Made by a program: the position numbers and the translations under genes
In this document: positions 1 to 64,000 of the stretch, one piece after another
Layout of the letters: the number at the start of each line of letters is the position of its first letter
How positions within the stretch are numbered: position 1 is the stretch's first letter
Source: a virus
Taxonomy: Duplodnaviria > Caudoviricetes
DNA: 64,000 nucleotides
Virus record (IMG/VR): IMGVR_UViG_3300014203_000001
Location: 181,714 to 245,713 of that record
Reading direction: 5' to 3' (one strand)
The notes under the pieces: generated by a model
The model's input: only the letters and a program-made list of their open reading frames with translations
Told to the model about the DNA's origin: nothing
The model's database searches: none

Positions 1-1848
1 ATAGTTGGCAAATGGATAAGGAACTCTAAATCTAGTTTGTCCAGTAGTATTAGCATTCACTTTTATACAATGAGTTAGAAGATCTTGACTAACTCGAACT
101 TTGTTTGTAATAGTAGGACCTACATAGAATACATCCACTCTATCTCCCGCTTTGAAGGTTCTCATTGTATATATAGCCCTTTTGGTTATACTACTATTAT
201 TTAGAGAAGGAACTAAAACTCTATAAAATGCACTATTTATTAGCTTGCCGTTTACAAATACCATATATTTACTACCATTAAATCCAGTTCTGAATTTAGT
301 AGAAAGTTCTAGCATGTTTGTATTAGTAGGTATACTATAGTTCTCATATAACATCTGTCGTCTAGATCCTAAATATAGCTGAGCCTCTAGGTATCTAGGA
401 TTGGAAAGAACTATATTACTATTAGCATCTATACTATAGTTTATAGGGAATAGATTTTGTTCTCCTCTGCATGCGCTGTATACAATAAGATCTTCTCTAG
501 GAATACCACAATCTTTTATATTAAGATAATCACTATCAGCCTTATGTGATAGATCTAATTTAATAAGAGTATTGTTAATATTTCTAAAGTATACTATCTC
601 AAACGTACCAGTGCTTCCGTTTGGTAATTGTATATTGAACGAATTTTGATCATATACTGTATCTTTGTAGTAACTGGGAACCATTCCATTATGAAAGAAT
701 ATGGGGAACGATTCGCTGTCATCTCCACTATACACATCTTTCAGCATTGTTAATGTATTATTAACCAAATACCTTTTATCTAGAGCTGATATGTCATACT
801 CTATGATATTTACCTGTTTATTATCCTCGAATATCTTATCTAGCTTATTCTCATCTTCTCTAAATACATAGTTCAAACTATTAGAAATATTAGAAGGGTA
901 ATCTAGAGATTTAATATGTGTAAAATCAAACTTATCTAAGATTAGATTTCGTACATCGCCAGAAGATCCATTTATTATTTCTTTCTCAAATCTTTCATTT
1001 AACCCTCTTGTATTATTGCTTTCGTTTAGATTAGACAAACTACTATATATACAGCATAAATAATATTTTGTATTAGGTTGAGATGTAGTTAAGAGATTAT
1101 TATTTTTTATATCGATAACAAGATCCTTATCTAGCTCCCCAATAGAATTGAATGCAATAATATTGTCTCTATTTAGTAATACTTTATATGATATATTCAT
1201 ATCAAAGTTTACATAACTATTTTCAGAGAAAGAATATGTTTGTGTATTATCATCTTCTGGATATACAAATATGGAAGAACCATAACCATATGTACCATCT
1301 TTACGAAACCTAAACATGGTCCGCTTATCAGCTAACTCATCTTCATCTTCACCATAAATGATCTGAAATGGTATGGATAATATCTGTACATCGGTTACAG
1401 GAATATCTTTATCCATATCAGAAATAAGAAGTGATATATTAAAATCACTTCTTACTATAGTTATTCTAGACCAAGCAATATGAACTTTATTAACAAACAA
1501 AAGGAATGGTTGCAATATTCCATTATCATATCCATCTTTCATCTTTGTATAAAAGAATCTTCCTCCATCTTCGTTTAAGAATATATTATTCACTATGCCA
1601 TTTACATGAATACAAGTCTCAAAGTAATCTCTAGATACCACATATGCATTATCTTTAAAATAGGTATCTGTTTTATTCCATGTTAAATCTAAAAATTGTG
1701 GTATCAATCCCTTCTGTAGATTAGACACTGCTGTTCTTGTATTACATCGTTTCCACTCAATAAGCTTATTGATATTCTCCTGCTGTGAATACTCCTTCTC
1801 TGGTTTTTCTACATAGACATCTGTATCATCTATAGAAAAGTCTACCAT
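1..1848 (-). CDS. Putative virion structural protein (runs off the left edge of the window)
   Basis: ATG at 1848 with AGGTGA RBS; frame reads MVDFSIDD...; contains FLLFVN and YMVFVNGKLI beta-rich segments typical of large jumbo-phage tail/baseplate proteins. Not in ORF track because truncated. Confidence 0.55.
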   Translation of the reverse strand, partial: MVDFSIDDTDVYVEKPEKEYSQQENINKLIEWKRCNTRTAVSNLQKGLIPQFLDLTWNKTDTYFKDNAYVVSRDYFETCIHVNGIVNNIFLNEDGGRFFYTKMKDGYDNGILQPFLLFVNKVHIAWSRITIVRSDFNISLLISDMDKDIPVTDVQILSIPFQIIYGEDEDELADKRTMFRFRKDGTYGYGSSIFVYPEDDNTQTYSFSENSYVNFDMNISYKVLLNRDNIIAFNSIGELDKDLVIDIKNNNLLTTSQPNTKYYLCCIYSSLSNLNESNNTRGLNERFEKEIINGSSGDVRNLILDKFDFTHIKSLDYPSNISNSLNYVFREDENKLDKIFEDNKQVNIIEYDISALDKRYLVNNTLTMLKDVYSGDDSESFPIFFHNGMVPSYYKDTVYDQNSFNIQLPNGSTGTFEIVYFRNINNTLIKLDLSHKADSDYLNIKDCGIPREDLIVYSACRGEQNLFPINYSIDANSNIVLSNPRYLEAQLYLGSRRQMLYENYSIPTNTNMLELSTKFRTGFNGSKYMVFVNGKLINSAFYRVLVPSLNNSSITKRAIYTMRTFKAGDRVDVFYVGPTITNKVRVSQDLLTHCIKVNANTTGQTRFRVPYPFANY

Positions 1849-1859
1849 TCGAGATCACC

Positions 1860-2804
1860 TCATATTCCAAGATCATAAATTACTGATTTGGCATAGTCTA
1901 TCATATATCTGCCACATACTTTATCTATCGTCTTTTGGTTATTTATATAAGCTCCTGTATAAGCATCAGTTAACATAGCAGAGAATGCTGGATAAAATTC
2001 CAACCCAAATGCTGTTCCTTCACCATATAGATACATCCATTTTTCTACAATTACATCTGCCGTAATACCTTCTATTTTGAATATCTCTCTAAGTAAAGCG
2101 CAAAACTCTTTAATATCTAAGAATGGGTTTTTATCATTCCTGGTAATAATAAAGTCATATGTATTTTCTTTCGTTTCCGTAATACCAGCAATCTTTCTAG
2201 AAAGATCTCTAATAGTAGTTTCGCTTTCTAGCATAAGAATATTAGTTAGATAATATCTAGCAGCCAAATATAAACATTTGTCTCTAGCCCCCTCTACAAT
2301 ACTAATCTTGCCAATATAATCTACTATATGAGTAAGCATAGAAGAAAAACAATTAGCCCCTAGCTCACGCAGTTTAGAGTTATTAATTACCATTGTTGGT
2401 TTCAATGCATATATCATAGCTACTTCTGCATTGACTAAGTAAGATACAAGAACTCCTTCGTTTACTCTATAACCATTAGTATCTTGAGTAATGGCATTAG
2501 AACAATCAATAAATACTTTAACTGTATCTCTATCTTCTTTCGCATCTTTAGCACAAAATACTTTAAAAGATTTAGGTAATGGATGCGGAGGAATAATAAG
2601 CTGTGTATTCTTAGATGTAAGAACTTTAAGCAAACTGCTACTAACCCTAGTACGTTTTACTTCATATATCACATCTTCAAATTCTTTAGCCTCTTTATCT
2701 ATTCTATCACTAACCATAATAGCCTCTGTTAAAACTGCATTGTATGCTGGGTGTTTCTTATAAAGGAAACAATCTGCGTAGGTTTTATTAATTTTATTTA
2801 TCAT
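1860..2804 (-). CDS. Hypothetical protein (about 314 aa), probably late-expressed
   Basis: ORF 1860-2864; likely start M21 (2804) after AAGGTGG RBS; AACA-N6-TA motif at 2831-2842. Confidence 0.6.
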   Translation of the reverse strand: MINKINKTYADCFLYKKHPAYNAVLTEAIMVSDRIDKEAKEFEDVIYEVKRTRVSSSLLKVLTSKNTQLIIPPHPLPKSFKVFCAKDAKEDRDTVKVFIDCSNAITQDTNGYRVNEGVLVSYLVNAEVAMIYALKPTMVINNSKLRELGANCFSSMLTHIVDYIGKISIVEGARDKCLYLAARYYLTNILMLESETTIRDLSRKIAGITETKENTYDFIITRNDKNPFLDIKEFCALLREIFKIEGITADVIVEKWMYLYGEGTAFGLEFYPAFSAMLTDAYTGAYINNQKTIDKVCGRYMIDYAKSVIYDLGI

Positions 2805-2830
2805 TTGTATTTCCACCTTTCGTCTAAGTT

Positions 2831-2842
2831 TATTAATATGTT
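2831..2842 (-). promoter_or_regulatory. AR9-type late promoter motif AACA-N6-TA
   Basis: AACAtattaaTA upstream of the minus-strand operon. Confidence 0.6.
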
Positions 2843-2918
2843 TAGAGTAGGTATATTTAGACAACTTTTACAAAGTTAATTTGTTAAGGACTAATAAATA
2901 AGAAGGGGGAGAAGAAAA

Positions 2919-3614
2919 ATGAATATGGAATCTTTAAAAGATATAGATTTAGGAAAAATAAATAGCATGTATACATATAAAGGTAGAGTAATACCAAGGG
3001 TAACTAGTATCTTAAGTAAAATGATCCATGAAGATTATCTCTTATATTGGGCTAACTCTCTTGGGTTTAAAAGAAAAGGATATAAACAAACTTTGGGAGA
3101 AGCTGCAGATTACGGCGCCAGAACCCACAAAGGTATAGAAGAATTCTTACAAGAAAAAGAAGTTCCTAACAATACTCCCACAAATCCAATTGAAGCATTT
3201 AAACGTTGGTGGAACATAGTAAATTCTACTAACAAGGTTAAAATATTAGGACAAGAAGTATCTTTAACATGTCCTTGGTTTGGTGGTACATATGATCTTC
3301 TTATAGAGATAAACGGAGCTATATACTTAGTAGATTTTAAGACTAGTAATAGACTATCATACAAATACTGCTTACAGTTAGCAGCATATAATTATATGGT
3401 GAAATTCAATAATCTACCAAATATATCAGGAGTGATTGTACTTAGATTAAAGAAAGACATTCCAGATTTTGAAGAGCTTGTATTGGATTTTACTAATCCT
3501 AATACTTTAGATTTCTTTAATATGTGCGAAAGAACTTATCTTTCTTTAGTGCATTCATATTACCATATATCAGAAGTAGAACGACGTTATAAGATAATAG
3601 GGGAGGAAGATTGA
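2919..3614 (+). CDS. PD-(D/E)XK exonuclease, Cas4/RecB-like
   Basis: PRVTSILS, GARTH, GTYDLL...LVDFKTS...LQLAAY motifs. Confidence 0.85.
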   Translation: MNMESLKDIDLGKINSMYTYKGRVIPRVTSILSKMIHEDYLLYWANSLGFKRKGYKQTLGEAADYGARTHKGIEEFLQEKEVPNNTPTNPIEAFKRWWNIVNSTNKVKILGQEVSLTCPWFGGTYDLLIEINGAIYLVDFKTSNRLSYKYCLQLAAYNYMVKFNNLPNISGVIVLRLKKDIPDFEELVLDFTNPNTLDFFNMCERTYLSLVHSYYHISEVERRYKIIGEED

Positions 3615-4159
3615 TGTTCGTGCTTATCAAATTATTCAATGAAATATTATTAACTGTAGGAAAAAACCAAAGTGCTCTTAGGAGAGTATTTATACTCCCA
3701 TTTGTGTATCTTTGGTATATGATAAAAGTAAAATTATTGATAAAAATGTATATTGATAGACCTAACGATATACTAGACTTCAGATCTCTAATAATAGAAT
3801 ATGTCAATTTTCTAACCGTTATGAAAAATTTACCTCCAGCCCAAGGAGATATAAATAATATAATTCGGTATGATAATAGTAAGATAACTGTTATATATGA
3901 TGAGTATAACAATGCTAAATCTATAGACTATTATTTTAAAAAAAGTAGTGTATATAGCGATATTTCTATAAAAGTTACAGTGAATGAAAATAAATTGCTA
4001 TATATAGAATTAGCAACAGAGCATGGTAGTACGTCTTTTAGTTATAATTCTCTTATAGATGCTAGGCTGATAGGGGTGAAGGATAACATAGAACGAATTG
4101 TAAGAACGGATATAGCCGCCAATACAGAGTATATTTTATTACATAAATGGAGGAGATAG
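3611..4159 (+). CDS. Hypothetical protein
   Basis: 182 aa ORF overlapping upstream stop, GGAGG RBS. Confidence 0.6.
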   Translation: MMFVLIKLFNEILLTVGKNQSALRRVFILPFVYLWYMIKVKLLIKMYIDRPNDILDFRSLIIEYVNFLTVMKNLPPAQGDINNIIRYDNSKITVIYDEYNNAKSIDYYFKKSSVYSDISIKVTVNENKLLYIELATEHGSTSFSYNSLIDARLIGVKDNIERIVRTDIAANTEYILLHKWRR

Positions 4160-4163
4160 AGAT

Positions 4164-4640
4164 ATGGAATTTGCAAACTTTGAATGGGCTAAGCGTAATG
4201 AATTTATTCAAATGCTCAACAATCCTATACCTAATATAGTAAAGAAGATGTGGTTTAAATATAAACTTAAGAAACGTCTAAAGTTATTATCCCCAGGCTT
4301 TAATTGTATGGTGGATATAGCAGAGTTTTTGTATTACCTAGATCTTCTATATCTATTTGAGAATGATGCCGATATTAATGGTATCTCTGGAGTGCTGAAA
4401 TCTAATCTGAAACAGTGTACAATTATAGTTAAACCTAATAAAGCCCAGACCATAAAGATAACACTAACGGCTCCAAACTATATTACTATAGAGACAGCAA
4501 ACAATGGTAAGCTTAGAAATAAGATATCGTTCGAAGATGGTGAAGCAGAAGTTGATACTATATATAGGCGCAAATTATTCCTAACAATCATAGATTGTCT
4601 AATGGATTCATTTACGAAAGTTTTACTTAAATACATTTAA
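4164..4640 (+). CDS. Hypothetical protein (weakly similar to the upstream ORF)
   Basis: 158 aa ORF, GGAGGAG RBS, followed by terminator hairpin. Confidence 0.6.
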   Translation: MEFANFEWAKRNEFIQMLNNPIPNIVKKMWFKYKLKKRLKLLSPGFNCMVDIAEFLYYLDLLYLFENDADINGISGVLKSNLKQCTIIVKPNKAQTIKITLTAPNYITIETANNGKLRNKISFEDGEAEVDTIYRRKLFLTIIDCLMDSFTKVLLKYI

Positions 4641-4645
4641 ATTAT

Positions 4646-4680
4646 ATATGGGATAGAGAAATCTATCCCATATTCTTTTT
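4646..4680 (+). terminator. Intrinsic terminator
   Basis: ATATGGGATAGA-gaaa-TCTATCCCATAT followed by T-run. Confidence 0.8.
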
Positions 4681-4730
4681 GAAATATGAGCCTACACTAT
4701 TGTAATCGAACAAGAACGGAGGCAATCAAG

Positions 4731-5894
4731 ATGCTTACAGAGATAGCGACAAGGGTAAATACAGTGAATAAATTATTTGTGGAGGTACATATTGCAGATT
4801 TACATTTCGGAGTTTTGAACCCATTATTACAATTTAATATACTCAGGGATCAGTTCTTAAACTACCTAGAAAATATGGCTATTATCGACATAGTATCCAT
4901 AAATGGAGATATATTCGAGCATAAGTTTATGGCTAATTCGGATGCTATTATGTATGCGTGTTATTTCATAGAAGCATTGGTTGATATATGTAGAAGAAAA
5001 GGCGCTACTCTTGTTATAGTCGATGGTACAACCTCACATGAAGGGGATCAGTTAAAATTATTCTATCCATACGTTGGAGTAGATAAAGGTGTAGACGTTA
5101 GAATAGTAGAAGAAGTACGATTTGAATATATTAAAGGTAAAAAGGTTCTAATCATACCAGAGATGTATGGTAAAGGTAAAGAATACTATGAGAAGTTTCT
5201 ATATCATAGTGGGATATATGATGCGGTTTATATGCATGGTACATTCAAAGGAACTATATATGGAAAAGACCAAGCAGATCTAGATTCGGATAGAGAACCA
5301 GTGTTCTCTATAGAACATTTCATCAATTGTGCAGGTCCTATTATGTCAGGGCACAGGCATACTCCAGGATGTTTTAGTACATATTTCTATTACTGTGGAA
5401 CTCCAATTAGAGATAAGTTTGGAGAAGAAGAAGATAAAGGATTCATGATCCTAATACATAATACAGATTCGAGAGAACACTACGTTCATTTCGAACCAAT
5501 AGAGTCGTTTAGATATGATACTATTAACCTGGATGATATCATCGATAACGATCCTAAGGACGTTATATTTTACATAAAGAATCTACAGGCTAATGGGATA
5601 CATAATATACGGGTACAACTTACAAAGAACAATGAAGATAATATAAATATACTTAAGTCTCACTTTAGAGGGAATTCTTCTATAAAAATAGATGCTAACT
5701 TTAAGAATGAACAAGTAATAGAGAATATGAAAAGTCTAGATGCCAAATATAAAGAGAACCAATATGTCTATAACAAAGACCTATCAGAATATGATAAGCT
5801 AAGCAGATATATAAACCAAAACAAAGGCTATGTGTACATTACAGCTCAAGGATTAGAAGAATTTATTGCAAAAATTACAGACTCTACATTTTAA
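4731..5894 (+). CDS. sbcD: SbcD/Mre11-like metallophosphoesterase nuclease
   Basis: ADLH, GDIF, GTTSHE, MHG, GHRH motifs; start at M16 after GGAGG; N-terminus MLTEIATRV. Confidence 0.85.
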   Translation: MLTEIATRVNTVNKLFVEVHIADLHFGVLNPLLQFNILRDQFLNYLENMAIIDIVSINGDIFEHKFMANSDAIMYACYFIEALVDICRRKGATLVIVDGTTSHEGDQLKLFYPYVGVDKGVDVRIVEEVRFEYIKGKKVLIIPEMYGKGKEYYEKFLYHSGIYDAVYMHGTFKGTIYGKDQADLDSDREPVFSIEHFINCAGPIMSGHRHTPGCFSTYFYYCGTPIRDKFGEEEDKGFMILIHNTDSREHYVHFEPIESFRYDTINLDDIIDNDPKDVIFYIKNLQANGIHNIRVQLTKNNEDNINILKSHFRGNSSIKIDANFKNEQVIENMKSLDAKYKENQYVYNKDLSEYDKLSRYINQNKGYVYITAQGLEEFIAKITDSTF

Positions 5895-5926
5895 GTAATA
5901 GAATAGAGAATAGGGGAGAGAATAGA

Positions 5927-7747
5927 ATGAATCTTAAAGATCGAAAGGCAAAATATGAACCAAAGAAAAAACCACCTGAAGGTATTAAATTTAACTTTGA
6001 TTTGACTATGATGAATACATTCTGCTCATATTGTTTATCTGAGAACACTGCAGTACATAGGAATTCTCTTGTAAACCTAAATACTATTTTTAGTAAAATA
6101 GACGAGGCTATGTTCGAAAGCAACCAAGAGCTTATTATTAGATTCAGATTCTGTAAAGCTGCATTACATACTAAACTAGAGAAGAAAGTAACTAAAAGAG
6201 AATATGTTCTTAGAGATATTTATGGTATGATAGGATCGCAATTCGAATCACTCGATCAAAACAATTTCCAAGAATTAGCAAATACTGAGATTTCTTGGGT
6301 TGAAGAGATGATATCATCTTGTATGGATATAACTTTCATAAATAACAAAGTATCAGATCTGCAATATACTTGCACAGAGTATAACGGGGCTAGCTATGCT
6401 AGTAAAATGGGCATTGTAAATAAATTGAAGACACAGATAAATGAGATACAGACTCAATTTAGAAGAAATGATATTGAGAAAGACGGAGAGAATGACACAT
6501 TCAAATTATCCCAAGCAGGACCCGCCGTGTATGCTATATGTAATAAAAAGAATAGACCTTCTTATAAATTAGCCACTGGAATGCAAGGGTTTAATGATAT
6601 ACTTGCGGGAGGATTTGAGGGGGGTAGGGTATATTGTTTATTTGGTCTTCCTGGAGAGGGAAAAACTATCACTTTACTAAACTTATTATTCCAGCTTAAG
6701 AAGTATAATAGAAATTATGTCTGTAAAGATAAAACAAAACGCCCATGTATCGTTCTGCTAACGATGGAAAACCAAACAGAAGAAGGTATTCAAACTATGT
6801 TTAATATTGCCTGCTCATCTGAGGATCTTTCATCATACCCTCCAGAAGTAGCTCTTCAGTTAATGATGGCTAAAGAATTAGCTGTAACAATGGATTCCCC
6901 TATAGATATCGTCATTAAGTACAAGCCAATCAATTCAGTAAATACCAACTACCTATATAAATTAACAGAAGATCTTGAGGATGAAGGATACGAAGTTATC
7001 GCAATGCTTCAAGACTACATAAAACGAATCAAACCTATGGATGAAAACAAAGAAGAAAGATTTAGATTAGGTAATGTAATCAATGACTTCAAAAACTTTG
7101 CTATATATAAAGAGATACCTGTTATCACCGCTTCCCAATTCAACCGAGAAGCTGCTAGAATAGTAGATGAGAGCCGTGGTAGTAATAAAAACGACCTAGT
7201 TAAGAAACTAGGCAGAGCCAATATTGGAGAGTCTTCATTGATTGATGAAAATCTAGATGCCACTATATTTATTACCCCTGAATGGGTAGGAAATCAAAAA
7301 TATATGGGCTTCAAAATAAGTAAGCACCGATACAAAATGTTCACGAAAGTAGCCGCATTTTATCAACCATTCGAAGAAGGAAATGAAGTTAGACTTATGG
7401 AGGATGAAGGATTAACACGACCTCTATATAAAGAAAGTCTTGTTAGGGATGCAGACGAAATCAAGAAAACCTTCGGTGATACTATACGCTTCTCAACAGT
7501 TAGAGAGATTAAGGACATAGAAGAGTTAGAAGCAAATGAAAGTAAGCTAATTACTAGCGGAACTGTATATGGGGAAAATAAACAAGCCGCATATACTACA
7601 TATAAAGATCCTGTATATACGATTATAGCAGAAAGGGTGCCAATTCCACCTAAACCTGTATTAACTACTATTGTTGAAAGAGTACCTATTCCTCAGCCTA
7701 AATTAACTATTATTGCAGAGAGGGTAAAGATACCAGGTGTAGCATAA
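5927..7747 (+). CDS. dnaB: DnaB-like (SF4) replicative helicase
   Basis: Walker A GLPGEGKT, TMEN, QDY, TASQFNR; C-terminal tail with three IAERV-like repeats. Confidence 0.88.
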   Translation: MNLKDRKAKYEPKKKPPEGIKFNFDLTMMNTFCSYCLSENTAVHRNSLVNLNTIFSKIDEAMFESNQELIIRFRFCKAALHTKLEKKVTKREYVLRDIYGMIGSQFESLDQNNFQELANTEISWVEEMISSCMDITFINNKVSDLQYTCTEYNGASYASKMGIVNKLKTQINEIQTQFRRNDIEKDGENDTFKLSQAGPAVYAICNKKNRPSYKLATGMQGFNDILAGGFEGGRVYCLFGLPGEGKTITLLNLLFQLKKYNRNYVCKDKTKRPCIVLLTMENQTEEGIQTMFNIACSSEDLSSYPPEVALQLMMAKELAVTMDSPIDIVIKYKPINSVNTNYLYKLTEDLEDEGYEVIAMLQDYIKRIKPMDENKEERFRLGNVINDFKNFAIYKEIPVITASQFNREAARIVDESRGSNKNDLVKKLGRANIGESSLIDENLDATIFITPEWVGNQKYMGFKISKHRYKMFTKVAAFYQPFEEGNEVRLMEDEGLTRPLYKESLVRDADEIKKTFGDTIRFSTVREIKDIEELEANESKLITSGTVYGENKQAAYTTYKDPVYTIIAERVPIPPKPVLTTIVERVPIPQPKLTIIAERVKIPGVA

Positions 7748-7762
7748 CTACACCTGCGTATA

Positions 7763-8191
7763 TTAAGAATGAAGTCCATTGTATGTTTCTATTGCTGCCC
7801 TTTCAGCATCATATATCATTGGTATATACTTTGCCATATCATCTTTATGCAGCATCTTAATACTGCTATTAGTAAACTCTTTCACATCACACATATCGTT
7901 TATCATCAGAATTACATACCAAAGCTCTGTAGTATCATAGATATCAGATGATAATATCTTTGGTCTATAGAAGTACTTATTCTGTTCACTCTCATTCAAT
8001 ACTACAACTTTAGCCACATTCTTAAGTTCAAAAAGATAATCGTTTAGAATATTCTTTACTGGAAATTCTATACCATTTCTCTTCTCTATAAATGATAATT
8101 TAGGATATGTTATTACAGACGAATCTGCCATTGTGGATAGGAATTCACTAAGAGTATGTGCTTGTCTAGGATCTGTAACTATACCAGCCAT
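7763..8191 (-). CDS. Baseplate wedge protein, T4 gp53/LysM-like
   Basis: YRPKILSSDIYDTTELWYVILMIN pattern. Confidence 0.65.
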   Translation of the reverse strand: MAGIVTDPRQAHTLSEFLSTMADSSVITYPKLSFIEKRNGIEFPVKNILNDYLFELKNVAKVVVLNESEQNKYFYRPKILSSDIYDTTELWYVILMINDMCDVKEFTNSSIKMLHKDDMAKYIPMIYDAERAAIETYNGLHS

Positions 8192-8529
8192 TAGAATTCC
8201 CTCCCAACAATAATAGGTTTTGTTATATCGCCACTAGTAAACCCTACTATAAATCTAGTTCCTGGTGGTATGTATTTGGTAGGATAATTAGCAGTTACCT
8301 CTTTGGGTATCTCTAGTTCTATCTCACTAGATGTTGTAGCTTCAGATACTGGAAGAATAGATGGATCTGCATTTAAAAGATGAGACGTACTAATCCTTTC
8401 AGTTTCTGTTGTAGTAGAGTTCTCTTGCAACCCAAGTATAGACTGTAGCCTAAACGTTTGAGTTCCAGGAGAATATTTGTTACAAGTCGTAAGTAATATA
8501 GCTACTTCGTTAGATAAAAAATCAGGCAT
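8191..8529 (-). CDS. Small baseplate hub/spike OB-fold-like protein
   Basis: IPPGTRFIVGFTSGDITKPIIVG resembles the gp5/gpV/VgrG OB-fold signature; co-transcribed with the gp53-like gene. Confidence 0.5.
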   Translation of the reverse strand: MPDFLSNEVAILLTTCNKYSPGTQTFRLQSILGLQENSTTTETERISTSHLLNADPSILPVSEATTSSEIELEIPKEVTANYPTKYIPPGTRFIVGFTSGDITKPIIVGREF

Positions 8530-8559
8530 ATTTATTTACCCCCTTTAAGCAAATATGAT

Positions 8560-8578
8560 TATATATTATATAAGTGAC
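8560..8578 (+). promoter_or_regulatory. Early-type phage promoter motif
   Basis: TATATATTATATAAGTGAC. Confidence 0.7.
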
Positions 8579-8597
8579 AAGGAATTAATCGTTAGAT

Positions 8598-8609
8598 TAA
8601 TTTACTGTT
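8598..8609 (-). promoter_or_regulatory. AR9-type late promoter motif AACA-N6-TA
   Basis: AACAgtaaatTA upstream of the baseplate genes. Confidence 0.58.
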
Positions 8610-8639
8610 ATAAAATTCATTTTAAAGGGGATAGTGTAT

Positions 8640-9173
8640 ATGGCTAGAATAAGTGCTAAACGACAATTATTAGAAGAGCAACAGAGATTATTAGAAGAAC
8701 AAACTTTACAGAAAAACTCATTTGATTGTGCGAATTTCTTAATGCAACGAATGGAGTTAGAAGTAGATGATAAAACTGGTTTCCTCGCTAGATATAATGA
8801 AGATACTGAAGAATTATCTGAAATTATATTTGATGGTAAGAAATGTAAAGATTTAAGAGCACCTATAGATCCTAGAAAAGAAATGCCGTTTGATCCGTAT
8901 AATAATATTAAGCTATGCTGTGGTTTATTACAGTACTATGTAAATGAATATATGGGCAAAGATACCCAAATTATGTATCTATCAAACAAAACAAGTAACG
9001 ACGAGGGTACTCTTACATTAGTATTTGAAAATGGTCAGAGTGTAATAGGAAATCCGTATAATAAGGATACCCTAAAATATATTGATATGATTGTTCTGTT
9101 AGATGGAGGAAATGCCATTGATAATAGGACAATAAAAGGAATGGATGTAAATGCCAATACATTTAAACGATGA
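8640..9173 (+). CDS. Hypothetical early protein
   Basis: ORF after early-type motif at 8560; AAGGGG RBS. Confidence 0.65.
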   Translation: MARISAKRQLLEEQQRLLEEQTLQKNSFDCANFLMQRMELEVDDKTGFLARYNEDTEELSEIIFDGKKCKDLRAPIDPRKEMPFDPYNNIKLCCGLLQYYVNEYMGKDTQIMYLSNKTSNDEGTLTLVFENGQSVIGNPYNKDTLKYIDMIVLLDGGNAIDNRTIKGMDVNANTFKR

Positions 9174-10332
9174 GCAAGAGGATATTGTTAATAAAGCTAT
9201 CGATTTTTATCTAAACAGTTCTGAGCTTGTATTCCAATTTGATGGAAAAGCAGGCACGGGTAAATCTGTAGTAATGAATGAAATATACCGAAGGTTGAAT
9301 CTTACCATGGCAGATATAGCTCCTATGAGTTACATAGGAGCTGCTGCTATTGTTATGAGACTAAAAGGTTTAACTAATGCCAAGACTATACACTCTTGGC
9401 TCTTTGAGCCTAAGATCGTATATGATATGGAGAATATGGACAATTATCTAAACAAACCTAAAGCCCGTTTAATTTTTGTGCCTAAACCATTAGGAAACAA
9501 GAAATTGATATTTATAGACGAGGCTGGTTCTGTTCCGTATTCATTAAAGAAAGAATTAGAATCTAGAGGAGTTAAAATAATAGCAGCAGGAGATCTGAAT
9601 CAGCTTCCTCCTCCATGTGACAAACCAGCATATCTATATTCAGGTAAGGTGCATCATCTTAATCAAGTTATGAGGCAGAGTTCACAGAATGCTATTATAT
9701 ATTTAGCTAATAGAATCTTAGAAGGGTATTCTATAGAGCCAGGATTTTATGGTAATGTATATGCTTTATATGATAGTCAGCTTACGTCTGATATGATTTC
9801 TAATAGTCAAGTTATCGTATGCGGTAAGAATAAGACTAGGGATAAGTTTAATAAGTATATACGAAAGACATTCTTTAACATAGACTCGACTTTACCATCT
9901 CATGGCGAAAGAGTTGTATGCAGAAAGAATAACTGGAAAGTAGATGCTGATGGGATAAACTTAGCAAATGGATTAATAGGCACAGTAGCTAACTATCCTA
10001 GTGTATATGGGTTTAATGGTAAAACATTTGAAATAGACTTCAAACCAGATTTATTTGATGGGGTATTCGAATCTTTAGAATGTGACTTTAAGTACTTCAA
10101 TGCTCCACACGATGAAAGAGATAAGATAAAGAAGAGTCCTTTTAGCGAAGGTGAAAAGTTTGAATTGGCATACGCTATTACAACTCATATAGCTCAAGGT
10201 TCTCAGTATAGGAATGGTATATACTTTGAAGAGTACCTAAATAAGGCTATAAATAAGAACCTAAACTATACTGGGATAACACGTTTTTCTGACTGGTGCT
10301 TCTATGTAATTCCGACACCTAAATATTTTTGA
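9151..10332 (+). CDS. Dda/RecD-like SF1B helicase
   Basis: GKAGTGKS, IDEAG, GDLNQL, AYAITTHIAQGSQY, YTGITR. Confidence 0.9.
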   Translation: MPIHLNDEQEDIVNKAIDFYLNSSELVFQFDGKAGTGKSVVMNEIYRRLNLTMADIAPMSYIGAAAIVMRLKGLTNAKTIHSWLFEPKIVYDMENMDNYLNKPKARLIFVPKPLGNKKLIFIDEAGSVPYSLKKELESRGVKIIAAGDLNQLPPPCDKPAYLYSGKVHHLNQVMRQSSQNAIIYLANRILEGYSIEPGFYGNVYALYDSQLTSDMISNSQVIVCGKNKTRDKFNKYIRKTFFNIDSTLPSHGERVVCRKNNWKVDADGINLANGLIGTVANYPSVYGFNGKTFEIDFKPDLFDGVFESLECDFKYFNAPHDERDKIKKSPFSEGEKFELAYAITTHIAQGSQYRNGIYFEEYLNKAINKNLNYTGITRFSDWCFYVIPTPKYF

Positions 10333-10351
10333 CAGCATAGATATTTATGAT

Positions 10352-10370
10352 TATATATTATATAGATGAG
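10352..10370 (+). promoter_or_regulatory. Early-type phage promoter motif
   Basis: TATATATTATATAGATGAG. Confidence 0.75.
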
Positions 10371-10410
10371 TACAAATACTTAAGACTCAAAATAAGGGGA
10401 GGAATTTATA

Positions 10411-10866
10411 ATGATTATTAAACCACTAATGCAAATCGTAACACGTATTAACCCACTAACAGGTAAAGAGGAAGCACCAAAAACCCCGCCTGAGCTTAAA
10501 CAGTATCTACTGTTGTTACATTTCATCGAGGATACCAATAAGGAAGCTAAGGATTTTGAAATCATCACTGGAAGAAAAGAGACATTTGATTATCTACTTG
10601 AGAATATCGATTCTATCGATCTTACCCAAAGTCATGTAATGTCTCAGAATACCCCATTAGAAAATGCAATCACCGTATATAGTTTCTTACGCTTATGCTT
10701 AGAAAAGCATATGAACGAATCAGAAAAAGAAACTATTGACTACGATGAAACTATGCTTAATGAGCATATGGTAAACTTCTATGACAGCATGTCTGAAGAA
10801 GAACTAGATGCTCTTTATGAGGAAGAAATCAATCAAGCTTTTAAACCATATAATGGTGAAGAGTAA
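10411..10866 (+). CDS. Hypothetical acidic protein with N-terminal LMQIVTRI motif
   Basis: GGGAGG RBS; early-type motif at 10352. Confidence 0.7.
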   Translation: MIIKPLMQIVTRINPLTGKEEAPKTPPELKQYLLLLHFIEDTNKEAKDFEIITGRKETFDYLLENIDSIDLTQSHVMSQNTPLENAITVYSFLRLCLEKHMNESEKETIDYDETMLNEHMVNFYDSMSEEELDALYEEEINQAFKPYNGEE

Positions 10867-10881
10867 TAGGAGGATTAGTAT

Positions 10882-11337
10882 ATGAAACCTATGAGAAATA
10901 ATAATCCATATAAAAAGAAAAGTGCTTTCTTCGACTACTTTCTAAAGCAAAGTGGAGAAGATTTTCTTATGAAGGAAAACATGGTTAATCTTAAAAGAAG
11001 ATCGACCATGTTCTTCCGAGATATGGCTAATGGTTCTTTTGATATAGAGAAGCATGGTCAATACATATCGAATGATTACTTGCTTAATATCATGCTAAAA
11101 GAAGCAATGATAAAAGTAAAGTATTATTCTATCCATTGCCATTTTTCAGGAACTGTATTACAAGACCATCCAGAGTATAATAGTGATGATGTGCAGAGTG
11201 CCATTAAAGCAGATTATGATAGCCTAACTGCATATACTATTATACGTGATGGATTACTTAATTTAATACAAACTAGAAACTTAGGATACCTAGCAATGAT
11301 AGCAAATCAAATGCGGTATTTTAAGTATAGTTTATGA
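10882..11337 (+). CDS. Hypothetical protein
   Basis: 151 aa, AGGAGG RBS. Confidence 0.65.
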   Translation: MKPMRNNNPYKKKSAFFDYFLKQSGEDFLMKENMVNLKRRSTMFFRDMANGSFDIEKHGQYISNDYLLNIMLKEAMIKVKYYSIHCHFSGTVLQDHPEYNSDDVQSAIKADYDSLTAYTIIRDGLLNLIQTRNLGYLAMIANQMRYFKYSL

Positions 11338-11405
11338 AAACCACAACAGTATGATAATAAAAAGGGATATCTTTGATATCTCTTTTATTTTTTCTAAGGA
11401 GGCGT

Positions 11406-11804
11406 TTGTCGTGCAAGAATTATGTTCTTTTCTTAGACAATTATAACTTAGCAGAATCGAATCATTTAAGTAAGCGTATTAAAGAACGTACAGGTTTACC
11501 AAAAAGAGCGCATAAAAGATTTATTAACAGATTCGTTCAAAAGGGATTAAACGCAATAGAATTAAAAAAGAATGGTTTAGACTTATACTATTATCTAATG
11601 AGTATAACTAGGAGTGGATATGTGCTTAAAGTATTAGACATATACATACTAGTGACATCCATCAATGGTGTAGGTGTTACTATTCTAAATATACCAAAAG
11701 AATATATTAATAAAAAGGGAGGCAATAATAATGGACACACCTCAGGTAATAGAGCTGCGAGATTTTGTGCACGGGATAAAACACAAGAATTTAAACGACG
11801 GTAA
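11406..11804 (+). CDS. Hypothetical basic protein
   Basis: TTG start after AAGGAGG; the 3' end overlaps the next gene. Confidence 0.5.
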   Translation: MSCKNYVLFLDNYNLAESNHLSKRIKERTGLPKRAHKRFINRFVQKGLNAIELKKNGLDLYYYLMSITRSGYVLKVLDIYILVTSINGVGVTILNIPKEYINKKGGNNNGHTSGNRAARFCARDKTQEFKRR

Positions 11805-12168
11805 AGAAAGACCGCTTACTCTTATGATATTGGTAGACAATGCATATGGGTTTTTTAACGAAGCAATTCATATCGTAAGATGGGACGATGCAAAAGAACG
11901 TTTTTATGTATTTGGGTATAACAGTGTAGGAACTAATCCTAATATGGGAAGTAAAAACCCCACTGGATTTGGAGAACTATCTATCGTTGATTATGGGCAA
12001 ATCCAACAGTTTAAAGTAGTATTATCAGAAGTAGATTTTGATGCTGTATGTACTGCATTGGGATCATCTCTAATGCCAGACGATGTTAGAGAAAATACTA
12101 GAATGAAACTGTTCACCACTACAGATCCTGCATATTATATCAAGAAGGATCAAGAAACCCACTACTAA
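11731..12168 (+). CDS. Hypothetical protein
   Basis: 145 aa, GGGAGG RBS. Confidence 0.65.
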   Translation: MDTPQVIELRDFVHGIKHKNLNDGKERPLTLMILVDNAYGFFNEAIHIVRWDDAKERFYVFGYNSVGTNPNMGSKNPTGFGELSIVDYGQIQQFKVVLSEVDFDAVCTALGSSLMPDDVRENTRMKLFTTTDPAYYIKKDQETHY

Positions 12169-12190
12169 AAGTAGAAAATTACACAGGGTA

Positions 12191-12223
12191 AACATTAAGA
12201 TAATTATATATTATAATGGTGAG
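12191..12223 (+). promoter_or_regulatory. Tandem AACA-N6-TA and early-type promoter motifs
   Basis: AACAttaagaTA (12191) then TATATATTATAATGGTGAG (12205). Confidence 0.7.
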
Positions 12224-12275
12224 ACTCAATAGTTTGAAGTCATAAACTAATAAAAAATAAAGGGGAAATGAAATT

Positions 12276-13151
12276 ATGTGGAACAATAACTCTTGGGGAA
12301 ATAATGGTATGGGTGCAAATATGGGAACAGGATTTGCTAATACCAATACCCAAACCATTCCAATGAACCAAACTTTAACAAAAGAAGAATGCATTAAACT
12401 GCAAGAGAAAGGTCCTAAATTCTCATTCAACTTGACTGAGACTGAATACCTTCGTGCTATTTGTGCACACAAAGATCCTGTAAATGGAAATATCTCATTG
12501 AAAGATAATAATGATGGTACACATACTTGTGGGATTTGCCATGAAACATTTACTCTATTAGATCCAGATAAATTTGATCGCGCTGCAATTGAAGATATCT
12601 GCGCTGATTTCAATGATCTATTCCAAACGATTAAAACTATGTATGGTCCTGTGCCAATTGAAGCTGGTCGTGACTTCTACTCATTCGTAGGATTTATTCC
12701 TCATATACCTGAATTATACGAAGTAGCTTCAGAGTACTTTGGTAAGATTGAAAACACTGGTAGAGGTGTTACTGATAATCGTTCTATGCATGGAGCTAAT
12801 CTTCTTTATGCAATGATGAATCCTCAGTATCCAATGGGAGTTCCTATGGGAGCTGCAGTAAATGCACCGCCAAATGCAGATGCTAATTTCCAACAATACC
12901 AACAATGGTTAGCATCTCAACAACAAGCCCAACAACAGGGTCAACCACAATTCCAACAACCAACACAAAGTCAATTTGGTAGTGTACAAACACCAAATGC
13001 CAACTTTGCGGCAGGACAACCAAATCCAGCATATGCACCACAAAATAATGGATTTGTAAACCCAATCGGATTTGTCGAAGAAAATCAAACAGCCGCAGTA
13101 GGAGCACCTCCTACACCAGCAGCAAATGTAACCTCAGGATTTAGAAGCTAA
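12276..13151 (+). CDS. Zn-binding protein with N/G-rich N-terminus and Q/P/N-rich disordered C-terminus
   Basis: CAH...HTCGIC cluster; low-complexity ends; both promoter motifs upstream. Confidence 0.7.
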   Translation: MWNNNSWGNNGMGANMGTGFANTNTQTIPMNQTLTKEECIKLQEKGPKFSFNLTETEYLRAICAHKDPVNGNISLKDNNDGTHTCGICHETFTLLDPDKFDRAAIEDICADFNDLFQTIKTMYGPVPIEAGRDFYSFVGFIPHIPELYEVASEYFGKIENTGRGVTDNRSMHGANLLYAMMNPQYPMGVPMGAAVNAPPNADANFQQYQQWLASQQQAQQQGQPQFQQPTQSQFGSVQTPNANFAAGQPNPAYAPQNNGFVNPIGFVEENQTAAVGAPPTPAANVTSGFRS

Positions 13152-13157
13152 AATATG

Positions 13158-13191
13158 ATATAGACAGTAGATATATATCTACTGTCTATAT
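13158..13191. terminator. Perfect 34-bp palindrome, probable terminator
   Basis: ATATAGACAGTAGATATATATCTACTGTCTATAT right after the stop codon, followed by T-rich sequence. Confidence 0.75.
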
Positions 13192-13238
13192 TCTTTGTTT
13201 AAAAGAAATACCAAATTTTTTATACAGGAGGCAATGAT

Positions 13239-15602
13239 ATGCCTAGAGAAAAACTAACCAAAGAACAAATTGAAAACATAAGAGGATATGCTACTCAGAT
13301 AAGAACTATCAGCGACTTCTCTTTAGCTGTAAGACAAAACCCAGGACAATATATTGGCTATCTAAACAATAGAGGTTTTATCAATATGATACGAGAAGTG
13401 TATCAGAATAGTATGGATGAGTTACAAAAAGATGATTCTCCGTGTACTACGATTAGATTAGAATATTATGAGGCTAATCATACTGTTATCGTATCAGATA
13501 ACGGTAGAGGCGTTCCTCACGATAACATGAAACGTATTTTTACGGAACCAAATACTTCATCTAACTATGATAAGAAAGATGGAGAATTCTCTGCAGGATT
13601 GCATGGTGTAGGTTCTAAAGTTACAAATGCTTTAAGTTCTGAGTTCTTTGCAGAATCTTATCTATGTAAAGAAGCTTCTCTATCTGGCAAACCAGAAGCG
13701 CGAAGAATCGAATTTATAGATGCGATTGCATGGGAAGAAGGAGGAGAATTAGGTGAACTCCCAATTCCAAATGAGAATAACTTACAAGGAACAAAGGTAG
13801 AGTTTAGACCTTCATACGAAATTATGGGAGAGATAACTACTACATGTGAAGATGTTCTTTCTCTTATAACTTCATTGTTGCCTCTTATGAAAATAGGAGC
13901 AGTAACTGACTTCTATGGTATTAAAGAGAATGGAACCATCATAGATCAACATATTGTGAACGAAGATGGAATTGTTTCGTTCTTGGTCTGCAATACAGAC
14001 AACCCACTTTTCGAACCAGTTGTTCTAAGCAGAACAACTAAAAATATGAAAGCTGATATTGCTTTCACGTATGACTGCGCTGACACACATGGAGTCGCCA
14101 ACATACTTTCATTTGCAAATACATGTCCAACTGTTAATACTAATGATAGTACACATGTTAGTGGATTTACGGATGCACTAACAAACTACTTTAGGAATTA
14201 TATGAATAAGATATATCTTAATAAATCTAAAACAGTAGTTGTAAACAACGATATAAAATATGGACTACGGGCGGTAGTGTCTGTGTCTCATATTAAACCG
14301 TTGTTTAGTGGACAAGCCAAGGAAATATTCTCTAATAGAGATATAATTCCTTTCATCAAAAGTTTGATGATAGAAGGGCTTGATGAATGGTGTAAAGCCA
14401 GATCATCCGATTTGCAAAAAGTATGTATGCACTTCAAAGGTGCCGCAGATCTGCGTATGAAAAGTGATAAAGAAAAAGTTAATATGGCTAAGAGATACAC
14501 AGCCTCGGCATTAACTGGTTTACCAGCAAAATATGATAAACCAAATGGCGATAAGAATTTAGAGTTGATTATAGTAGAAGGGGATTCTGCTAAAGGACCT
14601 TGTGAAACTGCTAGATGTGCAGAAAGACAAGGTATCTTTCCGTTAAAAGGGAAACCGCCTAATGCTATGGTAAAATCGACTAAAGATTTCATCGAGAATG
14701 ATGAAGCTAATGGCATTATGCATATCTTAGGCGGAACATATGGTAAGAACTTCGATATCAATAAGTGTAAGTTTGAGAAGATCATTATACTTTGCGATGC
14801 AGATTTAGATGGTCTACATATTAGAACATTGCTTCTTAAAATGTTCTTAGTTTACTATGTTCCATTGGTAGAAGCAGGTAGAATATATGGTGCAGTTCCG
14901 CCATTATACCATACAATCATTAATAAAAAATCAGTTTACTTCCCATCCAAACATGACCTTATCAAATATACTCAGTCTAAGTTTAGTATAGAGAATAAAG
15001 TATTTGATATTAACAAAAAACATTTGAGTGGTACTGATTTAGTTGGAATACTATCTAGAAATTCTAATTATATTAGAGATCTAAATATAGTAGCTGATAA
15101 CTATGCGATAGATCCTTATCTGTTAGAGTTTGTACTCTCTATCAGAAATCTTCAGTTCAATGAGTTTAAGAAGAGGATCAAATCAAACTATAGATTCTTG
15201 AACGTTGAATTACAGAATGGCACACCAGTATTAGATGGCTTACTGGGAGAAAAATGCCCAACCGTTATTCTAAATCAAAATCTATTAGATGCTTGTGCTC
15301 CAGTGTTACATTATATAGATGGTGAACATTTATATTACAATATTAATGGAGAGCAAACTAGTCTATATGGTCTAATGAATAAATTTAGTGCATACCAACC
15401 AGCTAAAATAGACCGTTTTAAAGGATTAGGCGAGATGTCACCACAACAATTAAGAGAATCTACCCTACATCCAGATTACAATAGAACGCTATTACGCTAT
15501 ACTGTAAATGATATCAAGCGAGAAATCGAAGAGATCAGAGAAATAGAGTGTAATAAGAATTTGCTATTCAAAGATATAGATATTGCTGCGTATGAATTTT
15601 AA
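13239..15602 (+). CDS. gyrB: Type IIA topoisomerase B subunit (GyrB/ParE-like)
   Basis: EVYQNSMDE, DNGRG, GLHGVG, VEGDSA, PLKGK, DADLDG, RFKGLGEM. Confidence 0.93.
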   Translation: MPREKLTKEQIENIRGYATQIRTISDFSLAVRQNPGQYIGYLNNRGFINMIREVYQNSMDELQKDDSPCTTIRLEYYEANHTVIVSDNGRGVPHDNMKRIFTEPNTSSNYDKKDGEFSAGLHGVGSKVTNALSSEFFAESYLCKEASLSGKPEARRIEFIDAIAWEEGGELGELPIPNENNLQGTKVEFRPSYEIMGEITTTCEDVLSLITSLLPLMKIGAVTDFYGIKENGTIIDQHIVNEDGIVSFLVCNTDNPLFEPVVLSRTTKNMKADIAFTYDCADTHGVANILSFANTCPTVNTNDSTHVSGFTDALTNYFRNYMNKIYLNKSKTVVVNNDIKYGLRAVVSVSHIKPLFSGQAKEIFSNRDIIPFIKSLMIEGLDEWCKARSSDLQKVCMHFKGAADLRMKSDKEKVNMAKRYTASALTGLPAKYDKPNGDKNLELIIVEGDSAKGPCETARCAERQGIFPLKGKPPNAMVKSTKDFIENDEANGIMHILGGTYGKNFDINKCKFEKIIILCDADLDGLHIRTLLLKMFLVYYVPLVEAGRIYGAVPPLYHTIINKKSVYFPSKHDLIKYTQSKFSIENKVFDINKKHLSGTDLVGILSRNSNYIRDLNIVADNYAIDPYLLEFVLSIRNLQFNEFKKRIKSNYRFLNVELQNGTPVLDGLLGEKCPTVILNQNLLDACAPVLHYIDGEHLYYNINGEQTSLYGLMNKFSAYQPAKIDRFKGLGEMSPQQLRESTLHPDYNRTLLRYTVNDIKREIEEIREIECNKNLLFKDIDIAAYEF

Positions 15603-15799
15603 GATATACCCCTTATCCCAAGTGGATAAGGGGATACTTTTATTTTACTTATCAAGAGGTAATTAATAATGATTCTAGTTTATACATTTTCTTATGTATA
15701 AGAGAATATGGATTTTTATGTAAAGATTAAATGATTACATAACCGTATACATTTTCATAAGGCAGAATAAATAACCGAATAAAGAGAGGAAGAATAAGT

Positions 15800-16756
15800 A
15801 TGTTAAAAAAGATTTATGATGGAGAAAGATTAGTAAGAGTAGTTTCAGACAACGTAGGAAAGGCTCTAAAGTTCTTTAGAACTCAAGAGAAGATAGTAGT
15901 ATTTCATCATGATGATGCAGATGGAAAACTAGGAGGAAGAATGGTCTATGAAGCTTTTAGATTAGATAATACTAAAAGATTTCATTGCTGTAACTATGGA
16001 ACAAAAATGCCAAATCCAAATATGGTAAAAGAGGGAGATGTAGTATTTATTGTAGACTATTGTATCCCAACAGATCAGTTAAGAGAAATTACAGAAGTTG
16101 CTAGTTTAGTAGTATTCCTAGATCATCACAAGACTGCTATGGATATGGTAGCCAAAGACTTCGAATACTATTCTAAATTAGTAGAAGAAGATAAACTTAT
16201 CATTGACTTAGATATGGGACGATGTGGCGCTAAAATTGCAAGCGAATATTTTATTAGCATTGGACTAGATAAAGGATGGAACGAAAAAGTTGTTGATTTA
16301 GTAGATAAGTATGATAGATGGACAAAAGAAGATCCGAGAGCAGATTACTTAAATCAGTTCATCTATAACAGCAGTATGTCATATGTGAATTCTCAAATGT
16401 GGTATGATCTACTATATGACGAAGAATATTTCCAGAGAGCAATCTCTATTGGTAAAGAATTCTTCGATATCAATCTACATAAGAACGAATTAACGTTTAG
16501 AAGCTTTGCTAAAGAAACTGAGTTCCATGGATTGAAAATCTCTGTTATTGAAGGATTTGGAAATTCTCAATTATTCGGAGATCATATCGATGATTATGAT
16601 GCAGTTTGCGTATTTCATATTACCAATAACGGCAAATGGCAGCATTCAATCTATTCATCCAAACCAGGATCTGGTTTGAATAAGATCGCAGAAATATATG
16701 GTGGGGGTGGTCACAAATCAGCCGCAGGTTTCATATTGGACGAAAGGATATTCTAG
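15800..16756 (+). CDS. DHH/DHHA1 phosphoesterase (NrnB-like)
   Basis: HHDDADG, DHHK, GGGHKSAAGF. Confidence 0.85.
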   Translation: MLKKIYDGERLVRVVSDNVGKALKFFRTQEKIVVFHHDDADGKLGGRMVYEAFRLDNTKRFHCCNYGTKMPNPNMVKEGDVVFIVDYCIPTDQLREITEVASLVVFLDHHKTAMDMVAKDFEYYSKLVEEDKLIIDLDMGRCGAKIASEYFISIGLDKGWNEKVVDLVDKYDRWTKEDPRADYLNQFIYNSSMSYVNSQMWYDLLYDEEYFQRAISIGKEFFDINLHKNELTFRSFAKETEFHGLKISVIEGFGNSQLFGDHIDDYDAVCVFHITNNGKWQHSIYSSKPGSGLNKIAEIYGGGGHKSAAGFILDERIF

Positions 16757-16818
16757 ATTACATACAAAAAGGCATCGTTAAGATGCCTTTATTTTTTATA
16801 AATAAAGGAGATACTACC

Positions 16819-17778
16819 ATGATTACTTATATTAAAAAAAGAGACGGTAAAGTAACGGACTTCAATGAAAGAAAAATCTCCAATGCAATTCTAGGAGCAA
16901 TGAAAGAAGTATGGGGAAAAGAAATTAAAGCATCTACTCAAGCTAATAGAGCTGCTAGTATTGCTAAAGATATAGCTAATGCTATGGAAGAATCAGTTGT
17001 AGAAGTAGAGAAAATTCAAGACTTAGTAGAAGATAAACTAATGAAGAAATTCCCTGAAGTTGCTAAAGCATATATTAAATATAGACAAGAACGTACTCGT
17101 ATTAGAGAGATGAATAGCGATATCAATAAGCATATTAAAGAAGCATTGAGCTGTTCTAATGTGCAAAATTCTAATGCTAATTTAGATGAATATTCATTTG
17201 GCGGTAGAAAGAACGAAGCATCTAATATTATTCAAAAAGAGTTGGCATTGAGAGATTTCATTTCTCCAGACGTAGCAGATGCTCATAGAAATAATGATCT
17301 TTATATACATGATTTATCTGAATATACAGTTGGCATGAGCAATTGCATGTTTATCGATTTTGGGAGATTGCTACGTTGTGGGTTTGGTACTAGAAATGGC
17401 GATGTACGACCAGCTAATACATTTGCAACTGCTTGCCAACTAGTGGCAGTAATAGCACAATGCACAAGTCAAACTATCTTTGGCGGTGTAGCTAGTTCTA
17501 GTTTAGATCATGAGTTAGCACCATATGTAAGAAAAAGTTTCTTGAAGCATTACAAAAAAGGTTTAAAATATGCCGATAGAAGAAAGTCAAAAACGTGGAA
17601 AGATTTTGATATACTTTATAATCGTGTATCTAAAACAGCTTCTATTATTGCTAAAGGTAATATTTTTAAAAATTATTCTAATGCCGCATATGAATATGCT
17701 ATAGATCTTTTAGAAGAAGAGGGATTACAAGCCACACAGGCATTATACCATAACTTAAATACTTTGGAATCTCGTGCT
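16819..17778 (+). CDS. nrdD: Anaerobic ribonucleotide reductase NrdD, exon 1
   Basis: ATP-cone (IKKRDG), YIHDL, NCMFID, ends NLNTLESRA; AAGGAG RBS. Confidence 0.92.
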
Positions 17779-19098
17779 TAACGTTGAGCGTGGGCACCTT
17801 ATACGGCGACGTATATGTAAAAACTCGTGAACGTAGAAATCTACGGTGTGTTATCGAATATTTCATTTGTATTAACTGCAGGAAATGGCAGCTAACGATA
17901 ATGCTAACTGGGAACGTTTAAGTTTTTATATGGTATTATACATCATATAAAAATAAAATAATCCAGTGCTAAGCTGTATTGTAGTGAGAGGTGTAGTAAA
18001 AATGGCATCGATACCATTAAAAGAATCAGACTATGTAGGAAAGATTTATGGGAATCTTACAGTATTAAAATTCGATGGATACCGAGGAAACTCAACTAGT
18101 TTATGCGTATCAGTAGAATGTAAATGTGGAAATACCAAGTCTGTCCAACTTGGTAGTTTAAAACGCGGAACAACTAGAAGCTGTGGCTGTTTGAACAGAG
18201 TTAAAGTGGATGATTATATAGGAAAAACATATAATCGACTAACTGTTTTTGGGCATCATAGAAACGAGACGGGAGACTTATTCCTAGATTGTGATTGTAA
18301 GTGTGGGAATACAGCATCTATCCGATTTTATGATGTACTCAGATCAGCGACTAAAAGCTGTGGGTGTTTAATTGCGGAAACGAATTCTATAAATAACAAA
18401 GCTAGAAAACAATATAATGAATTCGAATATATAGATGAAGATACTGTTAAAGTATGGCTATCTAACTGCAATGAATTTATGATCTGCGACTCTTCAACTT
18501 GGGATGTATTACGATATTATCTGTGGAGAAAACATCACGAAGGATATGCCACTGCCGATTTAGATGACGGTAGGATAGTTGCGTATCATGTTGTAATATT
18601 AGAATGCCCAACTGGATATGTAAGAGATCATATAAATCGAAATAGATTAGATAATAGATATTCTAATTTAAGAGTTGTAACACCTACAGCCAATGCTATA
18701 AATAGAACGCTTCTAGATAAAAACAAATCTGGACATCCTGGGGTCTATTTCGATAAATCTCGTAATAGATGGAGAAGTTTTTACGCAGATCCCATAACTA
18801 AACAAACAAAATTTTCTGATTTTACTACATATGAAGATGCTCTAAAAGATAGAATAGAAAAAGAGCAAACTTACTATAAGATAGAAAGTCTAACGACTAA
18901 CAAAATTATTAATATCCCCATAGTTAGTAGAATAATAGCAGAACGGGTTAATATTAATAAGAGTAGATAGCTTAAGGGTGAAATTCCCTTAGGTGAAGCG
19001 CGAGACTCTCATGGTAGTCATTTGTATCATGAGATGATGATATAGTCTATTCCCCTAATAAATATCGGGAAACCGAGGGTACAACGAGAAGGAATAAG
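17779..19098 (+). mobile_element. Group I intron in nrdD
   Basis: Splicing restores LESRA|GAQLPFSSIDFG; P1 GUGCU/GGCAC with U-G at the 5' splice site; P10 GUUGAGCGU pairs with exon 2 GCGCUCAAC; P7 elements GAGACU and GAUAUAGUC; terminal G at 19098. Confidence 0.9.
18002..18970 (+). CDS. Intron-encoded HNH homing endonuclease with AP2 domain
   Basis: Two CKCG...SCGC repeats, DHINRNRLDNRYSNLR (HNH), SGHPGVYFDKSRNRW (AP2); GAGGTG RBS. Confidence 0.9.
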   Translation: MASIPLKESDYVGKIYGNLTVLKFDGYRGNSTSLCVSVECKCGNTKSVQLGSLKRGTTRSCGCLNRVKVDDYIGKTYNRLTVFGHHRNETGDLFLDCDCKCGNTASIRFYDVLRSATKSCGCLIAETNSINNKARKQYNEFEYIDEDTVKVWLSNCNEFMICDSSTWDVLRYYLWRKHHEGYATADLDDGRIVAYHVVILECPTGYVRDHINRNRLDNRYSNLRVVTPTANAINRTLLDKNKSGHPGVYFDKSRNRWRSFYADPITKQTKFSDFTTYEDALKDRIEKEQTYYKIESLTTNKIINIPIVSRIIAERVNINKSR

Positions 19099-20763
19099 GG
19101 CGCTCAACTCCCCTTCTCATCAATTGATTTCGGAGATGATACTTCATTCGAAGGTAGAAAAATTACAGAGTGGTGTTTACGCGCTTCTATTGAAGGAATA
19201 GGAGAATTTCACCAAACTCCGATTTTTCCAATCTCAGTTTTTAAGCATAAGAAGGATATTAATGACAGACCAGGAACACCTAATTATGATCTAAAACAGT
19301 TAGCAATAAAATCTTTATGTAAATCTATATATCCTAATATGGTAAATAGTGATTGGTCTATGAACTGTGCAGATAAATTACTTACTCAATATATTATTTC
19401 AGATGATAACATTCCAAAGGATGCCCTACTTAATATTAGAATCGGAAATAAATTTCATAAAAGAATAAAAGCTAACGAGTTATGGGATAAAATTGTAGAA
19501 TTAGATGATGCTAAGATTAGCCATACTTATCATATAAATGGCACTATATCTATAGATTTGAGATTTACTGATACTATTGTTTGCATCGATGATAAAAATA
19601 GTCAATATAAAGATTATTCATTATCTGTAGATGAATGTATGGCTAAGATAAACTATATTTCAATGGATAAATTTTCTTATAGTATAACTACTGATAGTTT
19701 TGGATTTGATTATAATGAAAACGAACACTATCAACATCCAATTCCCGATTATGATTATGATACAGAAATGGCAACTATGGGATGCAGAACTTTAATAGGA
19801 TATGATGTTAATGGCATGGGATATAAAAAAACAGGTAGAGGAAATGTAACTCCTGTTACTATTAACTTAGCTAAGATCGGTCTGGACTATGGTATTGCAC
19901 TAGGTAAAAGAGCAGAAGCGGATATCGATGGGTTTGCGACCAAACTAAACTGTATGTTAGAACTAGCAGAAAAGGCTTTATTAAATAGATTTAATTATAT
20001 ATGCTCTCAGAATTATAAATCTGGTAGGTTTATGTATGTAAATGGCGTAATAGCCGATTCTAAAGCTAGTATAGAAAAAGGTATATTTGAATCTATGAAA
20101 CATGGAACTAATGCCATTGGTTATATTGGTGTTGGCGAAGCGATGTACGCACTTTTTGGTAAATATCATAACCAAGACAAGATAGTATTAGAATTTGCAA
20201 TTAAAGTTGTAGAAACTATACATAATTATGCTAAAGATGCTACTGCTCGTAATCACCTTAATTTCAGTGCATATGCGACTCCCGCCGAGGGCGCAAGTCA
20301 TACTATATGTAAAAACTTACAAAAAGAATATGGTAAAATCTCTGGTGTTTGTGATAGAGAATATATCACAAATTCACATCACGTGCCAGTATTTGAACAC
20401 GTATCAATATACGATAAAATTGATATTGAAAGCAAGTTTACTAAATACCCAGGCGGCGGGTGTATTACATATATTGAGATGGAATCTAATGTAATGAATA
20501 ACCCATCTGCGGTGGAGAAAGTAATAAACTTTGCTATGAGTAAAGATATACCATACTTCGCAATTAATTTTCCAATAGATAATTGTACTGAATGTGGATT
20601 CTCTTCAGAGATAGAAAATACTTGCCCTAAATGTGGCGCATCTTCTATATCTCGTCTACGCAGAGTTTCGGGCTACCTATCGACTTCCGTAGACAAGTTC
20701 AATAAAGGAAAACAAGCTGAGTGTAAGGATAGGTATAAACACTCTAAGAAAACAAAATTATAA
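19099..20763 (+). CDS. nrdD: Anaerobic ribonucleotide reductase NrdD, exon 2
   Basis: GAQLPFSSI, TPIFP, YPN, TMGCRT, GRGN, ATPAE, YITNSHH, CxxC-CxxC, RRVSGYL glycyl-radical motif. Confidence 0.92.
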   Translation, partial: GAQLPFSSIDFGDDTSFEGRKITEWCLRASIEGIGEFHQTPIFPISVFKHKKDINDRPGTPNYDLKQLAIKSLCKSIYPNMVNSDWSMNCADKLLTQYIISDDNIPKDALLNIRIGNKFHKRIKANELWDKIVELDDAKISHTYHINGTISIDLRFTDTIVCIDDKNSQYKDYSLSVDECMAKINYISMDKFSYSITTDSFGFDYNENEHYQHPIPDYDYDTEMATMGCRTLIGYDVNGMGYKKTGRGNVTPVTINLAKIGLDYGIALGKRAEADIDGFATKLNCMLELAEKALLNRFNYICSQNYKSGRFMYVNGVIADSKASIEKGIFESMKHGTNAIGYIGVGEAMYALFGKYHNQDKIVLEFAIKVVETIHNYAKDATARNHLNFSAYATPAEGASHTICKNLQKEYGKISGVCDREYITNSHHVPVFEHVSIYDKIDIESKFTKYPGGGCITYIEMESNVMNNPSAVEKVINFAMSKDIPYFAINFPIDNCTECGFSSEIENTCPKCGASSISRLRRVSGYLSTSVDKFNKGKQAECKDRYKHSKKTKL

Positions 20764-20766
20764 GAT

Positions 20767-20800
20767 ATACCCATGTAGATTATCTACATGGGTATTCTTC
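20767..20800 (+). terminator. Intrinsic terminator
   Basis: ATACCCATGTAGAT-t-ATCTACATGGGTAT after nrdD. Confidence 0.75.
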
Positions 20801-20808
20801 TCTATAGT

Positions 20809-20827
20809 TATATATTATATAGATGAG
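20809..20827 (+). promoter_or_regulatory. Early-type phage promoter motif
   Basis: TATATATTATATAGATGAG. Confidence 0.75.
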
Positions 20828-20865
20828 CAATATTAAATTGCATCAAACTTTAGGAGAGATGTAAA

Positions 20866-21630
20866 ATGGAATTAGTTGTAGTAGGAAAGGATAATAAAGA
20901 AGAGATTGTTGAAAAGCTAAACAAATTCATCGGTACTCCAATTTTATTTTCTGGATTTGGGAGTATCAGGTATATATCCTCTGGAGAGGCGGCTAAAGAC
21001 AAAACTAAAATAATAACATCTGGTAGTTCATATATGACTAGGGAAAGACCGATAGACAAAATACTCAAAATCGATATATCCAATGTTATCAATTTGTTTA
21101 CCACAGATATGCCTATACCATATAAGATATATGAAGGATCAATATTAGAAATTTACGATGATTTATTAATCGCACATCACAATCCAATATCTGATAAATG
21201 GACAACTTCCACTTTTAATTTTACAGGGAAATCTATGTTTGATATTAGTAAGATTTCTCTTGTAGAAGTTAGTGAAGTCACTATTGATACTTTAGTAGAA
21301 AAACTAAATATTTTTGTTGGTAAAAAATCTAGAATCGTTAGTTTTACTGATAATCTTATCATCAATACAGATGACAATAATAGAGTTACTGATATTCATA
21401 ACGATAATATATTTTCTGTAACAAAACAAAAAGAATTTGGAAAATTAATAGCTATAGAAAAATGTGATATATTAGGTGCTTTTAATATAACAATGAAGTA
21501 TGATAATAAAAAGGATAAAATATGTATAGATATGATATATGGTGGTGATGTGGTAGAGGTACATGAAAATTATATTGTTATTCACCGTAAAGATTCATGT
21601 ATAATCAATACTTTATATTTTAACGATTAA
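20866..21630 (+). CDS. Hypothetical early protein with an internal two-domain repeat
   Basis: IVEKLNKFIG and LVEKLNIFVG halves; inserted between nrdD and nrdG with its own promoter and terminator. Confidence 0.65.
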   Translation: MELVVVGKDNKEEIVEKLNKFIGTPILFSGFGSIRYISSGEAAKDKTKIITSGSSYMTRERPIDKILKIDISNVINLFTTDMPIPYKIYEGSILEIYDDLLIAHHNPISDKWTTSTFNFTGKSMFDISKISLVEVSEVTIDTLVEKLNIFVGKKSRIVSFTDNLIINTDDNNRVTDIHNDNIFSVTKQKEFGKLIAIEKCDILGAFNITMKYDNKKDKICIDMIYGGDVVEVHENYIVIHRKDSCIINTLYFND

Positions 21631-21679
21631 AAGAAAGGGAATATTCCCTTTCTTTTTTATTTTTAGGAGGTTAATTAAT

Positions 21680-22186
21680 ATGAAATATGCCGATATATAT
21701 TATGACGATATCGCTAATGGAGAAGGTGTAAGAGCTGTACTATTTGTTAGTGGATGTAATCATAAATGTAAAGGATGCCATAATAAAAAGACATGGGACT
21801 TTAATTACGGAGAAGAGTTTACTATAGAACAACAAAATGAAATTATAGAATATTGTAAGAGAGAATATGTGAGCGGAATCACCGTCAGTGGAGGAGATCC
21901 GATGTACTCTGCTAAAGAACTCATTCTTTTTGTAAAGAGATTTAAGAAGGAATGCCCTGATAAAGATATATGGATTTACAGCGGGTTTGATTATATGGAT
22001 ATATTAGAAGATAAGAATATGAAATCACTACTAAAGCTATGCGATGTTCTAGTCGATGGACCATACAAAAAAGAACTAAAAGATGAAACTCTATCTTTTA
22101 AAGGATCTTATAATCAACGTATAATAGACATACGAGCTTCGCTATCTTTGAAATCAATTATTAATTGGGCTAGTACATTTTCATAA
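21680..22186 (+). CDS. nrdG: Anaerobic RNR activating enzyme
   Basis: NGEGVR, CNHKCKGCHN radical SAM motif, SGGDP, DVLVDG, FKGSYNQR. Confidence 0.95.
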   Translation: MKYADIYYDDIANGEGVRAVLFVSGCNHKCKGCHNKKTWDFNYGEEFTIEQQNEIIEYCKREYVSGITVSGGDPMYSAKELILFVKRFKKECPDKDIWIYSGFDYMDILEDKNMKSLLKLCDVLVDGPYKKELKDETLSFKGSYNQRIIDIRASLSLKSIINWASTFS

Positions 22187-22219
22187 TGGATAGAGAATGT
22201 CCACATAATAAAAGAGGAG

Positions 22220-22747
22220 ATGTTTATAATGAAATTTGAAAAAATTGGTGTTGAAACTTTCGCAGCGTTCTTATCTAGCAAAGGTGATGCTATGGAGTCA
22301 ACGCAACAACGGGAAGAAAAGATTACATATTTTTTAGAAGAGTTACCTTTACCTAAACGTGGCAGTGCTACTTCTGCGGGTTACGATTTCACTTGCCCAG
22401 TAGATGTATATATCGAACCAGGAAAGAGAGTACTTATTCCTACAGGTATTAAAGTACAATTAGGTATTGATAAGATTCTTAGCTTATACCCACGTAGCAG
22501 CTTAGGAACCAAATCAGATTGTATGCTAGCTAACACGGTTGGTATCATCGATTCTGATTATTATGGTAATGAGAATAATGAAGGTCATATCTTAGCTATG
22601 ATCAAAAACAATTCAGATGTGGCTGTTCAAATTAAACAAGGTGATAGATTCTGCCAAGGTATCATTAATCAATTCTTTACAGTTGAAGGTGATACTATCG
22701 GAGAAGGAAAGAAAAGAATGGGTGGCTTAGGTAGTACAGGTAAATAA
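22220..22747 (+). CDS. dut: Trimeric dUTPase
   Basis: All five motifs: SAGYD, RSS, GIIDSDYYG, GDRFCQ, RMGGLGSTG. Confidence 0.93.
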   Translation: MFIMKFEKIGVETFAAFLSSKGDAMESTQQREEKITYFLEELPLPKRGSATSAGYDFTCPVDVYIEPGKRVLIPTGIKVQLGIDKILSLYPRSSLGTKSDCMLANTVGIIDSDYYGNENNEGHILAMIKNNSDVAVQIKQGDRFCQGIINQFFTVEGDTIGEGKKRMGGLGSTGK

Positions 22748-22819
22748 TTATAATAAATAAAAATATAGTGGACTAGTCTATAATGGCTAGTCCACTATTT
22801 CTGTATATAATTTCTCAAT

Positions 22820-22838
22820 TATATATTATATAGGTGAG
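22820..22838 (+). promoter_or_regulatory. Early-type phage promoter motif
   Basis: TATATATTATATAGGTGAG. Confidence 0.75.
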
Positions 22839-22879
22839 TACAAATATATGATACTCATAAAATATAGGAGGTGTATGAA

Positions 22880-23407
22880 ATGAGTAAAAAGTATGAATTG
22901 ACTAATACGACTAAAGAAATAAATGGTAGTAAAGTATACCAAATAAGGGCATTAAAAGACTTTGGTGGTGTAAAGACAGGAGATCTAGGTGGGTGGATAG
23001 AAAAAGAATCTAATCTATCTCATGAAGGAAATGCTTGGGTATATGGTAATGCTAAAGTATATGATAATAGTAAAGTATATTGTAATGCCATAGTATATGG
23101 TAATGCCTGGGTAAGTGGTAATGCTAAAGTATATGGTAATGCTAGAGTACATGGCGATGCTAGAGTACATGGTAATGCTAGAGTACATGGTAAAGACGAT
23201 ATATTTTGGATATCTAATATAGGATCGGAAGGTGATACATTAACAGCTTATTTGGATAAAGATAATAATATATTAATTACTAGAGGATGTTTTATAGGAA
23301 CTATAGAAGAATTCGAAAAAGCTGTAGAGAAAACCCATGGTAATAATAAATATGGCGAGTTTTATAAAATGTTAATACCGCTCATTACCCTAAAACTTAA
23401 ATCATAA
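22880..23407 (+). CDS. Hexapeptide-repeat (left-handed beta-helix) phage protein
   Basis: GDLGGWIE followed by GNA(W/K/R)V(Y/H) tandem repeats; GCFIGT. Confidence 0.8.
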   Translation: MSKKYELTNTTKEINGSKVYQIRALKDFGGVKTGDLGGWIEKESNLSHEGNAWVYGNAKVYDNSKVYCNAIVYGNAWVSGNAKVYGNARVHGDARVHGNARVHGKDDIFWISNIGSEGDTLTAYLDKDNNILITRGCFIGTIEEFEKAVEKTHGNNKYGEFYKMLIPLITLKLKS

Positions 23408-23409
23408 AG

Positions 23410-25773
23410 GTGGTAAACGAACCAATGGAAACAATAAAGAATGTAAATGTTGCAACGCAACACAATGATGATTACAGAGGCTATGCCATTTATGTAATCA
23501 GACAAAGAGCAATTCCAGATTATCGGGATGGATTAAAGTTAGTCCATAGAAGGATTCTATTTGCTATGTATCATGATCTTAGAGCTACGCATAGCAAGAT
23601 TAAAACACTTAGAGTTATTGGAGAGGTATTAGGAAAATATCATCCCCACGGAGATTCATCTGTAAACGATGCTATCAAACCAATGGTAAACTGGTTCGAG
23701 ATTTATATGCCTTTAATAGAAGCTCATGGTAGCTTTGGTAATGCTATGGGCGCTAGAGCATCAGATCCAAGATATACAGGAGTATCATTGAATAAATTTA
23801 CAGTAGATTGTGTTATTTCTGAACTGCAAGAAGCTGCCAACTCTGTAGATTGGAAGAATAACTACGATGATGAATTTCTAGAACCAGTGTTCTTACCAGC
23901 TGCAGTTCCACTACTTTTAATTAACGGGGCATTTGGTATTGCCGTAGGGATGAAAACCCAAGTACCTAAGCATAATATCTCAGAAGTAATAGATGCTACT
24001 ATTAGACTGATAGATCATCCTAATGCTGATATCGTATTAGTACCAGATAATCCTATGGGTAGTGATATTATCGAAACTGATTTCGCTTCTATCTCAAGAA
24101 CAGGTAGAGGTAAATACATAGTCAGAGGAAGAATTGAAATAGGTGAGTACAAAGGCAAGCCAGCTTTGTATGTAAAATCCCTTCCAGACATGGTATTCTT
24201 TAATTCTATCGAAGAGAAATTGGAAAAGATTATATTGGCAAATGGTTTACCTCAAGTCTCTGCAATAGAGAAACTATCATCTCTAGATAAGGGTGGTAAT
24301 GAAATATTCTCAGCTGTTATCGTTTTGAAGAAGGGGTCCGATCCTGAGTTCGTAAAGAATATTGTATATAATGCTACTGATATGCAGAAGGTTATTCCTG
24401 TTAACTTCGAAGTTATACAGAATGATACTCCTGTTCTTATGAACTATAAACAGTATCTTTTAAACTTCTTAGAGTTTAGAAGACAGACCAAGTATAGAAT
24501 GTATAGTAATAGATTACAAGAAGTTAAGACTAAAGTTCACGAAATCTATCTATATATCTTAGCTATGGAATCTGGAGAGATCGATAATATTATTCAGATG
24601 ATTCGTACCCAAAAAGGTACAGATAGAAATGAGAATATCGAATATCTTGTAAAGAAATTAAAAGTAACTACTTTGCAGGCTAAGTTTATACTAAGTACTA
24701 ATTTAGAGAAATTCTCTGCTGGTTATCTAGCAAAATATAAACAAGAAGTAGCTAAGAATGAAGAGAAGGTACAAGAATTTATTCAAAAGATTACTATTCC
24801 TGGAGAGATTGATAAAGAACTTAGAGAAGAGTTAATGATGTTCAAAAAGAAATATGGATGCCCCAGAAGAAGCAAAATTATTTCTCAATCAGAGGTATCA
24901 GGAATTCCAGAGGGTATATTCAAATTAGTATTCACAAAGAATAACTTTATCAAGAAGATAGGAGAGCATGAGAATATTGGATCTATGAGTGGAGATGAAG
25001 TACGATATATCTTCACTGCTAACAATACAGATAATCTTCTTATGTTTGATAGTGCAGGTAAAGTATACAAATTACCAGTACATAAGATTCCATTTGCAGC
25101 TAAAGGTTCTAATGGTATTGATATTAGAATGATTAATAAATACTTTAGTGCTAATATCTGCTGCATTGTAACAGAGTCTATGGTAGCCAGTATTGCTAAG
25201 AATAAGCAAAACTTTATCTACGTTATTACTGAAAACGGATTCATTAAGAGAATGGATCTAGATGATTTCTTAACAGTCCAGTTTAGCGGTACTATATTCG
25301 TTAAATTAGAAGATGGTGATATGGTTAAAGATATTATCTTCATGCCAGAGCAATGTGATATTCTTATATACTCTAGACATAAAGTATTAAGAATCAACGG
25401 ATCTGAAGCTCCTCATCTAAGAAGAATTACCAAAGGTAATAAAGCTATGGATACAAATTATCAAATAGATGGGTTTAGTTGTTTATATCCTGGAGCTACA
25501 GATATAGTAGTTGTTACCGAATCTGGTAGAATAAATAGAGTATCGATACATGGAGTTCCTTTATCTACTAGAGCAAGAGCAGGACAAAGCATTATTAAGC
25601 TAGGTAAGACAGATAATATCAAAAAAATACTTGTATGTAAACCTAGCAATGTAGTAAAGATCACAGTTAATAATGAGATCAAAAGAATTCCAGTATGTGA
25701 TATCCCAGAAGGATCTTCTATTAGTGCTGGAAACAAAATGGTTTCAAATCCACTTAAAGTGGAGTTGGAGTAG
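23410..25773 (+). CDS. gyrA: Type IIA topoisomerase A subunit (GyrA/ParC-like)
   Basis: RAIPDYRDGLKLVHRRIL, KYHPHGD, catalytic PRYT, C-terminal beta-pinwheel repeats; start may be ATG 23425. Confidence 0.93.
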   Translation: MVNEPMETIKNVNVATQHNDDYRGYAIYVIRQRAIPDYRDGLKLVHRRILFAMYHDLRATHSKIKTLRVIGEVLGKYHPHGDSSVNDAIKPMVNWFEIYMPLIEAHGSFGNAMGARASDPRYTGVSLNKFTVDCVISELQEAANSVDWKNNYDDEFLEPVFLPAAVPLLLINGAFGIAVGMKTQVPKHNISEVIDATIRLIDHPNADIVLVPDNPMGSDIIETDFASISRTGRGKYIVRGRIEIGEYKGKPALYVKSLPDMVFFNSIEEKLEKIILANGLPQVSAIEKLSSLDKGGNEIFSAVIVLKKGSDPEFVKNIVYNATDMQKVIPVNFEVIQNDTPVLMNYKQYLLNFLEFRRQTKYRMYSNRLQEVKTKVHEIYLYILAMESGEIDNIIQMIRTQKGTDRNENIEYLVKKLKVTTLQAKFILSTNLEKFSAGYLAKYKQEVAKNEEKVQEFIQKITIPGEIDKELREELMMFKKKYGCPRRSKIISQSEVSGIPEGIFKLVFTKNNFIKKIGEHENIGSMSGDEVRYIFTANNTDNLLMFDSAGKVYKLPVHKIPFAAKGSNGIDIRMINKYFSANICCIVTESMVASIAKNKQNFIYVITENGFIKRMDLDDFLTVQFSGTIFVKLEDGDMVKDIIFMPEQCDILIYSRHKVLRINGSEAPHLRRITKGNKAMDTNYQIDGFSCLYPGATDIVVVTESGRINRVSIHGVPLSTRARAGQSIIKLGKTDNIKKILVCKPSNVVKITVNNEIKRIPVCDIPEGSSISAGNKMVSNPLKVELE

Positions 25774-25930
25774 AATGGGAGAGATATCAATTGTAGAACT
25801 TTTAAAATTTTCCCTTCTGTTAGCAATACCATCCACTATACTTATAATTATACATGTATTTCTTATACTATTAATAGTAAAACTATTTTTAAAGGATAAC
25901 TTTTAAAAGTTATCCTTTTATTTTAAGGAG

Positions 25931-26332
25931 ATGAATAATATGGATAATTGTATTAAGATAAATATGAATACTATATTAGAAGTTTTTGGTATATTAAAAT
26001 CATTAGAAGGAAATAAATTTAATAAAGAAGCTTACTTATTTCAGCAAACAACATATCATAATATTGAAGAAATAATAGAAGAGTATGTGAGTAAAGATAA
26101 ATTCGAACCAAATGAAGAGATTACTGTTACCGAAGTGGCAATGACAGATTTTAATAGGAGAATAGTTTTAGATTTTGACGACGGATCTACTGAAAATATA
26201 GATATAGATCTCGGGACTATATTAGACGATGAAAATTATATGGAAATCAGAAATACTAATAACTGTATTATTATCATTTTAAAGCAATGGAAATATGGTA
26301 GACTCGTAAAGCTTTATATGAGTGATAAATAA
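25931..26332 (+). CDS. Hypothetical protein
   Basis: 133 aa, AAGGAG RBS. Confidence 0.6.
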   Translation: MNNMDNCIKINMNTILEVFGILKSLEGNKFNKEAYLFQQTTYHNIEEIIEEYVSKDKFEPNEEITVTEVAMTDFNRRIVLDFDDGSTENIDIDLGTILDDENYMEIRNTNNCIIIILKQWKYGRLVKLYMSDK

Positions 26333-26701
26333 ATGAAAACACGATATAGAATTTTTAGGATTAAAGATGATCGTAGTTTAGTATTAGCAAAATTTCATAA
26401 TACAGAGAATGGGTTTTCTTCACATGAAGAGGCAGAGAAAGCTTTAGAAAAGCTTCTAGATAAGGAAACCCAAGTCACTTATCTTATTATGCCAGCGTAT
26501 AGCTATAATAAAATTGTTAAATCAGAGAAAGCAACTATTTATACATTCAAAGATATGCATAAATGTATAGAAAAAATAAATGAATTTATACAGCAATCAG
26601 AATATGTATCTTGGGCATATGGAATTTTTAGTGATGACAAATTTGATATATTGAAAGGACCAACTAAGATAAAAATCTATAGCTATCAATTAGTACTATA
26701 G
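26333..26701 (+). CDS. Hypothetical protein, possibly frameshifted at the 3' end
   Basis: 122 aa ORF; a second open frame 26683-26877 continues to the terminator. Confidence 0.5.
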   Translation: MKTRYRIFRIKDDRSLVLAKFHNTENGFSSHEEAEKALEKLLDKETQVTYLIMPAYSYNKIVKSEKATIYTFKDMHKCIEKINEFIQQSEYVSWAYGIFSDDKFDILKGPTKIKIYSYQLVL

Positions 26702-26941
26702 ATGGTACTCATCTATTCTATGAAATTAAGGACCGTGATAGAAACCAAAGGGGATGTATCCAATCAAGAATAAAAGAACCCGCTATATGTATAATGATAC
26801 GAGGAAATACAATATACATTCCTACTGGAGCAGATGATCCTTCTGAACACTATTCATTTACATTATTAGAAGATTAGGTGATAATATAAGAGATAGTAAA
26901 TAGCTATCTCTTTATTTTTTGTAATACTTAGTTATTTTAGT

Positions 26942-26998
26942 CATATATTATATAAGTGAGCAATAATAAAATATTGTATCTTATATTGAGGTGATATT
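26942..26998 (+). promoter_or_regulatory. Early-type promoter with repeated leader/RBS cassette
   Basis: CATATATTATATAAGTGAGCAATA...AAAATATTGTATCTTATATTGAGGTGATAT, near-identical to 36244 and 37799. Confidence 0.78.
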
Positions 26999-27427
26999 AT
27001 GATTAATATTGTAGACTTTAAAGGTGTTAAATTTTCCATGGATGATGAAGAGCATTCATTACATTGTGCTAATAATGAGATGCTCTTTGTGGTATTATTA
27101 AACCAAGGACTTAGCAACGATCCTAATGGTATTGCATGGGCTTTATACAATGACGAATGCAACTCTGCATTCGATGAGATATTCGCGGCTCATAGAATAT
27201 TAGGACAAGAGGATATCTTTAAATCCAGAGGAGGATCTATCACCGTTAGTTTAAATGGTCATACCTTCAAAAGTGAAGGATATGATGAAACTTCAATGGT
27301 ACTTGATGGTGGCACTATAGCTACTATAGTATCTCTATCCACTACAAGAGGATATACTATTGATACCTTATATGAATTCCACGATATCATTAAAGAATTC
27401 TTAATCGCAAATATCATATCAATATAA
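26999..27427 (+). CDS. Hypothetical early protein
   Basis: GAGGTG RBS; early-type promoter cassette at 26942. Confidence 0.65.
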   Translation: MINIVDFKGVKFSMDDEEHSLHCANNEMLFVVLLNQGLSNDPNGIAWALYNDECNSAFDEIFAAHRILGQEDIFKSRGGSITVSLNGHTFKSEGYDETSMVLDGGTIATIVSLSTTRGYTIDTLYEFHDIIKEFLIANIISI

Positions 27428-27441
27428 AGGAGGAGTTTATA

Positions 27442-27591
27442 ATGGATGTCAAAGAAAAACAAGAAAAAGAAGAGTTAGAAAAAGAGGCATGGAAAGAATT
27501 AAAGGATCAATTCAGTATTACTCCTAGATTTAAAACCATGGAAGAGTTCAATGAGTTCTTCGACGATCCTAATTCAGTATTAAAACTATAA
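27442..27591 (+). CDS. Small acidic protein (49 aa, MDVKEKQEKEELEKEAW...)
   Basis: AGGAGGAG RBS, followed by hairpin; below ORF-track size cutoff. Confidence 0.6.
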   Translation: MDVKEKQEKEELEKEAWKELKDQFSITPRFKTMEEFNEFFDDPNSVLKL

Positions 27592-27658
27592 TTATAGAGG
27601 CGAGCAATCGCCTTTATTTTTTCTAATATACACATCTATTTAAAGGCGGTGTTTATAA

Positions 27659-28834
27659 TTGAAATCAACAGAGTCAATTTTAAAAATATTATATCCTAAA
27701 GTGGAGAAATCTTTAACTAAGAATACTCCTAAATTTAAACAAGTAATATCTAAGTTTATGAATGATAGGAATGCTCAGATATTTGATACTTGCCCATGCG
27801 ATAGAATATACTATGGTGAGAATGATGAGAACGAAATGCTACACGCTTTAGATATTACTAAAGCAGAAATAAAAGAAGCAGTAGAAGGAACGTACTATTA
27901 TCCCATTACTGCGTTTAATCCTAGAGCAGCGAAGGACGAACTTACTGTTCTTATGCTTACAGTAATTAGATATTTCATTAAGAAGAAAGATCAACAGAAT
28001 ACTGAATTGGCTATGATCTACTTAGCATTCTCTGGGAAGTTCTATCCATCGGTACACTATATGGCTTTTCCTAAAGTTCAGCCTTCGGAATATAGACATG
28101 TAATGGAATATGTAATAAACTCTATGCTTAGTAACAAATTTGATCTAAAGACTAAAGGATCTGTGTTTGGTGCTATAAAGAGTGTAGGTTTAACATGGTT
28201 AGATTCGTATGATGATATGTTTAAGAGCTATGATGATGAAGATGTAGTATATCTTATACAGCAATTACATAATAGAATAAAATCCTTTATGAAGAATATA
28301 GCTGAGTTGTATTATAAAGCATATGCAGATAAAGACTATATTACTTATGATAGTGATTCATTAGACGATTCTGATTATCATCTAGCAGATAGCGATTCAT
28401 TAAAAGCAGAACGTATTATAGAAAGGTCTATGGAGAAGATAAATAGCACATCTGTAGATTATAAACTATGTAAAATGTCTGCTGATAATAATGTAAGAAC
28501 AGAAGAGATAAAATCTATAGTAGAAGCTATCTTGAATAGTAAAGATAATATACTAGAAGTTAAAGAACTTGTAAGAGCTTTAGTATATACGTACTTTGCT
28601 CAGGCTAACACTAAAGAAGTATCTGATATAGCATTTATAACATTCTCTATATCTCCTAAACCTAATACCAAAGACCCTCATATTCTTAGAATTAAAGAGA
28701 TCTTAGAAGGATGGTTAGAAGACAACTCTATTTCATATAGAAAGAGAAAGAAACGATTAGCTACAAGGAATAGCTATAACAAAGCAATACTTATGTATTT
28801 TACACTAGTAGTCCATATCGCGAATAAATCATGA
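27659..28834 (+). CDS. Hypothetical protein (391 aa), probably late-expressed
   Basis: TTG start after AAGGCGG; CACA-N6-TA motif at 27631. Confidence 0.7.
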   Translation: MKSTESILKILYPKVEKSLTKNTPKFKQVISKFMNDRNAQIFDTCPCDRIYYGENDENEMLHALDITKAEIKEAVEGTYYYPITAFNPRAAKDELTVLMLTVIRYFIKKKDQQNTELAMIYLAFSGKFYPSVHYMAFPKVQPSEYRHVMEYVINSMLSNKFDLKTKGSVFGAIKSVGLTWLDSYDDMFKSYDDEDVVYLIQQLHNRIKSFMKNIAELYYKAYADKDYITYDSDSLDDSDYHLADSDSLKAERIIERSMEKINSTSVDYKLCKMSADNNVRTEEIKSIVEAILNSKDNILEVKELVRALVYTYFAQANTKEVSDIAFITFSISPKPNTKDPHILRIKEILEGWLEDNSISYRKRKKRLATRNSYNKAILMYFTLVVHIANKS

Positions 28835-29331
28835 TTACTACTACATATTTAAAAGTATCTGAAATAGAACCTGAGGGTATTAGATATTTTATGATTGATA
28901 GATTACATGATGAGCTAAAAGATATAAATTATCCTGGATTTGAAAAATGGTTCTACAATACAGTATTACCAGAGATAAAAGATGGGAGAAGAGATATAAT
29001 ACTTTCTTTATCTAAACTAGACAATGGCAGAACAGTTCTATCTGGAATTGCAATAGTTAAAAATCATGATACTGAAAAGAAAATCTGCACATTCAAGATA
29101 AATGAGAATTATAGAGGATTAGGCGTAGGTAAAGGATTATTCGAAACTTGCTTTGAATATCTTGGGACTAGATCGCCAGTCTTCACTGTATCTCATAATA
29201 AGAAAGATATGTTTTCTAAACTTCTTGATATGTTTTCTTTTAAAGAAACTCAGTGTTTAAAAGATTATTATATTAGTGGATTAGATGAATACGTATATAA
29301 CGGAAAATTAAATAAGAGGGATAGCTATTAG
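28831..29331 (+). CDS. GNAT-family acetyltransferase
   Basis: KKICTFKINENYRGLGVGKGL acetyl-CoA binding motif. Confidence 0.8.
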   Translation: MITTTYLKVSEIEPEGIRYFMIDRLHDELKDINYPGFEKWFYNTVLPEIKDGRRDIILSLSKLDNGRTVLSGIAIVKNHDTEKKICTFKINENYRGLGVGKGLFETCFEYLGTRSPVFTVSHNKKDMFSKLLDMFSFKETQCLKDYYISGLDEYVYNGKLNKRDSY

Positions 29332-29361
29332 CTATCCCTCGATATAGTTTGCTTTTTGAAT

Positions 29362-29380
29362 TATATATTATATAGGTGAG
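29362..29380 (+). promoter_or_regulatory. Early-type phage promoter motif
   Basis: TATATATTATATAGGTGAG. Confidence 0.75.
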
Positions 29381-29419
29381 AACAATTAAGCTATTCTCGA
29401 ATTAAAGGAGGAATTTATA

Positions 29420-29857
29420 ATGACAATCGAAATTAAAAGAATGGTATTTGAAAACCCAATGCAGAGAGATCTATGTTTTACTCTAGGAATCCTAGAAAGT
29501 TTCTTTGATACTAAAGGAGAAAAGGATGTCTATACACAAATATGCGAAGCCTGGAAAACTCTCAATGATAAGGCTGTTGCTGAGGGGAATCCATCATTAA
29601 ATGTAAATATCAGTAAAGCAAAATATGCGTATTCCATGCAAGGAAGCATTTTATTAAAAGATGAGCGGACTAATATTGAAGAAACCATCTTAATAGAAGG
29701 TGGAATTGATTATATGATCTATATGTACTACCCAGATGAGAGTAAATTAGTTAGTTATATCGCAGCTAGATGTACTGAATTGAAAGAGTATTTAAAATTA
29801 AATACTGAGTTGGTATTACAATTTAAATATGAAGATACATATTTATACGGAGTATGA
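29420..29857 (+). CDS. Hypothetical early protein, paralog family B
   Basis: Similar to ORFs at 31371 and 31803. Confidence 0.65.
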   Translation: MTIEIKRMVFENPMQRDLCFTLGILESFFDTKGEKDVYTQICEAWKTLNDKAVAEGNPSLNVNISKAKYAYSMQGSILLKDERTNIEETILIEGGIDYMIYMYYPDESKLVSYIAARCTELKEYLKLNTELVLQFKYEDTYLYGV

Positions 29858-29869
29858 GGAGGAATAGAA

Positions 29870-30190
29870 ATGTTAACGATTAAATTGACAAAAGAAAATA
29901 GTGCTAAAATTATTGAAGACCTAGAAAAGAGCTTATGTGATAATCTAAGGATTTACCATATCTATTCAGATAAAGAAGAATTTAGTGTTAGTCATAATAT
30001 TGGTACTCTTAAAGGTATAGCAGTAGACATGGAGTATGGAGATATCAGATTAACACTATCTGATGGGTCTACTACAGAAATCCATATGGGGAATACCTTA
30101 TTAGCTGATGGAGACAGGCAGATAATTTCTATACGCAAAGATGAGATATCTGAGTCGAAGACAGTAATCTATCTAAAGAAAAACAAATAG
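29870..30190 (+). CDS. Hypothetical protein, paralog family A
   Basis: IKLTKEN N-terminus shared with 30238. Confidence 0.6.
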   Translation: MLTIKLTKENSAKIIEDLEKSLCDNLRIYHIYSDKEEFSVSHNIGTLKGIAVDMEYGDIRLTLSDGSTTEIHMGNTLLADGDRQIISIRKDEISESKTVIYLKKNK

Positions 30191-30237
30191 AGAGAAGGCT
30201 AAATTAGCCTTCTCTTTTTTATTAAGGGGAAATTATA

Positions 30238-30588
30238 ATGATAGAGAAGATTGTAATTACTAAAGAAAACTTAGATATGTGCGCCGACGAGATTATTAAT
30301 GCATTAGAGAATGCTAGACTAAAAGTGATTTCTTATTGTCATAGCGATGATGATTATACAGCAAACTATTACAAAGGAAGATTTAGTGAAGTTTTAGAAC
30401 CCGTAGATCCAAATGATAATTCTCTGGATATATGTATAATAGCTACTCATACATATTTTATTACATTAACTATAGGGGATATCATTATTATTAAAGATAA
30501 TCAAGTAGTATTTTCTAAAGCTCCTACAGTTATTGGTAATGAAGAGGTTACTATTATTAACGTTAGTAAGAAAGGAGAATCTAAATGA
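30238..30588 (+). CDS. Hypothetical protein, paralog family A
   Basis: IVITKEN N-terminus; AAGGGG RBS. Confidence 0.6.
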   Translation: MIEKIVITKENLDMCADEIINALENARLKVISYCHSDDDYTANYYKGRFSEVLEPVDPNDNSLDICIIATHTYFITLTIGDIIIIKDNQVVFSKAPTVIGNEEVTIINVSKKGESK

Positions 30589-30959
30589 AAGAATTAGATC
30601 CTAATGGTAAGATAACTGAGCTAGTAAATTGTATAGTTTATAAACTATACAGAAAGAAGTTCTACAATGGGTTTAAGAAAGTCCAGGTTGGTAATTACTA
30701 TGACGTAACGTTTACGCTATGCGATAAACAAGGCAATCCTATGAGACATATCTTAAAGAAATTAAAAATTGGATTCTTTAGAGATAAGATAAGTGTAATG
30801 ATGATCGATATTTCTAACGATGTTATCGGGCAGTTTATCTTATCAACTCCAGAAGAGGAAGAAGCATTAATATTATATATTGTATCTTTTATCATTGAAC
30901 ATACTAAGGCATGTATCAAAGTAGACAATGTTAAAGCTGAATTATTTGGATTAAAATAA
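30585..30959 (+). CDS. Hypothetical protein
   Basis: 124 aa, AAGGAG RBS. Confidence 0.6.
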   Translation: MKELDPNGKITELVNCIVYKLYRKKFYNGFKKVQVGNYYDVTFTLCDKQGNPMRHILKKLKIGFFRDKISVMMIDISNDVIGQFILSTPEEEEALILYIVSFIIEHTKACIKVDNVKAELFGLK

Positions 30960-30972
30960 AGGAGGAATTATA

Positions 30973-31371
30973 ATGGAAGATACACCAAGAGAAAAGACTG
31001 AAGAAGAGGTAAGAAATGAATTTTTAGATTATATGTGGAATATTATAGACTATTGGGAGAAAGAGTCAAGAGCTGTAACGTCTAGAGAGAAACTATCTGG
31101 ATTAATGCATTCGGTTCTTGCTACATTAGATGGATGTGCTATATCCATTCCAGGATTTATTGTAGCTCCTTCTCCTCATATAGAAGATAAAGAATTTGAT
31201 ATATCAAAAGGAGAAAACTATTATCAGTATAATGGCGATTCTATTATAAAATGTGATATTGCTGGAGGGCTGTTGCATGAGTTATTTTATTCTAGAGAAC
31301 CTAGTAGACGAAGAGCTGAGATGTTAGCGAGAGAAACATTGCTATCAACTCTAGATAAGGAGGAGAAATAA
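30973..31371 (+). CDS. Hypothetical protein
   Basis: 132 aa, GGAGG RBS. Confidence 0.65.
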   Translation: MEDTPREKTEEEVRNEFLDYMWNIIDYWEKESRAVTSREKLSGLMHSVLATLDGCAISIPGFIVAPSPHIEDKEFDISKGENYYQYNGDSIIKCDIAGGLLHELFYSREPSRRRAEMLARETLLSTLDKEEK

Positions 31372-31769
31372 TGGAGATTGTCAATAAGCCTCAATTCGGT
31401 ATGATTCCTTTTAAGATATTATGTTGCAAACTAGCCTTTTCTGATTCTGATGTAAAAACTGATACTCCCATTACAAAAGATATAATTGCCAATTTATTAG
31501 CACGTATTAACGAGGAAAATTATAGTAATGGGGGAATTAGAATATATATCGAGGTATCTGAGTTTTTATCTATTGGTGCTGATAATAGATCCTCGTCTAT
31601 AGAATCTAGGATTTTAATAGATAGCTGTAATAATAATATGGAGATAAGCAATGCTGCATATGTAGAAAACGTAAAGGCTACAATAGGTAAATTGAAAAGA
31701 GTATTGGGAATCGAGTCTTCAATACTATTGAATTTCTATTATAATGAGAATTATGTATTTTATGCATAA
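31371..31769 (+). CDS. Hypothetical protein, paralog family B
   Basis: LCCKL...EVSEF...LNFYY pattern. Confidence 0.65.
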   Translation: MEIVNKPQFGMIPFKILCCKLAFSDSDVKTDTPITKDIIANLLARINEENYSNGGIRIYIEVSEFLSIGADNRSSSIESRILIDSCNNNMEISNAAYVENVKATIGKLKRVLGIESSILLNFYYNENYVFYA

Positions 31770-31802
31770 TACTAGTCTACTATTAAAAGGAGGAATAAAT
31801 TT

Positions 31803-32195
31803 ATGTCTAAAAGAGAACTAGCAACCTTTGCAGCTCCACCTGTAAAGGTATTATGTTTTAAACTATATATTACATATGGTTTGGAAAATCCAATATTTAA
31901 TTTGTGTACATTTGTAACTAATAAATGGTCCAAATGTAGTGAAAAGAATTATGATAATACTGGTGTTAAAATACGTGCCGAGACATCTGAATTCATTATG
32001 TCTGCTATAGAAGAGGATGGTATACTATGGAAATATAAGTGTGTTAATATAGAGGGATCGGATTTATCCTCTTCAGATGAAAATATATTTATAGAAAATG
32101 TTCTTAATATTTGTAGAGATTTAAAGGTAGAATTATCATTAAAAGAATTAATCTTAGAATTCTTTTATCGAGAATCTCAGAAGTATAAGGTATAA
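31803..32195 (+). CDS. Hypothetical protein, paralog family B
   Basis: LCFKL...ETSEF...LEFFY pattern. Confidence 0.65.
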   Translation: MSKRELATFAAPPVKVLCFKLYITYGLENPIFNLCTFVTNKWSKCSEKNYDNTGVKIRAETSEFIMSAIEEDGILWKYKCVNIEGSDLSSSDENIFIENVLNICRDLKVELSLKELILEFFYRESQKYKV

Positions 32196-32201
32196 AATTA
32201 T

Positions 32202-32232
32202 TATAAGAGGATAGCATTGCTATCCTCTTATA
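32202..32232 (+). terminator. Terminator of the repeated GGATAGC/GCTATCC family
   Basis: TATAAGAGGATAGC-att-GCTATCCTCTTATA; relatives at 26888, 29316, 32757, 34637, 36208, 57616. Confidence 0.78.
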
Positions 32233-32248
32233 TTTTTAGGAGGGTAAG

Positions 32249-32758
32249 ATGAGACTGGGATATATTAAACCGAAAAGAACGCCATTAAATTTTAGGCTAT
32301 TCAATTCCACTAAAAGCGATTTCAATTTAACTCTAAACGATAATATTATAATTTCTATAGATGCGAGCAAAGATTCTCTTCCTTTATTATCAAAAAATAT
32401 AGTAGGATTTGGTATAAAAGATTACGAATATTCAGAGAATCGTTCCACCCATTCTATATCAAAGTATACAAAGAGTACGATACAAAATAATACAGAAGAT
32501 AGTTTATTTATAATGATTAACAAATCATATGATGGTTATGGTTCTGACGTAGGTCTCGAAATATTATACAGTAGGATGGCAGATTTTTATAAAGCATCGG
32601 AAATACCAACACCTAGAATTATCGAGATACCTCCTAGCCAATCACGAGAAATAGACCTGTGTGCAACAATACATTCTACACATACAGATAATCTTGTGAG
32701 TATTTATAGTGGAGGGAAATGGTCTTACCCTGATATATCAGATAGAGAAATATGGTAA
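32249..32758 (+). CDS. Hypothetical protein
   Basis: 169 aa, AGGAGG RBS. Confidence 0.6.
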   Translation: MRLGYIKPKRTPLNFRLFNSTKSDFNLTLNDNIIISIDASKDSLPLLSKNIVGFGIKDYEYSENRSTHSISKYTKSTIQNNTEDSLFIMINKSYDGYGSDVGLEILYSRMADFYKASEIPTPRIIEIPPSQSREIDLCATIHSTHTDNLVSIYSGGKWSYPDISDREIW

Positions 32759-32790
32759 GAGAATAGCATTGCTATTCTCTTTTATTTTTT
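32757..32790. terminator. Bidirectional terminator between convergent genes
   Basis: AAGAGAATAGC-att-GCTATTCTCTT followed by T-run. Confidence 0.75.
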
Positions 32791-33917
32791 TCTAGTGCTA
32801 AGTTTATCTTATCTAAATTATATGTAGTTGATATGTACTTGCTAAATAAATCTCCTTCTTTGATATTGCTAAACATGAAACTAAAGTATCCTTTTCTCGC
32901 AATATTATATTTAGGAGTTTTATCTATAACAGCATATTGTTTGGCTAGAAGATCTATATCTTTTATTTGTTTCTGTAGATCTTTCTTAAGTTCTGGAGGT
33001 AGAGTTTCATTATTTTTTATCTCATATTCTAATAGATTAACAGAGGTTTTCATTCTAGCCGCTAGCATGGGAGTATTACTAAACATAACCTCTAATGAAG
33101 TATTGATTAATCCATAACTTAAATCTAATAGTTTAGCTATTTCTCCATTAGGATCTTTCTTCTTATTATATTCTATCTTAGATAATACTGATGATAGTTC
33201 CACTCCATATCCATACATAGTAGCAAATTGATCTGCGAATTTCTCATCTATATATCTTCTCCTATCAGATGTTCTACCTATATACATTATTAGATTCTTT
33301 GTGGTAGGAGAATCTGGAAAGAAGTTGTTTATAAAGTTAGGAGTATTAGTAACTATAAATCCGATGGTTTTAACTGTATCTGATATAATAGGTAGTTCTT
33401 TTGTTTTTTGTGTAGCTACTGCCATGAATGAAGATATATGAGCTTGTAATGATTTTCTAAAAGTTTCGAAACAAACTTCTATAGGAACCACTGCTTCAGT
33501 AAAGTTATGCCCAATCTCGTGTAATAATACCGCTACTATCTCACCATCTGTAATCTTATCACTAAAGAATAAAGTAGTAGTATATACAACAAGAGTAGAA
33601 TAATCTGTTTCCTTTTTATATCTAACTCCAGTAGAAGTAACCTCATATTTATCTACAAGATCACCATATTGCTTTTGCCTTACAGGAACAGTATAGCAGT
33701 TATATTGTACTGCTTGATCAAACCCAAAATATACCTTACTAAACCCAAATGTTTTAGCTATCTTATTTTCGACTTCAGTTATAAGACTATCATTTATAAC
33801 TGTTTTGATTGGATCGTTTATATTATATTTCTTTCTTATCTTAGATATAGTCTTCTCTATATCTAATAGCTCGGGTGTTTTCCCAAAGTATGTTTCGTTA
33901 ATAGGTTCAAAGAACAT
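32772..33917 (-). CDS. Zincin-like metallopeptidase, probable virion protein
   Basis: LLHEIGH (HExxH) and EKFADQFATMYGYG; late-type motif at 33936-33947. Confidence 0.8.
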   Translation of the reverse strand: MFFEPINETYFGKTPELLDIEKTISKIRKKYNINDPIKTVINDSLITEVENKIAKTFGFSKVYFGFDQAVQYNCYTVPVRQKQYGDLVDKYEVTSTGVRYKKETDYSTLVVYTTTLFFSDKITDGEIVAVLLHEIGHNFTEAVVPIEVCFETFRKSLQAHISSFMAVATQKTKELPIISDTVKTIGFIVTNTPNFINNFFPDSPTTKNLIMYIGRTSDRRRYIDEKFADQFATMYGYGVELSSVLSKIEYNKKKDPNGEIAKLLDLSYGLINTSLEVMFSNTPMLAARMKTSVNLLEYEIKNNETLPPELKKDLQKQIKDIDLLAKQYAVIDKTPKYNIARKGYFSFMFSNIKEGDLFSKYISTTYNLDKINLALEKNKRE

Positions 33918-33935
33918 TCTATATCACTCCTTCAT

Positions 33936-33968
33936 TATATTAATGTGATTTGTATCAACAACTATGTA
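33936..33968. promoter_or_regulatory. Divergent pair of late-type promoter motifs
   Basis: CACAttaataTA (minus, 33936-33947) and AACAactatgTA (plus, 33957-33968). Confidence 0.6.
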
Positions 33969-33992
33969 AACTATTAAAGGGGGAATTTTAAT

Positions 33993-34631
33993 ATGTCTGA
34001 GCAAATTAATCTATCTGATATGACTAAAGTATCTTTAGCTGATATTAAACAAATGGTATTAGATGCTAAGGATATCCTAGAAGAAAACGCTGCAGATCAT
34101 GGTACTAGTTTAAAAGTTTATTTTCATTGGACGGCTGGGCACTATAGACAAGTGTTTGCAGATTATCATATGTCTATTATTGACGATGGTGGCATTTATA
34201 TACCTAGTGAAGATTTAACTATTACAAGAAATCATACGTATTATAGAAATCATGGCTCTATTGGTATTGGTATCTGCGCATGTGTTGGAGCTGTTAGTAA
34301 CGATCTAGGAGAAGAACCACCTACTGATGCTCAAATAGAATCTATCGCTATGATAACGGCTGTTATTTCTGAAGCGTTGGGAACAGAAGTTACTATAGAG
34401 AACTATATGACGCATGGCGAAGCCGCAGATAATTTAGATGGATACGATCCAGGGTATCCAGATCATACTGGATATGAAGGAAATATCTATGGTCCTGATA
34501 GTACATGTGAACGTTGGGATTTAGCTATTCTAAAGAATGGTGATGAGTGGAAGTCTGGTGGGGATATTATCAGGGGTAAAGCTAATTGGTATTTGCAAGA
34601 GTATAAAGATGGGGTAGAAAATCATTTCTAA
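33993..34631 (+). CDS. N-acetylmuramoyl-L-alanine amidase (Amidase_2-like), candidate endolysin
   Basis: VYFHWTAG, YH, HTYYRNHGSIGI, PTDAQ, THGE zinc ligands; AACA-N6-TA upstream. Confidence 0.8.
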   Translation: MSEQINLSDMTKVSLADIKQMVLDAKDILEENAADHGTSLKVYFHWTAGHYRQVFADYHMSIIDDGGIYIPSEDLTITRNHTYYRNHGSIGIGICACVGAVSNDLGEEPPTDAQIESIAMITAVISEALGTEVTIENYMTHGEAADNLDGYDPGYPDHTGYEGNIYGPDSTCERWDLAILKNGDEWKSGGDIIRGKANWYLQEYKDGVENHF

Positions 34632-34689
34632 AATACAAGGGATAGCGATATGCTATCCCTTTATTATAGTTTCTAATTTGCATTTTGAC

Positions 34690-34708
34690 TATATATTATA
34701 TAAGTGAG
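34690..34708 (+). promoter_or_regulatory. Early-type phage promoter motif
   Basis: TATATATTATATAAGTGAG. Confidence 0.75.
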
Positions 34709-34741
34709 CAATAATGTATTGCATCAAAGGAGGGAATTATT

Positions 34742-35488
34742 TTGTATAAAAATCTACCAGAAATGGTTAACTGTAAACTTATTCCTAGAAATTTTGGGCA
34801 TATAGGGCATCTACCTGGAAGTAAAATGATCGATGTAACTGATAAGCTATTACATGAGAACGAGATAACTAAATTTACTGTATGTAAGAGAGATAAAGAC
34901 GATTTAGTTATTATTACCGAAAAGATTGATGGGATGAACGCTGGAGTTGTTAAGAAGAATGGTATGCTATATCCTATAAATCGAAAAGGATATGATTCTA
35001 GAGAGATGGGAATACATTGTTCAGATTTGCAAGTATTAGGAGATACCTGGGCTGAATGGGTAGATCAATATTACAGCATATATGATGTTATGCTGAAAGA
35101 GGGCGAGAGATTAGTGTTTGAGAATTGTATTATACAGCATACTTTACAATACAAATTCAAGGACGATCCAGTATTTTTACTTGCTAAATATAGTGCTGAT
35201 AATAAAAGACTGGACTATAAAAGCCTTACCAGAATAGCCAAATATTATAAAATACCACAGCCTCCTCTGTTGAATATGGGTGCGGCTATTCCGCCTCAAA
35301 TTATTCTAAACCAATTTCCCAAGGGATGTGTTGGCGTTAGAGGGGAAATAGAAGGGATAGTATATACATACGAGCACAATGGACAATTCGAATCTAACGC
35401 TAAATTCGTTAGTAATAAACTTATTGGAACAATTCATCCTCAGACTACAAAATTTAATAGATATAAAATATGGCAAGATATAGTATAA
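34742..35488 (+). CDS. ATP-dependent RNA ligase-like nucleotidyltransferase
   Basis: TEKIDG (KxDG motif I), FE, EGIVY, AKFV. Confidence 0.7.
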   Translation: MYKNLPEMVNCKLIPRNFGHIGHLPGSKMIDVTDKLLHENEITKFTVCKRDKDDLVIITEKIDGMNAGVVKKNGMLYPINRKGYDSREMGIHCSDLQVLGDTWAEWVDQYYSIYDVMLKEGERLVFENCIIQHTLQYKFKDDPVFLLAKYSADNKRLDYKSLTRIAKYYKIPQPPLLNMGAAIPPQIILNQFPKGCVGVRGEIEGIVYTYEHNGQFESNAKFVSNKLIGTIHPQTTKFNRYKIWQDIV

Positions 35489-35506
35489 TAAAAAGGAGAG
35501 ATTAGT

Positions 35507-35992
35507 ATGAATAAATTTTTTGATTTGTTTGACGATTCAGAGGAGTACCCGTCTAATGAAAGACTATTAAATGGAGTGCCAATGAACATGTTATTTGAGT
35601 ATGTATCTGATACGTATCTAAACGGCTTTATTAACTACGTTGATATTAAGAAGGTATTATTAATACAAAGATATTGGAGTGAGAAAGAGTATGGACCATG
35701 GGACGAGTTTGTTAAAAAGGCAATAGAGAAAGGAAGCGATTTTCATACAGACTATAGAATTATTGAAGATGATGTGTTATTCTTAGCAGAAAGTGAATCT
35801 TCTTGGTGGTTCTTTTGGAATGATCGCGATTGTTCTGATTGTTTTATCGGACGTATTGATAAGACTAAGATTAGTTATGACGACTTAGAGAAAGCATTAA
35901 TTGAGTTTATCGAAGAACACTTAGAAGATCCTAGTGATATTACTGGGGTGTATGCCGAACTACCTTTGCCGAGTGGATGGAAACGATTATAA
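35507..35992 (+). CDS. Hypothetical protein
   Basis: 161 aa, AAGGAG RBS. Confidence 0.65.
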   Translation: MNKFFDLFDDSEEYPSNERLLNGVPMNMLFEYVSDTYLNGFINYVDIKKVLLIQRYWSEKEYGPWDEFVKKAIEKGSDFHTDYRIIEDDVLFLAESESSWWFFWNDRDCSDCFIGRIDKTKISYDDLEKALIEFIEEHLEDPSDITGVYAELPLPSGWKRL

Positions 35993-36014
35993 ATATAGAA
36001 GAGGAGTATTTAAT

Positions 36015-36203
36015 ATGGAAGATAAAGAGCCATCTCAGATGGAAGTAATTATTAAAATTAAAGGATTTATGGTAAAGCAAATATTCTTAGACAATATTGC
36101 AACTAGGGATTTGACCCAAGAAGATATAACAGTGGATAAAATAATTTCCACTGCAAACAAAACCTCTGGGGAGCTAACAATCAAATGGGATATTAATGAA
36201 TAA
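36015..36203 (+). CDS. Small hypothetical protein (62 aa)
   Basis: ATG 36015 after GAGGAG. Confidence 0.55.
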   Translation: MEDKEPSQMEVIIKIKGFMVKQIFLDNIATRDLTQEDITVDKIISTANKTSGELTIKWDINE

Positions 36204-36243
36204 ATATAAGGGATAGCAATTTGCTATCCCTTTCTTTTTTGAT

Positions 36244-36302
36244 TATATATTATATAAGTGAGCAATAGTAAAATATTGTATCTTATATTGAGGTGATATA
36301 TA
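36244..36302 (+). promoter_or_regulatory. Early-type promoter with repeated leader/RBS cassette
   Basis: Near-identical to 26942-26998. Confidence 0.78.
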
Positions 36303-36701
36303 ATGGATTATTTAATCCTACCAGCTGGATTTGTTAATAGTATATTAGAAAATTCAAAACTGACAATGATGTCTGTAAAAATAGCTATCTATCTTGCAGA
36401 TAAGTTAGGATTTGACGAGTACAAAACAATGCCACGTAGAACTGAAATTGCTAGGTATTTCAAAGTATCAACGACAACTGTAAATGATAGCCTGACAGTA
36501 TTAGACGATACCAAAATACTACTATCAGATCCTACCAACAATGCTCCTCGTAGATTTACTGGAAAATTTGTATTGTCTGGGTTGTATACTGTAGAAGTAG
36601 ATGATCTAGATGAATACTTATCGACTCATAGTTTTGAAGAGGCTATAAATAATCCTAATATTAGAAGACATGACCTTATGTGCCGTATTAATAAGAAATA
36701 G
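36303..36701 (+). CDS. Winged helix-turn-helix DNA-binding protein
   Basis: RRTEIARYFKVSTTTVNDSLTVL helix-turn-helix pattern. Confidence 0.65.
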   Translation: MDYLILPAGFVNSILENSKLTMMSVKIAIYLADKLGFDEYKTMPRRTEIARYFKVSTTTVNDSLTVLDDTKILLSDPTNNAPRRFTGKFVLSGLYTVEVDDLDEYLSTHSFEEAINNPNIRRHDLMCRINKK

Positions 36702-36767
36702 ACGCAATATATCCCATATATCGGTCGGCTATATAGGATATACCATTTTGAAAGGAGTTAATTTATA

Positions 36768-36959
36768 ATGGATTATATGATTGAGGAACTAAGAGCTGCA
36801 ATTGCTAATACTGAAGAGAGCAGTAAAAAATTAGCCCATCTTTTACGATATGATGTGATAGATGAAAAAGACAAACTGGCACTTTCTACTAGTTTGGAAG
36901 TAAATGAAAGAATTATCAAAAATCTTAAACATAAACTTTTCGTGCTTCTTTCACTATAA
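36768..36959 (+). CDS. Small hypothetical coiled-coil protein
   Basis: AAGGAG RBS, 63 aa. Confidence 0.55.
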   Translation: MDYMIEELRAAIANTEESSKKLAHLLRYDVIDEKDKLALSTSLEVNERIIKNLKHKLFVLLSL

Positions 36960-37018
36960 CTGGCTTAACGCCAGTTTATTTTTTCTCTTTTATACATTGA
37001 TTTAAAGGAGATGATACG

Positions 37019-37744
37019 ATGTTTAAAGCTAGAAAAGAAGTAGAAGAATTAATATATAAAACTCTAGATATCCTAGACCCAACAGAACAGAACTCTTCAT
37101 TCTATAAAGCTAAGTTTGCTAAGATGAATGATGATGCTTTTATGCAATTCTTTAAACAAGACTTTGCTGTTAAGTTTCAAATGAAACTATTTGAGATAGA
37201 ACCTACAATGGGGAAAATTAGTAAAGCCTTAGATGTAATAGGAGTTCCTCTTATGGAGAAACTTAATATGCCATTCTTATATAGAAATAAAGATGGCACT
37301 CCTGTAAAGACTGAACTTGCTATGGTTATTTATGATCCAATGAAGAAGATGAAGCAATTTATTAGTAAGAAGAACTCTATGTCTACCAATATATCTAAGA
37401 GAGATATGAAAACGGGTTTGCTATTAGATATAGATAAGAATGGTAATACATCTGATAGAGAAATAGAATGTTTAGCTGTTATGGGATTGTATGCTACCAT
37501 AGATGAGCTAGCTACATACAGAGCAGATTCTATGGATGCTAAAGCAGAGTTCTATAATAGCATTAATCTAACAGGTATGGTATCTCAGAAAGATATTAAA
37601 GTATATAAAGATGATTCTCTCTCAAGAAATATGCTAAGCACTTATCTATTAGGAGCATTGCTAAATAGTAATTTAGTTAATGAAGAAGATTACTTACCAA
37701 TGACTCTTAAAAATAAAGAAAGAAAAACCCAAAGAGAAGTATAA
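37019..37744 (+). CDS. RNA polymerase beta C-terminal fragment (probable small virion RNAP subunit)
   Basis: KKMKQFISKK...KNGNTSDREIECLAVMG...RADSMDAKAEFYNSI aligns by eye to RpoB KLxH...GGQRFGEMEVWAL...KSDD; late-type promoter at 36993. Confidence 0.7.
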   Translation: MFKARKEVEELIYKTLDILDPTEQNSSFYKAKFAKMNDDAFMQFFKQDFAVKFQMKLFEIEPTMGKISKALDVIGVPLMEKLNMPFLYRNKDGTPVKTELAMVIYDPMKKMKQFISKKNSMSTNISKRDMKTGLLLDIDKNGNTSDREIECLAVMGLYATIDELATYRADSMDAKAEFYNSINLTGMVSQKDIKVYKDDSLSRNMLSTYLLGALLNSNLVNEEDYLPMTLKNKERKTQREV

Positions 37745-37798
37745 GAATATATCCCTATCCATAACGGATAGGGATTTGTAATTTTAGATAAACATAAT

Positions 37799-37857
37799 TA
37801 TATATTATATAAGTGAGCAATATTAAAATATTGTATCTTGTAAAGAGGTGATATATA
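37799..37857 (+). promoter_or_regulatory. Early-type promoter with repeated leader/RBS cassette
   Basis: Similar to 26942 and 36244. Confidence 0.78.
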
Positions 37858-38475
37858 ATGATAAATAAGTTGAAAAAAGCTATAGTTAGTTTAGAATCTA
37901 TCAATAATAGTCTATCTGTAGAAATAACCGATGATGAAAAAAAGATACTAGCCCAAGCCAAATCTATATTAATTCGTGTGTATAATGAGGAAAATAAACA
38001 GGGGTGTTATATAAAGTATGAAGAATCTGGTATTGATAAGACTATAGTAGAAGCATTGTTTGAAAGGAGATTGTGTTTAGAAAAAGGTGCTGTACGCTAC
38101 CTATTAAAAACACTATTCGGCTCTATAACTGATTGCCTTGATGATGTAAAGAATGAAACTACGATTGAAACGGTATCTTTTGAAAATTGCAGATTTAAAT
38201 TTATGGCTAGTATCAAATATATTAACGGTGAGTATATTACAGTATACAGTTTTGATAAAGATATCGATTCTTATCTATTAGCAAGTATCAGAAATAGATC
38301 TAGGTTATTGTATTATATTGGTGAAAATAGTATAAAGTATAATATCAATCTTACACATGCTGAGTATTTCTTTGACTCGATTGTTGATGAATGTTTAACG
38401 GCGGTAAAAAATTTTATCGATACCAACTCAATAGCGATGGAAGAATTTCTAGTAATGCTAAATGCAGACGAATAA
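37858..38475 (+). CDS. Hypothetical early protein
   Basis: GAGGTG RBS; early cassette at 37799. Confidence 0.65.
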   Translation: MINKLKKAIVSLESINNSLSVEITDDEKKILAQAKSILIRVYNEENKQGCYIKYEESGIDKTIVEALFERRLCLEKGAVRYLLKTLFGSITDCLDDVKNETTIETVSFENCRFKFMASIKYINGEYITVYSFDKDIDSYLLASIRNRSRLLYYIGENSIKYNINLTHAEYFFDSIVDECLTAVKNFIDTNSIAMEEFLVMLNADE

Positions 38476-38493
38476 TAAAATATTTTAGGGAGA

Positions 38494-39054
38494 GTGTTTA
38501 ATATGAGATTAGTATTTTGTAATGGTCATGTACTTCAGTTAGCTACAGTTAAGAATGGTAGAATAAATCTACAGAATCAAGGAAACTTGGAAACCGTTAA
38601 TAGACAATATTCAAATAGGAGATGGTACAGAGCAGAGTTAACCGATGGTAAAGTATTTGAGGTAGGAAAGGAATCAGATCCTGGAATAACGATCAGAAGT
38701 ATAGCTGAAGTTGCTGGTGGTAAGATAATAAGTATTCATTATGATAAAGCTACATATGAAGTAGATACTGTAAATAAAGAAATTAGCTTTGGTGGGAAAG
38801 AATGCGATATCAAAGATAGAAAATTAATTTTCTATAGACCTACTCAAGCATTTGATATTGATGTATGTGTAGAATATCTTGATATTGGAACAAATATCAT
38901 AAACTCCGAGATAATGATCGAAGTGCATTCTATCAAAGTACAATCTGGCGAGGTAATAATTAACTGCTCTGTTATGAAGAAAAGAGCTGTAACTTATAGA
39001 GAAAGGTTGCTTTTAGATAGAAGTAGTTTCGCGTCGTTATCTAGAGTTAAATAA
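38494..39054 (+). CDS. Hypothetical protein
   Basis: 186 aa ORF; start may be ATG 38503. Confidence 0.6.
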   Translation: MFNMRLVFCNGHVLQLATVKNGRINLQNQGNLETVNRQYSNRRWYRAELTDGKVFEVGKESDPGITIRSIAEVAGGKIISIHYDKATYEVDTVNKEISFGGKECDIKDRKLIFYRPTQAFDIDVCVEYLDIGTNIINSEIMIEVHSIKVQSGEVIINCSVMKKRAVTYRERLLLDRSSFASLSRVK

Positions 39055-39092
39055 TACGAGGGGTAAAATCCCCTCTTTTATTTTTTTTCAGT

Positions 39093-39111
39093 TATATATT
39101 ATAAATATGAG
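39093..39111 (+). promoter_or_regulatory. Early-type phage promoter motif
   Basis: TATATATTATAAATATGAG. Confidence 0.7.
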
Positions 39112-39134
39112 TAAAATATAAGGAGGCATTTATA

Positions 39135-39563
39135 ATGTGTATAACTGAAGAAGAGGTAAAGAATAGTCTTGATAAATTAATACAAACTTATGGTGCTAAG
39201 CAGGTAACGGAAACTATATATAATATATTAGTGACGGTCATTGAAGATGAATGTAGTAGCGATGGAGATCAATTAGAAATAGCGGAAACATGGGTGAAAG
39301 AAAAGAATAATTTTGCTACTATGAATACAGCAGCAAAAGAAAATGGTAGAGAATATGCATTGACTAGAGTGAAAGCTTTAGAGATAGGAAAAGTTCATAT
39401 TGAAGTTGGAGAATTAATAGATGAACAGCATAAAGATGGTGGACCACTATGGTATAATATATTCCTAAATGGAGGAATAGTAATGTCTGGCGGTACAATA
39501 TTACAAACTCCAGAGGAAATTTTAGAGGACTATATATCTAATGGTGGAGATGTAACTGGCTAA
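39135..39563 (+). CDS. Hypothetical early protein
   Basis: AGGAGG RBS; early motif at 39093. Confidence 0.65.
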   Translation: MCITEEEVKNSLDKLIQTYGAKQVTETIYNILVTVIEDECSSDGDQLEIAETWVKEKNNFATMNTAAKENGREYALTRVKALEIGKVHIEVGELIDEQHKDGGPLWYNIFLNGGIVMSGGTILQTPEEILEDYISNGGDVTG

Positions 39564-39614
39564 TAAATTTTTAATTTATAACTAACTTACAAATAATGAT
39601 AGGGGGTGTTTAAA

Positions 39615-39761
39615 ATGTCAAATGATGGAAAAGTAGGAATCATTCATGAGATTGGAGACATGGGTCTTGGATTTACTGAGTTGTCTAAACAAGAACAACA
39701 GCAGTTACATGAAGGAAAATCAGAAGAAGAAAGACCTAAAGCAGAAGGAAGTAGAGGCTAA
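39615..39761 (+). CDS. Small protein (48 aa, MSNDGKVGIIHEIGDMGLGFTELS...)
   Basis: AGGGGG RBS and AACT-N6-TA motif at 39584; not in ORF track. Confidence 0.6.
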   Translation: MSNDGKVGIIHEIGDMGLGFTELSKQEQQQLHEGKSEEERPKAEGSRG

Positions 39762-39850
39762 AATTTTTAATAGCCTAATTAGTATATATAAGAGTTATAC
39801 AATGTATAACTCTTATATCATATTTTCGTGATCTTTAAGGAGGAAATTTA

Positions 39851-40606
39851 ATGTATAAATTTAGAAAAGAAGGCGTTATGAATTTATTGGTTGCTATCCT
39901 GTCTATATTCTTAATATTGACAAGCACTATTGCGTCGAATGTTATTAAAGAGGGAGAACAATCTAAAACACAAGTACAAATATTAGAAATTAAATTACAG
40001 GAAAAACAAGAGGCTTTAGATATAATCAATGAAAATATTAAAGTGTTACAGCAAGAACAAGAAGTGTTAAAACGTATGGAACAAGAACGGCAAGAACTAG
40101 AGCAGAAAAGAACAAGAAGTGTATCAAACCTTCAGTCTAGAGGAGGATTTAGTAGATACAGCGATATTTCTGCAAATAGAGATTTAACAGTAGAAGATAT
40201 GAATCAAATTATAGATTTTTGGGATAATCATGTAAAAGGCGGGACACGTTTTAAAGGGCACGGAGAATCTTTTATCGCAGCTTCGAAAGCAAGCGGATTA
40301 AATCCGATTATTATATTATCACATGCGGCATCAGAATCCCAATGGGGAAATTCTTACATAGCTAGAGAAAAGAATAATTTCTTTGGCATCAATTGCGTTG
40401 ATAGCGATCCAGGTAAAGGTTATGTCATGGGAGACGATGTAAGATCTGGAATTATAAATGGATCTTTATGGATTAAGAAAAACTTTTATATTAATGGGTA
40501 TACATCGCTACAGTCTATGCTAGATGCTAATTACGCATCAGATAGCGAATGGGCTAGAACAATATTAAGTATTGCTAATGCATCTGTACGAGTTTTACAG
40601 AGCTAA
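39851..40606 (+). CDS. Exported GH73-type glucosaminidase (peptidoglycan hydrolase)
   Basis: Hydrophobic N-terminus, coiled coil, HAASESQWG, KNNFFGI, YASDSEW. Confidence 0.82.
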   Translation: MYKFRKEGVMNLLVAILSIFLILTSTIASNVIKEGEQSKTQVQILEIKLQEKQEALDIINENIKVLQQEQEVLKRMEQERQELEQKRTRSVSNLQSRGGFSRYSDISANRDLTVEDMNQIIDFWDNHVKGGTRFKGHGESFIAASKASGLNPIIILSHAASESQWGNSYIAREKNNFFGINCVDSDPGKGYVMGDDVRSGIINGSLWIKKNFYINGYTSLQSMLDANYASDSEWARTILSIANASVRVLQS

Positions 40607-40712
40607 TACACATATACATAGGAGAGTATTATGCTCTCCTATTTTATTTTTTAATTCACGATTGACTTATATGTAATCACATTAGAATAAAATAAGAGGG
40701 AGAATGATAATT

Positions 40713-41873
40713 ATGTTACAAGCAAAAGTTATTGGTATTGGAGCTGCTGGAAATAAAGCTGCTATTAAATTAATCGAATCTGGAATTTTGGAAACTACTG
40801 ATGTGCTTCTCTTAAATAGTACATTAAAAGATGTCCCATCTGCATATAAACAATATGCTATTGAATTCGTTAGCTCAAGTAAAGGTTGTGCTAAGGAAAG
40901 AGATTTAGCTAGCCAAATCACTATGGATAACATTGCAAATGGATCTATTAACTTAGATGGGTTCTTAGCTCCAGAGGATAAAATGGTTATTATCTTAAAC
41001 AGTTCTGAAGGTGGTACTGGCTGTGGAGCAAGTACTGTTATTGCTAGATACTTTAGAGAAGTATTAGAAGTTAAAGTTCATATGTTCGTCTTTACAGGAT
41101 TCGAAGATGATAGTAGAGGTTTGAAAAATACGGTAGATTACTTCAAAGAGTTAGATCCTAGTTATGTAGTAGAAGGCGTATCTAATAAGAAATTCCTAGA
41201 TGAATTCTATGGTAATAAGATCAAAGCAGAGCAAGCTGCTAATGATGAATTCGTTAGTAGAATTACTATTCTATTAGGAAAATCTATTGTAGAATCCGAG
41301 CAGAATATTGATGCTAAAGATTTACTAAAACTTACTACTACACCTGGATATATGTCTATGTGTTATGGTAACTTAGGTAAGATTAAGAATGTAGAAGACT
41401 TCAACAAAGTTGTTACCTCTATCATTGATAATAACAAGTCTTTGGATACTAATCCTGGCTGTGTATGTTTAGGAGTTATTCTAAATATCACTGAGAAGAC
41501 TAGTAATTATATCGATCATAGATTCAAAGTAATCAGAGATAGATTTGGTGAGCCTAAAGATACATTCTTCACCCACATTCAAAACGTGCACGAAGATGAA
41601 TACATTCAAATTGTAGCCGCTGGTATGAAGATGCCTATTGATGAGATCAAAGCTGTATATGACGAGTTCTCTTCTCGTATGAATAGCATGGATAGATCAA
41701 AAGATGAGTTCTTTGGAATGGACTTCGATACAAAGATTGACTCATTTGATGATGGTAGTAATAAAGTATCTGCGTCGAAGATTCAAGAGAATAAAGCAAA
41801 CTTTCTAAGAAGCTTCGGAGCTAATCAACCTAAAGGAAAGATTATTAATACCAAAGTTTCAGATGAGATCTAG
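40713..41873 (+). CDS. Tubulin/FtsZ-family GTPase (TubZ/PhuZ-like)
   Basis: GIGAAG, GCAK, GGTGCG signature, T7 loop NIDAKD, acidic flexible tail. Confidence 0.88.
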   Translation: MLQAKVIGIGAAGNKAAIKLIESGILETTDVLLLNSTLKDVPSAYKQYAIEFVSSSKGCAKERDLASQITMDNIANGSINLDGFLAPEDKMVIILNSSEGGTGCGASTVIARYFREVLEVKVHMFVFTGFEDDSRGLKNTVDYFKELDPSYVVEGVSNKKFLDEFYGNKIKAEQAANDEFVSRITILLGKSIVESEQNIDAKDLLKLTTTPGYMSMCYGNLGKIKNVEDFNKVVTSIIDNNKSLDTNPGCVCLGVILNITEKTSNYIDHRFKVIRDRFGEPKDTFFTHIQNVHEDEYIQIVAAGMKMPIDEIKAVYDEFSSRMNSMDRSKDEFFGMDFDTKIDSFDDGSNKVSASKIQENKANFLRSFGANQPKGKIINTKVSDEI

Positions 41874-41885
41874 GGAGGAATTAAA

Positions 41886-42779
41886 ATGTTTGAAAAGTTT
41901 ATTGCTGATCTGAAAGCTAAATCTCAAGATGAAGAAAAACTAGTGCCAATCGATACTCAGCGTATTGTCGTGAGTCAAGCTAATGCTTTATTGTTAGATA
42001 AGCTTAAGAGTATAGATTCTATGAGTGAGAAAGAAGTATATAATATTCTAAGTAATTCTTATTCTATTATCTTATCAGAGTTCTTTAGAAGTAAGAATAA
42101 AGAATATAGATTCCTTCTTTCTTCTCCTAAGTTTATCTATATTCTAACTCAGATCACAAACGAGGTTACATTTACGCATGACGAGAAAGTACAATGTAAT
42201 CGGTTTATCTATGAGTATACCGTGTATAACAATGAGGATAAGTATATAAGAACTCTTCTATTGTTATTAGGTGAAGCTGTAAATAAACCTATTGTTAGAA
42301 AACTTCTAGGCTGTGATTTGGATGATGAATTAGCTATATTCTTAGCAGTGACTAACAAATCTAGTTTCAAAGAAGAAACTGTTATTAGAAGACTAAACTT
42401 CACTATAGCAACGTCTGGTTTGGAACTTATGACTTTACAGAGAATTATAAATATTTATGAAGCTCTGTTTACTAGAGTAAAAAAACTATTCATATCAACA
42501 ATGTTTGATACTAATATCCAAACTAATGAAGATGCTTGGGTAACTAAAGATATATTCGATACCAATACTAATATTACAAAAGCTAATCTTCTTATCTTAG
42601 AAAGCATGGAACCAATAGAAATAACAAAGGTTCTATTGAGCTATGCGGAAGAGTTCGCTACTGTATACGGATATAACTACAAAGCAGTTAGAACATCTTT
42701 ACATCATCTACCTCCAGATTTTATAAAGACTCCTATAATTGTAAAACAATTAGAAGGTGACGGTATACTAATCCCATAA
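41886..42779 (+). CDS. Hypothetical alpha-helical protein co-transcribed with tubulin
   Basis: GGAGG RBS 12 nt after the tubulin stop; terminator follows. Confidence 0.7.
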   Translation: MFEKFIADLKAKSQDEEKLVPIDTQRIVVSQANALLLDKLKSIDSMSEKEVYNILSNSYSIILSEFFRSKNKEYRFLLSSPKFIYILTQITNEVTFTHDEKVQCNRFIYEYTVYNNEDKYIRTLLLLLGEAVNKPIVRKLLGCDLDDELAIFLAVTNKSSFKEETVIRRLNFTIATSGLELMTLQRIINIYEALFTRVKKLFISTMFDTNIQTNEDAWVTKDIFDTNTNITKANLLILESMEPIEITKVLLSYAEEFATVYGYNYKAVRTSLHHLPPDFIKTPIIVKQLEGDGILIP

Positions 42780-42865
42780 TATATAAGAGAGACTTTAAGT
42801 CTCTCTTTTTCTTTTTTACTTGGGTATGAACTTATAATTAAACACATATAAGGAGGCGGTATACC

Positions 42866-44173
42866 GTGTCATTGTTAGCGTATAACTTTAGAAAGACTGT
42901 TGCAAAAGACAAAGATTACAGAATGAAAAAAGAAGCTACCTGTGAAGTAGGATATCCTACTGGATTTTTAAATTTTGACTTTACTAACGGTAGTGTTATT
43001 CATGTAAAATCAGAAGAAAAGAACCTTGATTATAATTATTTCTCTGTCGGAGTAACAGATGGAAGTATTGTAACATTCATAGGTAGATCTTCATCTGGTA
43101 AAACTACTTTAGTATCACAAATGGCTGCTAATATCGTAAGGAAATTTAAGACATCGTGTATCTTTGAAGAATCAGTAGAGGCGGGTTTAACTTGGTCTAG
43201 GCGGGAATCGTTAAGTGGATTTAGCGATACAGAACTACATAATAGATATATCGTTAGAAACGAAGGAGTAAATGCTGAGAATTTCTATAAGCGTATTAAG
43301 ATGGTTCATGATATGAAAATAGCAGAACCAGAGAAGTATATGTATGATACTGGAATGCTAGATAATTTTGGCGATCCTTTACATAAATTAGAACCAACTG
43401 TATTTATTCTAGACTCTGTTGCTATGCTTATGCCAGAGAAATATACGACAAGTGATGATTTAGAAGGTAATATGGCAGGTGCTCAAGCTGCAAAAGTTAT
43501 CACTGGTATCTTTAGAACAATTGTTCCTATGCTTAAGAGTGCTAATATTATAATGATGACAATCAATCATATTCTAGACGATCCAGGAGCTGCAATGAAT
43601 AAGAAGAAATCTTCATTAGCTTATTTAAAACAAGATGAGACTCTTCCTAGAGGTAAGACTCTTATCTATTTATCTAACAATATGATTCGTGTGGATGATG
43701 TTAGTAAGCTCAAGGAAACAGAAAAATATAAGTTTTTAGGGTCTATCGTAGATCTTACATTTATCAAATCTAGAACTGGTGGTAATAGAAAAACCTCTAT
43801 GGTATTTAGCCAAGATAAAGGTTTCGACCCAGTTTTATCTTTATATGTATTCTTAGATAGCAAAGATAGAATTACTGGTCAGGGTGTAGGTATGTGCTTA
43901 GATGTAGATCCTGAGAGAAAGTATAAATTCTCTATGGCTAATCTAAAAGAGAAGCTAGAAAAAAGTCCAGAGTTCTCACGTTTATTTATGCAGGTAGCGC
44001 AAGAAGAACTGTGTAAACTTCCTAGATTGGTAATAACAAACGCTGAGAAAGAATATGCATTATCTAATAACATTTTAGATATGTGCATGCAGGTAAGACC
44101 TACAACTGTAGATGTTATATCTAAAGAAGATATAGAAGAACTACAGTTAGAAATTGACTTGGATGAAGACTAA
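42866..44173 (+). CDS. recA: RecA/UvsX-like recombinase
   Basis: PTGFLNFD, GRSSSGKT, ILDSVA, INH, RGKTL, KSR. Confidence 0.85.
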   Translation: MSLLAYNFRKTVAKDKDYRMKKEATCEVGYPTGFLNFDFTNGSVIHVKSEEKNLDYNYFSVGVTDGSIVTFIGRSSSGKTTLVSQMAANIVRKFKTSCIFEESVEAGLTWSRRESLSGFSDTELHNRYIVRNEGVNAENFYKRIKMVHDMKIAEPEKYMYDTGMLDNFGDPLHKLEPTVFILDSVAMLMPEKYTTSDDLEGNMAGAQAAKVITGIFRTIVPMLKSANIIMMTINHILDDPGAAMNKKKSSLAYLKQDETLPRGKTLIYLSNNMIRVDDVSKLKETEKYKFLGSIVDLTFIKSRTGGNRKTSMVFSQDKGFDPVLSLYVFLDSKDRITGQGVGMCLDVDPERKYKFSMANLKEKLEKSPEFSRLFMQVAQEELCKLPRLVITNAEKEYALSNNILDMCMQVRPTTVDVISKEDIEELQLEIDLDED

Positions 44174-44183
44174 TAATTACATA

Positions 44184-44209
44184 CCAGATAGAGAATATTC
44201 TCTATCTGG
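44184..44209. terminator. Palindromic hairpin
   Basis: CCAGATAGAGAAT/ATTCTCTATCTGG after recA. Confidence 0.65.
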
Positions 44210-44226
44210 ATAAATATTACTTTGAA

Positions 44227-44245
44227 TATATATTATATAGATGAG
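44227..44245 (+). promoter_or_regulatory. Early-type phage promoter motif (RNAP gene)
   Basis: TATATATTATATAGATGAG. Confidence 0.75.
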
Positions 44246-44277
44246 ACTGAATCTGTTAATATAAAGGGGAGAAGAGA

Positions 44278-46701
44278 ATGAGTTCAAGTTTAAATCTAAC
44301 TGATATAACTTCAGAAATTCAAGAAAGACTACCTAGTATGGACTGCACTGTAGGGAAAGGTTACTTGCAACCAAACAACTGCACAAATTCTGGATCTAGA
44401 AAGAACATGCAGGGAATTCAGAAAGAACAAGGTATGCAACTAGAACATGGAGAAGCTGCAATTCTTATGACAGGTGGGGAAAACCAATTTGGAGAAGCAT
44501 CATCTTCATTCATAAGAGCAGACGCAAATTACAGAGTAATTGACAAAATATCAAAACACAGTGGTTCTGAATCGGCTGCTATCAGAGAATCGAACTATTG
44601 GTTAATACTGATAGACGAAGCAACTGGTACACTTCATACAACTGAAAGAATAGACTATAAGCATATAGTTGAAAGTTATGGCTATAGGTATGATAATACT
44701 TATATGGATAATCTCAAAATTGGCGATATCATACCTAATGGTACACCAATTAAGAAAAGTAGTTCATTTGATAGCGTAAATAATAAATGTGACGGTGTAA
44801 ATATAACGACAGTATATATGGCATCTGCTGCCACAACAGATGATCCTATTGTTATCTCAGATGTTGCTGCTGTTAAATTTGCAGCTCCATTGATAAGCCC
44901 AGTGCAAGTTCAGGTAAATGATAATGACATTTTACTTAATTTGTACGGAGATGATGATAACTATAAGACATTTCCAGATATCGGAGAGAACGTAAAAGAT
45001 GGAATTCTATGTGGAGTGAGAAAAGAACGTAAAGACGATGAAGCGTTATTCTCTCAAGCATGGGAACGACTAAAAGGTATAATGATATCTGACGAGACTT
45101 ATATAGCAAAAGGCAAAGTTATAGATATCAATGTTTATTGTAATAATCCAGAGAAATTACAAAGCTCCATATACAATAAACAAATAGCTAATTATTATTT
45201 TATGCATAGGCAATTTTGTTTGAATGTTCTATCTTGCATAGATCCTCTTCTAGAAACAGGATTGAAAATGTCGTATGATATGGAAAAATTATATTATAGA
45301 TGTAAAGCTGTTGTAGACGGCAAACAATATATCTATGATAAAGTATTCAATAATATAATCTTAGAACTTGTTGTTATGGAAATAATTCCATTAAACGCTG
45401 GGGATAAGATTACTAATAGATATGGTGGTAAAGGCGTTATATCCAAAGTATTACCAGTAGCAGAAATGCCACACTATAAATACTTAGGACAATGGGAGCC
45501 AGTAGAAGCTATATACAATAGTAATACTGTTGTCAATAGAGAAAACCCAGGACAAGAATTAGAAGTGTCTACTATCTTCGTAGGGTTGAAACTTATAGAA
45601 GATATTATTCTTAATAAACGATCATTAGAAGAAGCAGAGGATATGCTGTTCAGATACAAATCTATTATATCTAAGACAGAAGCTTCTGCTTATAAATGGA
45701 CTATCAATAACATGGAAGTTGCAGATAGAAGAAGCTTTATGGATAGCATCCTTTCTAATGGATATATCTATATAGTAGCAAAACCAATAACTGAAAGTAT
45801 GACACTTGATAAGCTAAGAGCTTTATACGCAGAATTCCCATGGATAGAACTATCAGAAGTGATGGTTCCATTAAAAGACTCTAATGGTAAATGGAGATAT
45901 ATAAAAGCTAGACGTAGATTGGTAACTGGTAAGCAGTATATTTATCGGTTAAAACAATTTGCGGAGGAAAAATTTAGTGCAGTGTCTCTCGCATCTACTA
46001 ATATTAGAAGTGAGAATACTAAATCTAAAATGAATAAACTTTATAAAGCGGTACATGCATCCACTCCAGTAAGAATTGGTGATATGGAAGCAGAAAATCT
46101 TATGCATATGGAAGTAGAATGTGTAATACAAGCATTAATGTTATTGTCTACATCTCCGTTAGCCAGAAGGCAACATGAAGAACTTCTAACTGGAAATCCA
46201 TTTGATATTAATATTAAACTGGATAAAGATTCTAAGAGTAGAAGTGTAGAAATAGTAAATGCTTATCTAAAGACTGCTGGTCTTAGATTGGTATTTGATA
46301 AGATACCTAAGAATAAGGGCAACACAGCTTTAAGAATAATAGCTACTAGAATTCCTGGAGCTATTGCACTTACTGATGTGGTAGAGAGGGTTCCTAAGTT
46401 CATAGAATGTATGGATACTCTAAAAGAACTAGCTAACAAACGAGCAGAAGTTCTTGATAGACCACTTAATATTGCATATCGTGTACCGTCACATATCAAG
46501 ACGCAAGAGGAAGCACAGCTATATATTCAAGACCAAGAAATGTCTAAAAATATTAGCGATGTACTTTCCTTGGTAAACGATGATGTAAAAACAATGGAAC
46601 AGCTAGAAGAAAGAGTAAACAATCCAGAAGTTCCAATAAAACTCACAGAAATAGTATCCAGAGTAATAGCAGAAAGGATACCAGATAATTTTGCCAAGTA
46701 A
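44278..46701 (+). CDS. Multisubunit RNA polymerase beta subunit, C-terminal half (probable non-virion RNAP)
   Basis: SGSRKNM, DDPIVIS, GDKITNRYGGKGVIS, NRENPGQ, YIYRLKQ, RIGDME; early promoter motif at 44227. Confidence 0.9.
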   Translation: MSSSLNLTDITSEIQERLPSMDCTVGKGYLQPNNCTNSGSRKNMQGIQKEQGMQLEHGEAAILMTGGENQFGEASSSFIRADANYRVIDKISKHSGSESAAIRESNYWLILIDEATGTLHTTERIDYKHIVESYGYRYDNTYMDNLKIGDIIPNGTPIKKSSSFDSVNNKCDGVNITTVYMASAATTDDPIVISDVAAVKFAAPLISPVQVQVNDNDILLNLYGDDDNYKTFPDIGENVKDGILCGVRKERKDDEALFSQAWERLKGIMISDETYIAKGKVIDINVYCNNPEKLQSSIYNKQIANYYFMHRQFCLNVLSCIDPLLETGLKMSYDMEKLYYRCKAVVDGKQYIYDKVFNNIILELVVMEIIPLNAGDKITNRYGGKGVISKVLPVAEMPHYKYLGQWEPVEAIYNSNTVVNRENPGQELEVSTIFVGLKLIEDIILNKRSLEEAEDMLFRYKSIISKTEASAYKWTINNMEVADRRSFMDSILSNGYIYIVAKPITESMTLDKLRALYAEFPWIELSEVMVPLKDSNGKWRYIKARRRLVTGKQYIYRLKQFAEEKFSAVSLASTNIRSENTKSKMNKLYKAVHASTPVRIGDMEAENLMHMEVECVIQALMLLSTSPLARRQHEELLTGNPFDINIKLDKDSKSRSVEIVNAYLKTAGLRLVFDKIPKNKGNTALRIIATRIPGAIALTDVVERVPKFIECMDTLKELANKRAEVLDRPLNIAYRVPSHIKTQEEAQLYIQDQEMSKNISDVLSLVNDDVKTMEQLEERVNNPEVPIKLTEIVSRVIAERIPDNFAK

Positions 46702-46743
46702 TATAAGGAGAGAGCTTACGCTCTCCCTTAATTCTTTTTTGGG

Positions 46744-46762
46744 CATATATTATATATGTGAG
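46744..46762 (+). promoter_or_regulatory. Early-type phage promoter motif (ligase)
   Basis: CATATATTATATATGTGAG. Confidence 0.72.
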
Positions 46763-46784
46763 TAAAGAAAAGGAGGTAACAAAT

Positions 46785-49073
46785 ATGGGTAGATCTATAG
46801 ATCTGATATTAGAAGATCTATATAAAGGTAATCCTAATATTGTAAACGATGAAAGTACTGCTATCAATTCAGCAGTGCAAAAGTTTCTATGTAGTCAAGA
46901 ACAACCAGATATAGAAGAAATGAGAAAGATAATTCTTATCTCAAATATTCTATATAACAACAGCAATGAAAGACCACCATTAGAAGATGGAGTATATGAT
47001 TTGCTGGTAGTAAAGTATAATAATCTAACAGGAGGGAAATCACCAGTCGGTGCCCCACCAATACAGTTTGAACTTAAAGAAGAAACTGTATTGGAAAAGA
47101 AAGAAGATAAACTTTTAGAGATAGCTACTAGGGTGCAAGGAAAAGAAGATATGCTTTTCTATGATGCATTAGTTACTAATTCTAATCCGATTCCATCTGA
47201 CTTTGAGTATAAAGAAGATAATACTCTAATTGCTAAGAGAGTAGCGAATAGTGCTCATAATTACCCAGAGTTGGTTGGCACTCTCAATAAGTGTAAGTTT
47301 ACTCTAAATGCTCAAGCAGCAGAACGAGGATTATTATCAGGAGACAGTGCAGATACAGTAATTGTATTTGAAAGGGATTTCCTTCATGCTCATGTAAATC
47401 TTGGCATAAATGCTACCGAGTTGATCGCAGAATTAAAATATGATGGCGTATCTATCGAAGCCCAAGTAGATGGTGATACTATCGTATCAGCTGGTAGTAG
47501 AGGAGATACTGATAATAACGAAGCTGCAGATCTGACTCCTATCTTTGGTGGATATGTATTTAACAGAGCAAGTAACTATGTTCCTAAGGGTACAATCTTT
47601 GGAATTAAGTTCGAGGCTATAATTACATATGAAAATCTCCAAAGAATAAAAGCTAAGTATGGTAAGTCATATGCTAATCCAAGGAATGCAGTAATAGGGC
47701 TATTAAGTGGATTAGATAGTAGAAAGTTTAGAGATTATATCACTCTAGTTCCATTAGCATGTTCTAAAGAATTGAATATGCCTAATAGAGAAGTAGAAAT
47801 AAAGTTTCTGAATAAATATTATTCTTCTGGAGTAGATTTGAGATACCAAGTTTTACAAGGAGATTATACTACTCTACTATTCTTAGTAAAAAGATTTGTA
47901 GAAGAAGCAGAGTATATGAGATCGTTTCTTCCATTTATGTATGATGGGGTAGTCGTATCTTATACTGATCCTGCTATCATAAACTATCTTGGAAGGAAGA
48001 GATCTGTTAACCAATATAGTACTGCTATTAAGTTTAACGCTTTAAAGAAACAGACTATATTTAAAGGGTATACTTTTTCTATCGGTCAGAATGGATTAGT
48101 TACTCCATTAGCGCACTTCAACCCTGTTGAGTTTATGGGTGGTATTCATGATAAAACAACAGCTCATTCTCTTAGTAGATTTAAGAAACTGACTTTACGT
48201 GTAGGAGATATAGTGGATATAGAATTGGTTAACGATGTTATCTGTTATATTACAAAACCAGAGAATAGTCATAACGATTCCAATCCAAATCCAATAGTAG
48301 AGTTTCCTACACATTGTCCATCATGTGGGCAAGATTTATACCAATCAGATAGTGGAAATTCTGCAATGTGTCTTAACTTTAGATGCCCTGAGAGAAACGT
48401 TGGTAGAATGACTAATATGCTGAAGAAATTGAATATCAAAGATTTCTCTACTCAAACAGTAAGAGCATTAGATATATATAGTTTGACTGATCTAATCACA
48501 CTAAATACACAAACTGCAATGGATACGTTTGGTGAAGTAGTAGGAGCTAAACTAATGGAACGAATAGAACAAATTAAAAATCTAAATTATCCAGATTATA
48601 GAATAATTGGTTCATTAGGATTCAGTTCTATTGCTGCTGAGAAGTGGAAGAAGATAATGTGCAATATCAAACTAGATACTCTTATCAACGGATCAGACGA
48701 AAAGATAAGAGGTATATTAGGACCCATTAAAGGAATAGGTCCAGTCGTAGTTGATTGTGTAATTAAAGAACGTCATTTGTTTATGAGAGATTTAGTTACT
48801 ATATCCAAGCTACCAAATATACAATATACATATGGGGAGATAAAACAGCTTCCGATTGTTAGATTTACTGGGGTTAGAGATGAGAAATTAGAAGAGGTTT
48901 TACGTATACATAAATTCGATGCAGATGGAAACAAGTCTGTTACTAAACAGACGGATATTCTTATAGTTCCATATCAAGGATTTAAATCTTCTAAGACAAG
49001 TAAAGTTGGTCCTAATTGTCGTATAATGACACTAGATGAAGTATGGAAAGAAATACCAAAATACTTTCATTAA
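46785..49073 (+). CDS. ligA: NAD-dependent DNA ligase
   Basis: EDGVYD, ELKYDG, SRGD, NPRNAV, YDGVV, CPSC..C..C zinc finger, HhH, BRCT; start after AAGGAGG. Confidence 0.93.
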   Translation: MGRSIDLILEDLYKGNPNIVNDESTAINSAVQKFLCSQEQPDIEEMRKIILISNILYNNSNERPPLEDGVYDLLVVKYNNLTGGKSPVGAPPIQFELKEETVLEKKEDKLLEIATRVQGKEDMLFYDALVTNSNPIPSDFEYKEDNTLIAKRVANSAHNYPELVGTLNKCKFTLNAQAAERGLLSGDSADTVIVFERDFLHAHVNLGINATELIAELKYDGVSIEAQVDGDTIVSAGSRGDTDNNEAADLTPIFGGYVFNRASNYVPKGTIFGIKFEAIITYENLQRIKAKYGKSYANPRNAVIGLLSGLDSRKFRDYITLVPLACSKELNMPNREVEIKFLNKYYSSGVDLRYQVLQGDYTTLLFLVKRFVEEAEYMRSFLPFMYDGVVVSYTDPAIINYLGRKRSVNQYSTAIKFNALKKQTIFKGYTFSIGQNGLVTPLAHFNPVEFMGGIHDKTTAHSLSRFKKLTLRVGDIVDIELVNDVICYITKPENSHNDSNPNPIVEFPTHCPSCGQDLYQSDSGNSAMCLNFRCPERNVGRMTNMLKKLNIKDFSTQTVRALDIYSLTDLITLNTQTAMDTFGEVVGAKLMERIEQIKNLNYPDYRIIGSLGFSSIAAEKWKKIMCNIKLDTLINGSDEKIRGILGPIKGIGPVVVDCVIKERHLFMRDLVTISKLPNIQYTYGEIKQLPIVRFTGVRDEKLEEVLRIHKFDADGNKSVTKQTDILIVPYQGFKSSKTSKVGPNCRIMTLDEVWKEIPKYFH

Positions 49074-49095
49074 AATTAAAAATTAAACCAGATCA

Positions 49096-49128
49096 AACTT
49101 ATTTATAATGATATATTATATATGTGCA
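49096..49128 (+). promoter_or_regulatory. Tandem AACT-N6-TA and early-type promoter motifs
   Basis: AACTtatttaTA (49096) then GATATATTATATATGTGCA (49110). Confidence 0.62.
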
Positions 49129-49190
49129 AGAGTATTCTGATTAGCTGAATACTCTTGTATAAATAAAAAGAAAAAAGGGGATATAATAAC

Positions 49191-49793
49191 ATGAAGAAAT
49201 ATGAAGAGACAGGAATTAGCAATGAAATTTTAAAGGTGCTTACAGAAAAATTACATTATGGTTGGGACGCAACTCTTAGTCGCGATTCAGTTAAAATGTT
49301 AATCGAAGGAACTGCCAAGTATCTTGGACAGGTTAAATCTAAAGATGTTGTTAAAGCTGCTATCGTTGAAGATACAAAAGGAAACTTCCACTTCGGTGCG
49401 TTTGTGGAATATGTAGAATCTGAAGATGGAAAAGGCGGATTCAATCTAAGTTATACTTTTAACGTAGAAGATATCAAACCAGAGTTCGATAAAGTGAATG
49501 TGAACAATCCAGTATTACATCACATTCTTGCCGATATCGCTCTTTCTAAATATGGTATTTCCTTCAAGTCTTTCGAAGGAAAAGAATTTATTTTACCAGT
49601 ATCATGCATCGTTGCAGATTGCATCAAGAACTACTTGCATGCTAACGTTAGCATCGATCCTAAAGTAGAAATGGAAGATTTCTTTGAAGCCAATGCAGAA
49701 ATTGATGGGGATCAAGTATATTACAGCTTAACTCCATTATCTATTGTTAAACAGCACGTTAAAGGTGATGCTGAATTAGAAACAGCGGCTTAA
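49191..49793 (+). CDS. Hypothetical protein, possibly tandem HU/IHF-like
   Basis: 200 aa; C-terminal YSLTPLSIVKQHVK loosely resembles the HU C-terminus; both promoter motifs upstream. Confidence 0.6.
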   Translation: MKKYEETGISNEILKVLTEKLHYGWDATLSRDSVKMLIEGTAKYLGQVKSKDVVKAAIVEDTKGNFHFGAFVEYVESEDGKGGFNLSYTFNVEDIKPEFDKVNVNNPVLHHILADIALSKYGISFKSFEGKEFILPVSCIVADCIKNYLHANVSIDPKVEMEDFFEANAEIDGDQVYYSLTPLSIVKQHVKGDAELETAA

Positions 49794-49882
49794 TTAAAAA
49801 ATAAGGAGCTACAGATAATCTGTAGCTCCAAACAATTTTGTGCGAAGGATCAAGTATTTTTTATAAAGGGAAGGGAAATAAG

Positions 49883-50506
49883 ATGAGGAAAATTACCATA
49901 GGAACAAAGATAATCGACGTTATTGATGAGGAAGAATATCATAGACGTTCAAAGTTAGACGATCCAATGTTTGAAGATACTTGTATCGAAATGAATGGAA
50001 TGGTATATCCTATTCAGAAACGATATGATGGATCTCCAGGAGTGTGTGATTACGGACCAGTATTAAGATATACCAAACCAATTGTCGATCAAGAACAATA
50101 CAGTTCAGAAAATATCATAGACTTCAATAAAGCTAAAGATTTTGCGGCTGTTATGAAAACTCAAGATGCATATAAGAGATGTGAAGAAGCTATTCTAACA
50201 TCTCCTGATAATATTACTACACCTGTTATAAAAGAAACCAATAGTCCACTGCTTGCATTAACTAAGCAGATGATTATTGAGAAGCACATAGATATAGATC
50301 TATATGGGTCTAAACTGAAAGAAGATAAGAATAATGCATTGCGACCAATAAAGGACAAAAATAACGATACTATCACTATTAATAGAGCAGTTAATCTTTG
50401 TCAGTGTTGCGATGTTAGGATGATTGTGCGATTAGAAGATAAACCAGGAGCAGTAAATCCGATGGGTAAGATCCTAGAGATGGAAATAACATCAGGAGGA
50501 GAATAA
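49883..50506 (+). CDS. Hypothetical protein in the RNAP operon
   Basis: ATG 49883 after AAGGG; abuts the RNAP gene. Confidence 0.65.
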   Translation: MRKITIGTKIIDVIDEEEYHRRSKLDDPMFEDTCIEMNGMVYPIQKRYDGSPGVCDYGPVLRYTKPIVDQEQYSSENIIDFNKAKDFAAVMKTQDAYKRCEEAILTSPDNITTPVIKETNSPLLALTKQMIIEKHIDIDLYGSKLKEDKNNALRPIKDKNNDTITINRAVNLCQCCDVRMIVRLEDKPGAVNPMGKILEMEITSGGE

Positions 50507-52282
50507 ATGAATCAGGCTGAATATATTCATAATTACATTGAGCAAACTTGTGATAAATTCAATCCAGAGTTATTTACAAGATCAGATACGGAGATTATAG
50601 ACGAGTTAAAGAAAATCGTCTTATCTTGCCAAAGAGATGGATTCTTTAAAATCCAAGTAAAAGGATTCCGTGTTGTTGAAGGATATTATGAAGTAAATAG
50701 TATCCTTCAAGAGTATGAAGATTTTCTACTATCTAAAAAATCCTCTAATGCTAGAGGAACAGAAGATAATAGATATAGTCACATAGACTTAAAATCTTCA
50801 GACCTTAAACTTCTTATAGTTACATACTATATTGAAGTTAAGGACGAGCGTGATACAATTGATGTCATAATTGCAGTACCAAGAGTTGTCGATAAATTCT
50901 ATTTTAGAATTAACGGCAGCTACTATTCTGCTATGTATCAAATTGTAGACGCATCGACTTATAATAGCAACACAAGCAAATCCGCTAAACATAGCGTTAC
51001 ACTTAAAACTATCTTTAAACCAATACGAGTATTTAGAAACGTTATTAAGAAGGGTAGTGATAAGAATGGATTAAAAACTACTTCTGGTGAAGAAGTAGAC
51101 GTTACAGCGTATGACAATAACAGTTTCTCTAAATCTGTTCCTGTTGCACTATATATTTTAGCTAAAATGGGATATTATGGAGCTATGGAATTCTTAGGAA
51201 TTTCTAACTCTATTGTCTTATCAAATCATGATCCAGAAATGCCAGAGGTATATTATACTTTCCATCCAAAGAAGAACTCCAATGTGCATATAAATGTACC
51301 TAGAATGTTATATGATGGTAATTTTGTTATCCAACATATAACGGTTGCTATGTGTGATAATATCAAAAAAGATACGGATGTAGAAGAGTTGTATTCTAGA
51401 AGTTATTGGGTATCGGCTTTGGGCGCTAAGTTTAATTTAAACAATAGTTATGATAAAGGTCTAAATATTTTAGATTCACTTGAACATGATTACGATATCG
51501 GAACCAGACAACAGATACATCTTCCTATTGAATATAAGAAAGATATATACTGCGTCCTAAGATGGATGGTTGGCGAGTATAATAATCTGAAACTGAAGGA
51601 TAATCTTAATATCATGACTAAGAAGCTTAGGTGTGCGGAATATCAAGCTTCAATATATGCTAATAAGATTGCTAATAGCATGTATCGTTTATCACACCAA
51701 GGGAATAAATTAAGTCTTAGTTCCATTAGGAAAGTTATCATAACCAATCCAATGTATTTGGTTACTCAGATTACCAGATGTCAATTAGTTAACTTTAGAA
51801 ATATTGTTACTGATATGGATTCACTTCTTGCATTAAAGTTTACATATAAAGGGATAAGCGGTATTGGAGAAAAAGGTGGAAATTCTATCCCTGAGATATA
51901 TAAACATTTGCATGTAAGTAATATGGGTATTCTAGATCCAGATGCGTCTTCACCATCAGATCCAGGTATTAGTGGCAGTATATTACCAATGCTGAAAACA
52001 TATGATGGCGGATATTTCTCTGAATTCGAAGAACCAATAACTGCAGAAGAAGAATACGCTAAACTATATAACTCATATAGGGAAGCTAGAGGTCTAACTG
52101 AGATATTGGAATTTAAGAGAAAAGTATTAGATGACAATACAATATCAGATGAAGAAATTTTGCTATCTAAAGATTGTGCAGATATCACAACTGATCTTAT
52201 GCAATCTACGGTAGCAGCAACTGAAGAAACAGAATTTATAGGACTACCATTAGATGGTAGTGGAAGGATCTACTATGAGTAA
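50507..52282 (+). CDS. Multisubunit RNA polymerase beta subunit, N-terminal half
   Basis: AVPRVVDKFYFRINGSYYSAMYQIVD and HLHVSNMGILDPDASSPSDPGISG (RpoB-like regions). Confidence 0.85.
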   Translation: MNQAEYIHNYIEQTCDKFNPELFTRSDTEIIDELKKIVLSCQRDGFFKIQVKGFRVVEGYYEVNSILQEYEDFLLSKKSSNARGTEDNRYSHIDLKSSDLKLLIVTYYIEVKDERDTIDVIIAVPRVVDKFYFRINGSYYSAMYQIVDASTYNSNTSKSAKHSVTLKTIFKPIRVFRNVIKKGSDKNGLKTTSGEEVDVTAYDNNSFSKSVPVALYILAKMGYYGAMEFLGISNSIVLSNHDPEMPEVYYTFHPKKNSNVHINVPRMLYDGNFVIQHITVAMCDNIKKDTDVEELYSRSYWVSALGAKFNLNNSYDKGLNILDSLEHDYDIGTRQQIHLPIEYKKDIYCVLRWMVGEYNNLKLKDNLNIMTKKLRCAEYQASIYANKIANSMYRLSHQGNKLSLSSIRKVIITNPMYLVTQITRCQLVNFRNIVTDMDSLLALKFTYKGISGIGEKGGNSIPEIYKHLHVSNMGILDPDASSPSDPGISGSILPMLKTYDGGYFSEFEEPITAEEEYAKLYNSYREARGLTEILEFKRKVLDDNTISDEEILLSKDCADITTDLMQSTVAATEETEFIGLPLDGSGRIYYE

Positions 52283-52514
52283 TATTATTTATGATCGCTG
52301 CTTTATATATTCCAGAGAACAACAGGAGACCAAGACTAATATAGAAACTTCAGCTGGAAGAAGTAAGCCTAAGTTCGGAAGTGTTATTGTCAAAGGAGTT
52401 CCTAAAATCTACACTGACATTATTACTTCTATGGATAAAGCTAGATATTCTGATTCTATCTTGATTATCAAGGGAGATATCAGAACTATTAAGTTTACAG
52501 AACCATCGAGCTAA
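52275..52514 (+). CDS. Small hypothetical protein
   Basis: 79 aa, overlaps the RNAP stop, followed by a hairpin. Confidence 0.6.
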   Translation: MSNIIYDRCFIYSREQQETKTNIETSAGRSKPKFGSVIVKGVPKIYTDIITSMDKARYSDSILIIKGDIRTIKFTEPSS

Positions 52515-52521
52515 TTTATAT

Positions 52522-52556
52522 GCCCCTATGAGAATTCTCATAGGGGTTATTATTTT
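52522..52556 (+). terminator. Intrinsic terminator
   Basis: CCCCTATGAG-aatt-CTCATAGGGG followed by T-rich tract. Confidence 0.75.
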
Positions 52557-52578
52557 TATAAGGAGGAATAAATAATAA

Positions 52579-52875
52579 ATGACAGAACTTTTACAAATAG
52601 CAGAAAGGAATAAGTTTGGTATTTGCCCTAGATGCCATAGTAAACTCTTTCTTTTAAATTCAACGTATCAGCTATATGCCATGTCAGAGAATGGATGGAT
52701 ATCTAGTGAGATAGATAAACATGTAGTCTCTAAAGCTGTATGTAAACAATGTGGATTTAGTATGGATATGAAAGTTACTATCAACGGGCTTGTCCCGATT
52801 GATTTTGTGGGAGAGCCTACAAAAACAGAAGTATTAAAATCTAATCCTATAGGAGAGGTGGAAAAAGATGTTTGA
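52579..52875 (+). CDS. Zinc-ribbon protein with N-terminal LLQIAER motif
   Basis: CPRC...CKQCG; AGGAGG RBS. Confidence 0.72.
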   Translation: MTELLQIAERNKFGICPRCHSKLFLLNSTYQLYAMSENGWISSEIDKHVVSKAVCKQCGFSMDMKVTINGLVPIDFVGEPTKTEVLKSNPIGEVEKDV

Positions 52876-53398
52876 TTATTTGAAGTTTACTAAACTAATA
52901 TCAACAATGTGTGATGAAAAAAGAATAAAGCTTGCTACTAGAGCAAGATTACCAGCTGAAGTATTGGGATATTTATTAGATAATGGGGTTAAGGTAGAGG
53001 GAGCTATTAATTTCCATGAAGATGAGAATTGCCATATTCTTATTATCTATGGAAAAACTGAGTATGCTTTACTTACAGATATTATAGACAATAGATATAC
53101 GTTTTGTATATTTGCTGATACTATACTATCTAATGATAATAAGTTTATGAAAATATTAGATATGACATTCGATTCGGTAATGACAATAATGTCATATATG
53201 TATCCAAATCCTCAATACACGCCAAAGCCATATATTAAAGATACACATAAAGAATTCTTCGAAGCTAAGATCAAAGATATATGTGTATGTAGTATATGGG
53301 CGGTATTCGGGGATAGTTTTATAGAGGAATATAAAACTGTATTCCCAGAAGATACTGAAATTACTAAGGTTATAAAAGTATTTGAAGATTCTATATAA
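52868..53398 (+). CDS. Hypothetical protein
   Basis: 176 aa, GAGGTGG RBS. Confidence 0.6.
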   Translation: MFDYLKFTKLISTMCDEKRIKLATRARLPAEVLGYLLDNGVKVEGAINFHEDENCHILIIYGKTEYALLTDIIDNRYTFCIFADTILSNDNKFMKILDMTFDSVMTIMSYMYPNPQYTPKPYIKDTHKEFFEAKIKDICVCSIWAVFGDSFIEEYKTVFPEDTEITKVIKVFEDSI

Positions 53399-53442
53399 TA
53401 ATATAAGGATGCACCTTTGTGCATCCTTTTTATTTTTTCGAT

Positions 53443-53461
53443 TATATATTATATTTATGAA
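53443..53461 (+). promoter_or_regulatory. Early-type phage promoter motif (histidine kinase)
   Basis: TATATATTATATTTATGAA. Confidence 0.68.
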
Positions 53462-53486
53462 GTATATAATAGAAAGGAGATAAAAT

Positions 53487-54161
53487 ATGAGTATAGCAAT
53501 TGAAAGAAAAGAACTACGTAGGCTAAATGGTTTGAATATAGTGGGGGAAATGGCTGCTGGGATGGCACATGAAATTCGAAATCCTATGACTACAGTACGA
53601 GGATATGTCCAGTATATAAGTGCAAAAGACACTAAGTATACACAGCAATTTGAGATTATGTTAGAAGAGCTAGATAGAGTTAATCTAATTATAACAGAGT
53701 TCTTAACTTTAGCTAGAGATAAAAAGGTTGAATTGAAGCGTTGCGATCTCAATAATATGGTACACAATATATATCCTCTTATCAATTCAGATGCGATATT
53801 ACATAATAAAATAGCGTCTATAGATTTGCATACAATACCAGAGATACTAATAGATGAGAAAGAAATACGTCAGCTAATATTAAACTTAACGCGTAATGGT
53901 CTAGAAGCTATGGATGAAAAGAAAACCTTAACTATAGCTACGTTTACAGATAAAGATTCTACTGTTCTTGCTATAAGAGATGAAGGACATGGAATAGATC
54001 CAGAAGTGCTTAAGAATATAGGCACTCCTTTTGTTACAACTAAATCTAACGGAACAGGTTTGGGTTTAGCTATATGCTACAGTATTGCTAATAGAAATCA
54101 TGCAGAAATAACAATAGATACGAATACTAATGGGACTACATTTTATGTAGCTTTTAAATAA
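53487..54161 (+). CDS. Sensor-less histidine kinase (HisKA + HATPase_c), sporulation-kinase-like
   Basis: AHEIRNP H-box, NLTRNGLEAM N-box, DEGHGI G1, PFVTTK F-box, GTGLGL G2; only about 12 residues precede the DHp domain. Confidence 0.93.
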   Translation: MSIAIERKELRRLNGLNIVGEMAAGMAHEIRNPMTTVRGYVQYISAKDTKYTQQFEIMLEELDRVNLIITEFLTLARDKKVELKRCDLNNMVHNIYPLINSDAILHNKIASIDLHTIPEILIDEKEIRQLILNLTRNGLEAMDEKKTLTIATFTDKDSTVLAIRDEGHGIDPEVLKNIGTPFVTTKSNGTGLGLAICYSIANRNHAEITIDTNTNGTTFYVAFK

Positions 54162-54209
54162 AAGAGGATTGTTCCTCTTTTATTTTTTATAATCATTCTT
54201 CTTTTCAAT

Positions 54210-54228
54210 TATATATTATATAGATGAG
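54210..54228 (+). promoter_or_regulatory. Early-type phage promoter motif
   Basis: TATATATTATATAGATGAG. Confidence 0.75.
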
Positions 54229-54273
54229 CAATAAAGTATTGCATCATAAATTATACTAAGGAGAGATGTAAAA

Positions 54274-54858
54274 ATGAAAAATGCCGAAGTGGATGATTTT
54301 AGTTATTTAGATGATCAAGCAATGAAAAATAAAACTTCCTTACCAACTCCAATGGAAGAGGCTAGAAACAATCCTGATTCCTTTGATTGGAATTACAGAT
54401 ACAATTATAGGGTTTTTACAGAAGATTTTATTCGTGAGTTTAAAGATAGAGTAAACTGGGATTATGTTAATTGGTGTAACGCATCAGAATCTTTTGCAAG
54501 AGAATTCCTTGAGCATATTGATTGGACTGATCTTACTAGCTATAGTAACTTATCAGAAGATTTTATTCGTGAGTTTAAAGATAATATTGAATGGGATATT
54601 GTGTCTGAACGTCAGACTTTATCTGAATCGTTTATTAGAGAATTTCAAGATGAAGTAGATTGGATACATATTTCTATGTATCAGAAACTATCAGAAGATT
54701 TTATTCGTGAATTTAAAGATAGAGTAAACTGGGTTGGTATAGTTAGCCACCAAAACGTTTCAACTTCATTTGTTAATGAATTTGATATTGATTGGGAGGC
54801 TCAACGAAAAGCTATAGATGATCATCAGGAGGCATTAGAAGAAAAATACGGGTGGTAA
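54274..54858 (+). CDS. Tryptophan-repeat protein
   Basis: About six 22-aa repeats of type LSEDFIREFKDRVNW. Confidence 0.8.
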   Translation: MKNAEVDDFSYLDDQAMKNKTSLPTPMEEARNNPDSFDWNYRYNYRVFTEDFIREFKDRVNWDYVNWCNASESFAREFLEHIDWTDLTSYSNLSEDFIREFKDNIEWDIVSERQTLSESFIREFQDEVDWIHISMYQKLSEDFIREFKDRVNWVGIVSHQNVSTSFVNEFDIDWEAQRKAIDDHQEALEEKYGW

Positions 54859-54939
54859 ATATAAAGGTACTCGTATGAGTACCTTTTTTCTTTTTTATAT
54901 CGTTATCAACTCTTATATAACACGATGAGGAGGGATAAT

Positions 54940-57606
54940 ATGAGATTATACTCAATGACTTTATATAATTACATAGCGATATATAACGGACTAGGATTAT
55001 ATACAATTTCTATAGATTTTACTAAATGTGTAAGTGATATACTTGTCTTAAAAGGAGATAACGGCTCTGGTAAGACCACCCTATCAAATGCAATGTCTCC
55101 TACGAATGAACCAAACTCCGATTATATTCCTGGATTGGAGGGTGGTAAAGATATATCATATATTCTAGATGACGGGTCTATACTCTTTATAAAATATAGA
55201 TCTCTTGTAGATGATAAAGGAGAAAGAGGTAAGACCACTTGCTATGTACAGAAGCTTTTACCCGATGGTAATCTATTAGAATTAAATCCAGGTGGAAATG
55301 TTACTGAGGGGAAAGATATTATATTTGATGCTCTTGGATTGGATTCTGGATTTGTAATCTTATCGCAATTATCCTCTGGTAATAGAGGATTGGTGGATAA
55401 GAAACCTGCCGATAGAAAGAAGTTTATAAATTCTATTATAGATTCCCTAGAGGCGTACAATGAAATATATAAGATGCTTGGTAAAAAATCTACTACCCTA
55501 AAAGCTATGGTAAATTCTATAAGTGCTAAGATAAATAACCTAGGTAATATAGAACAGATACAGAATAATATTAAAACTTTAGAGAATACTCTAGGGGATA
55601 TGGAAGATAGAAAAGTTCTTCTCATTGCCAATATATCTACATCTAAAGAAAAGCTTTCTAATATAAGTAACGATGGCAATATCATCGATACATACAATGG
55701 TCTTTTGCAAGAACTATCTAATCTAAATGCAGTACTATCTGCTTCTAGCAAGATTATAGAAAGTACTCTAACTGAGAAAGATCTAGCTAAATATGAGAAA
55801 GACCTATATGTATTAGAGAGCAAGAAACAAGCATTGGAGGAAAAGTTAAATTATCTAAATAAACAGTCTAGAGATATAGCGGTTGATATAGAGAGTAAGA
55901 AGATTAAGTTAAGTACTATGGGAGATATAGAGTTATATAACTCTATAAAGAATAGAATAGCTGAGATACAATACTCTATAGACAGAGCTATCAAAATATT
56001 TAAGTCTATCGGATTTGAAAGTTATGATGTAGTATCAGAAGATGAATATAACTACTCTCTATATACTATAGATAAGATAAATATGATGATGTGCAATATC
56101 ACAGAGAACTATTCATACTCCATGATAGAATCTGCATTTAAACATCTATTCACGTATCAAAGGAAGTATACCAATGAAACACTACAATCCTTAATAGACA
56201 GTAAAGATGAAGCCAATCGTCTTCTGGCAGGGCAAGAGGTGTTAAGACAGAATTGTAAAGACTTCGATTCTATACCATCAGATTGTACTCATACGAAAGA
56301 TTGTCCATTCATAACTTCTATAGTTAGCGCTAAGTCTAATATGATATCAGATAAGGAATATAATGACATACTAGACTTAGTTAGTGGATTAGATAAAGAT
56401 ATAAAACAATTACGTATAAATATAGAAAGGGAAGATAAGCTTGTAGAATGTATTACACTTATAAAGCAAACCCTTTCGATCTTATCAGAATCTTATTCTA
56501 TTCTATCTAAGTTCCCTAATATGAAAGATATGAATGAAGAGGTTGTTAAGAAAATTCTTCTAACTAGTGGAAGTATAGACTTGGATACTAAATTATACAT
56601 GGAGTATAGTAATCTTATAGGTATGATTAAGTCTAATAATACTGATCTGAAATCTCTAAAAGAACAACTATCTTCTATAGAAGCCAATAAGAACACTATA
56701 GATATTCTAACAGAGGATATTGAAAAGCTAACTGCTTCGTATAATAATCTCACTACACAGAAAGATAAATATATAGGTGAGGTGTTTGTATACTCTAGCA
56801 ATATCATAGTTATGAATAAAACAATAGAAGATACCAAGTATATTCTACAAGAGAAAGAAAATATTCAGTTTAGATTAGATAGAAAGAAAGAGATAGAGTT
56901 AGAACTTCCTAAACTAAATAGTGCTTATTTAGAAGCTCAGCGACTTAACGAATCTATCAATATAGATATGGTAGAACTAACTGAACTGAATACTAATTCG
57001 ATCCCTAATGTGAATGAAGAGATAAGCAAGAACAAGTATAGATTAGTATTACATGAAGATTATACTAAAGAGTATAATGAGTATTGTTCTATCTATGATA
57101 AAGTTGAAGTTATAAAATACTATAGCTCTCCTACTACTGGTATCCAGACTATTATCATGGAATCTTTTATGAATGATATTCTTACAAATGCTAATAAACT
57201 TCTTTCTATGTTCTTTAATGGGGAATATGTATTACATCCATTCGTTATAAACGAAAAGGAATTTAAGATACCATGTTTAGGACAAGGCATAAAGAATGAC
57301 GATGTATCATCTATGTCTACTAGTCAAGTATGTATGATATCGATGATATTAAGCTTTGTTCTATTAAGAAAAGTATCAGATAAGTTTGGTATAATAAAGC
57401 TAGATGAGATAGACGGTGGTCTAGATACAAGAAATAGACTACAGTTTATAATAGCATTAAGAAAGCTAATGGGATTATTAAATTATTCTCAATGCGTATT
57501 AGTATCTCACAATACAGAACTTGGTATGTACGATGCAGATATTATTGTATTGAAGAATAGTGATCCTAATCTAAAACTAGATGGTAATGTAATATATCAA
57601 TATTAA
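54940..57606 (+). CDS. sbcC: SbcC/Rad50-like ATPase
   Basis: GDNGSGKT, long coiled coil with central C..CPF hook, MSTSQ signature, LDEIDGGLD, VSH. Confidence 0.9.
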   Translation: MRLYSMTLYNYIAIYNGLGLYTISIDFTKCVSDILVLKGDNGSGKTTLSNAMSPTNEPNSDYIPGLEGGKDISYILDDGSILFIKYRSLVDDKGERGKTTCYVQKLLPDGNLLELNPGGNVTEGKDIIFDALGLDSGFVILSQLSSGNRGLVDKKPADRKKFINSIIDSLEAYNEIYKMLGKKSTTLKAMVNSISAKINNLGNIEQIQNNIKTLENTLGDMEDRKVLLIANISTSKEKLSNISNDGNIIDTYNGLLQELSNLNAVLSASSKIIESTLTEKDLAKYEKDLYVLESKKQALEEKLNYLNKQSRDIAVDIESKKIKLSTMGDIELYNSIKNRIAEIQYSIDRAIKIFKSIGFESYDVVSEDEYNYSLYTIDKINMMMCNITENYSYSMIESAFKHLFTYQRKYTNETLQSLIDSKDEANRLLAGQEVLRQNCKDFDSIPSDCTHTKDCPFITSIVSAKSNMISDKEYNDILDLVSGLDKDIKQLRINIEREDKLVECITLIKQTLSILSESYSILSKFPNMKDMNEEVVKKILLTSGSIDLDTKLYMEYSNLIGMIKSNNTDLKSLKEQLSSIEANKNTIDILTEDIEKLTASYNNLTTQKDKYIGEVFVYSSNIIVMNKTIEDTKYILQEKENIQFRLDRKKEIELELPKLNSAYLEAQRLNESINIDMVELTELNTNSIPNVNEEISKNKYRLVLHEDYTKEYNEYCSIYDKVEVIKYYSSPTTGIQTIIMESFMNDILTNANKLLSMFFNGEYVLHPFVINEKEFKIPCLGQGIKNDDVSSMSTSQVCMISMILSFVLLRKVSDKFGIIKLDEIDGGLDTRNRLQFIIALRKLMGLLNYSQCVLVSHNTELGMYDADIIVLKNSDPNLKLDGNVIYQY

Positions 57607-57615
57607 GCAGAATAT

Positions 57616-57641
57616 AGAGGTATAGCAATTGCTATACCTCT
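57616..57641. terminator. Bidirectional terminator between convergent genes
   Basis: AGAGGTATAGC-aatt-GCTATACCTCT. Confidence 0.75.
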
Positions 57642-57645
57642 TATT

Positions 57646-58617
57646 TTAATATTCATCCATTGCTCTATTACCTACTAAGATCATTGGGAAGTCCATATTA
57701 GCTTGAGCATTTCTAGCAACTCCAGCTCTAATATCTGGTCGCATATCTTTTAATAGAAAATCTGCTGGTCTTGGAACATTGGGAATAGATTGACCCGTTG
57801 TCATATCCATTACATCGAACCATTTATCTTGAGTCTCTTGATTATAGATTACGACTGGTTTGATATGTGGATTATTTTCTAATACCATAGCATTCTGCTC
57901 TGGCGTCATATTTTGCAGATAGCTATTATATCCAGCGTCTCCACTCATCATTCTTACTTCGCTATCCACATCAACTCCAACCATACCCATATTTCCCATA
58001 GGACTATTAATCTGCATAGGAGTTACATTACCAAATGGCATTCCTTGTACTGCACCAACTGGTATATTGATCATTGCATTATACATATCTGCAATTTTCT
58101 TATCATCATCTTCTGTTTCGTTAAGTTTCAATTCTTTAACACGTTTCATATCTAAGTCATGGCATTTACCAATAACACTATTCATCTCTCTAATAGCAGA
58201 GATTTTATTACCCATAAGACCAGTAGCAGTACCAGCCATTATTCCAATATAATCATATTTCTTTTTTAACGTTTTGCTAGCACGAATTGCTGCTAGATCT
58301 GCTTGGATTTGAGAACTCAACATATCTATCTGACCAATAGATCCTAATAACATAGCATTAGTTTGATCATAGGTTTCTTTATATGTAATATTACCATTAA
58401 GAGGTGATACTTCTTCTTTCTCTGCAGCTACATATTCTCCTGGGCTATCGGTATTCTTTTTTGCTGGAGGGCGACCTCTTCGTTTAGGTTCTGGATGTGG
58501 AGAAGGTTCTGCATCTGCAGCCCTATTAAGAAATTTATTACCGCTAAATCCAAATTTCTTATCTTTAGATTCAGTTGGGATGGGAACTCTAGTTGCTATC
58601 TCTAATAATTCAGCCAT
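57646..58617 (-). CDS. Hypothetical protein with N-terminal LLEIATRVP motif and AT-hook
   Basis: PKRRGRPP AT-hook; AACA-N6-TA motif at 58643-58654. Confidence 0.72.
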   Translation of the reverse strand: MAELLEIATRVPIPTESKDKKFGFSGNKFLNRAADAEPSPHPEPKRRGRPPAKKNTDSPGEYVAAEKEEVSPLNGNITYKETYDQTNAMLLGSIGQIDMLSSQIQADLAAIRASKTLKKKYDYIGIMAGTATGLMGNKISAIREMNSVIGKCHDLDMKRVKELKLNETEDDDKKIADMYNAMINIPVGAVQGMPFGNVTPMQINSPMGNMGMVGVDVDSEVRMMSGDAGYNSYLQNMTPEQNAMVLENNPHIKPVVIYNQETQDKWFDVMDMTTGQSIPNVPRPADFLLKDMRPDIRAGVARNAQANMDFPMILVGNRAMDEY

Positions 58618-58642
58618 ATTATTACCTACCTTCGTTTATTTT

Positions 58643-58692
58643 TACTTAGGTGTTCCTAGATTAAATTATAATAGCCCATATACAGTATAATA
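58643..58692. promoter_or_regulatory. Divergent pair of late-type promoter motifs
   Basis: AACAcctaagTA (minus, 58643-58654) and TACAgtataaTA (plus, 58681-58692). Confidence 0.58.
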
Positions 58693-58720
58693 AATCTAAA
58701 ATATAGGAGGAAATTTTATA

Positions 58721-59110
58721 ATGCTTATTAATGGAAGAGACACAGACTTAGACAACACGGTGGTATTAGAACATTCGCTTTTAACGACCAATCATACTAA
58801 AGTGGTGCATGAAGAAAATCCATTATTTGGTGATCCTCATCATTTCAAAGTAGTATCGGTAGAAACTGGTCGAGTATGCTCTACTGTAGATTTTCAAGAA
58901 GGTCCAGTTAAAGAAAATGGTGTCAATGGAGTTATGAATGAAGATCTACTAGTAATGGTATTAACTCGTTTAAACGGATTCCAAAATACTAAATTTGCAT
59001 GTAAAGAAAATGCAGATGCTATTACTCATATCGAAGATGCTTTAAAAGTTCTGAGAGAACGTACAAATAAACGCGTTGCTCGTAATGTAGAAGGAACATC
59101 ACAAGTATAA
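58721..59110 (+). CDS. Tad1/Acb2-family cyclic-nucleotide sponge (anti-Thoeris/anti-CBASS)
   Basis: FQEGP...GV.NEDLL...RL..FQ...F..KENA.AITHIE.AL...R...R..RNVEGT matches the Tad1 pattern. Confidence 0.82.
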   Translation: MLINGRDTDLDNTVVLEHSLLTTNHTKVVHEENPLFGDPHHFKVVSVETGRVCSTVDFQEGPVKENGVNGVMNEDLLVMVLTRLNGFQNTKFACKENADAITHIEDALKVLRERTNKRVARNVEGTSQV

Positions 59111-59229
59111 TTACATATGACCTAGCTTTAATTAGCTAGGTCTATTTCTGTGTCTTATACATTTTAAATCCGTCTCGGACATCTATATAAAGTTGTTATT
59201 GGCTCTTATAAGGGCTAATTAGGAGGTAT

Positions 59230-61170
59230 TTGTATATGATAAGCGGATATAAAGATGGTAGCGATTTAACAATTATGAATGCTACATATCACTACGGTAG
59301 AAAAGATGAGAGTGGTAAATTTAAAAAGGATAATATGACAATTGTATTTAAAGATAACGAAACAGGAAAGAAAGACTTCCGAACAATGTACGAACCGAAG
59401 TATACATACTACAAAACAGATGAAACTGTTGGGTATAATCAGTTCTTTATAGATAGAGATAAAGTAACTCCAATCACAGTTCCTTTCAAAGATTTAGATA
59501 AGAGTATCGCAGAGCAAACTGGTAGACTAGAAGAGTTCTATGATAATATTAAATGCGGTAATAGAAGAGGTAATAGAAGACTTCATTTAGATGAGAGAGT
59601 TTTTGGATCTGATCTTAATATAAACAATTTCTATAGGAAAGAGTTCGGAGACAAGTATATAAATGATATCAGATCAGTAACTAAATCATACATAGATATT
59701 GAGGCTAATATCAAACATATGAGAGGAGATTTCCCAGAACTAGGAGAGTGTCCTATAAATGCAGTATCTCTATTCGTAGAGAATACTAATACTTTATACA
59801 CTTTCATTTTAAGAGAGAATGATAATCCTCTAATCAAACAATTTGAAGATGAATTGGCAACTAGTGATTTCATTGGAGAATTTAAAACATTCTTAGAGAA
59901 AAATGTAGGAGGATGGAAGAAGCTTATAAAGTATAAACTAGATAAGATGGATATCAAACTTATCTTCTATGATGATGAAGTAGATATGCTAGCTAATATA
60001 TTCAGGATGATAAATATATTACAACCTGATTTTGTATTAGCGTGGAATATGGGTTTCGATATTCCATATATTATAGAACGTCTTAAAATTCTAGGAGTAG
60101 ATCCTAGAAAAGTTATATGCCATCCAGATTTTCCAGAGACGTATTGTGAATACATTGTAGATGAGATGCATAAGAGTATGCCAGAACAGCGTGGTGACTT
60201 TGCAGACATATCATCGTATTCAGTATATCTAGATCAGTTAATTCAGTTTGCATCTAGAAGAAAAGGACAATCAGCATTCGCAAGTTTAAAATTAGATGAT
60301 GTAGGAGAAGCAGTATGTGGCGTTAGGAAGTTAAGCTATAAGCATATTACTAATGACTTAGCTGAATTGCCGTACTTAGACTTCAAGACTTTTATTATGT
60401 ACAACATGATGGATGTTATGGTACAAAAGTGTATAGAAGAATCAACCTCTGATATAAACTATGTATTTGGTAAAGCTATTGCTAATTCCACTATGTATCA
60501 GAAAGCTCATAGACAAACTGTATATCTGGCTAACAGAGCAGTTACATCATTCTTATCAAATAACAATGTTATCGCAGGGAATAACATAAATAAGTTTAAT
60601 GAAAAGCCAACTGGGAAGTATCCAGGAGCATTTGTTGCCGATCCTTTAAATATATCAGACAAACCAAAGTCTAAAATAAATGGAACACCAGTCGCAGTAT
60701 ATAAAGATGCTAATGACTTTGATTATAAAAGACTATATCCTAGTTTGGCTCAAGAGTTTAATATGGCTCCTAATACACAGATAGGTATGATACAACTTCC
60801 TGATCAGATATATTGGAATGAGAATCCTTTGAAGAATGAGAAATTCTCTAGAGCAGGAACGTTTGTAGAGAATCTTGCATCTCATAATTATCTAGAGTTC
60901 TCTAGACGTTGGATGAATCTTGGTAGCTATGAAGATGTATATGATGATATAGTGGAGTACTTTACTCTTAAGAAAACTCCTAATAATGGTACTCTAGATC
61001 TTAATCTATCTAGAGGTATACGAGATATAGCATTCAGAATCAAGCCAGGAGAGCTTCTACAAATAGCAGAACGACATACTGGATTGATAAAGATAGCAGA
61101 TAGATATGTCGCTATGCCTAAAGAAGTAGAGGATAAAGTTGATGAATATAGAAAGGTGATGAGTTTATAA
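59230..61170 (+). CDS. Family B DNA polymerase, exonuclease plus motif A subunit (split polymerase)
   Basis: DIE (ExoI), AWNMGFD (ExoII), YNMMD (ExoIII), YPGAFV, DYKRLYPS; motifs B and C absent; start may be ATG 59236. Confidence 0.88.
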   Translation: MYMISGYKDGSDLTIMNATYHYGRKDESGKFKKDNMTIVFKDNETGKKDFRTMYEPKYTYYKTDETVGYNQFFIDRDKVTPITVPFKDLDKSIAEQTGRLEEFYDNIKCGNRRGNRRLHLDERVFGSDLNINNFYRKEFGDKYINDIRSVTKSYIDIEANIKHMRGDFPELGECPINAVSLFVENTNTLYTFILRENDNPLIKQFEDELATSDFIGEFKTFLEKNVGGWKKLIKYKLDKMDIKLIFYDDEVDMLANIFRMINILQPDFVLAWNMGFDIPYIIERLKILGVDPRKVICHPDFPETYCEYIVDEMHKSMPEQRGDFADISSYSVYLDQLIQFASRRKGQSAFASLKLDDVGEAVCGVRKLSYKHITNDLAELPYLDFKTFIMYNMMDVMVQKCIEESTSDINYVFGKAIANSTMYQKAHRQTVYLANRAVTSFLSNNNVIAGNNINKFNEKPTGKYPGAFVADPLNISDKPKSKINGTPVAVYKDANDFDYKRLYPSLAQEFNMAPNTQIGMIQLPDQIYWNENPLKNEKFSRAGTFVENLASHNYLEFSRRWMNLGSYEDVYDDIVEYFTLKKTPNNGTLDLNLSRGIRDIAFRIKPGELLQIAERHTGLIKIADRYVAMPKEVEDKVDEYRKVMSL

Positions 61171-61875
61171 ATGAATAGATATAAACAGGCAAATATCCCT
61201 TCCCAATTCTTCTTAAATATAATTGAGCTTTCAAAGAAAATGAAAGCTCAAATTATAACATGTTGTAGTGTAAATGGTATATTTTTCATGTATGGTTTAG
61301 ACAAGACAGTTTCTGTCATGAAAAAGATTCAAGATTTTTCTAATAAACCATTAGGAGAATTACCGATAGGATTCTCAATAGAATCTAAATATCTAAGTGA
61401 AATAGAAAAGACTATAAAAGAGACTAATATAGAATATATTTCTATAATGAGTTTATGTAGCGAAGAGATAACAAATGGATCTAACCCATTCTACAATTTT
61501 AGTAAGTTTATTGTATGTGCAGATTTACAAGTTCCATTACTAGAATTTAGTAGATATATAACGACATGTCTAAGAATAGAAAGTGTGTTAGCAGGAACCG
61601 TTAGTCAATATGGATATATCGAATTGACTAATAATGAAGAATTTATATCAATCTTAGAAACAAAAGCAGATAATGGTGTATCGCCATTACATATAGGGAA
61701 TCATTTAGTATTTATATCCCCTGGAATGTTAAATGTTCTCAAAGATGATATCGTATCTGTATCTATTAATAATACATCTTTAGGAAGTTTTGCTATATTT
61801 AATATAGAAAGAAAGAAAAAGAAATGCTCTGTGCAGATTGTCTTCAGGGTAATGGATATAACAAAACAACCCTAA
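61171..61875 (+). CDS. Hypothetical protein abutting the DNA polymerase gene
   Basis: 234 aa; ATG immediately follows the polymerase stop. Confidence 0.65.
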   Translation: MNRYKQANIPSQFFLNIIELSKKMKAQIITCCSVNGIFFMYGLDKTVSVMKKIQDFSNKPLGELPIGFSIESKYLSEIEKTIKETNIEYISIMSLCSEEITNGSNPFYNFSKFIVCADLQVPLLEFSRYITTCLRIESVLAGTVSQYGYIELTNNEEFISILETKADNGVSPLHIGNHLVFISPGMLNVLKDDIVSVSINNTSLGSFAIFNIERKKKKCSVQIVFRVMDITKQP

Positions 61876-61887
61876 AACATTTAAGTA
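61876..61887 (+). promoter_or_regulatory. AR9-type late promoter motif upstream of portal
   Basis: AACAtttaagTA. Confidence 0.62.
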
Positions 61888-61908
61888 ATCATAAAGGGGG
61901 CTTGAATA

Positions 61909-64000
61909 ATGGCAGAAGATAAAAGTAATATAAATCTTGCACAGATAAAAAAGTTAGAAAAGAATATAGAAGGTAATCTAAAAAGTTTATATACCGATGT
62001 AAAGTTTGCAGATCCTTCTACTAGTAATACCATTGAATTCATGCGTAATAAAATGCATCGAAGTATTGATAAGCTTATGTCTAACAATATAAGCAATAGT
62101 GGCGTATCTAATATGTCTAACTTATGGACTAGAACTAAGAACGTTCAAAGTGATAAGTCTATTATTAGCGGTATTGCAGATACATTTGAAAATGAGGCTC
62201 TTATGAATAATGTAATGAGCCTCTATTCCCAAAACTCCTTTCTTAGGGATATAGATAGAGAGATAGATGTAGTATGTAAGTATATGCCTAAACTATGCGA
62301 TGCTCTAGATACTAGAAAAGAACACGTACTATCGGCAGATCATTTCTCTAAAACTTCTATCAATATCAAAAATAGTTCATCTATAGAATCAGATGTAGCT
62401 ACTGCTAGTAATATCAAAGAGATGAGAGAGAAGTATGATATTGATGAGCTTATAGACAGGGTATATACTGAAGCTGATTATAAAGGTGAATGCTTTGTAT
62501 ATATCGTTCCATATAAGAAAGCTATCAGTAGACTTCTAGATCCTAGTAAAAATAATAATGGGGTACTAACAGAAGCTACCAATTTTGATTATGATATGAA
62601 AAATCAAAGATTAGTAACCGAATCTGTTGTTGATATAGAAAGGGACACTCCAGATAAAGGTGTAACTGTAGTTATAAACAAAACGGGTGTGTTAGAATCT
62701 GCTATAGTAAATCATAGAAAAGCCGAAAAGATTATATCTGAAAATGCAAGTTTAGCTTTGAACGAAAATGGACATATCTTACGAAAGAAAATGAATGAAG
62801 CTAAAGCGAAGAATAAAGATATCGGGGAAGAAATAAATAAGAACAAAGAAGATTTCTATAAAGTAGACTCTATATCAGCAGATGGATTTACTGCTACTGA
62901 TAAGATTAAAGGAACTGGTGAGAATGATCTAAAAGTTCCTGGATGTGTAGTTAAGATATTAGACCATACAATGGTCAAACCTTTATATATCGACGATATC
63001 TGTTTAGGGTATTTCTATATAGAATGCGATAAAGAAATCAATCTAGACCAAACTACTCTTTCTAATACTCTTGGTGGTATTAAACCTGGAAACAGAAATA
63101 ATAAGAATTTCTTCGATCAGGATGATAAAGAGAATACTATGCTTAAGAAAATAGCAGGAGAAATATCTGGTCATATAGATAGTAAATTTATCAATGCAAA
63201 TCAGGATCTAACTAAAGAGATCTATTTTATTCTAAAATATAATAGAGATACTGGATTGGATGGTAAGATAAATAAAATAAAAGTATCATTCATTCCTCCA
63301 GAGGATATGGTGCATGCATACTTCCATAAAGATCACAAAACCCATAGAGGAATATCTGGTCTTTATAAAGCTATGTTTCCCGCTAAACTATTCTCTTGTT
63401 TATACATATCTAATACTCTTACAATTCTAACTAGAGGGCAAGATAAGCGTATATATTATGTAAAACAATCTGTCGATACTAATATTGCTAGTGTTTTACT
63501 CAGCACTATTAATCAGATTAAGAAGTCTAACTTCGGTCTTAGACAGATAGAGAATATGAACAATCTGTTTAATATTACAGGTAAATTTAACGATCTTATT
63601 ATTCCTAAAAGTCCAAGCGGGGAAGCTCCAGTAGACGTAGAGGTTATGCCAGGACAGGATGTAGAAGTAAAAACGGATCTTATGAATATGCTAGAAGAGA
63701 TGGCGGTTAATAGTACAGATGTACCATTAGAGGTTATCCAAGCTAGACAATCATTAGACTTTGCCACACATTATACAATGTCTAACAGTAAATTCCTACG
63801 TAAAGTTTACAATAGACAAACAAAAACCAAGAGGATTTCTGATAAGATAGTAACTAAGATATACGACGCAGAGTTCGAATGCGAAGATATTATAGATACT
63901 ACTCTTCCACCACCAATGTATTTGAACTTAGTTAATACCGAACAGATATTCCAATCTGCTAATACAATGGCACAAAATGCTATGGATATGTATGCAGGTA
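61909..64000 (+). CDS. Portal protein (runs off the right edge of the window)
   Basis: ATG 61909 after AAGGGGG; MPKLCDAL...VLS and TRGQDKRIYYV resembling T4 gp20 RAPERRIFY; AACA-N6-TA promoter at 61876. Confidence 0.75.
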   Translation, partial: MAEDKSNINLAQIKKLEKNIEGNLKSLYTDVKFADPSTSNTIEFMRNKMHRSIDKLMSNNISNSGVSNMSNLWTRTKNVQSDKSIISGIADTFENEALMNNVMSLYSQNSFLRDIDREIDVVCKYMPKLCDALDTRKEHVLSADHFSKTSINIKNSSSIESDVATASNIKEMREKYDIDELIDRVYTEADYKGECFVYIVPYKKAISRLLDPSKNNNGVLTEATNFDYDMKNQRLVTESVVDIERDTPDKGVTVVINKTGVLESAIVNHRKAEKIISENASLALNENGHILRKKMNEAKAKNKDIGEEINKNKEDFYKVDSISADGFTATDKIKGTGENDLKVPGCVVKILDHTMVKPLYIDDICLGYFYIECDKEINLDQTTLSNTLGGIKPGNRNNKNFFDQDDKENTMLKKIAGEISGHIDSKFINANQDLTKEIYFILKYNRDTGLDGKINKIKVSFIPPEDMVHAYFHKDHKTHRGISGLYKAMFPAKLFSCLYISNTLTILTRGQDKRIYYVKQSVDTNIASVLLSTINQIKKSNFGLRQIENMNNLFNITGKFNDLIIPKSPSGEAPVDVEVMPGQDVEVKTDLMNMLEEMAVNSTDVPLEVIQARQSLDFATHYTMSNSKFLRKVYNRQTKTKRISDKIVTKIYDAEFECEDIIDTTLPPPMYLNLVNTEQIFQSANTMAQNAMDMYAG

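Follow-up and report, generated by a model that had tools for sequence, protein, structure and literature searches.

The window, a 64-kb stretch of DNA, belongs to the 246-kb genome of an uncultured jumbo phage (245,713 bp, 281 ORFs). The nearest cultured phage shares at most about 31% identity with it. Nine proteins of the window carry a short peptide tag, in one case in degenerate form. The tag consensus is [LI]-x-x-[IV]-[AV]-x-R-[VI], and proline often comes next. The sites are:

4734..4760, plus strand: LTEIATRVN, N-terminus of SbcD (ORF 4686-5894)
7616..7729, plus strand: three tags, YTIIAERVP, LTTIVERVP and LTIIAERVK, C-terminus of a DnaB-like helicase (ORF 5927-7747)
10426..10452, plus strand: LMQIVTRIN, N-terminus of a 151-aa protein of unknown function (ORF 10411-10866)
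18911..18952, plus strand: double tag NIPIVSRIIAERVN, C-terminus of an HNH-AP2 homing endonuclease (ORF 17966-18970)
46330..46683, plus strand: five tags, C-terminal tail of the non-virion RNA polymerase beta-C subunit (ORF 44278-46701)
47112..47138, plus strand: LLEIATRVQ, N-terminal extension of an NAD-dependent DNA ligase (ORF 46758-49073)
52588..52614, plus strand: LLQIAERNK, N-terminus of a 98-aa zinc-ribbon protein (ORF 52579-52875)
58582..58608, minus strand: LLEIATRVP, N-terminus of a 323-aa protein (ORF 57646-58617)
61018..61110, plus strand: three degenerate segments, IRDIAFRIK, LLQIAERHT and LIKIADRYV, C-terminal tail of PolB-N (ORF 59230-61170)

All motif peptides named in a preliminary description of this DNA are present, with the DnaB coordinates slightly out of frame there. 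The tags are located outside the regions shared with phage AR9: in each tagged protein with an AR9 orthologue, the tag sits past the aligned region. SbcD probably starts with the ATG at 4731, and its tag is part of an N-terminal extension that AR9 gp002 does not have; the orthologue of the related genome G002 begins with MIRLIEVVRRD. The three helicase copies are in frame (7616-7642, 7661-7687 and 7703-7729) with proline-rich linkers between them, in a tail that extends past the alignment with AR9 gp007. The DnaB-like helicase family has more than 1,000 members, many with tagged tails. In 19 of 120 homologues, one to three copies stand at the extreme C-terminus, where chance would give 0.7. 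The beta-C subunit is the orthologue of AR9 gp089, and its tail beyond the aligned region has copies at 46330-46356, 46369-46395 and 46462-46488 and a double tag at 46642-46683. The ligase extension of approximately 158 residues is missing from AR9 gp095. It includes a weaker copy, NTLIAKRVA, at 47220-47246, and G002 has LIKVVERI at the matching place. The PolB-N tail also extends past the alignment, here with AR9 gp132. An AF2 model of full-length PolB-N was confident for the exonuclease half, and residues 411-646 had a pLDDT below 50. In the AR9 proteome, the motif occurs at background frequency (5 observed, 4.6 expected).

The gene of the HNH-AP2 homing endonuclease is located within a split nrdD gene. 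The 151-aa protein has orthologues in G002, G003 and G005 with lineage-specific versions of the tag at the same end. The corresponding tags of the zinc-ribbon protein are MIEVIVRD (G002), LRKVITRV (G003) and LLHVIKRLP (G005). The 323-aa protein is largely disordered with an RGRP-type basic stretch. In the Atlas it falls into a large viral family that has no known function and is poorly modelled. The gene adjoins PolB also in distant relatives, with IEVAFRVV as the tag in L029.

Residue shuffles of the 281 ORFs of the whole genome served as the baseline for the enrichment. The core [IV][AV]xR[VI] was observed 29 times, with 6.4 ± 2.2 expected. Counts were 16 versus 1.1 for the core with L, I or M at position -3 and 9 versus 0.2 for the core followed by proline. 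A 9-residue weight matrix gave 23 matches at a score of at least 14 with 0.15 expected, a value that is circular due to training on the same sites. Slightly more than half of the tag copies (17/32) are no further than 30 residues from a terminus, whereas 23% would be expected (p = 2e-4). The codons for arginine, valine and isoleucine differ among copies and no DNA tandem repeat was found in the DnaB tail; conservation therefore acts at the protein level, which rules out a DNA-level repeat or regulatory element. The observation of the preliminary description is thus confirmed. With one to five copies per carrier, the sequences support a short linear motif that is under selection, often multivalent and placed outside the catalytic folds. 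No published description of such a tag was found in the literature.

Beyond the window, an SF2 helicase, a gp226-like RNA polymerase subunit, a second HNH endonuclease, an 88-aa protein and a 252-aa protein are tagged. This raises the number of carriers from the nine initially recognised to about fourteen; they are unrelated and for the most part enzymes of DNA and RNA, with the tag on flexible ends or linkers: SbcD, DnaB-like helicase, SF2 helicase, PolB-N, NAD ligase, two non-virion RNA polymerase subunits, two HNH homing endonucleases and five proteins without an assigned function. PolB-C, also outside the window, possibly has an internal site. The PolB-N segments are the questionable members of the list: they are retained as a fixed triple in distant relatives and, because of this, may be structural rather than a tag. 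Tags are present in 9 of 30 nucleic-acid enzymes and in 5 of the 251 other ORFs (p = 7.5e-7), and in none of 20 virion proteins. Both RNA polymerase carriers are non-virion subunits. The virion RNA polymerase subunits have no tag, which rules out a capsid-packaging signal. Selfish HNH endonucleases acquired the tag repeatedly, always at the C-terminal end: besides the one in nrdD, there are the second one in this genome and three in the relative G001.

Gyrase A, gyrase B, the RecA homologue UvsX, the Dda-like helicase and the primase have neither a tag nor a degenerate copy at their ends, in agreement with the preliminary description for gyrase, RecA and Dda. RNase H has no clear tag. A KIIAARRVL near its C-terminus (KIVATRVL in G001) was not counted, as it is not kept in G002, G003 and G005. 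An IVFRV in ORF 61171 was rejected as a tag; it is a conserved strand of the protein's fold.

Orthologues in G001, G002, G003 and G005 have tags at the same ends; about 93 core proteins of the phage are shared with G002, G003 and G005. The beta-C tags, for instance, are retained in G001 and G002 with a shifted consensus. This shift proceeds genome by genome, from I-A to I-V to V-I (p = 4e-7 and 6e-5). The arginine is nearly invariant in three lineages. In G005 it is lost, yet the tags stay at the same ends. That the consensus changes in concert throughout a genome speaks for a single reader co-evolving with it. Thus, the tag is most likely a portable address label for one common phage partner, and a single shared receptor probably exists. 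The earlier proposal of a recruitment motif for one hub is supported in this respect by a selected, multivalent motif that changes in concert; an import gate of a nucleus-like compartment as the hub is not.

In the proposed mechanism, one phage-encoded receptor would read the tags on flexible terminal extensions and linkers. At replicating phage DNA, this receptor would gather freshly synthesised enzymes of replication, repair, late transcription and homing. A single tagged subunit would suffice per complex, SbcD for SbcCD and PolB-N for the split polymerase, and the non-virion RNA polymerase would be recruited through beta-C and the gp226-like subunit. Docking is supported by the enrichment, the terminal bias, the varied codons, the extensions missing in AR9 and the concerted shift, as well as by tags on only the non-virion RNA polymerase and on selfish endonucleases. 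The location of the tagged 88-aa and 252-aa proteins among structural genes does not fit well. Of the hub candidates in the preliminary description, the first has a sliding-clamp fold and another is a scaffold- or SSB-type protein of low complexity:

61171..61875, plus strand: candidate reader, 234-aa protein with a sliding-clamp (PCNA/gp45) fold, starting right after the PolB-N stop codon
12276..13151, plus strand: candidate reader, 291-aa protein with a conserved zinc-knuckle core and low-complexity arms

The docking label is tentatively assigned to the clamp-fold protein as its leading receptor candidate. The AF2 monomer model of ORF 61171 has a pLDDT of 87.6 and a pTM of 0.84. The best 50 Foldseek matches listed were all sliding clamps, the VIA Z was 9-10 to PCNA and T4 gp45, and the Atlas structure search was concordant. 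The family is present in every complete relative tested, and the gene order PolB-clamp-portal is conserved in relatives. A family HMM had no match among the AR9 ORFs, where gp129 at the matching gene position could be a diverged clamp. The clamp family also occurs in relatives whose helicase tails are without the Arg motif, so its presence or absence does not discriminate.

The tags resemble the peptides of sliding-clamp clients, that is, the gp45-binding tails of gp43, gp33 and gp55 in T4 and RB69, the PIP box and QL[SD]LF. They are short, are located at flexible termini of many unrelated DNA-acting proteins, including a polymerase (here with degenerate copies), and label one subunit per complex, with a clamp-fold protein encoded beside the polymerase. 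Tagged polymerase, ligase, Mre11-type nuclease, SF2 helicase, endonucleases and an RNA polymerase specificity subunit match known clamp clients, which in T4 also include late-transcription factors (established client range of PCNA, beta clamp and gp45; compare the abstracts of PMC9690074, PMC7892883 and PMC6212786). If the receptor is the clamp, clamp-client motifs would gain a new member in the tag, and late transcription would be coupled to replication through the tagged RNA polymerase, as in T4, where gp33 and gp55 make this link via gp45. The peptide itself is unlike every known clamp motif. It consists of aliphatic residues and arginine, often in multiple copies, with neither glutamine nor an aromatic pair, and does not match Qxx[LIM]xx[FY][FY] (PIP box), QL[SD]LF or the T4 LDFL[FY] type; the mismatch to the PIP box, the beta-clamp motif and an acidic SSB tail had already been noted in the preliminary description. 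Also unlike clamp systems, tags are found on the replicative helicase and on a core subunit of an RNA polymerase. The best copies are on the helicase and the RNA polymerase, while those of the polymerase are degenerate. No clamp loader was found: PF13177 had no match, and the sole AAA+ protein has an AAA_lid_6 domain of the CbbX/SpoVK type, although distant loaders may escape such a search. A predicted complex of three clamp-fold copies and residues 553-606 of the DnaB tail scored 0.02 against a mark of 0.32, in a run without controls, and speaks neither for nor against binding.

In chimalliviruses, Rhc is the RNase H-clamp subunit of a split PolB; it is fused to RNase H, monomeric and has a large binding surface (PMC13648687; 10.64898/2026.10.01.755736). 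The systems share a related phage group, a split PolB and two multisubunit RNA polymerases. There, a clamp-derived protein cooperates with the polymerase and has a supporting role in transcription too; here, a clamp fold adjoins PolB. The architecture sets them apart, as the clamp-fold protein of this phage is free-standing and RNase H is a separate gene. We know of no client peptide for Rhc. A monomeric polymerase subunit with a large binding surface, instead of a ring with peptide clients (PMC13648687), argues against a clamp as the tag reader.

ORF 12276 has the same distribution: both families are present in every tagged relative, and phyletic profiling therefore cannot choose between them. 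This weakens the case for the clamp. As the reader, which is unlikely, the 291-aa protein could act as an SSB-like hub with a core, a disordered linker and a conserved tip, or as a condensate scaffold around phage DNA. Its core is flanked by arms rich in N, G, Q, P, M, Y and F. Residues C63, H65, C85 and C88 of the knuckle are invariant, and NPIG[FY]VE and the S[GS]F[KR]G at the C-terminal tip are conserved. Its gene lies in the replication gene block and belongs to the core set of the tagged clade; the family was not detected in AR9. The tags, with arginine and aliphatic residues, could bind the core or partition into the Tyr/Phe/Gln/Met-rich arms, and three tags per helicase subunit and five on the RNA polymerase suit avidity or partitioning. 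Pfam, PHROG and PDB searches gave no match that would assign a fold or function; a profile search of the PDB yielded a weak zinc-ribbon similarity (Elf1, E about 0.1). Atlas features resembled FG nucleoporins (0.75-0.82), a lead only, since scores below 0.9 are common for shuffled proteins. The G001 homologue has no low-complexity arms (the contig is 75% complete). In known SSB hubs, the docking peptide is on the SSB and the clients are without it; here, the clients carry the peptide. The tags might even be the partition code of a membraneless replication factory, a condensate that ORF 12276 would build on phage DNA with its FG- or prion-like arms, which seems fairly improbable. Such a code would admit phage polymerases, helicases, nucleases and homing endonucleases and exclude untagged host proteins. 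If true, the factory would correspond to a chimallivirus nucleus that has no shell and is entered by way of a linear signal.

The reader may also be of host origin; judging from NrdD/NrdG, the host may be an anaerobe. Tags that bind a host hub (beta clamp, SSB or a nucleoid protein) would plug the phage enzymes into the host machinery, which is improbable. In its favour, no phage clamp loader was found, and the AR9 helicase ends with DSGIPF, similar to the bacterial SSB tip, so that tails in this phage group can mimic host docking peptides. The tag is unlike the bacterial clamp-binding consensus. Its drift among phages of 70-75% identity would not be expected if a conserved host pocket were the target, unless these phages have different hosts, and from the sequences a phage receptor appears to fit better. 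The acidic tails of T7 gp4 helicase and gp2.5 SSB and the bacterial SSB tip are likewise terminal peptides, with the same peptide on different proteins; on the replicative helicase, such a peptide serves docking inside the replisome. They are acidic, have an aromatic end at the extreme C-terminus and occur on one or two proteins, unlike the non-acidic, Arg-containing tags on about fourteen proteins, which are also placed N-terminally and in linkers.

That the tag is a linear signal for import into, or targeting to, a proteinaceous replication compartment was part of the initial interpretation and is decidedly improbable. Like chimallivirus nuclear import by PicA/Imp factors, this would be a phage system that sorts DNA enzymes, including intron endonucleases, to phage DNA. 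To our knowledge, no linear signal is known for that import. Tagged intron-encoded homing endonucleases would be expected if the tag gives access to DNA, and the restriction to the non-virion RNA polymerase and a tubulin homologue encoded at 40704-41873 point in the same direction. An import signal should be present on all DNA-acting proteins made in the cytoplasm, but gyrase A and B, UvsX, the Dda-like helicase and the primase are untagged and RNase H is without a clear tag. Searches of the large conserved unknowns with Pfam and PHROGs revealed no chimallin-like protein. A 614-aa protein considered for this role is the major head protein. PBS1-type phages have no chimallin according to a published PSI-BLAST search (10.1101/2023.02.24.529968). 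Finally, the motif may be a site of modification or turnover (an arginine-directed modification, or a protease or degron signal) that co-regulates its carriers. The near invariance of the arginine in three lineages and the zincin-type proteases and other enzymes encoded by the phage would suit this function. It is highly improbable: G005 dispenses with the arginine while the tags persist at the same ends, no candidate enzyme is tied to the motif, and multivalency and uptake by selfish endonucleases fit recruitment better than degradation.

The docking label for one phage receptor, with the PCNA/gp45-fold protein after PolB-N as a possible but far from certain reader, would have consequences for the biology of these viruses. 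For five proteins without known function the tag points to a role related to DNA, and its arginine offers a short mutable handle for pull-downs and localisation. One reader, if true, would give a large clade of AR9-related jumbo phages, all of them uncultured, a genome-wide address system. How a phage that has replication and transcription machinery of its own, but no recognised shell protein, assembles this machinery on its DNA would then be explained, and late transcription could be coupled to replication by a route other than that of T4. Selfish homing endonucleases would borrow the address label of the phage. Fast co-evolution of tag and reader could stop co-infecting relatives from sharing the machinery.

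A short peptide with the core [IV][AV]xR[VI], often with L/I/M upstream and a proline after it, lies at the ends or in linkers of many unrelated proteins of this phage. The tag is real and wider than the preliminary description had it. Every peptide listed there was found in the sequence; the DnaB tags are present, although their coordinates were slightly out of frame. Across the whole proteome (281 ORFs), the core stands well above background, with 29 copies where residue shuffles give 6.4 +/- 2.2. Requiring L/I/M at three residues upstream leaves 16 versus 1.1, and requiring a following Pro 9 versus 0.2. A nine-residue weight matrix finds 23 matches at score >=14 versus 0.15 in shuffles, a partly circular figure since it was trained on the same sites. 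Seventeen of 32 copies lie <=30 residues from a protein end (expectation 23%, p = 2e-4). Codons for Arg, Val and Ile vary among copies, and the three copies at the end of the helicase do not form a DNA tandem repeat. Selection therefore acts on the peptide, in line with the earlier view of conservation as protein.

The complete genome has 245,713 bp, direct terminal repeats and a G+C content of about 32%; the window is its final 64 kb. Among cultured phages, AR9/PBS1 and BpSp of Bacillus come closest, yet their PolB and DnaB-like helicase are no more than about 31% identical at the protein level. Nearer relatives are known solely as metagenomic contigs. As in AR9, PolB is divided between two proteins, homing endonucleases in introns are numerous, and the split genes for multisubunit RNA polymerases come in two sets. 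The catalytic PolB subunit, PolB-C, is interrupted (genome 21317-24635): an HNH endonuclease gene without a tag (22005-22790) separates two ORFs that match AR9 gp152. nrdD occupies two ORFs (window 16783-17781 and 19339-20763), followed by NrdG (21680-22186); the HNH-AP2 homing endonuclease gene amid the nrdD halves suggests a group I intron. The DNA of AR9/PBS1 contains uracil. A ThyX-type thymidylate synthase domain in a 444-aa protein (ORF L147, genome 120197-121531) suggests that this phage, unlike AR9/PBS1, has thymine-containing and not uracil-containing DNA. A 224-aa minimal histidine kinase (window 53487-54161; HisKA and HATPase_c without a sensor domain) is unusual for a phage. In a 519-aa protein (ORF L145, genome 64303-65862), a MazF/PemK-like toxin domain occurs together with a GNAT acetyltransferase domain.

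Carriers were named by Pfam, PHROGs and mapping onto AR9.

Tagged proteins of the phage
In window: SbcD, tagged
In window, 5927-7747: DnaB-like helicase, three tag copies
In window, 17966-18970: HNH-AP2 endonuclease amid split nrdD, tagged
In window, 44278-46701: non-virion RNA polymerase beta-C subunit, five tag copies
In window: NAD ligase, tagged
In window, 59230-61170: PolB-N, three degenerate copies
In window: three proteins without assigned function (98, 151 and 323 aa), tagged
Outside window: SF2 helicase of AR9 gp156 type, tagged
Outside window: gp226-like promoter-specificity subunit of the non-virion RNA polymerase, tagged
Outside window: second HNH endonuclease, tagged
Outside window: two proteins without assigned function (88 and 252 aa), tagged

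Wherever a tagged protein has an orthologue in AR9, the tag is outside the aligned region, in a linker or in an extension of one end. AR9 itself has the motif at background (5 versus 4.6 expected). The tag is enriched on nucleic-acid enzymes, about 30 in all, of which 9 carry it versus 5 of 251 other ORFs (p = 7.5e-7). None of 20 virion-protein homologues is tagged. Neither tag nor degenerate copy was found at the ends of virion RNA polymerase subunits, gyrase A and B, UvsX, Dda-like helicase and primase, as had been noted for gyrase, the RecA-type protein and Dda. A capsid-packaging signal is excluded because virion RNA polymerase subunits and virion proteins lack the tag. SbcC and the three remaining subunits of the non-virion RNA polymerase are equally free of it at their ends, so one tag per complex appears to suffice; for SbcD/SbcC and beta-C/beta-N, a single tagged partner had already been noted. 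RNase H (ORF L138, genome 124103-124798, 231 aa) has a tag-like KIIAARRVL ~25 residues before its C-terminus, which reads KIVATRVL in the relative G001.

Related phages carry the tag too, with a shifting consensus. G001 (184-kb contig, 65-80% protein identity) has 16 cores versus 4.7 expected, 5 versus 0.11 with Pro. Tags are kept there on the same ends of the same proteins, and three HNH endonucleases also end in one. Among 120 helicase homologues (39-73% identity), 19 have from one to three strict copies right at the C-terminus (0.7 expected, p = 2e-21), and variants occur in many more. Three whole relatives were compared. G002 (helicase identity 48%) has the same clients and ends with the consensus V-[IV]-x-R-[VI]. 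G003 has the V-I-x-R version on some clients only. In G005, the Arg is lost and the same ends bear hydrophobic L-x-x-[VI]-[IF]-x-x-[LI] peptides. From this phage (I-A), the consensus shifts to I-V (G001) and V-I (G002), with p = 4e-7 for position 0 and p = 6e-5 for position 1. Such in-step change on a dozen unrelated proteins per genome is expected of one co-evolving reader and is hard to account for in other ways.

The best-supported mechanism is a docking tag with one phage receptor. The tag would be a portable, often multivalent docking peptide, read at replicating DNA by one fast-evolving phage protein. The existence of a single reader is likely. The docking idea of the preliminary description is supported, for an enriched, terminal, often multivalent tag changing in step among relatives; its import version is not. 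Two of the hubs suggested there have suitable features, a clamp fold and a scaffold/SSB-like layout, and are candidate readers only.

61171-61875, + strand: 234-aa clamp-fold protein
12276-13151, + strand: 291-aa low-complexity zinc-knuckle protein

ORF 61171 has no match in Pfam and PHROGs. AlphaFold2 (alignment with 14 homologues) gave a confident two-domain model (pLDDT 87.6, pTM 0.84). The best 50 matches listed by Foldseek against the PDB are all sliding clamps. VIA-align yielded Z 9-10 across about 190 residues versus PCNA, 9-1-1, beta clamp and T4/RB69 gp45, and an ESM Atlas structure search was consistent. Together, these comparisons point to a sliding clamp. The gene lies between PolB-N, whose stop codon it directly adjoins, and the portal gene, an order kept in distant relatives. 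At window 61168-61173, the PolB-N TAA is followed at once by the ATG in the same frame; read-through of one codon would fuse both proteins. In relatives there is instead an overlap of 1 or 4 bases.

The set of tagged clients is similar to those of the PCNA, beta and gp45 clamps. T4 offers a parallel to the tagged gp226-like and beta-C subunits: its gp45 is bound both by a sigma-like protein, gp55, and by the co-activator gp33. However, the tag fits no known clamp motif. A clamp loader was not found in the phage genome. The sole AAA+ protein found (ORF L137, genome 52162-54171, 669 aa) is of CbbX/SpoVK type (domains AAA and AAA_lid_6), and its long N-terminal region has no assigned function. 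The related clamp-derived domain of chimalliviruses, Rhc, counts against clamp clients, being a monomeric polymerase subunit with no peptide clients described (PMC13648687). It is fused to RNase H (PMC13648687); if RNase H and the clamp-fold protein paired non-covalently here, they would be the split form of this fusion. The clamp family does not discriminate by distribution, because all complete relatives tested have it regardless of tag type. The chance that ORF 61171 is the reader is real but somewhat short of even.

ORF 12276 is the second, rather unlikely candidate. Its gene belongs to the core set of the tagged clade; in AR9 it was not detected. An invariant Cys/His knuckle core lies between long N/G/Q/P/M/Y/F-rich arms, with a conserved NPIG[FY]VE element and a conserved C-terminal tip S[GS]F[KR]G. 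In layout the protein is reminiscent of a condensate scaffold or of bacterial SSB, with its core, disordered linker and tip. An Atlas feature search placed it nearest FG nucleoporins, with scores that are a lead only. Against it, attempts at assigning a fold or family gave no result. Docking to a host hub is improbable. The bacterial SSB tip is DDDIPF/DDDLPF, and the DnaB-like helicase of AR9 (gp007, L011:3583-5268) has a closely similar end, ...DSGIPF; AR9 may have a different, host-like docking peptide where the phage has its tag.

Import through the gate of a nucleus-like compartment, one of the earlier proposals, is more doubtful still. A tubulin homologue is encoded. However, shell import is the least supported hub option because no chimallin-like protein was recognised among the large conserved unknowns (the one of 614 aa is the major head protein) and several essential DNA enzymes are untagged. 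PBS1-type phages are also reported to lack chimallin (10.1101/2023.02.24.529968). The window encodes at 40704-42779 the tubulin/FtsZ-family protein, of 389 aa and with a weak Pfam match under the cut-off, and after it a conserved 297-aa protein without assigned function; both genes are core in the clade and absent from AR9. A modification or turnover site is the least probable reading of the tag. No published description of the tag was found in the literature searched. Clamp-client peptides are its nearest parallel in logic, yet it lies outside the sequence definition of all known ones.

Follow-up and report, generated by a model that had tools for sequence, protein, structure and literature searches.

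Homing endonucleases encoded in phage introns depend on reaching the DNA that they cut. The nearest described case to the one reported here is gp210 of PhiPA3, an intron-encoded HNH homing endonuclease of a nucleus-forming jumbo phage, which gives its phage an advantage over a co-infecting relative and which is imported into its own phage nucleus and excluded from that of PhiKZ (PMC11620839). Access of gp210 depends on the chimallin/PicA import system; import in chimalliviruses is reported to be determined by PicA, and no linear tag is described for gp210 (PMC11620839). Phage group I introns also occur in nrdD, for instance the T4 sunY/nrdD intron, and HNH intron endonucleases of the I-HmuI type are a further related group. 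In literature searches, we found no description of an appended docking tail on those enzymes.

Short peptides that recruit many unrelated DNA enzymes to one hub are a second point of comparison. Clamp-binding motifs and PIP boxes lie at the N- or C-terminal ends of polymerases, ligases, nucleases, helicases and RNase H, are sometimes present in several copies and all bind one hub; in T4, the C-terminal tails of gp43, gp33 and gp55 bind gp45, such that transcription factors are included. In bacteria, the C-terminal tip of SSB (DDDIPF) likewise organises many genome-maintenance proteins, though here the peptide sits on the hub. Furthermore, viruses, mainly those of eukaryotes, mimic short linear motifs of their hosts, and such motifs arise easily because they are so short.

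Here, we describe an HNH endonuclease, encoded within a putative group I intron in nrdD of an uncultured AR9-like jumbo phage, whose C-terminus carries a short peptide that the phage's own replication and transcription enzymes also carry. As with gp210, the gene lies in an intron in an essential gene of a jumbo phage and its effect would depend on reaching the place where phage DNA is kept, and as in the T4 intron, the intron lies in a conserved catalytic region of nrdD with the ORF in a peripheral loop. In contrast to gp210, access would go through a short peptide shared with the phage's own enzymes, and the tail is traceable to a 32-nt insertion relative to its closest ortholog. In contrast to the SSB system, the peptide sits on the clients, and in contrast to other cases of motif mimicry, the "host" is itself a virus, the mimic is a mobile intron endonuclease and the mutational step (a loop insertion plus a frameshift) can be read directly. 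Literature searches returned no report of a homing endonuclease with a docking motif and no report of this motif.

Results

The stretch of DNA analysed (the window, 64,000 nt) is the last 64 kb of a 245,713-bp IMG/VR virus record (IMGVR_UViG_3300014203_000001, positions 181,714 to 245,713) with direct terminal repeats and 32% G+C. The C-terminal half of its RNA polymerase (RNAP) beta subunit is 34% identical to AR9/PBS1 gp089, the non-virion RNAP subunit. Many uncultured relatives exist on contigs of 180-330 kb; searches with single proteins found no close viral contigs, whereas a query with an alignment did. The features are collected in Table 1.

Table 1. Positions of the features in the window
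Position	Strand	Feature	Basis
16783..17778	+	nrdD exon 1 (anaerobic ribonucleotide reductase, N-terminal part; start codon uncertain)	tblastn with intact NrdD of relatives ends at 17778; the last codons read ESRA, and GCU gives the U of the 5' splice site
17779..19101	+	Putative group I-type intron, 1323 nt, carrying the endonuclease ORF	Joining the exons (exon 2 starts at 19102) gives ESRA|GAQLPF, as in NrdD of relatives; read by eye, GUGCU can pair with GGCAC at 17792-17796 (P1) and the intron ends in G at 19101; weak Rfam Intron_gpI hit over 18940-19069, which includes GAUAUAGUC (18.2 bits, gathering score 50)
18002..18970	+	HNH_3 (AP2-like) homing endonuclease ORF, 322 aa from ATG 18002 (ORF listed from GTG 17966)	Homologs start at this Met, and GAGAGGTG lies upstream
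18906..18960	+	Conserved peripheral intron hairpin, arms 18906-18915 and 18951-18960	ViennaRNA folds of three introns
18915..18946	+	32-nt insertion relative to the closest ortholog (contig L019), encoding (I)PIVSRIIAER and shifting the frame by +2	DNA alignments; the ortholog protein ends ...TTNKIIDN
18920..18949	+	Tag proper, IVSRIIAERV, a doubled hydrophobic-hydrophobic-x-Arg-hydrophobic motif	Profile score and null distribution; AlphaFold2 predicts an isolated helix
18950..18970	+	Seven-residue end NINKSR... plus stop, read in a new frame from sequence that is non-coding in the ortholog	DNA alignment; probably incidental, as it does not match the PDNF end conserved in RNAP beta orthologs
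44278..46701	+	Non-virion RNAP beta C-terminal half (ortholog of AR9 gp089) with a 135-aa extension carrying five motif copies, the C-terminal copy at 46651-46680	Arg and Pro of the copies invariant or nearly so in 20 orthologs
7607..7747	+	Tail of the DnaB-like helicase with three Pro-spaced motif copies	Orthologs in the relatives G002 and G005 keep tags in their tails

The earlier note had observed that the intron endonuclease ends almost identically to RNAP beta, and this observation is confirmed. The endonuclease ends in ...NIPIVSRIIAERVNINKSR and the RNAP beta C-half in ...TEIVSRVIAERIPDNFAK, each followed by a stop. Over the tag, IVSRIIAERV is matched by IVSRVIAERI, with eight of ten residues identical and two conservative, and in both proteins seven more residues follow and the Ser lies 14 residues before the stop. 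The likely start of the endonuclease is the ATG in Table 1. Pfam finds HNH_3 (PF13392) at 35.5 bits (cut-off 24.8), and D209, H210, N218 and N234 are invariant in 65 homologs. The AP2 domain named in the note is plausible but not established, since Pfam AP2 scores only 17.1 bits (cut-off 33.3), the AlphaFold2 model has three strands plus a helix at residues 248-291, and a Foldseek search of the PDB with the model gave no significant match. The nrdD gene of a relative, G002, is contiguous across the insertion site of the intron, i.e., an intron-less allele exists. The identical endonuclease is on record from two contigs, so an assembly artefact is unlikely.

Pairwise identity alone is not decisive, because shuffled proteomes of this A+T-rich phage give 14-16 unrelated 10-mer pairs with 8/10 identity or better. 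However, the tail belongs to a motif family (hydrophobic-hydrophobic-x-Arg-hydrophobic, often followed by Pro), and this is decisive. The pattern [IV][AV]xR[VI] occurs 29 times against 6.3+-2.5 in shuffles, and 18 times against 2.0+-1.5 within 45 residues of protein ends, an enrichment of about nine-fold. A 12-column profile built from 39 instances without the endonuclease scores its tail 23.1 bits, rank 4 of 272 proteins, and none of 15.2 million shuffled positions reaches that score (null rate below 7e-8 per position). The codons of the two tails differ (Ser AGT/TCC, Val GTT/GTA, Arg CGG/AGG), and a blastn-short search of the genome found no donor longer than 14 nt. The likeness is therefore at the peptide level.

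The carriers are a DnaB-like helicase (three copies), an SF2 helicase (doubled copy at the C-terminus), the non-virion RNAP beta C-half (five copies), a second RNAP subunit (N-terminus), the NAD-dependent ligase, DNA polymerase pieces, RNase HI (clear in the relative G001) and several small proteins of unknown function. All carriers with a recognisable function act on DNA or RNA. Motif positions are conserved in RNAP beta, ligase and DnaB orthologs; the RNAP beta orthologs compared extend down to 30% identity. The helicase of AR9 ends in DSGIPF, which shows that tails of this helicase family are used for docking. The motif is enriched in the genomes labelled G000, G001, G002 and G005, the last three being relatives, but not in AR9 or in a further relative, G003. 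G003 may use an R-hydrophobic-hydrophobic-x-P dialect instead, and its free-standing HNH protein begins with the same 5-mer, VMRLV, as its own RNAP tail. Among HNH genes of other relatives, G001 has a near-match (6.5 bits, rank 16 of 193) and G002 a weak one. These three cases are suggestive only.

To see how the tail arose, we searched exhaustively with a profile and obtained 59,522 homologs. Of the best 150, only two show the motif near an end, and in both it lies inside a folded element. The closest homolog, P0121, is 67% identical over 304 residues without a gap and stops one residue after the point where the tail begins. Its 1.1-kb contig (L019) also carries 5' and 3' intron sequence, and alignment to it reveals the 32-nt insertion in the window, by which the old TAA is bypassed and seven more residues are read. 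The insertion lies in the loop of a hairpin that is found in the window, in L123 (the intron of the tailed ortholog described below) and in L019, with arms of 10, 9 and 9 bp, respectively, that differ by compensatory changes. A peripheral ribozyme loop is a place where extra sequence is tolerated.

A search at finer clustering found two more orthologs, P0272 and P0273, each in the same GyrB-DHH-nrdD-nrdG-dUTPase-GyrA neighbourhood. P0272 (66% identical) has the insertion at the same site and reads VVSRLVVSRV. Relative to the window, it shows four synonymous codon changes, four hydrophobic-to-hydrophobic changes and a change at the free x position, such that both Arg and the hydrophobic positions are kept despite eight changed codons. 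This tail scores 14.8 bits, against a null rate of about 3e-6 per position. The substitution pattern is typical of selection on the peptide, although selection cannot be quantified from only two tailed sequences, and the ends of the insertion pair with each other (CCC with GGG), so that the codon of the second Arg is also under RNA constraint. P0121 and P0273 lack the tail. Four-point distances favour (window, P0272) against (P0121, P0273), which fits a single gain or loss event; the direction is not rooted, but a gain is more parsimonious, because more distant homologs end near the same point. The note had set the presence of the tail in homologs from unrelated hosts as a refutation of its reading, and this condition is not fulfilled: apart from the one ortholog in a related phage, none of 149 other homologs has the tail.

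With respect to structure, an AlphaFold2 model of the endonuclease with 65 homologs has a confident core (pLDDT above 85 up to about residue 300 of 322) and a low-confidence helical tail (pLDDT 46-59), i.e., the tail is modelled as flexible and outside the endonuclease fold. In the RNAP beta extension, the tag-bearing segments 679-703 and 788-807 have pLDDT below 50 and flank a small confident helical domain.

We also looked for a common partner of the tagged proteins. Three sliding-clamp families (PF02768, PF09116 and PF00705) gave no hit, and the PhiKZ Rhc protein matched only the RNase H domain of a 231-aa protein, with no homolog of its clamp domain detected, though a divergent clamp or a host clamp is not excluded. 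A 254-aa two-repeat protein next to nrdD was considered as a clamp candidate but was dropped, since it has no family hits and its structural neighbours in the Atlas are unrelated. PhiKZ chimallin (gp054) and PicA (gp069) found nothing at E<=10; as single-sequence searches, these are weak negatives. Selecting genes present in tag-using genomes and absent from AR9 gave 44 candidates, too many to choose from. A clade-specific 291-aa protein with a Zn-ribbon core and long Q/P-rich low-complexity regions was not identified by searches of Pfam, of the PDB by profile or of the Atlas.

Discussion

The analysis shows that the 18-residue tail of the endonuclease is a real copy of a short linear motif, doubled exactly as at the C-terminus of RNAP beta; that it traces to a 32-nt insertion or deletion in the terminal loop of a conserved intron hairpin, which also moves the reading frame past the ancestral stop; that it lies outside the predicted fold; and that it is kept in a second orthologous endonuclease. 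What we infer from the pattern alone is its function. In this view, the tail would be translated, would form a short amphipathic helix and would bind the same, as yet unidentified, phage- or host-encoded partner as the phage's own enzymes. This would concentrate the selfish nuclease where phage DNA is being replicated, recombined and transcribed, and so favour cleavage and recombination-dependent copying of the intron; cleavage and homing are themselves inferred for this enzyme. It could equally favour damage to a co-infecting intron-less relative. One short peptide at the flexible ends of many unrelated nucleic-acid enzymes, often in several copies, is the pattern of clamp-binding and PIP motifs and of the gp45-binding tails of T4. 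However, the consensus (QL[SD]LF or Qxx[LIM]xx[FY][FY] in clamp-binding motifs and PIP boxes) is unrelated, since none of the 39 instances has a Gln or an aromatic pair, and the motif has an invariant Arg often followed by Pro. The tail of the endonuclease has Asn where many copies have Pro. Furthermore, two of the three close orthologs and the genome's other intron endonuclease do without the tail, so any benefit is dispensable. On balance, we consider docking somewhat more likely than not.

The note had inferred that a selfish element carrying the tag argues for a role in access to phage DNA, by targeting or licensing, rather than for a replisome-specific one, and this interpretation is only partly supported. 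That the endonuclease acquired the tag is supported more strongly than could be seen from the sequence alone, and the tag is indeed not replisome-specific, because it sits on transcription as well as replication and repair enzymes. The preference for licensing or compartment access is not supported.

An address label for entry into, or retention in, a secluded replication compartment or condensate, which the endonuclease would have needed to reach phage DNA, is the strongest of the alternatives, but we regard it as unlikely. In its favour, the phage is a jumbo phage with a tubulin/PhuZ-like gene, many carriers have several motif copies, as condensate clients often do, the 291-aa low-complexity protein exists, and gp210 of PhiPA3 provides a precedent for selective import. 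However, no chimallin or PicA homolog was found within the limits given above, and no linear signal is named for PicA-dependent import (PMC11620839). Gyrase A and B, the Dda-like helicase and the UvsX-like recombinase all act on DNA yet carry no tag, and the same holds for the second intron endonuclease, a NUMOD4/HNH_3 ORF that splits the DNA polymerase gene (uninterrupted in G001), and for two of the orthologous endonucleases. The tag is therefore not needed to reach phage DNA; it looks like an optional docking advantage.

It is also possible, though improbable, that the insertion is an RNA-level feature extending a peripheral hairpin, or a neutral indel, and that the peptide is a by-product without function. 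The insertion sits exactly in a hairpin loop, its ends pair, the endonuclease evidently works without it in relatives, where the ORFs are intact, and no partner is known. However, an RNA constraint cannot explain the match to a peptide profile built from other proteins, most of the tag codons lie in the unpaired loop, the L123 copy changes codons but keeps both Arg and all hydrophobic positions, and there is no DNA donor in the genome from which the sequence could simply have been copied.

Still less likely is a recognition site for a protease or a modifying enzyme, such as a timed degron, a head-protease site or an Arg modification site, which would place the endonuclease under the same control. 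IIAE|R fits the T4-type I/L-x-E rule, and Arg is the only invariant residue. However, the residue before Arg varies freely (E, T, S, Y, K, F, A), such that a Glu at P1 is not conserved, the RNAP carrier is the non-virion enzyme and not a capsid cargo, and three to five copies on one protein are hard to explain as a degron. Chance is very unlikely: although 8/10 matches do occur in shuffled proteomes, both tails lie at the same distance from the stop, both belong to a motif family enriched at protein ends, and the endonuclease tail is conserved in L123 and has a profile score that no shuffled position reaches.

A more far-reaching reading, which is doubtful on present evidence but not excluded, is that the Arg motif is the client code of a previously unknown organiser of genome transactions in AR9-like jumbo phages, i.e., a chimallin-independent hub or condensate that gathers replisome, repair and non-virion RNAP, and that mobile-intron endonucleases repeatedly evolve the code of their own phage to get in. 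Two hints support this, namely the tail shared by the window and L123, and the N-terminus of the free-standing HNH protein of G003, which copies that phage's own variant of the RNAP tail.

If the tail is a docking peptide, this is a clean natural experiment, in which a selfish element living inside a virus copies that virus's own protein-recruitment code, and in which the single mutational step can be seen and is paired with tail-less sister alleles. That would give a direct handle on the function of the whole tag system in a large, uncultured clade of giant phages. The endonuclease tail is the smallest portable unit that selection has already moved to a new protein, and in this view it defines what is sufficient: about ten residues, both Arg, the hydrophobic positions, and no need for the Pro. 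It would also suggest that homing efficiency or inter-phage competition can depend on sub-cellular recruitment, as was shown for PhiPA3 gp210 by a different route.

Further features of the phage and its relatives

A second mobile endonuclease, with a NUMOD4 domain and a weak HNH_3 match, splits the gene for the C-part of the DNA polymerase at motif B, whereas the relative G001 has one uninterrupted ORF of 704 aa. The endonuclease carries no tag, and an Rfam search found no group I intron there. In another relative, G002, nrdD is uninterrupted at the site of the window's intron, but is broken by three or four other insertions of 0.3-1.1 kb. nrdD appears to be an intron hotspot in this clade.

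Locations of the additional features
Record	Position	Strand	Feature
Genome, outside the window (locus L028:1306-2091)	22005-22790	+	NUMOD4/HNH_3 (weak) endonuclease, 261 aa
Genome (locus L023:1483-2178)	124103-124798	+	RNase HI protein, 231 aa
Window	12276-13151	+	Zn-ribbon/low-complexity protein, 291 aa
Window	40704-41873	+	Tubulin/PhuZ-like protein
Window	53487-54161	+	Histidine-kinase-like protein, 224 aa
Relative G003, loci L087-L099	9589-10461 and 201136-203724		Free-standing HNH endonuclease and RNAP beta genes
Relative G002, loci L110-L122	about 77.9-82.8 kb		nrdD with other insertions
AR9, locus L131			DnaB-like helicase

The 291-aa protein has an N/G-rich start, a Zn-ribbon core, in which C63, H65, C85 and C88 are invariant in five orthologs, and a long Q/P/N-rich low-complexity region that ends in a conserved tip, [DN][VI]xxGF[KR]. 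It is conserved in the clade and has no BLAST hit in AR9, and it is a candidate for an SSB-like hub or a condensate scaffold. The tubulin/PhuZ-like protein, whose match to Pfam Tubulin lies at 28 bits, below the cut-off, is conserved in tag-using relatives and has no BLAST hit in AR9. The phage also encodes a histidine-kinase-like protein, in which both HisKA and HATPase_c score above their cut-offs.

With respect to the tag itself, the RNase HI protein ends in ...PKIIAARRVLNW. Its ortholog in G001 reads PKIVATRVLNW and scores 21.7 bits with the tag profile, whereas this phage's copy seems to have an extra Arg that spoils the motif. Unlike PhiKZ Rhc, the protein has no clamp domain.

The DnaB-like helicase of AR9 ends in ...KDSGIPF, which resembles the C-terminal tip of bacterial SSB, while AR9 shows no enrichment of the Arg motif. 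Different lineages therefore seem to use different docking codes on the same helicase tail. In the relative G003, a free-standing HNH endonuclease begins with MQKKQVMRLVP, and the RNAP beta of the same phage ends in ...ERVMRLVNP. Eight of eleven R-hydrophobic-hydrophobic-x-P matches in that genome lie near protein ends. This may be a second, independent case of an endonuclease that copies the tag dialect of its phage.

Follow-up and report, generated by a model that had tools for sequence, protein, structure and literature searches.

The jumbo phage analysed here encodes a 224-residue histidine kinase, P0001, which very probably arose from a phage sensor kinase by deletion of the sensor and has stayed intact and under selection. 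The comparisons described below add two elements to the initial annotation of this locus: a family of full-length sensor kinases in sister phages and the deletion of the sensor in the present one. The IMG/VR record, with 245,713 bp and direct terminal repeats, is estimated to be a complete virus genome, and the window, as we call the whole stretch of DNA under analysis, comprises its final 64 kb; all coordinates refer to the window. Judged by its genes, the virus is distantly related to AR9 and PBS1, the jumbo phages of Bacillus: it is an AR9-like phage of about 246 kb from anaerobic metagenomes, which bears out the assignment of the kinase gene to a phage. A 591-aa gene at 50507-52282 encodes a split RNA-polymerase subunit with 29.5% identity to its AR9 counterpart, and the matches to this subunit in the phage collection were all jumbo phages of Bacillota. 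No tRNA was found in the 64-kb window.

The kinase core and its transcription unit

P0001 exceeded the Pfam cut-offs for both domains of a histidine kinase core, with 53.4 bits for HisKA (PF00512, cut-off 26.9) and 68.5 bits for HATPase_c (PF02518, cut-off 26.4). The catalytic boxes were complete and comprised H28 in the motif MAHEIRNP, N133 and N137, D165-x-G167-x-G169, F182 and G189-x-G191-x-G193. A transmembrane segment was not present in P0001, the best 19-residue Kyte-Doolittle mean being 0.95. The Pfam, box and hydrophobicity analyses agree with the initial annotation, which had described a 224-aa kinase with every catalytic box and with neither a sensor nor a transmembrane region. In the AF2 model (pLDDT 80.3), two helices, residues 2-47 and 49-74, precede an alpha/beta catalytic domain whose ATP lid is floppy; the first helix runs on N-terminally as the stub of a HAMP-DHp signalling helix. 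Over its full length the protein aligned with the solved cores of ZraS (9jfj, 1e-32), KinB (3d36, 1e-27) and ThkA (3a0r, 6e-26). Domain content and fold identify P0001 as an intact class-I (HisKA) histidine kinase core, for which activity is predicted. An N-terminal extension is barred by an in-frame stop, leaving 19 residues ahead of HisKA. The possibility that P0001 is a mis-called piece of a longer gene was rejected because of this in-frame stop and of the terminator and promoter located directly upstream (Table 1).

Table 1 Features of the kinase cassette (coordinates of the window)
Feature	Position	Strand	Basis and remarks
Intrinsic terminator of the preceding unit	53405..53438	+	Hairpin 53405-53428; 10-bp stem, 4-nt loop, T-run
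AR9-type early (virion RNA polymerase) promoter motif, TATATATTAT-N6-G	53443..53459	+	TATATATTAT at 53443-53452, then 6 nt; predicted start G53459
Shine-Dalgarno sequence AAAGGAG	53473..53479	+	Read from sequence; 7 nt ahead of ATG
Sensor-less histidine kinase P0001, 224 aa	53487..54161	+	ORF, Pfam, structure matches, AF2 model
HisKA/DHp domain, residues 20-77	53544..53717	+	Pfam; bears H28, HExxN motif and specificity residues T35, T36, G39, Y40, Q42, Y43
HATPase_c catalytic domain, residues 123-223	53853..54155	+	Pfam; N, G1, F and G2 boxes
Intrinsic terminator of the kinase unit	54156..54195	+	Hairpin 54156-54185; 13-pair stem, T-run
Next early promoter motif	54210..54226	+	Before an unrelated 194-aa repeat protein (54274-54858); closes the kinase cassette

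The promoter motif ahead of the kinase corresponds to the early consensus of AR9, AAATATATATTAT-(6N)-G+1, which was experimentally defined and is read by the injected virion RNA polymerase (PMC5312081). In the present phage the early motif occurred 51 times genome-wide, nearly always ahead of genes, with the extended consensus TTATATATTATATAnnTGA. With up to one mismatch allowed, 22 sites were found in the window against 4.1 expected, a count that none of 100 shuffles reached. A late-type AACA motif was not seen in the 88-nt spacer upstream of the kinase. Terminator-like sites were likewise enriched, with four in the 1 kb around the kinase compared to 0.1 expected. Given the match to the AR9 early consensus, the kinase is a predicted early gene in a self-contained promoter-terminator unit. 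The early promoter and the terminator proposed by the initial annotation were thus recovered as an AR9-type motif and two flanking hairpins, the term early being derived from promoter homology. The lack of a response regulator in the vicinity, also part of that description, extended to the entire phage: no Response_reg domain was detected at E≤1 across the whole 245,713-bp record.

Origin of the sensor-less form

In IMG/VR, relatives of the kinase surfaced only when an alignment served as query. Scans of IMG/VR with one protein, either the kinase or the RNA-polymerase subunit, returned no match, nor did megablast, with the locus as query, find one among 50,697 phage records. When the kinase was compared with the same 50,697 records by tblastn, the best identity was at most 30.6%, and many of the listed records resembled host-genome contigs. 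The alignment query led to a sister phage contig (G001, IMG/VR 3300042922_000827) of 87.8 kb and a GC content of 0.31, whose TerL, helicase and RNA-polymerase beta proteins are 79, 75 and 68% identical to those of the present phage. Its kinase, with 575 aa in the JGI call, has the layout TM-dCache_1-TM-HAMP-HisKA-HATPase and is followed by a GNAT acetyltransferase, the pair being placed between terL and the helicase gene. The C-terminal part is 64% identical to residues 1-224 of P0001, which exceeds the identity to any cellular protein, and the gene is likewise located behind an early-promoter motif. The kinase-GNAT pair was present on three further contigs with GC contents of 0.29-0.31, one near-identical (L017) and two divergent ones with 0.29-0.30; of the latter, one originated from a Logan run and has the early motif before the kinase, the other from another JGI sample. 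No other close relatives of the sensor region of these sister-phage kinases were found among 5.8 billion proteins at E≤1e-5.

A tree of the catalytic cores was calculated with IQ-TREE under LG+C20, with supports expressed as ultrafast bootstrap/SH-aLRT. The four phage kinases formed one clade (98/85), in which the sensor-less kinase of the present phage (G000) was nested in the order (L063,(L062,(G000,G001))) with supports of 92/86 and 92/59. The wording of the initial annotation, a kinase stripped of its sensor, can therefore be taken literally, as the sister phages among which the 224-aa form is nested retain the dCache-HAMP part. Together with five dCache kinases from non-phage contigs, the bacterial orphans to which their clade is sister, the phage kinases constituted a clade (100/99) apart from the PAS-type kinases; four of these five are chromosomal or share the signature of those that are, and one is of unread context.

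The alignment places residue 1 of P0001 at the first post-HAMP residue of the G001 kinase. Neither a sensor remnant nor a GNAT gene was found anywhere in the genome of the present phage, and its terL-helicase junction is empty. In the nearest large syntenic relative (G002), the slot between the 176-aa gene and sbcC is occupied by an unrelated 308-aa ORF. Together these observations indicate that the core was cut out and relocated: the DHp and catalytic domains alone survive here, cut exactly at the HAMP/DHp junction and moved to a variable accessory slot. Such a kinase was not found in complete, more distant relatives, so that it is dispensable for the phage lineage.

An exhaustive HMMER search yielded 662,519 related proteins, the best of which were 55-62% identical and nearly all long multi-domain sensor kinases. 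Closest to P0001 among cellular proteins are orphan kinases from anaerobic Bacillota, most of them of spore-forming lineages, with Pelotomaculum, Desulfolucanica, Desulfallas, Desulfosporosinus, Sporotomaculum, Syntrophomonadaceae and Selenomonadales among the named ones, and they are often auto-annotated as 'sporulation kinase E'. In none of the six close cellular relatives for which the neighbourhood was read did a response regulator gene adjoin the kinase. The initial annotation had expected the nearest kinases to reveal the host as well. Their type could be established, but the host was not identified, the best cellular relatives being 56-63% identical and belonging to genomes of ~50% GC, compared to 32% in the phage. 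A GTDB scan with the full-length alignment was saturated by the generic H-box pattern and retrieved catalytic-domain matches only, and hence no host or donor species.

Two bacterial orphans, P0121 and P0274, from genomes of ~50-54% GC, are 43-45% identical end to end to the full-length phage kinase. The gene next to that of P0121, an orphan of a Selenomonadales MAG, encodes a GNAT with 39% identity to the phage GNAT, and the kinase-GNAT pair was therefore probably captured as a unit. The ancestor of the phage clade thus probably took both the dCache-HAMP kinase and the GNAT gene from an anaerobic Bacillota bacterium.

The truncated gene might be regarded as a functionless remnant of cassette shuffling which is heading for loss. 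The phage was present in three assemblies that are mutually 99.9-100% identical and therefore uninformative on selection on the 224-aa gene, so that the sensor-less form is known from a single phage genotype. That neither the complete distant relatives nor the syntenic slot in G002 contain it would fit such a fate, as would its terminal branch, the longest in the phage clade with 0.6 changes per site and about twice the length of the sisters' branches. However, the reading frame is open, cut cleanly at a domain boundary and equipped with its own promoter, Shine-Dalgarno sequence and terminator. P0001 retains 83 of the 90 columns that are invariant in eight full-length relatives (0-6 changes in the others when each was left out in turn), and all seven changes are conservative (L/V, A/V, S/T, K/R, N/D, I/M, I/V). 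The catalytic residues are all intact despite ~36% divergence from the sister kinase. The codon composition is fully phage-like; since the GC3 of 0.21 equals that of the phage neighbours, the kinase is not a recent arrival. Very little credence can thus be given to a remnant, and the decaying fragment which the initial annotation had allowed for does not describe what was found. For the full-length phage kinases, a dN/dS of 0.05 over 441 codons of two copies shows the family to be clearly under selection as judged from codon substitutions; for G000 and G001, which share 64% protein identity, saturation of the synonymous sites is to be expected. The longer branch of P0001 could reflect adaptation to sensor-less life or some relaxed constraint.

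Predicted target and direction of phosphotransfer

The specificity of the kinase was assessed at six DHp positions (H+7, 8, 11, 12, 14 and 15), which read TTGYQY in P0001. The sister-phage kinases have TTGYQY, TTGYQL and TTGYQM at these positions. In the bacterial dCache orthologues the residues are T[TA]GYQF, and relatives of the PAS type have TTGFQ[LMI]. The corresponding residues of verified sporulation kinases were compiled by Davidson et al. (PMC6136694 Table 1). Spo0F-directed kinases in this compilation are KinA (TAGFQL), KinB (TVGFQL) and KinC (TSGFQI), together with Dtox_1918 (TTGFQL), shown to phosphorylate Spo0F, and Dtox_3081 (TTGFQF), predicted to be Spo0F-directed; the direct Spo0A kinases of C. 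acetobutylicum read NVSAQV, NISAQL and SVGLQL (PMC6136694). P0001 is identical to Dtox_1918 and Dtox_3081 in four of six residues, the differences being F to Y and L/M/F to Y, and its tyrosines at positions 12 and 15 are unlike every verified kinase. This comparison supports a Spo0F-type receiver rather than Spo0A itself as the predicted entry point. The resemblance to sporulation-type kinases, proposed at the outset, accordingly stands as far as the match to verified phosphorelay kinases and the orphan state of the relatives are concerned, while the predicted target shifts from Spo0A to a Spo0F-type protein.

The signature T-[TA]-G-[FY]-Q-x was common to ~260 of the 269 sequences examined, that is, to the entire, very large family of orphan PAS and dCache kinases recovered in the analysis. 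The E. coli kinase AtoS has a similar specificity signature, which is therefore not exclusive to sporulation. P0001 might thus address another host response regulator, of the NtrC/AtoC type or another orphan, and reprogramme metabolism, envelope or defence instead of sporulation. The NCBIfam scores of the core, all sub-threshold, would agree with such a target, being highest for AtoS (184.5 bits), closely followed by KinD (160.6 bits) and ZraS (155 bits); ZraS was also the best solved match, and the conservation of the GNAT neighbour points to a role with no known counterpart in the Spo0 pathway. Of the three solved kinases nearest to P0001, however, KinB (TAGFQL) alone shares the signature of P0001, whereas ZraS (SSGLKY) and ThkA (TIGFMR) differ. 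Moreover, the relatives are orphans not paired with NtrC-type regulators, and the Selenomonadales MAG with the orthologue P0121 contains Spo0A (155.7 bits) and, at G011:C19:61085-61417, a Spo0F-like stand-alone receiver, whose alpha-1 residues QGILEV are those of Spo0F in B. subtilis and D. acetoxidans. A target outside sporulation is thus considered quite unlikely. The C-terminal domain of Spo0B gave no hit in this MAG; clostridial Spo0B proteins are divergent.

The chances that P0001 acts on the host Spo0 pathway, and that the phage in this way tampers with the decision to form spores, appear about evenly balanced. The best overall reading, plausible though falling slightly short of probable, is a signal-independent early kinase that would feed this pathway. 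The injected virion RNA polymerase would transcribe the cassette within minutes of infection. P0001 would dimerise via its DHp helices and autophosphorylate on H28, no signal being required, and the phosphoryl group would be passed to a host Spo0F-type receiver, or straight to Spo0A where the relay is absent. A rise in Spo0A~P would bias the infected cell to the transition state or to sporulation, with the phage genome, for example, being carried into the spore. Phages of the PBS1 type belong to the earliest for which carriage in spores was demonstrated.

If P0001 acts on the Spo0 pathway, it would somewhat more probably serve as net phosphodonor than as phosphatase. A working autokinase is favoured because E29 and all ATP-binding boxes were kept along the long branch, features which a pure phosphatase would not need. 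Phosphatase action is equally possible in chemical terms because N32 of the HExxN motif is also kept. As a phosphatase or phosphate sink, the dimer would mainly dephosphorylate Spo0F~P or Spo0A~P or run the relay in reverse, so that sporulation would be blocked and the lytic cycle completed. We regard this outcome as unlikely; the sequence does not tell the two directions apart. P0001 retains the complete HExxN motif (H28, E29, N32) on which the phosphatase activity of HisKA proteins depends, and the evidence from the specificity residues is identical for both directions. Orphan 'kinases' that work as phosphatases and inhibit sporulation are documented, with PtpA and PtpB of C. difficile and the bifunctional KinC and KinD as examples (PMC11210211). 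In plaques of B. subtilis, sporulation limits phage spread, and blocking it would therefore pay (PMC12991052). Since sporulation curtails phage spread yet also yields phage-carrying spores (PMC12991052), either direction makes biological sense.

As a dominant-negative or decoupling subunit, P0001 would form mixed DHp dimers with the host's dCache-HAMP orphan kinase, its cellular orthologue, and uncouple the latter from its sensor. Bacterial orthologues within the subfamily share 56-60% identity with the phage core, which retains the whole DHp domain and the signalling-helix stub, and hetero-oligomeric action has been proposed for PtpA and PtpB (PMC11210211). A poison subunit, however, needs no fully conserved catalytic domain, and the strong selection on the complete kinases of the sister phages (dN/dS 0.05) argues that the family works as an enzyme itself. 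Decoupling is therefore considered highly unlikely.

A further, tentative reading concerns the whole phage group. Possibly, the AR9-like jumbo phages that infect anaerobic spore-formers include a clade with an input of its own into the sporulation phosphorelay of the host. Most members would sense an environmental ligand via the extracellular dCache domain of an early membrane kinase and set the level of Spo0A~P, and with it the choice between lysis and spore entrapment; the present phage would be hard-wired by the deletion of its sensor.

Relation to known kinases and phage-borne regulators

The occurrence of a full-length and a sensor-deleted kinase in one phage lineage represents a natural paired experiment. 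The pair bears on the question of a virus manipulating, or sensing for, host dormancy, and on the effect of sensor removal on the balance of kinase and phosphatase activities. Apparently, a virus that is independent of host transcription took up a host locus of two genes, kinase and GNAT, retained it under strong purifying selection and then remodelled it. If the extended proposal is true, virus-encoded environmental sensing would be coupled to host cell-fate control by phosphotransfer.

The cellular kinases of the sporulation phosphorelay, such as KinA-E of B. subtilis, KinB of G. stearothermophilus (PDB 3D36) and Dtox_1918 of D. acetoxidans (PMC6136694), share with P0001 the HisKA and HATPase_c domains and an H-box of the HEIRNP type. 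Both are orphans and both carry T-[TA]-G-[FY]-Q-x. P0001 differs in being virus-encoded, in having no PAS, Cache or transmembrane sensor and in the tyrosines at the aromatic and aliphatic specificity positions.

In KinD of B. subtilis, an extracellular double-PDC (dCache-type) sensor is located between two transmembrane helices ahead of the HisKA core. The sister-phage kinases P0271-P0273 share this layout of a dCache domain between transmembrane segments, and the phage proteins include a HAMP domain; P0001 corresponds to their catalytic core without the sensor. The NCBIfam model of KinD (NF053867) has a cut-off of 775 bits, compared to 160.6 bits scored by P0001, and the match is confined to the catalytic half. 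KinD is thus an architectural analogue, not an orthologue. KinD delays sporulation. It is a bifunctional kinase/phosphatase (PMC11210211).

The clostridial kinases PtpA/B/C of C. difficile and CA_C0323/0903/3319 of C. acetobutylicum are also orphan HisKA proteins, which set Spo0A~P up or down (PMC11210211, PMC6136694). In contrast to P0001, they are cellular, sensor-bearing and Spo0A-direct, with the residues NVSAQV, NISAQL and SVGLQL.

AgrC is a membrane quorum-sensing receptor of a different kinase class, HPK10, that occurs with agrB and agrD. A histidine kinase of this name, the best-known one in a phage, is part of a quorum-sensing cassette in the temperate C. difficile phage phiCDHM1 (PMC3901668). 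Both AgrC and P0001 are phage-borne, host-derived kinases for which the phage supplies no response regulator. P0001, in contrast, consists of a HisKA core and is encoded by an AR9-like jumbo phage relying on its own RNA polymerases.

Host-derived dormancy regulators in phages are already known, and the kinase is an added variety. Phages carry sporulation sigma factors (sigF/sigG-like) and a truncated spo0A that comprises the effector domain only (PMC10294663, PMC9429907). The word 'kinase' has no occurrence in the main text of the survey of sporulation regulators in gut phages (PMC10294663, PMC9429907), and a literature search for phage histidine kinases retrieved no paper describing a phage kinase that enters the sporulation pathway at its top. 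The present phage differs from the carriers of these regulators, as neither Spo0A_C nor sigma-70 region 2 was found in its genome. The phage spo0A and P0001 have in common that the input domain of a dormancy regulator was removed, bypassing the host signal. Unlike phage Spo0A and sigma factors, the kinase would act at the top of the pathway and via phosphotransfer instead of DNA binding.

Early cassettes around the kinase slot

The early promoter motif of the whole 245.7-kb genome has an extended and very rigid consensus (TTATATATTATATAnnTGAGCAATA...), and many of its copies carry a GAGCAAT...ATTGCATC hairpin at the predicted transcript start. This hairpin is absent from the kinase's own leader. 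The protein encoded in the following early cassette consists of about five tandem copies of the motif S-x-x-F-[IA]-R-E-F-x-D/E-x-[VI]-[DNE]-W, and no Pfam family was found for it.

The slot flanked by the 176-aa gene and sbcC is filled differently in the closest relative with synteny: it contains an additional 184-aa ORF and a 308-aa ORF with no PHROG family. They stand where the present genome encodes the kinase and the repeat protein. Since both genes are replaced by other ORFs in the relative, this is a place where early accessory cassettes are exchanged.

Coordinates of the features discussed
Feature	Position	Source
Early-motif examples	window 8560, 10352, 20809, 36244, 37799, 54210	
194-aa repeat protein, phrog_3532	window 54274-54858	early cassette after kinase
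Slot, 176-aa gene to sbcC	L059:5493-7792	IMG/VR 3300014203_000012, closest syntenic relative
Kinase-GNAT unit, phage	L014:4945-7397	IMG/VR 3300042922_000827; also in phage contigs L062, L063
Kinase-GNAT unit, bacterial	L066:7001-9482	
500-aa histidine kinase and 223-aa ORF	L020:5176-7279	IMG/VR 3300029267_004162, 262.6 kb, GC 0.48
P0105, bacterial homologue	L007:6608-7689	hydrocarbon metagenome contig
Spo0F-like stand-alone receiver	G011:C19:61085-61417, locus L153	GCA_002482545.1

Related kinases in phages and bacteria

A dCache-HAMP histidine kinase and a GNAT acetyltransferase of about 214 aa form a conserved pair in the Selenomonadales MAG and in at least four phage contigs. The acetyltransferases share 61-64% identity among phages and 39% between bacterium and phage. 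Another viral contig of jumbo size encodes a 500-aa histidine kinase with a 31% identical core, the gene end of which is overlapped by a 223-aa ORF; the two may constitute a complete phage-borne two-component pair. The bacterial homologue P0105, which adjoins ylzJ and a ClpP-like gene, bears an arginine in place of the phospho-accepting histidine (MAGGIAREIRNP), and a 108-aa PAS ORF of its own lies ahead of it. The homologue has the appearance of a split pseudo-kinase devoid of this histidine.

A Spo0F-like receiver

The C-terminal domain of Spo0B was not detected in the Selenomonadales MAG GCA_002482545.1. The same MAG nevertheless encodes a stand-alone receiver whose alpha-1 residues (DDQPGIRRLLIEV) match the Spo0F specificity pattern QGILEV, which suggests that a Spo0 phosphorelay is present in this lineage of the Negativicutes.
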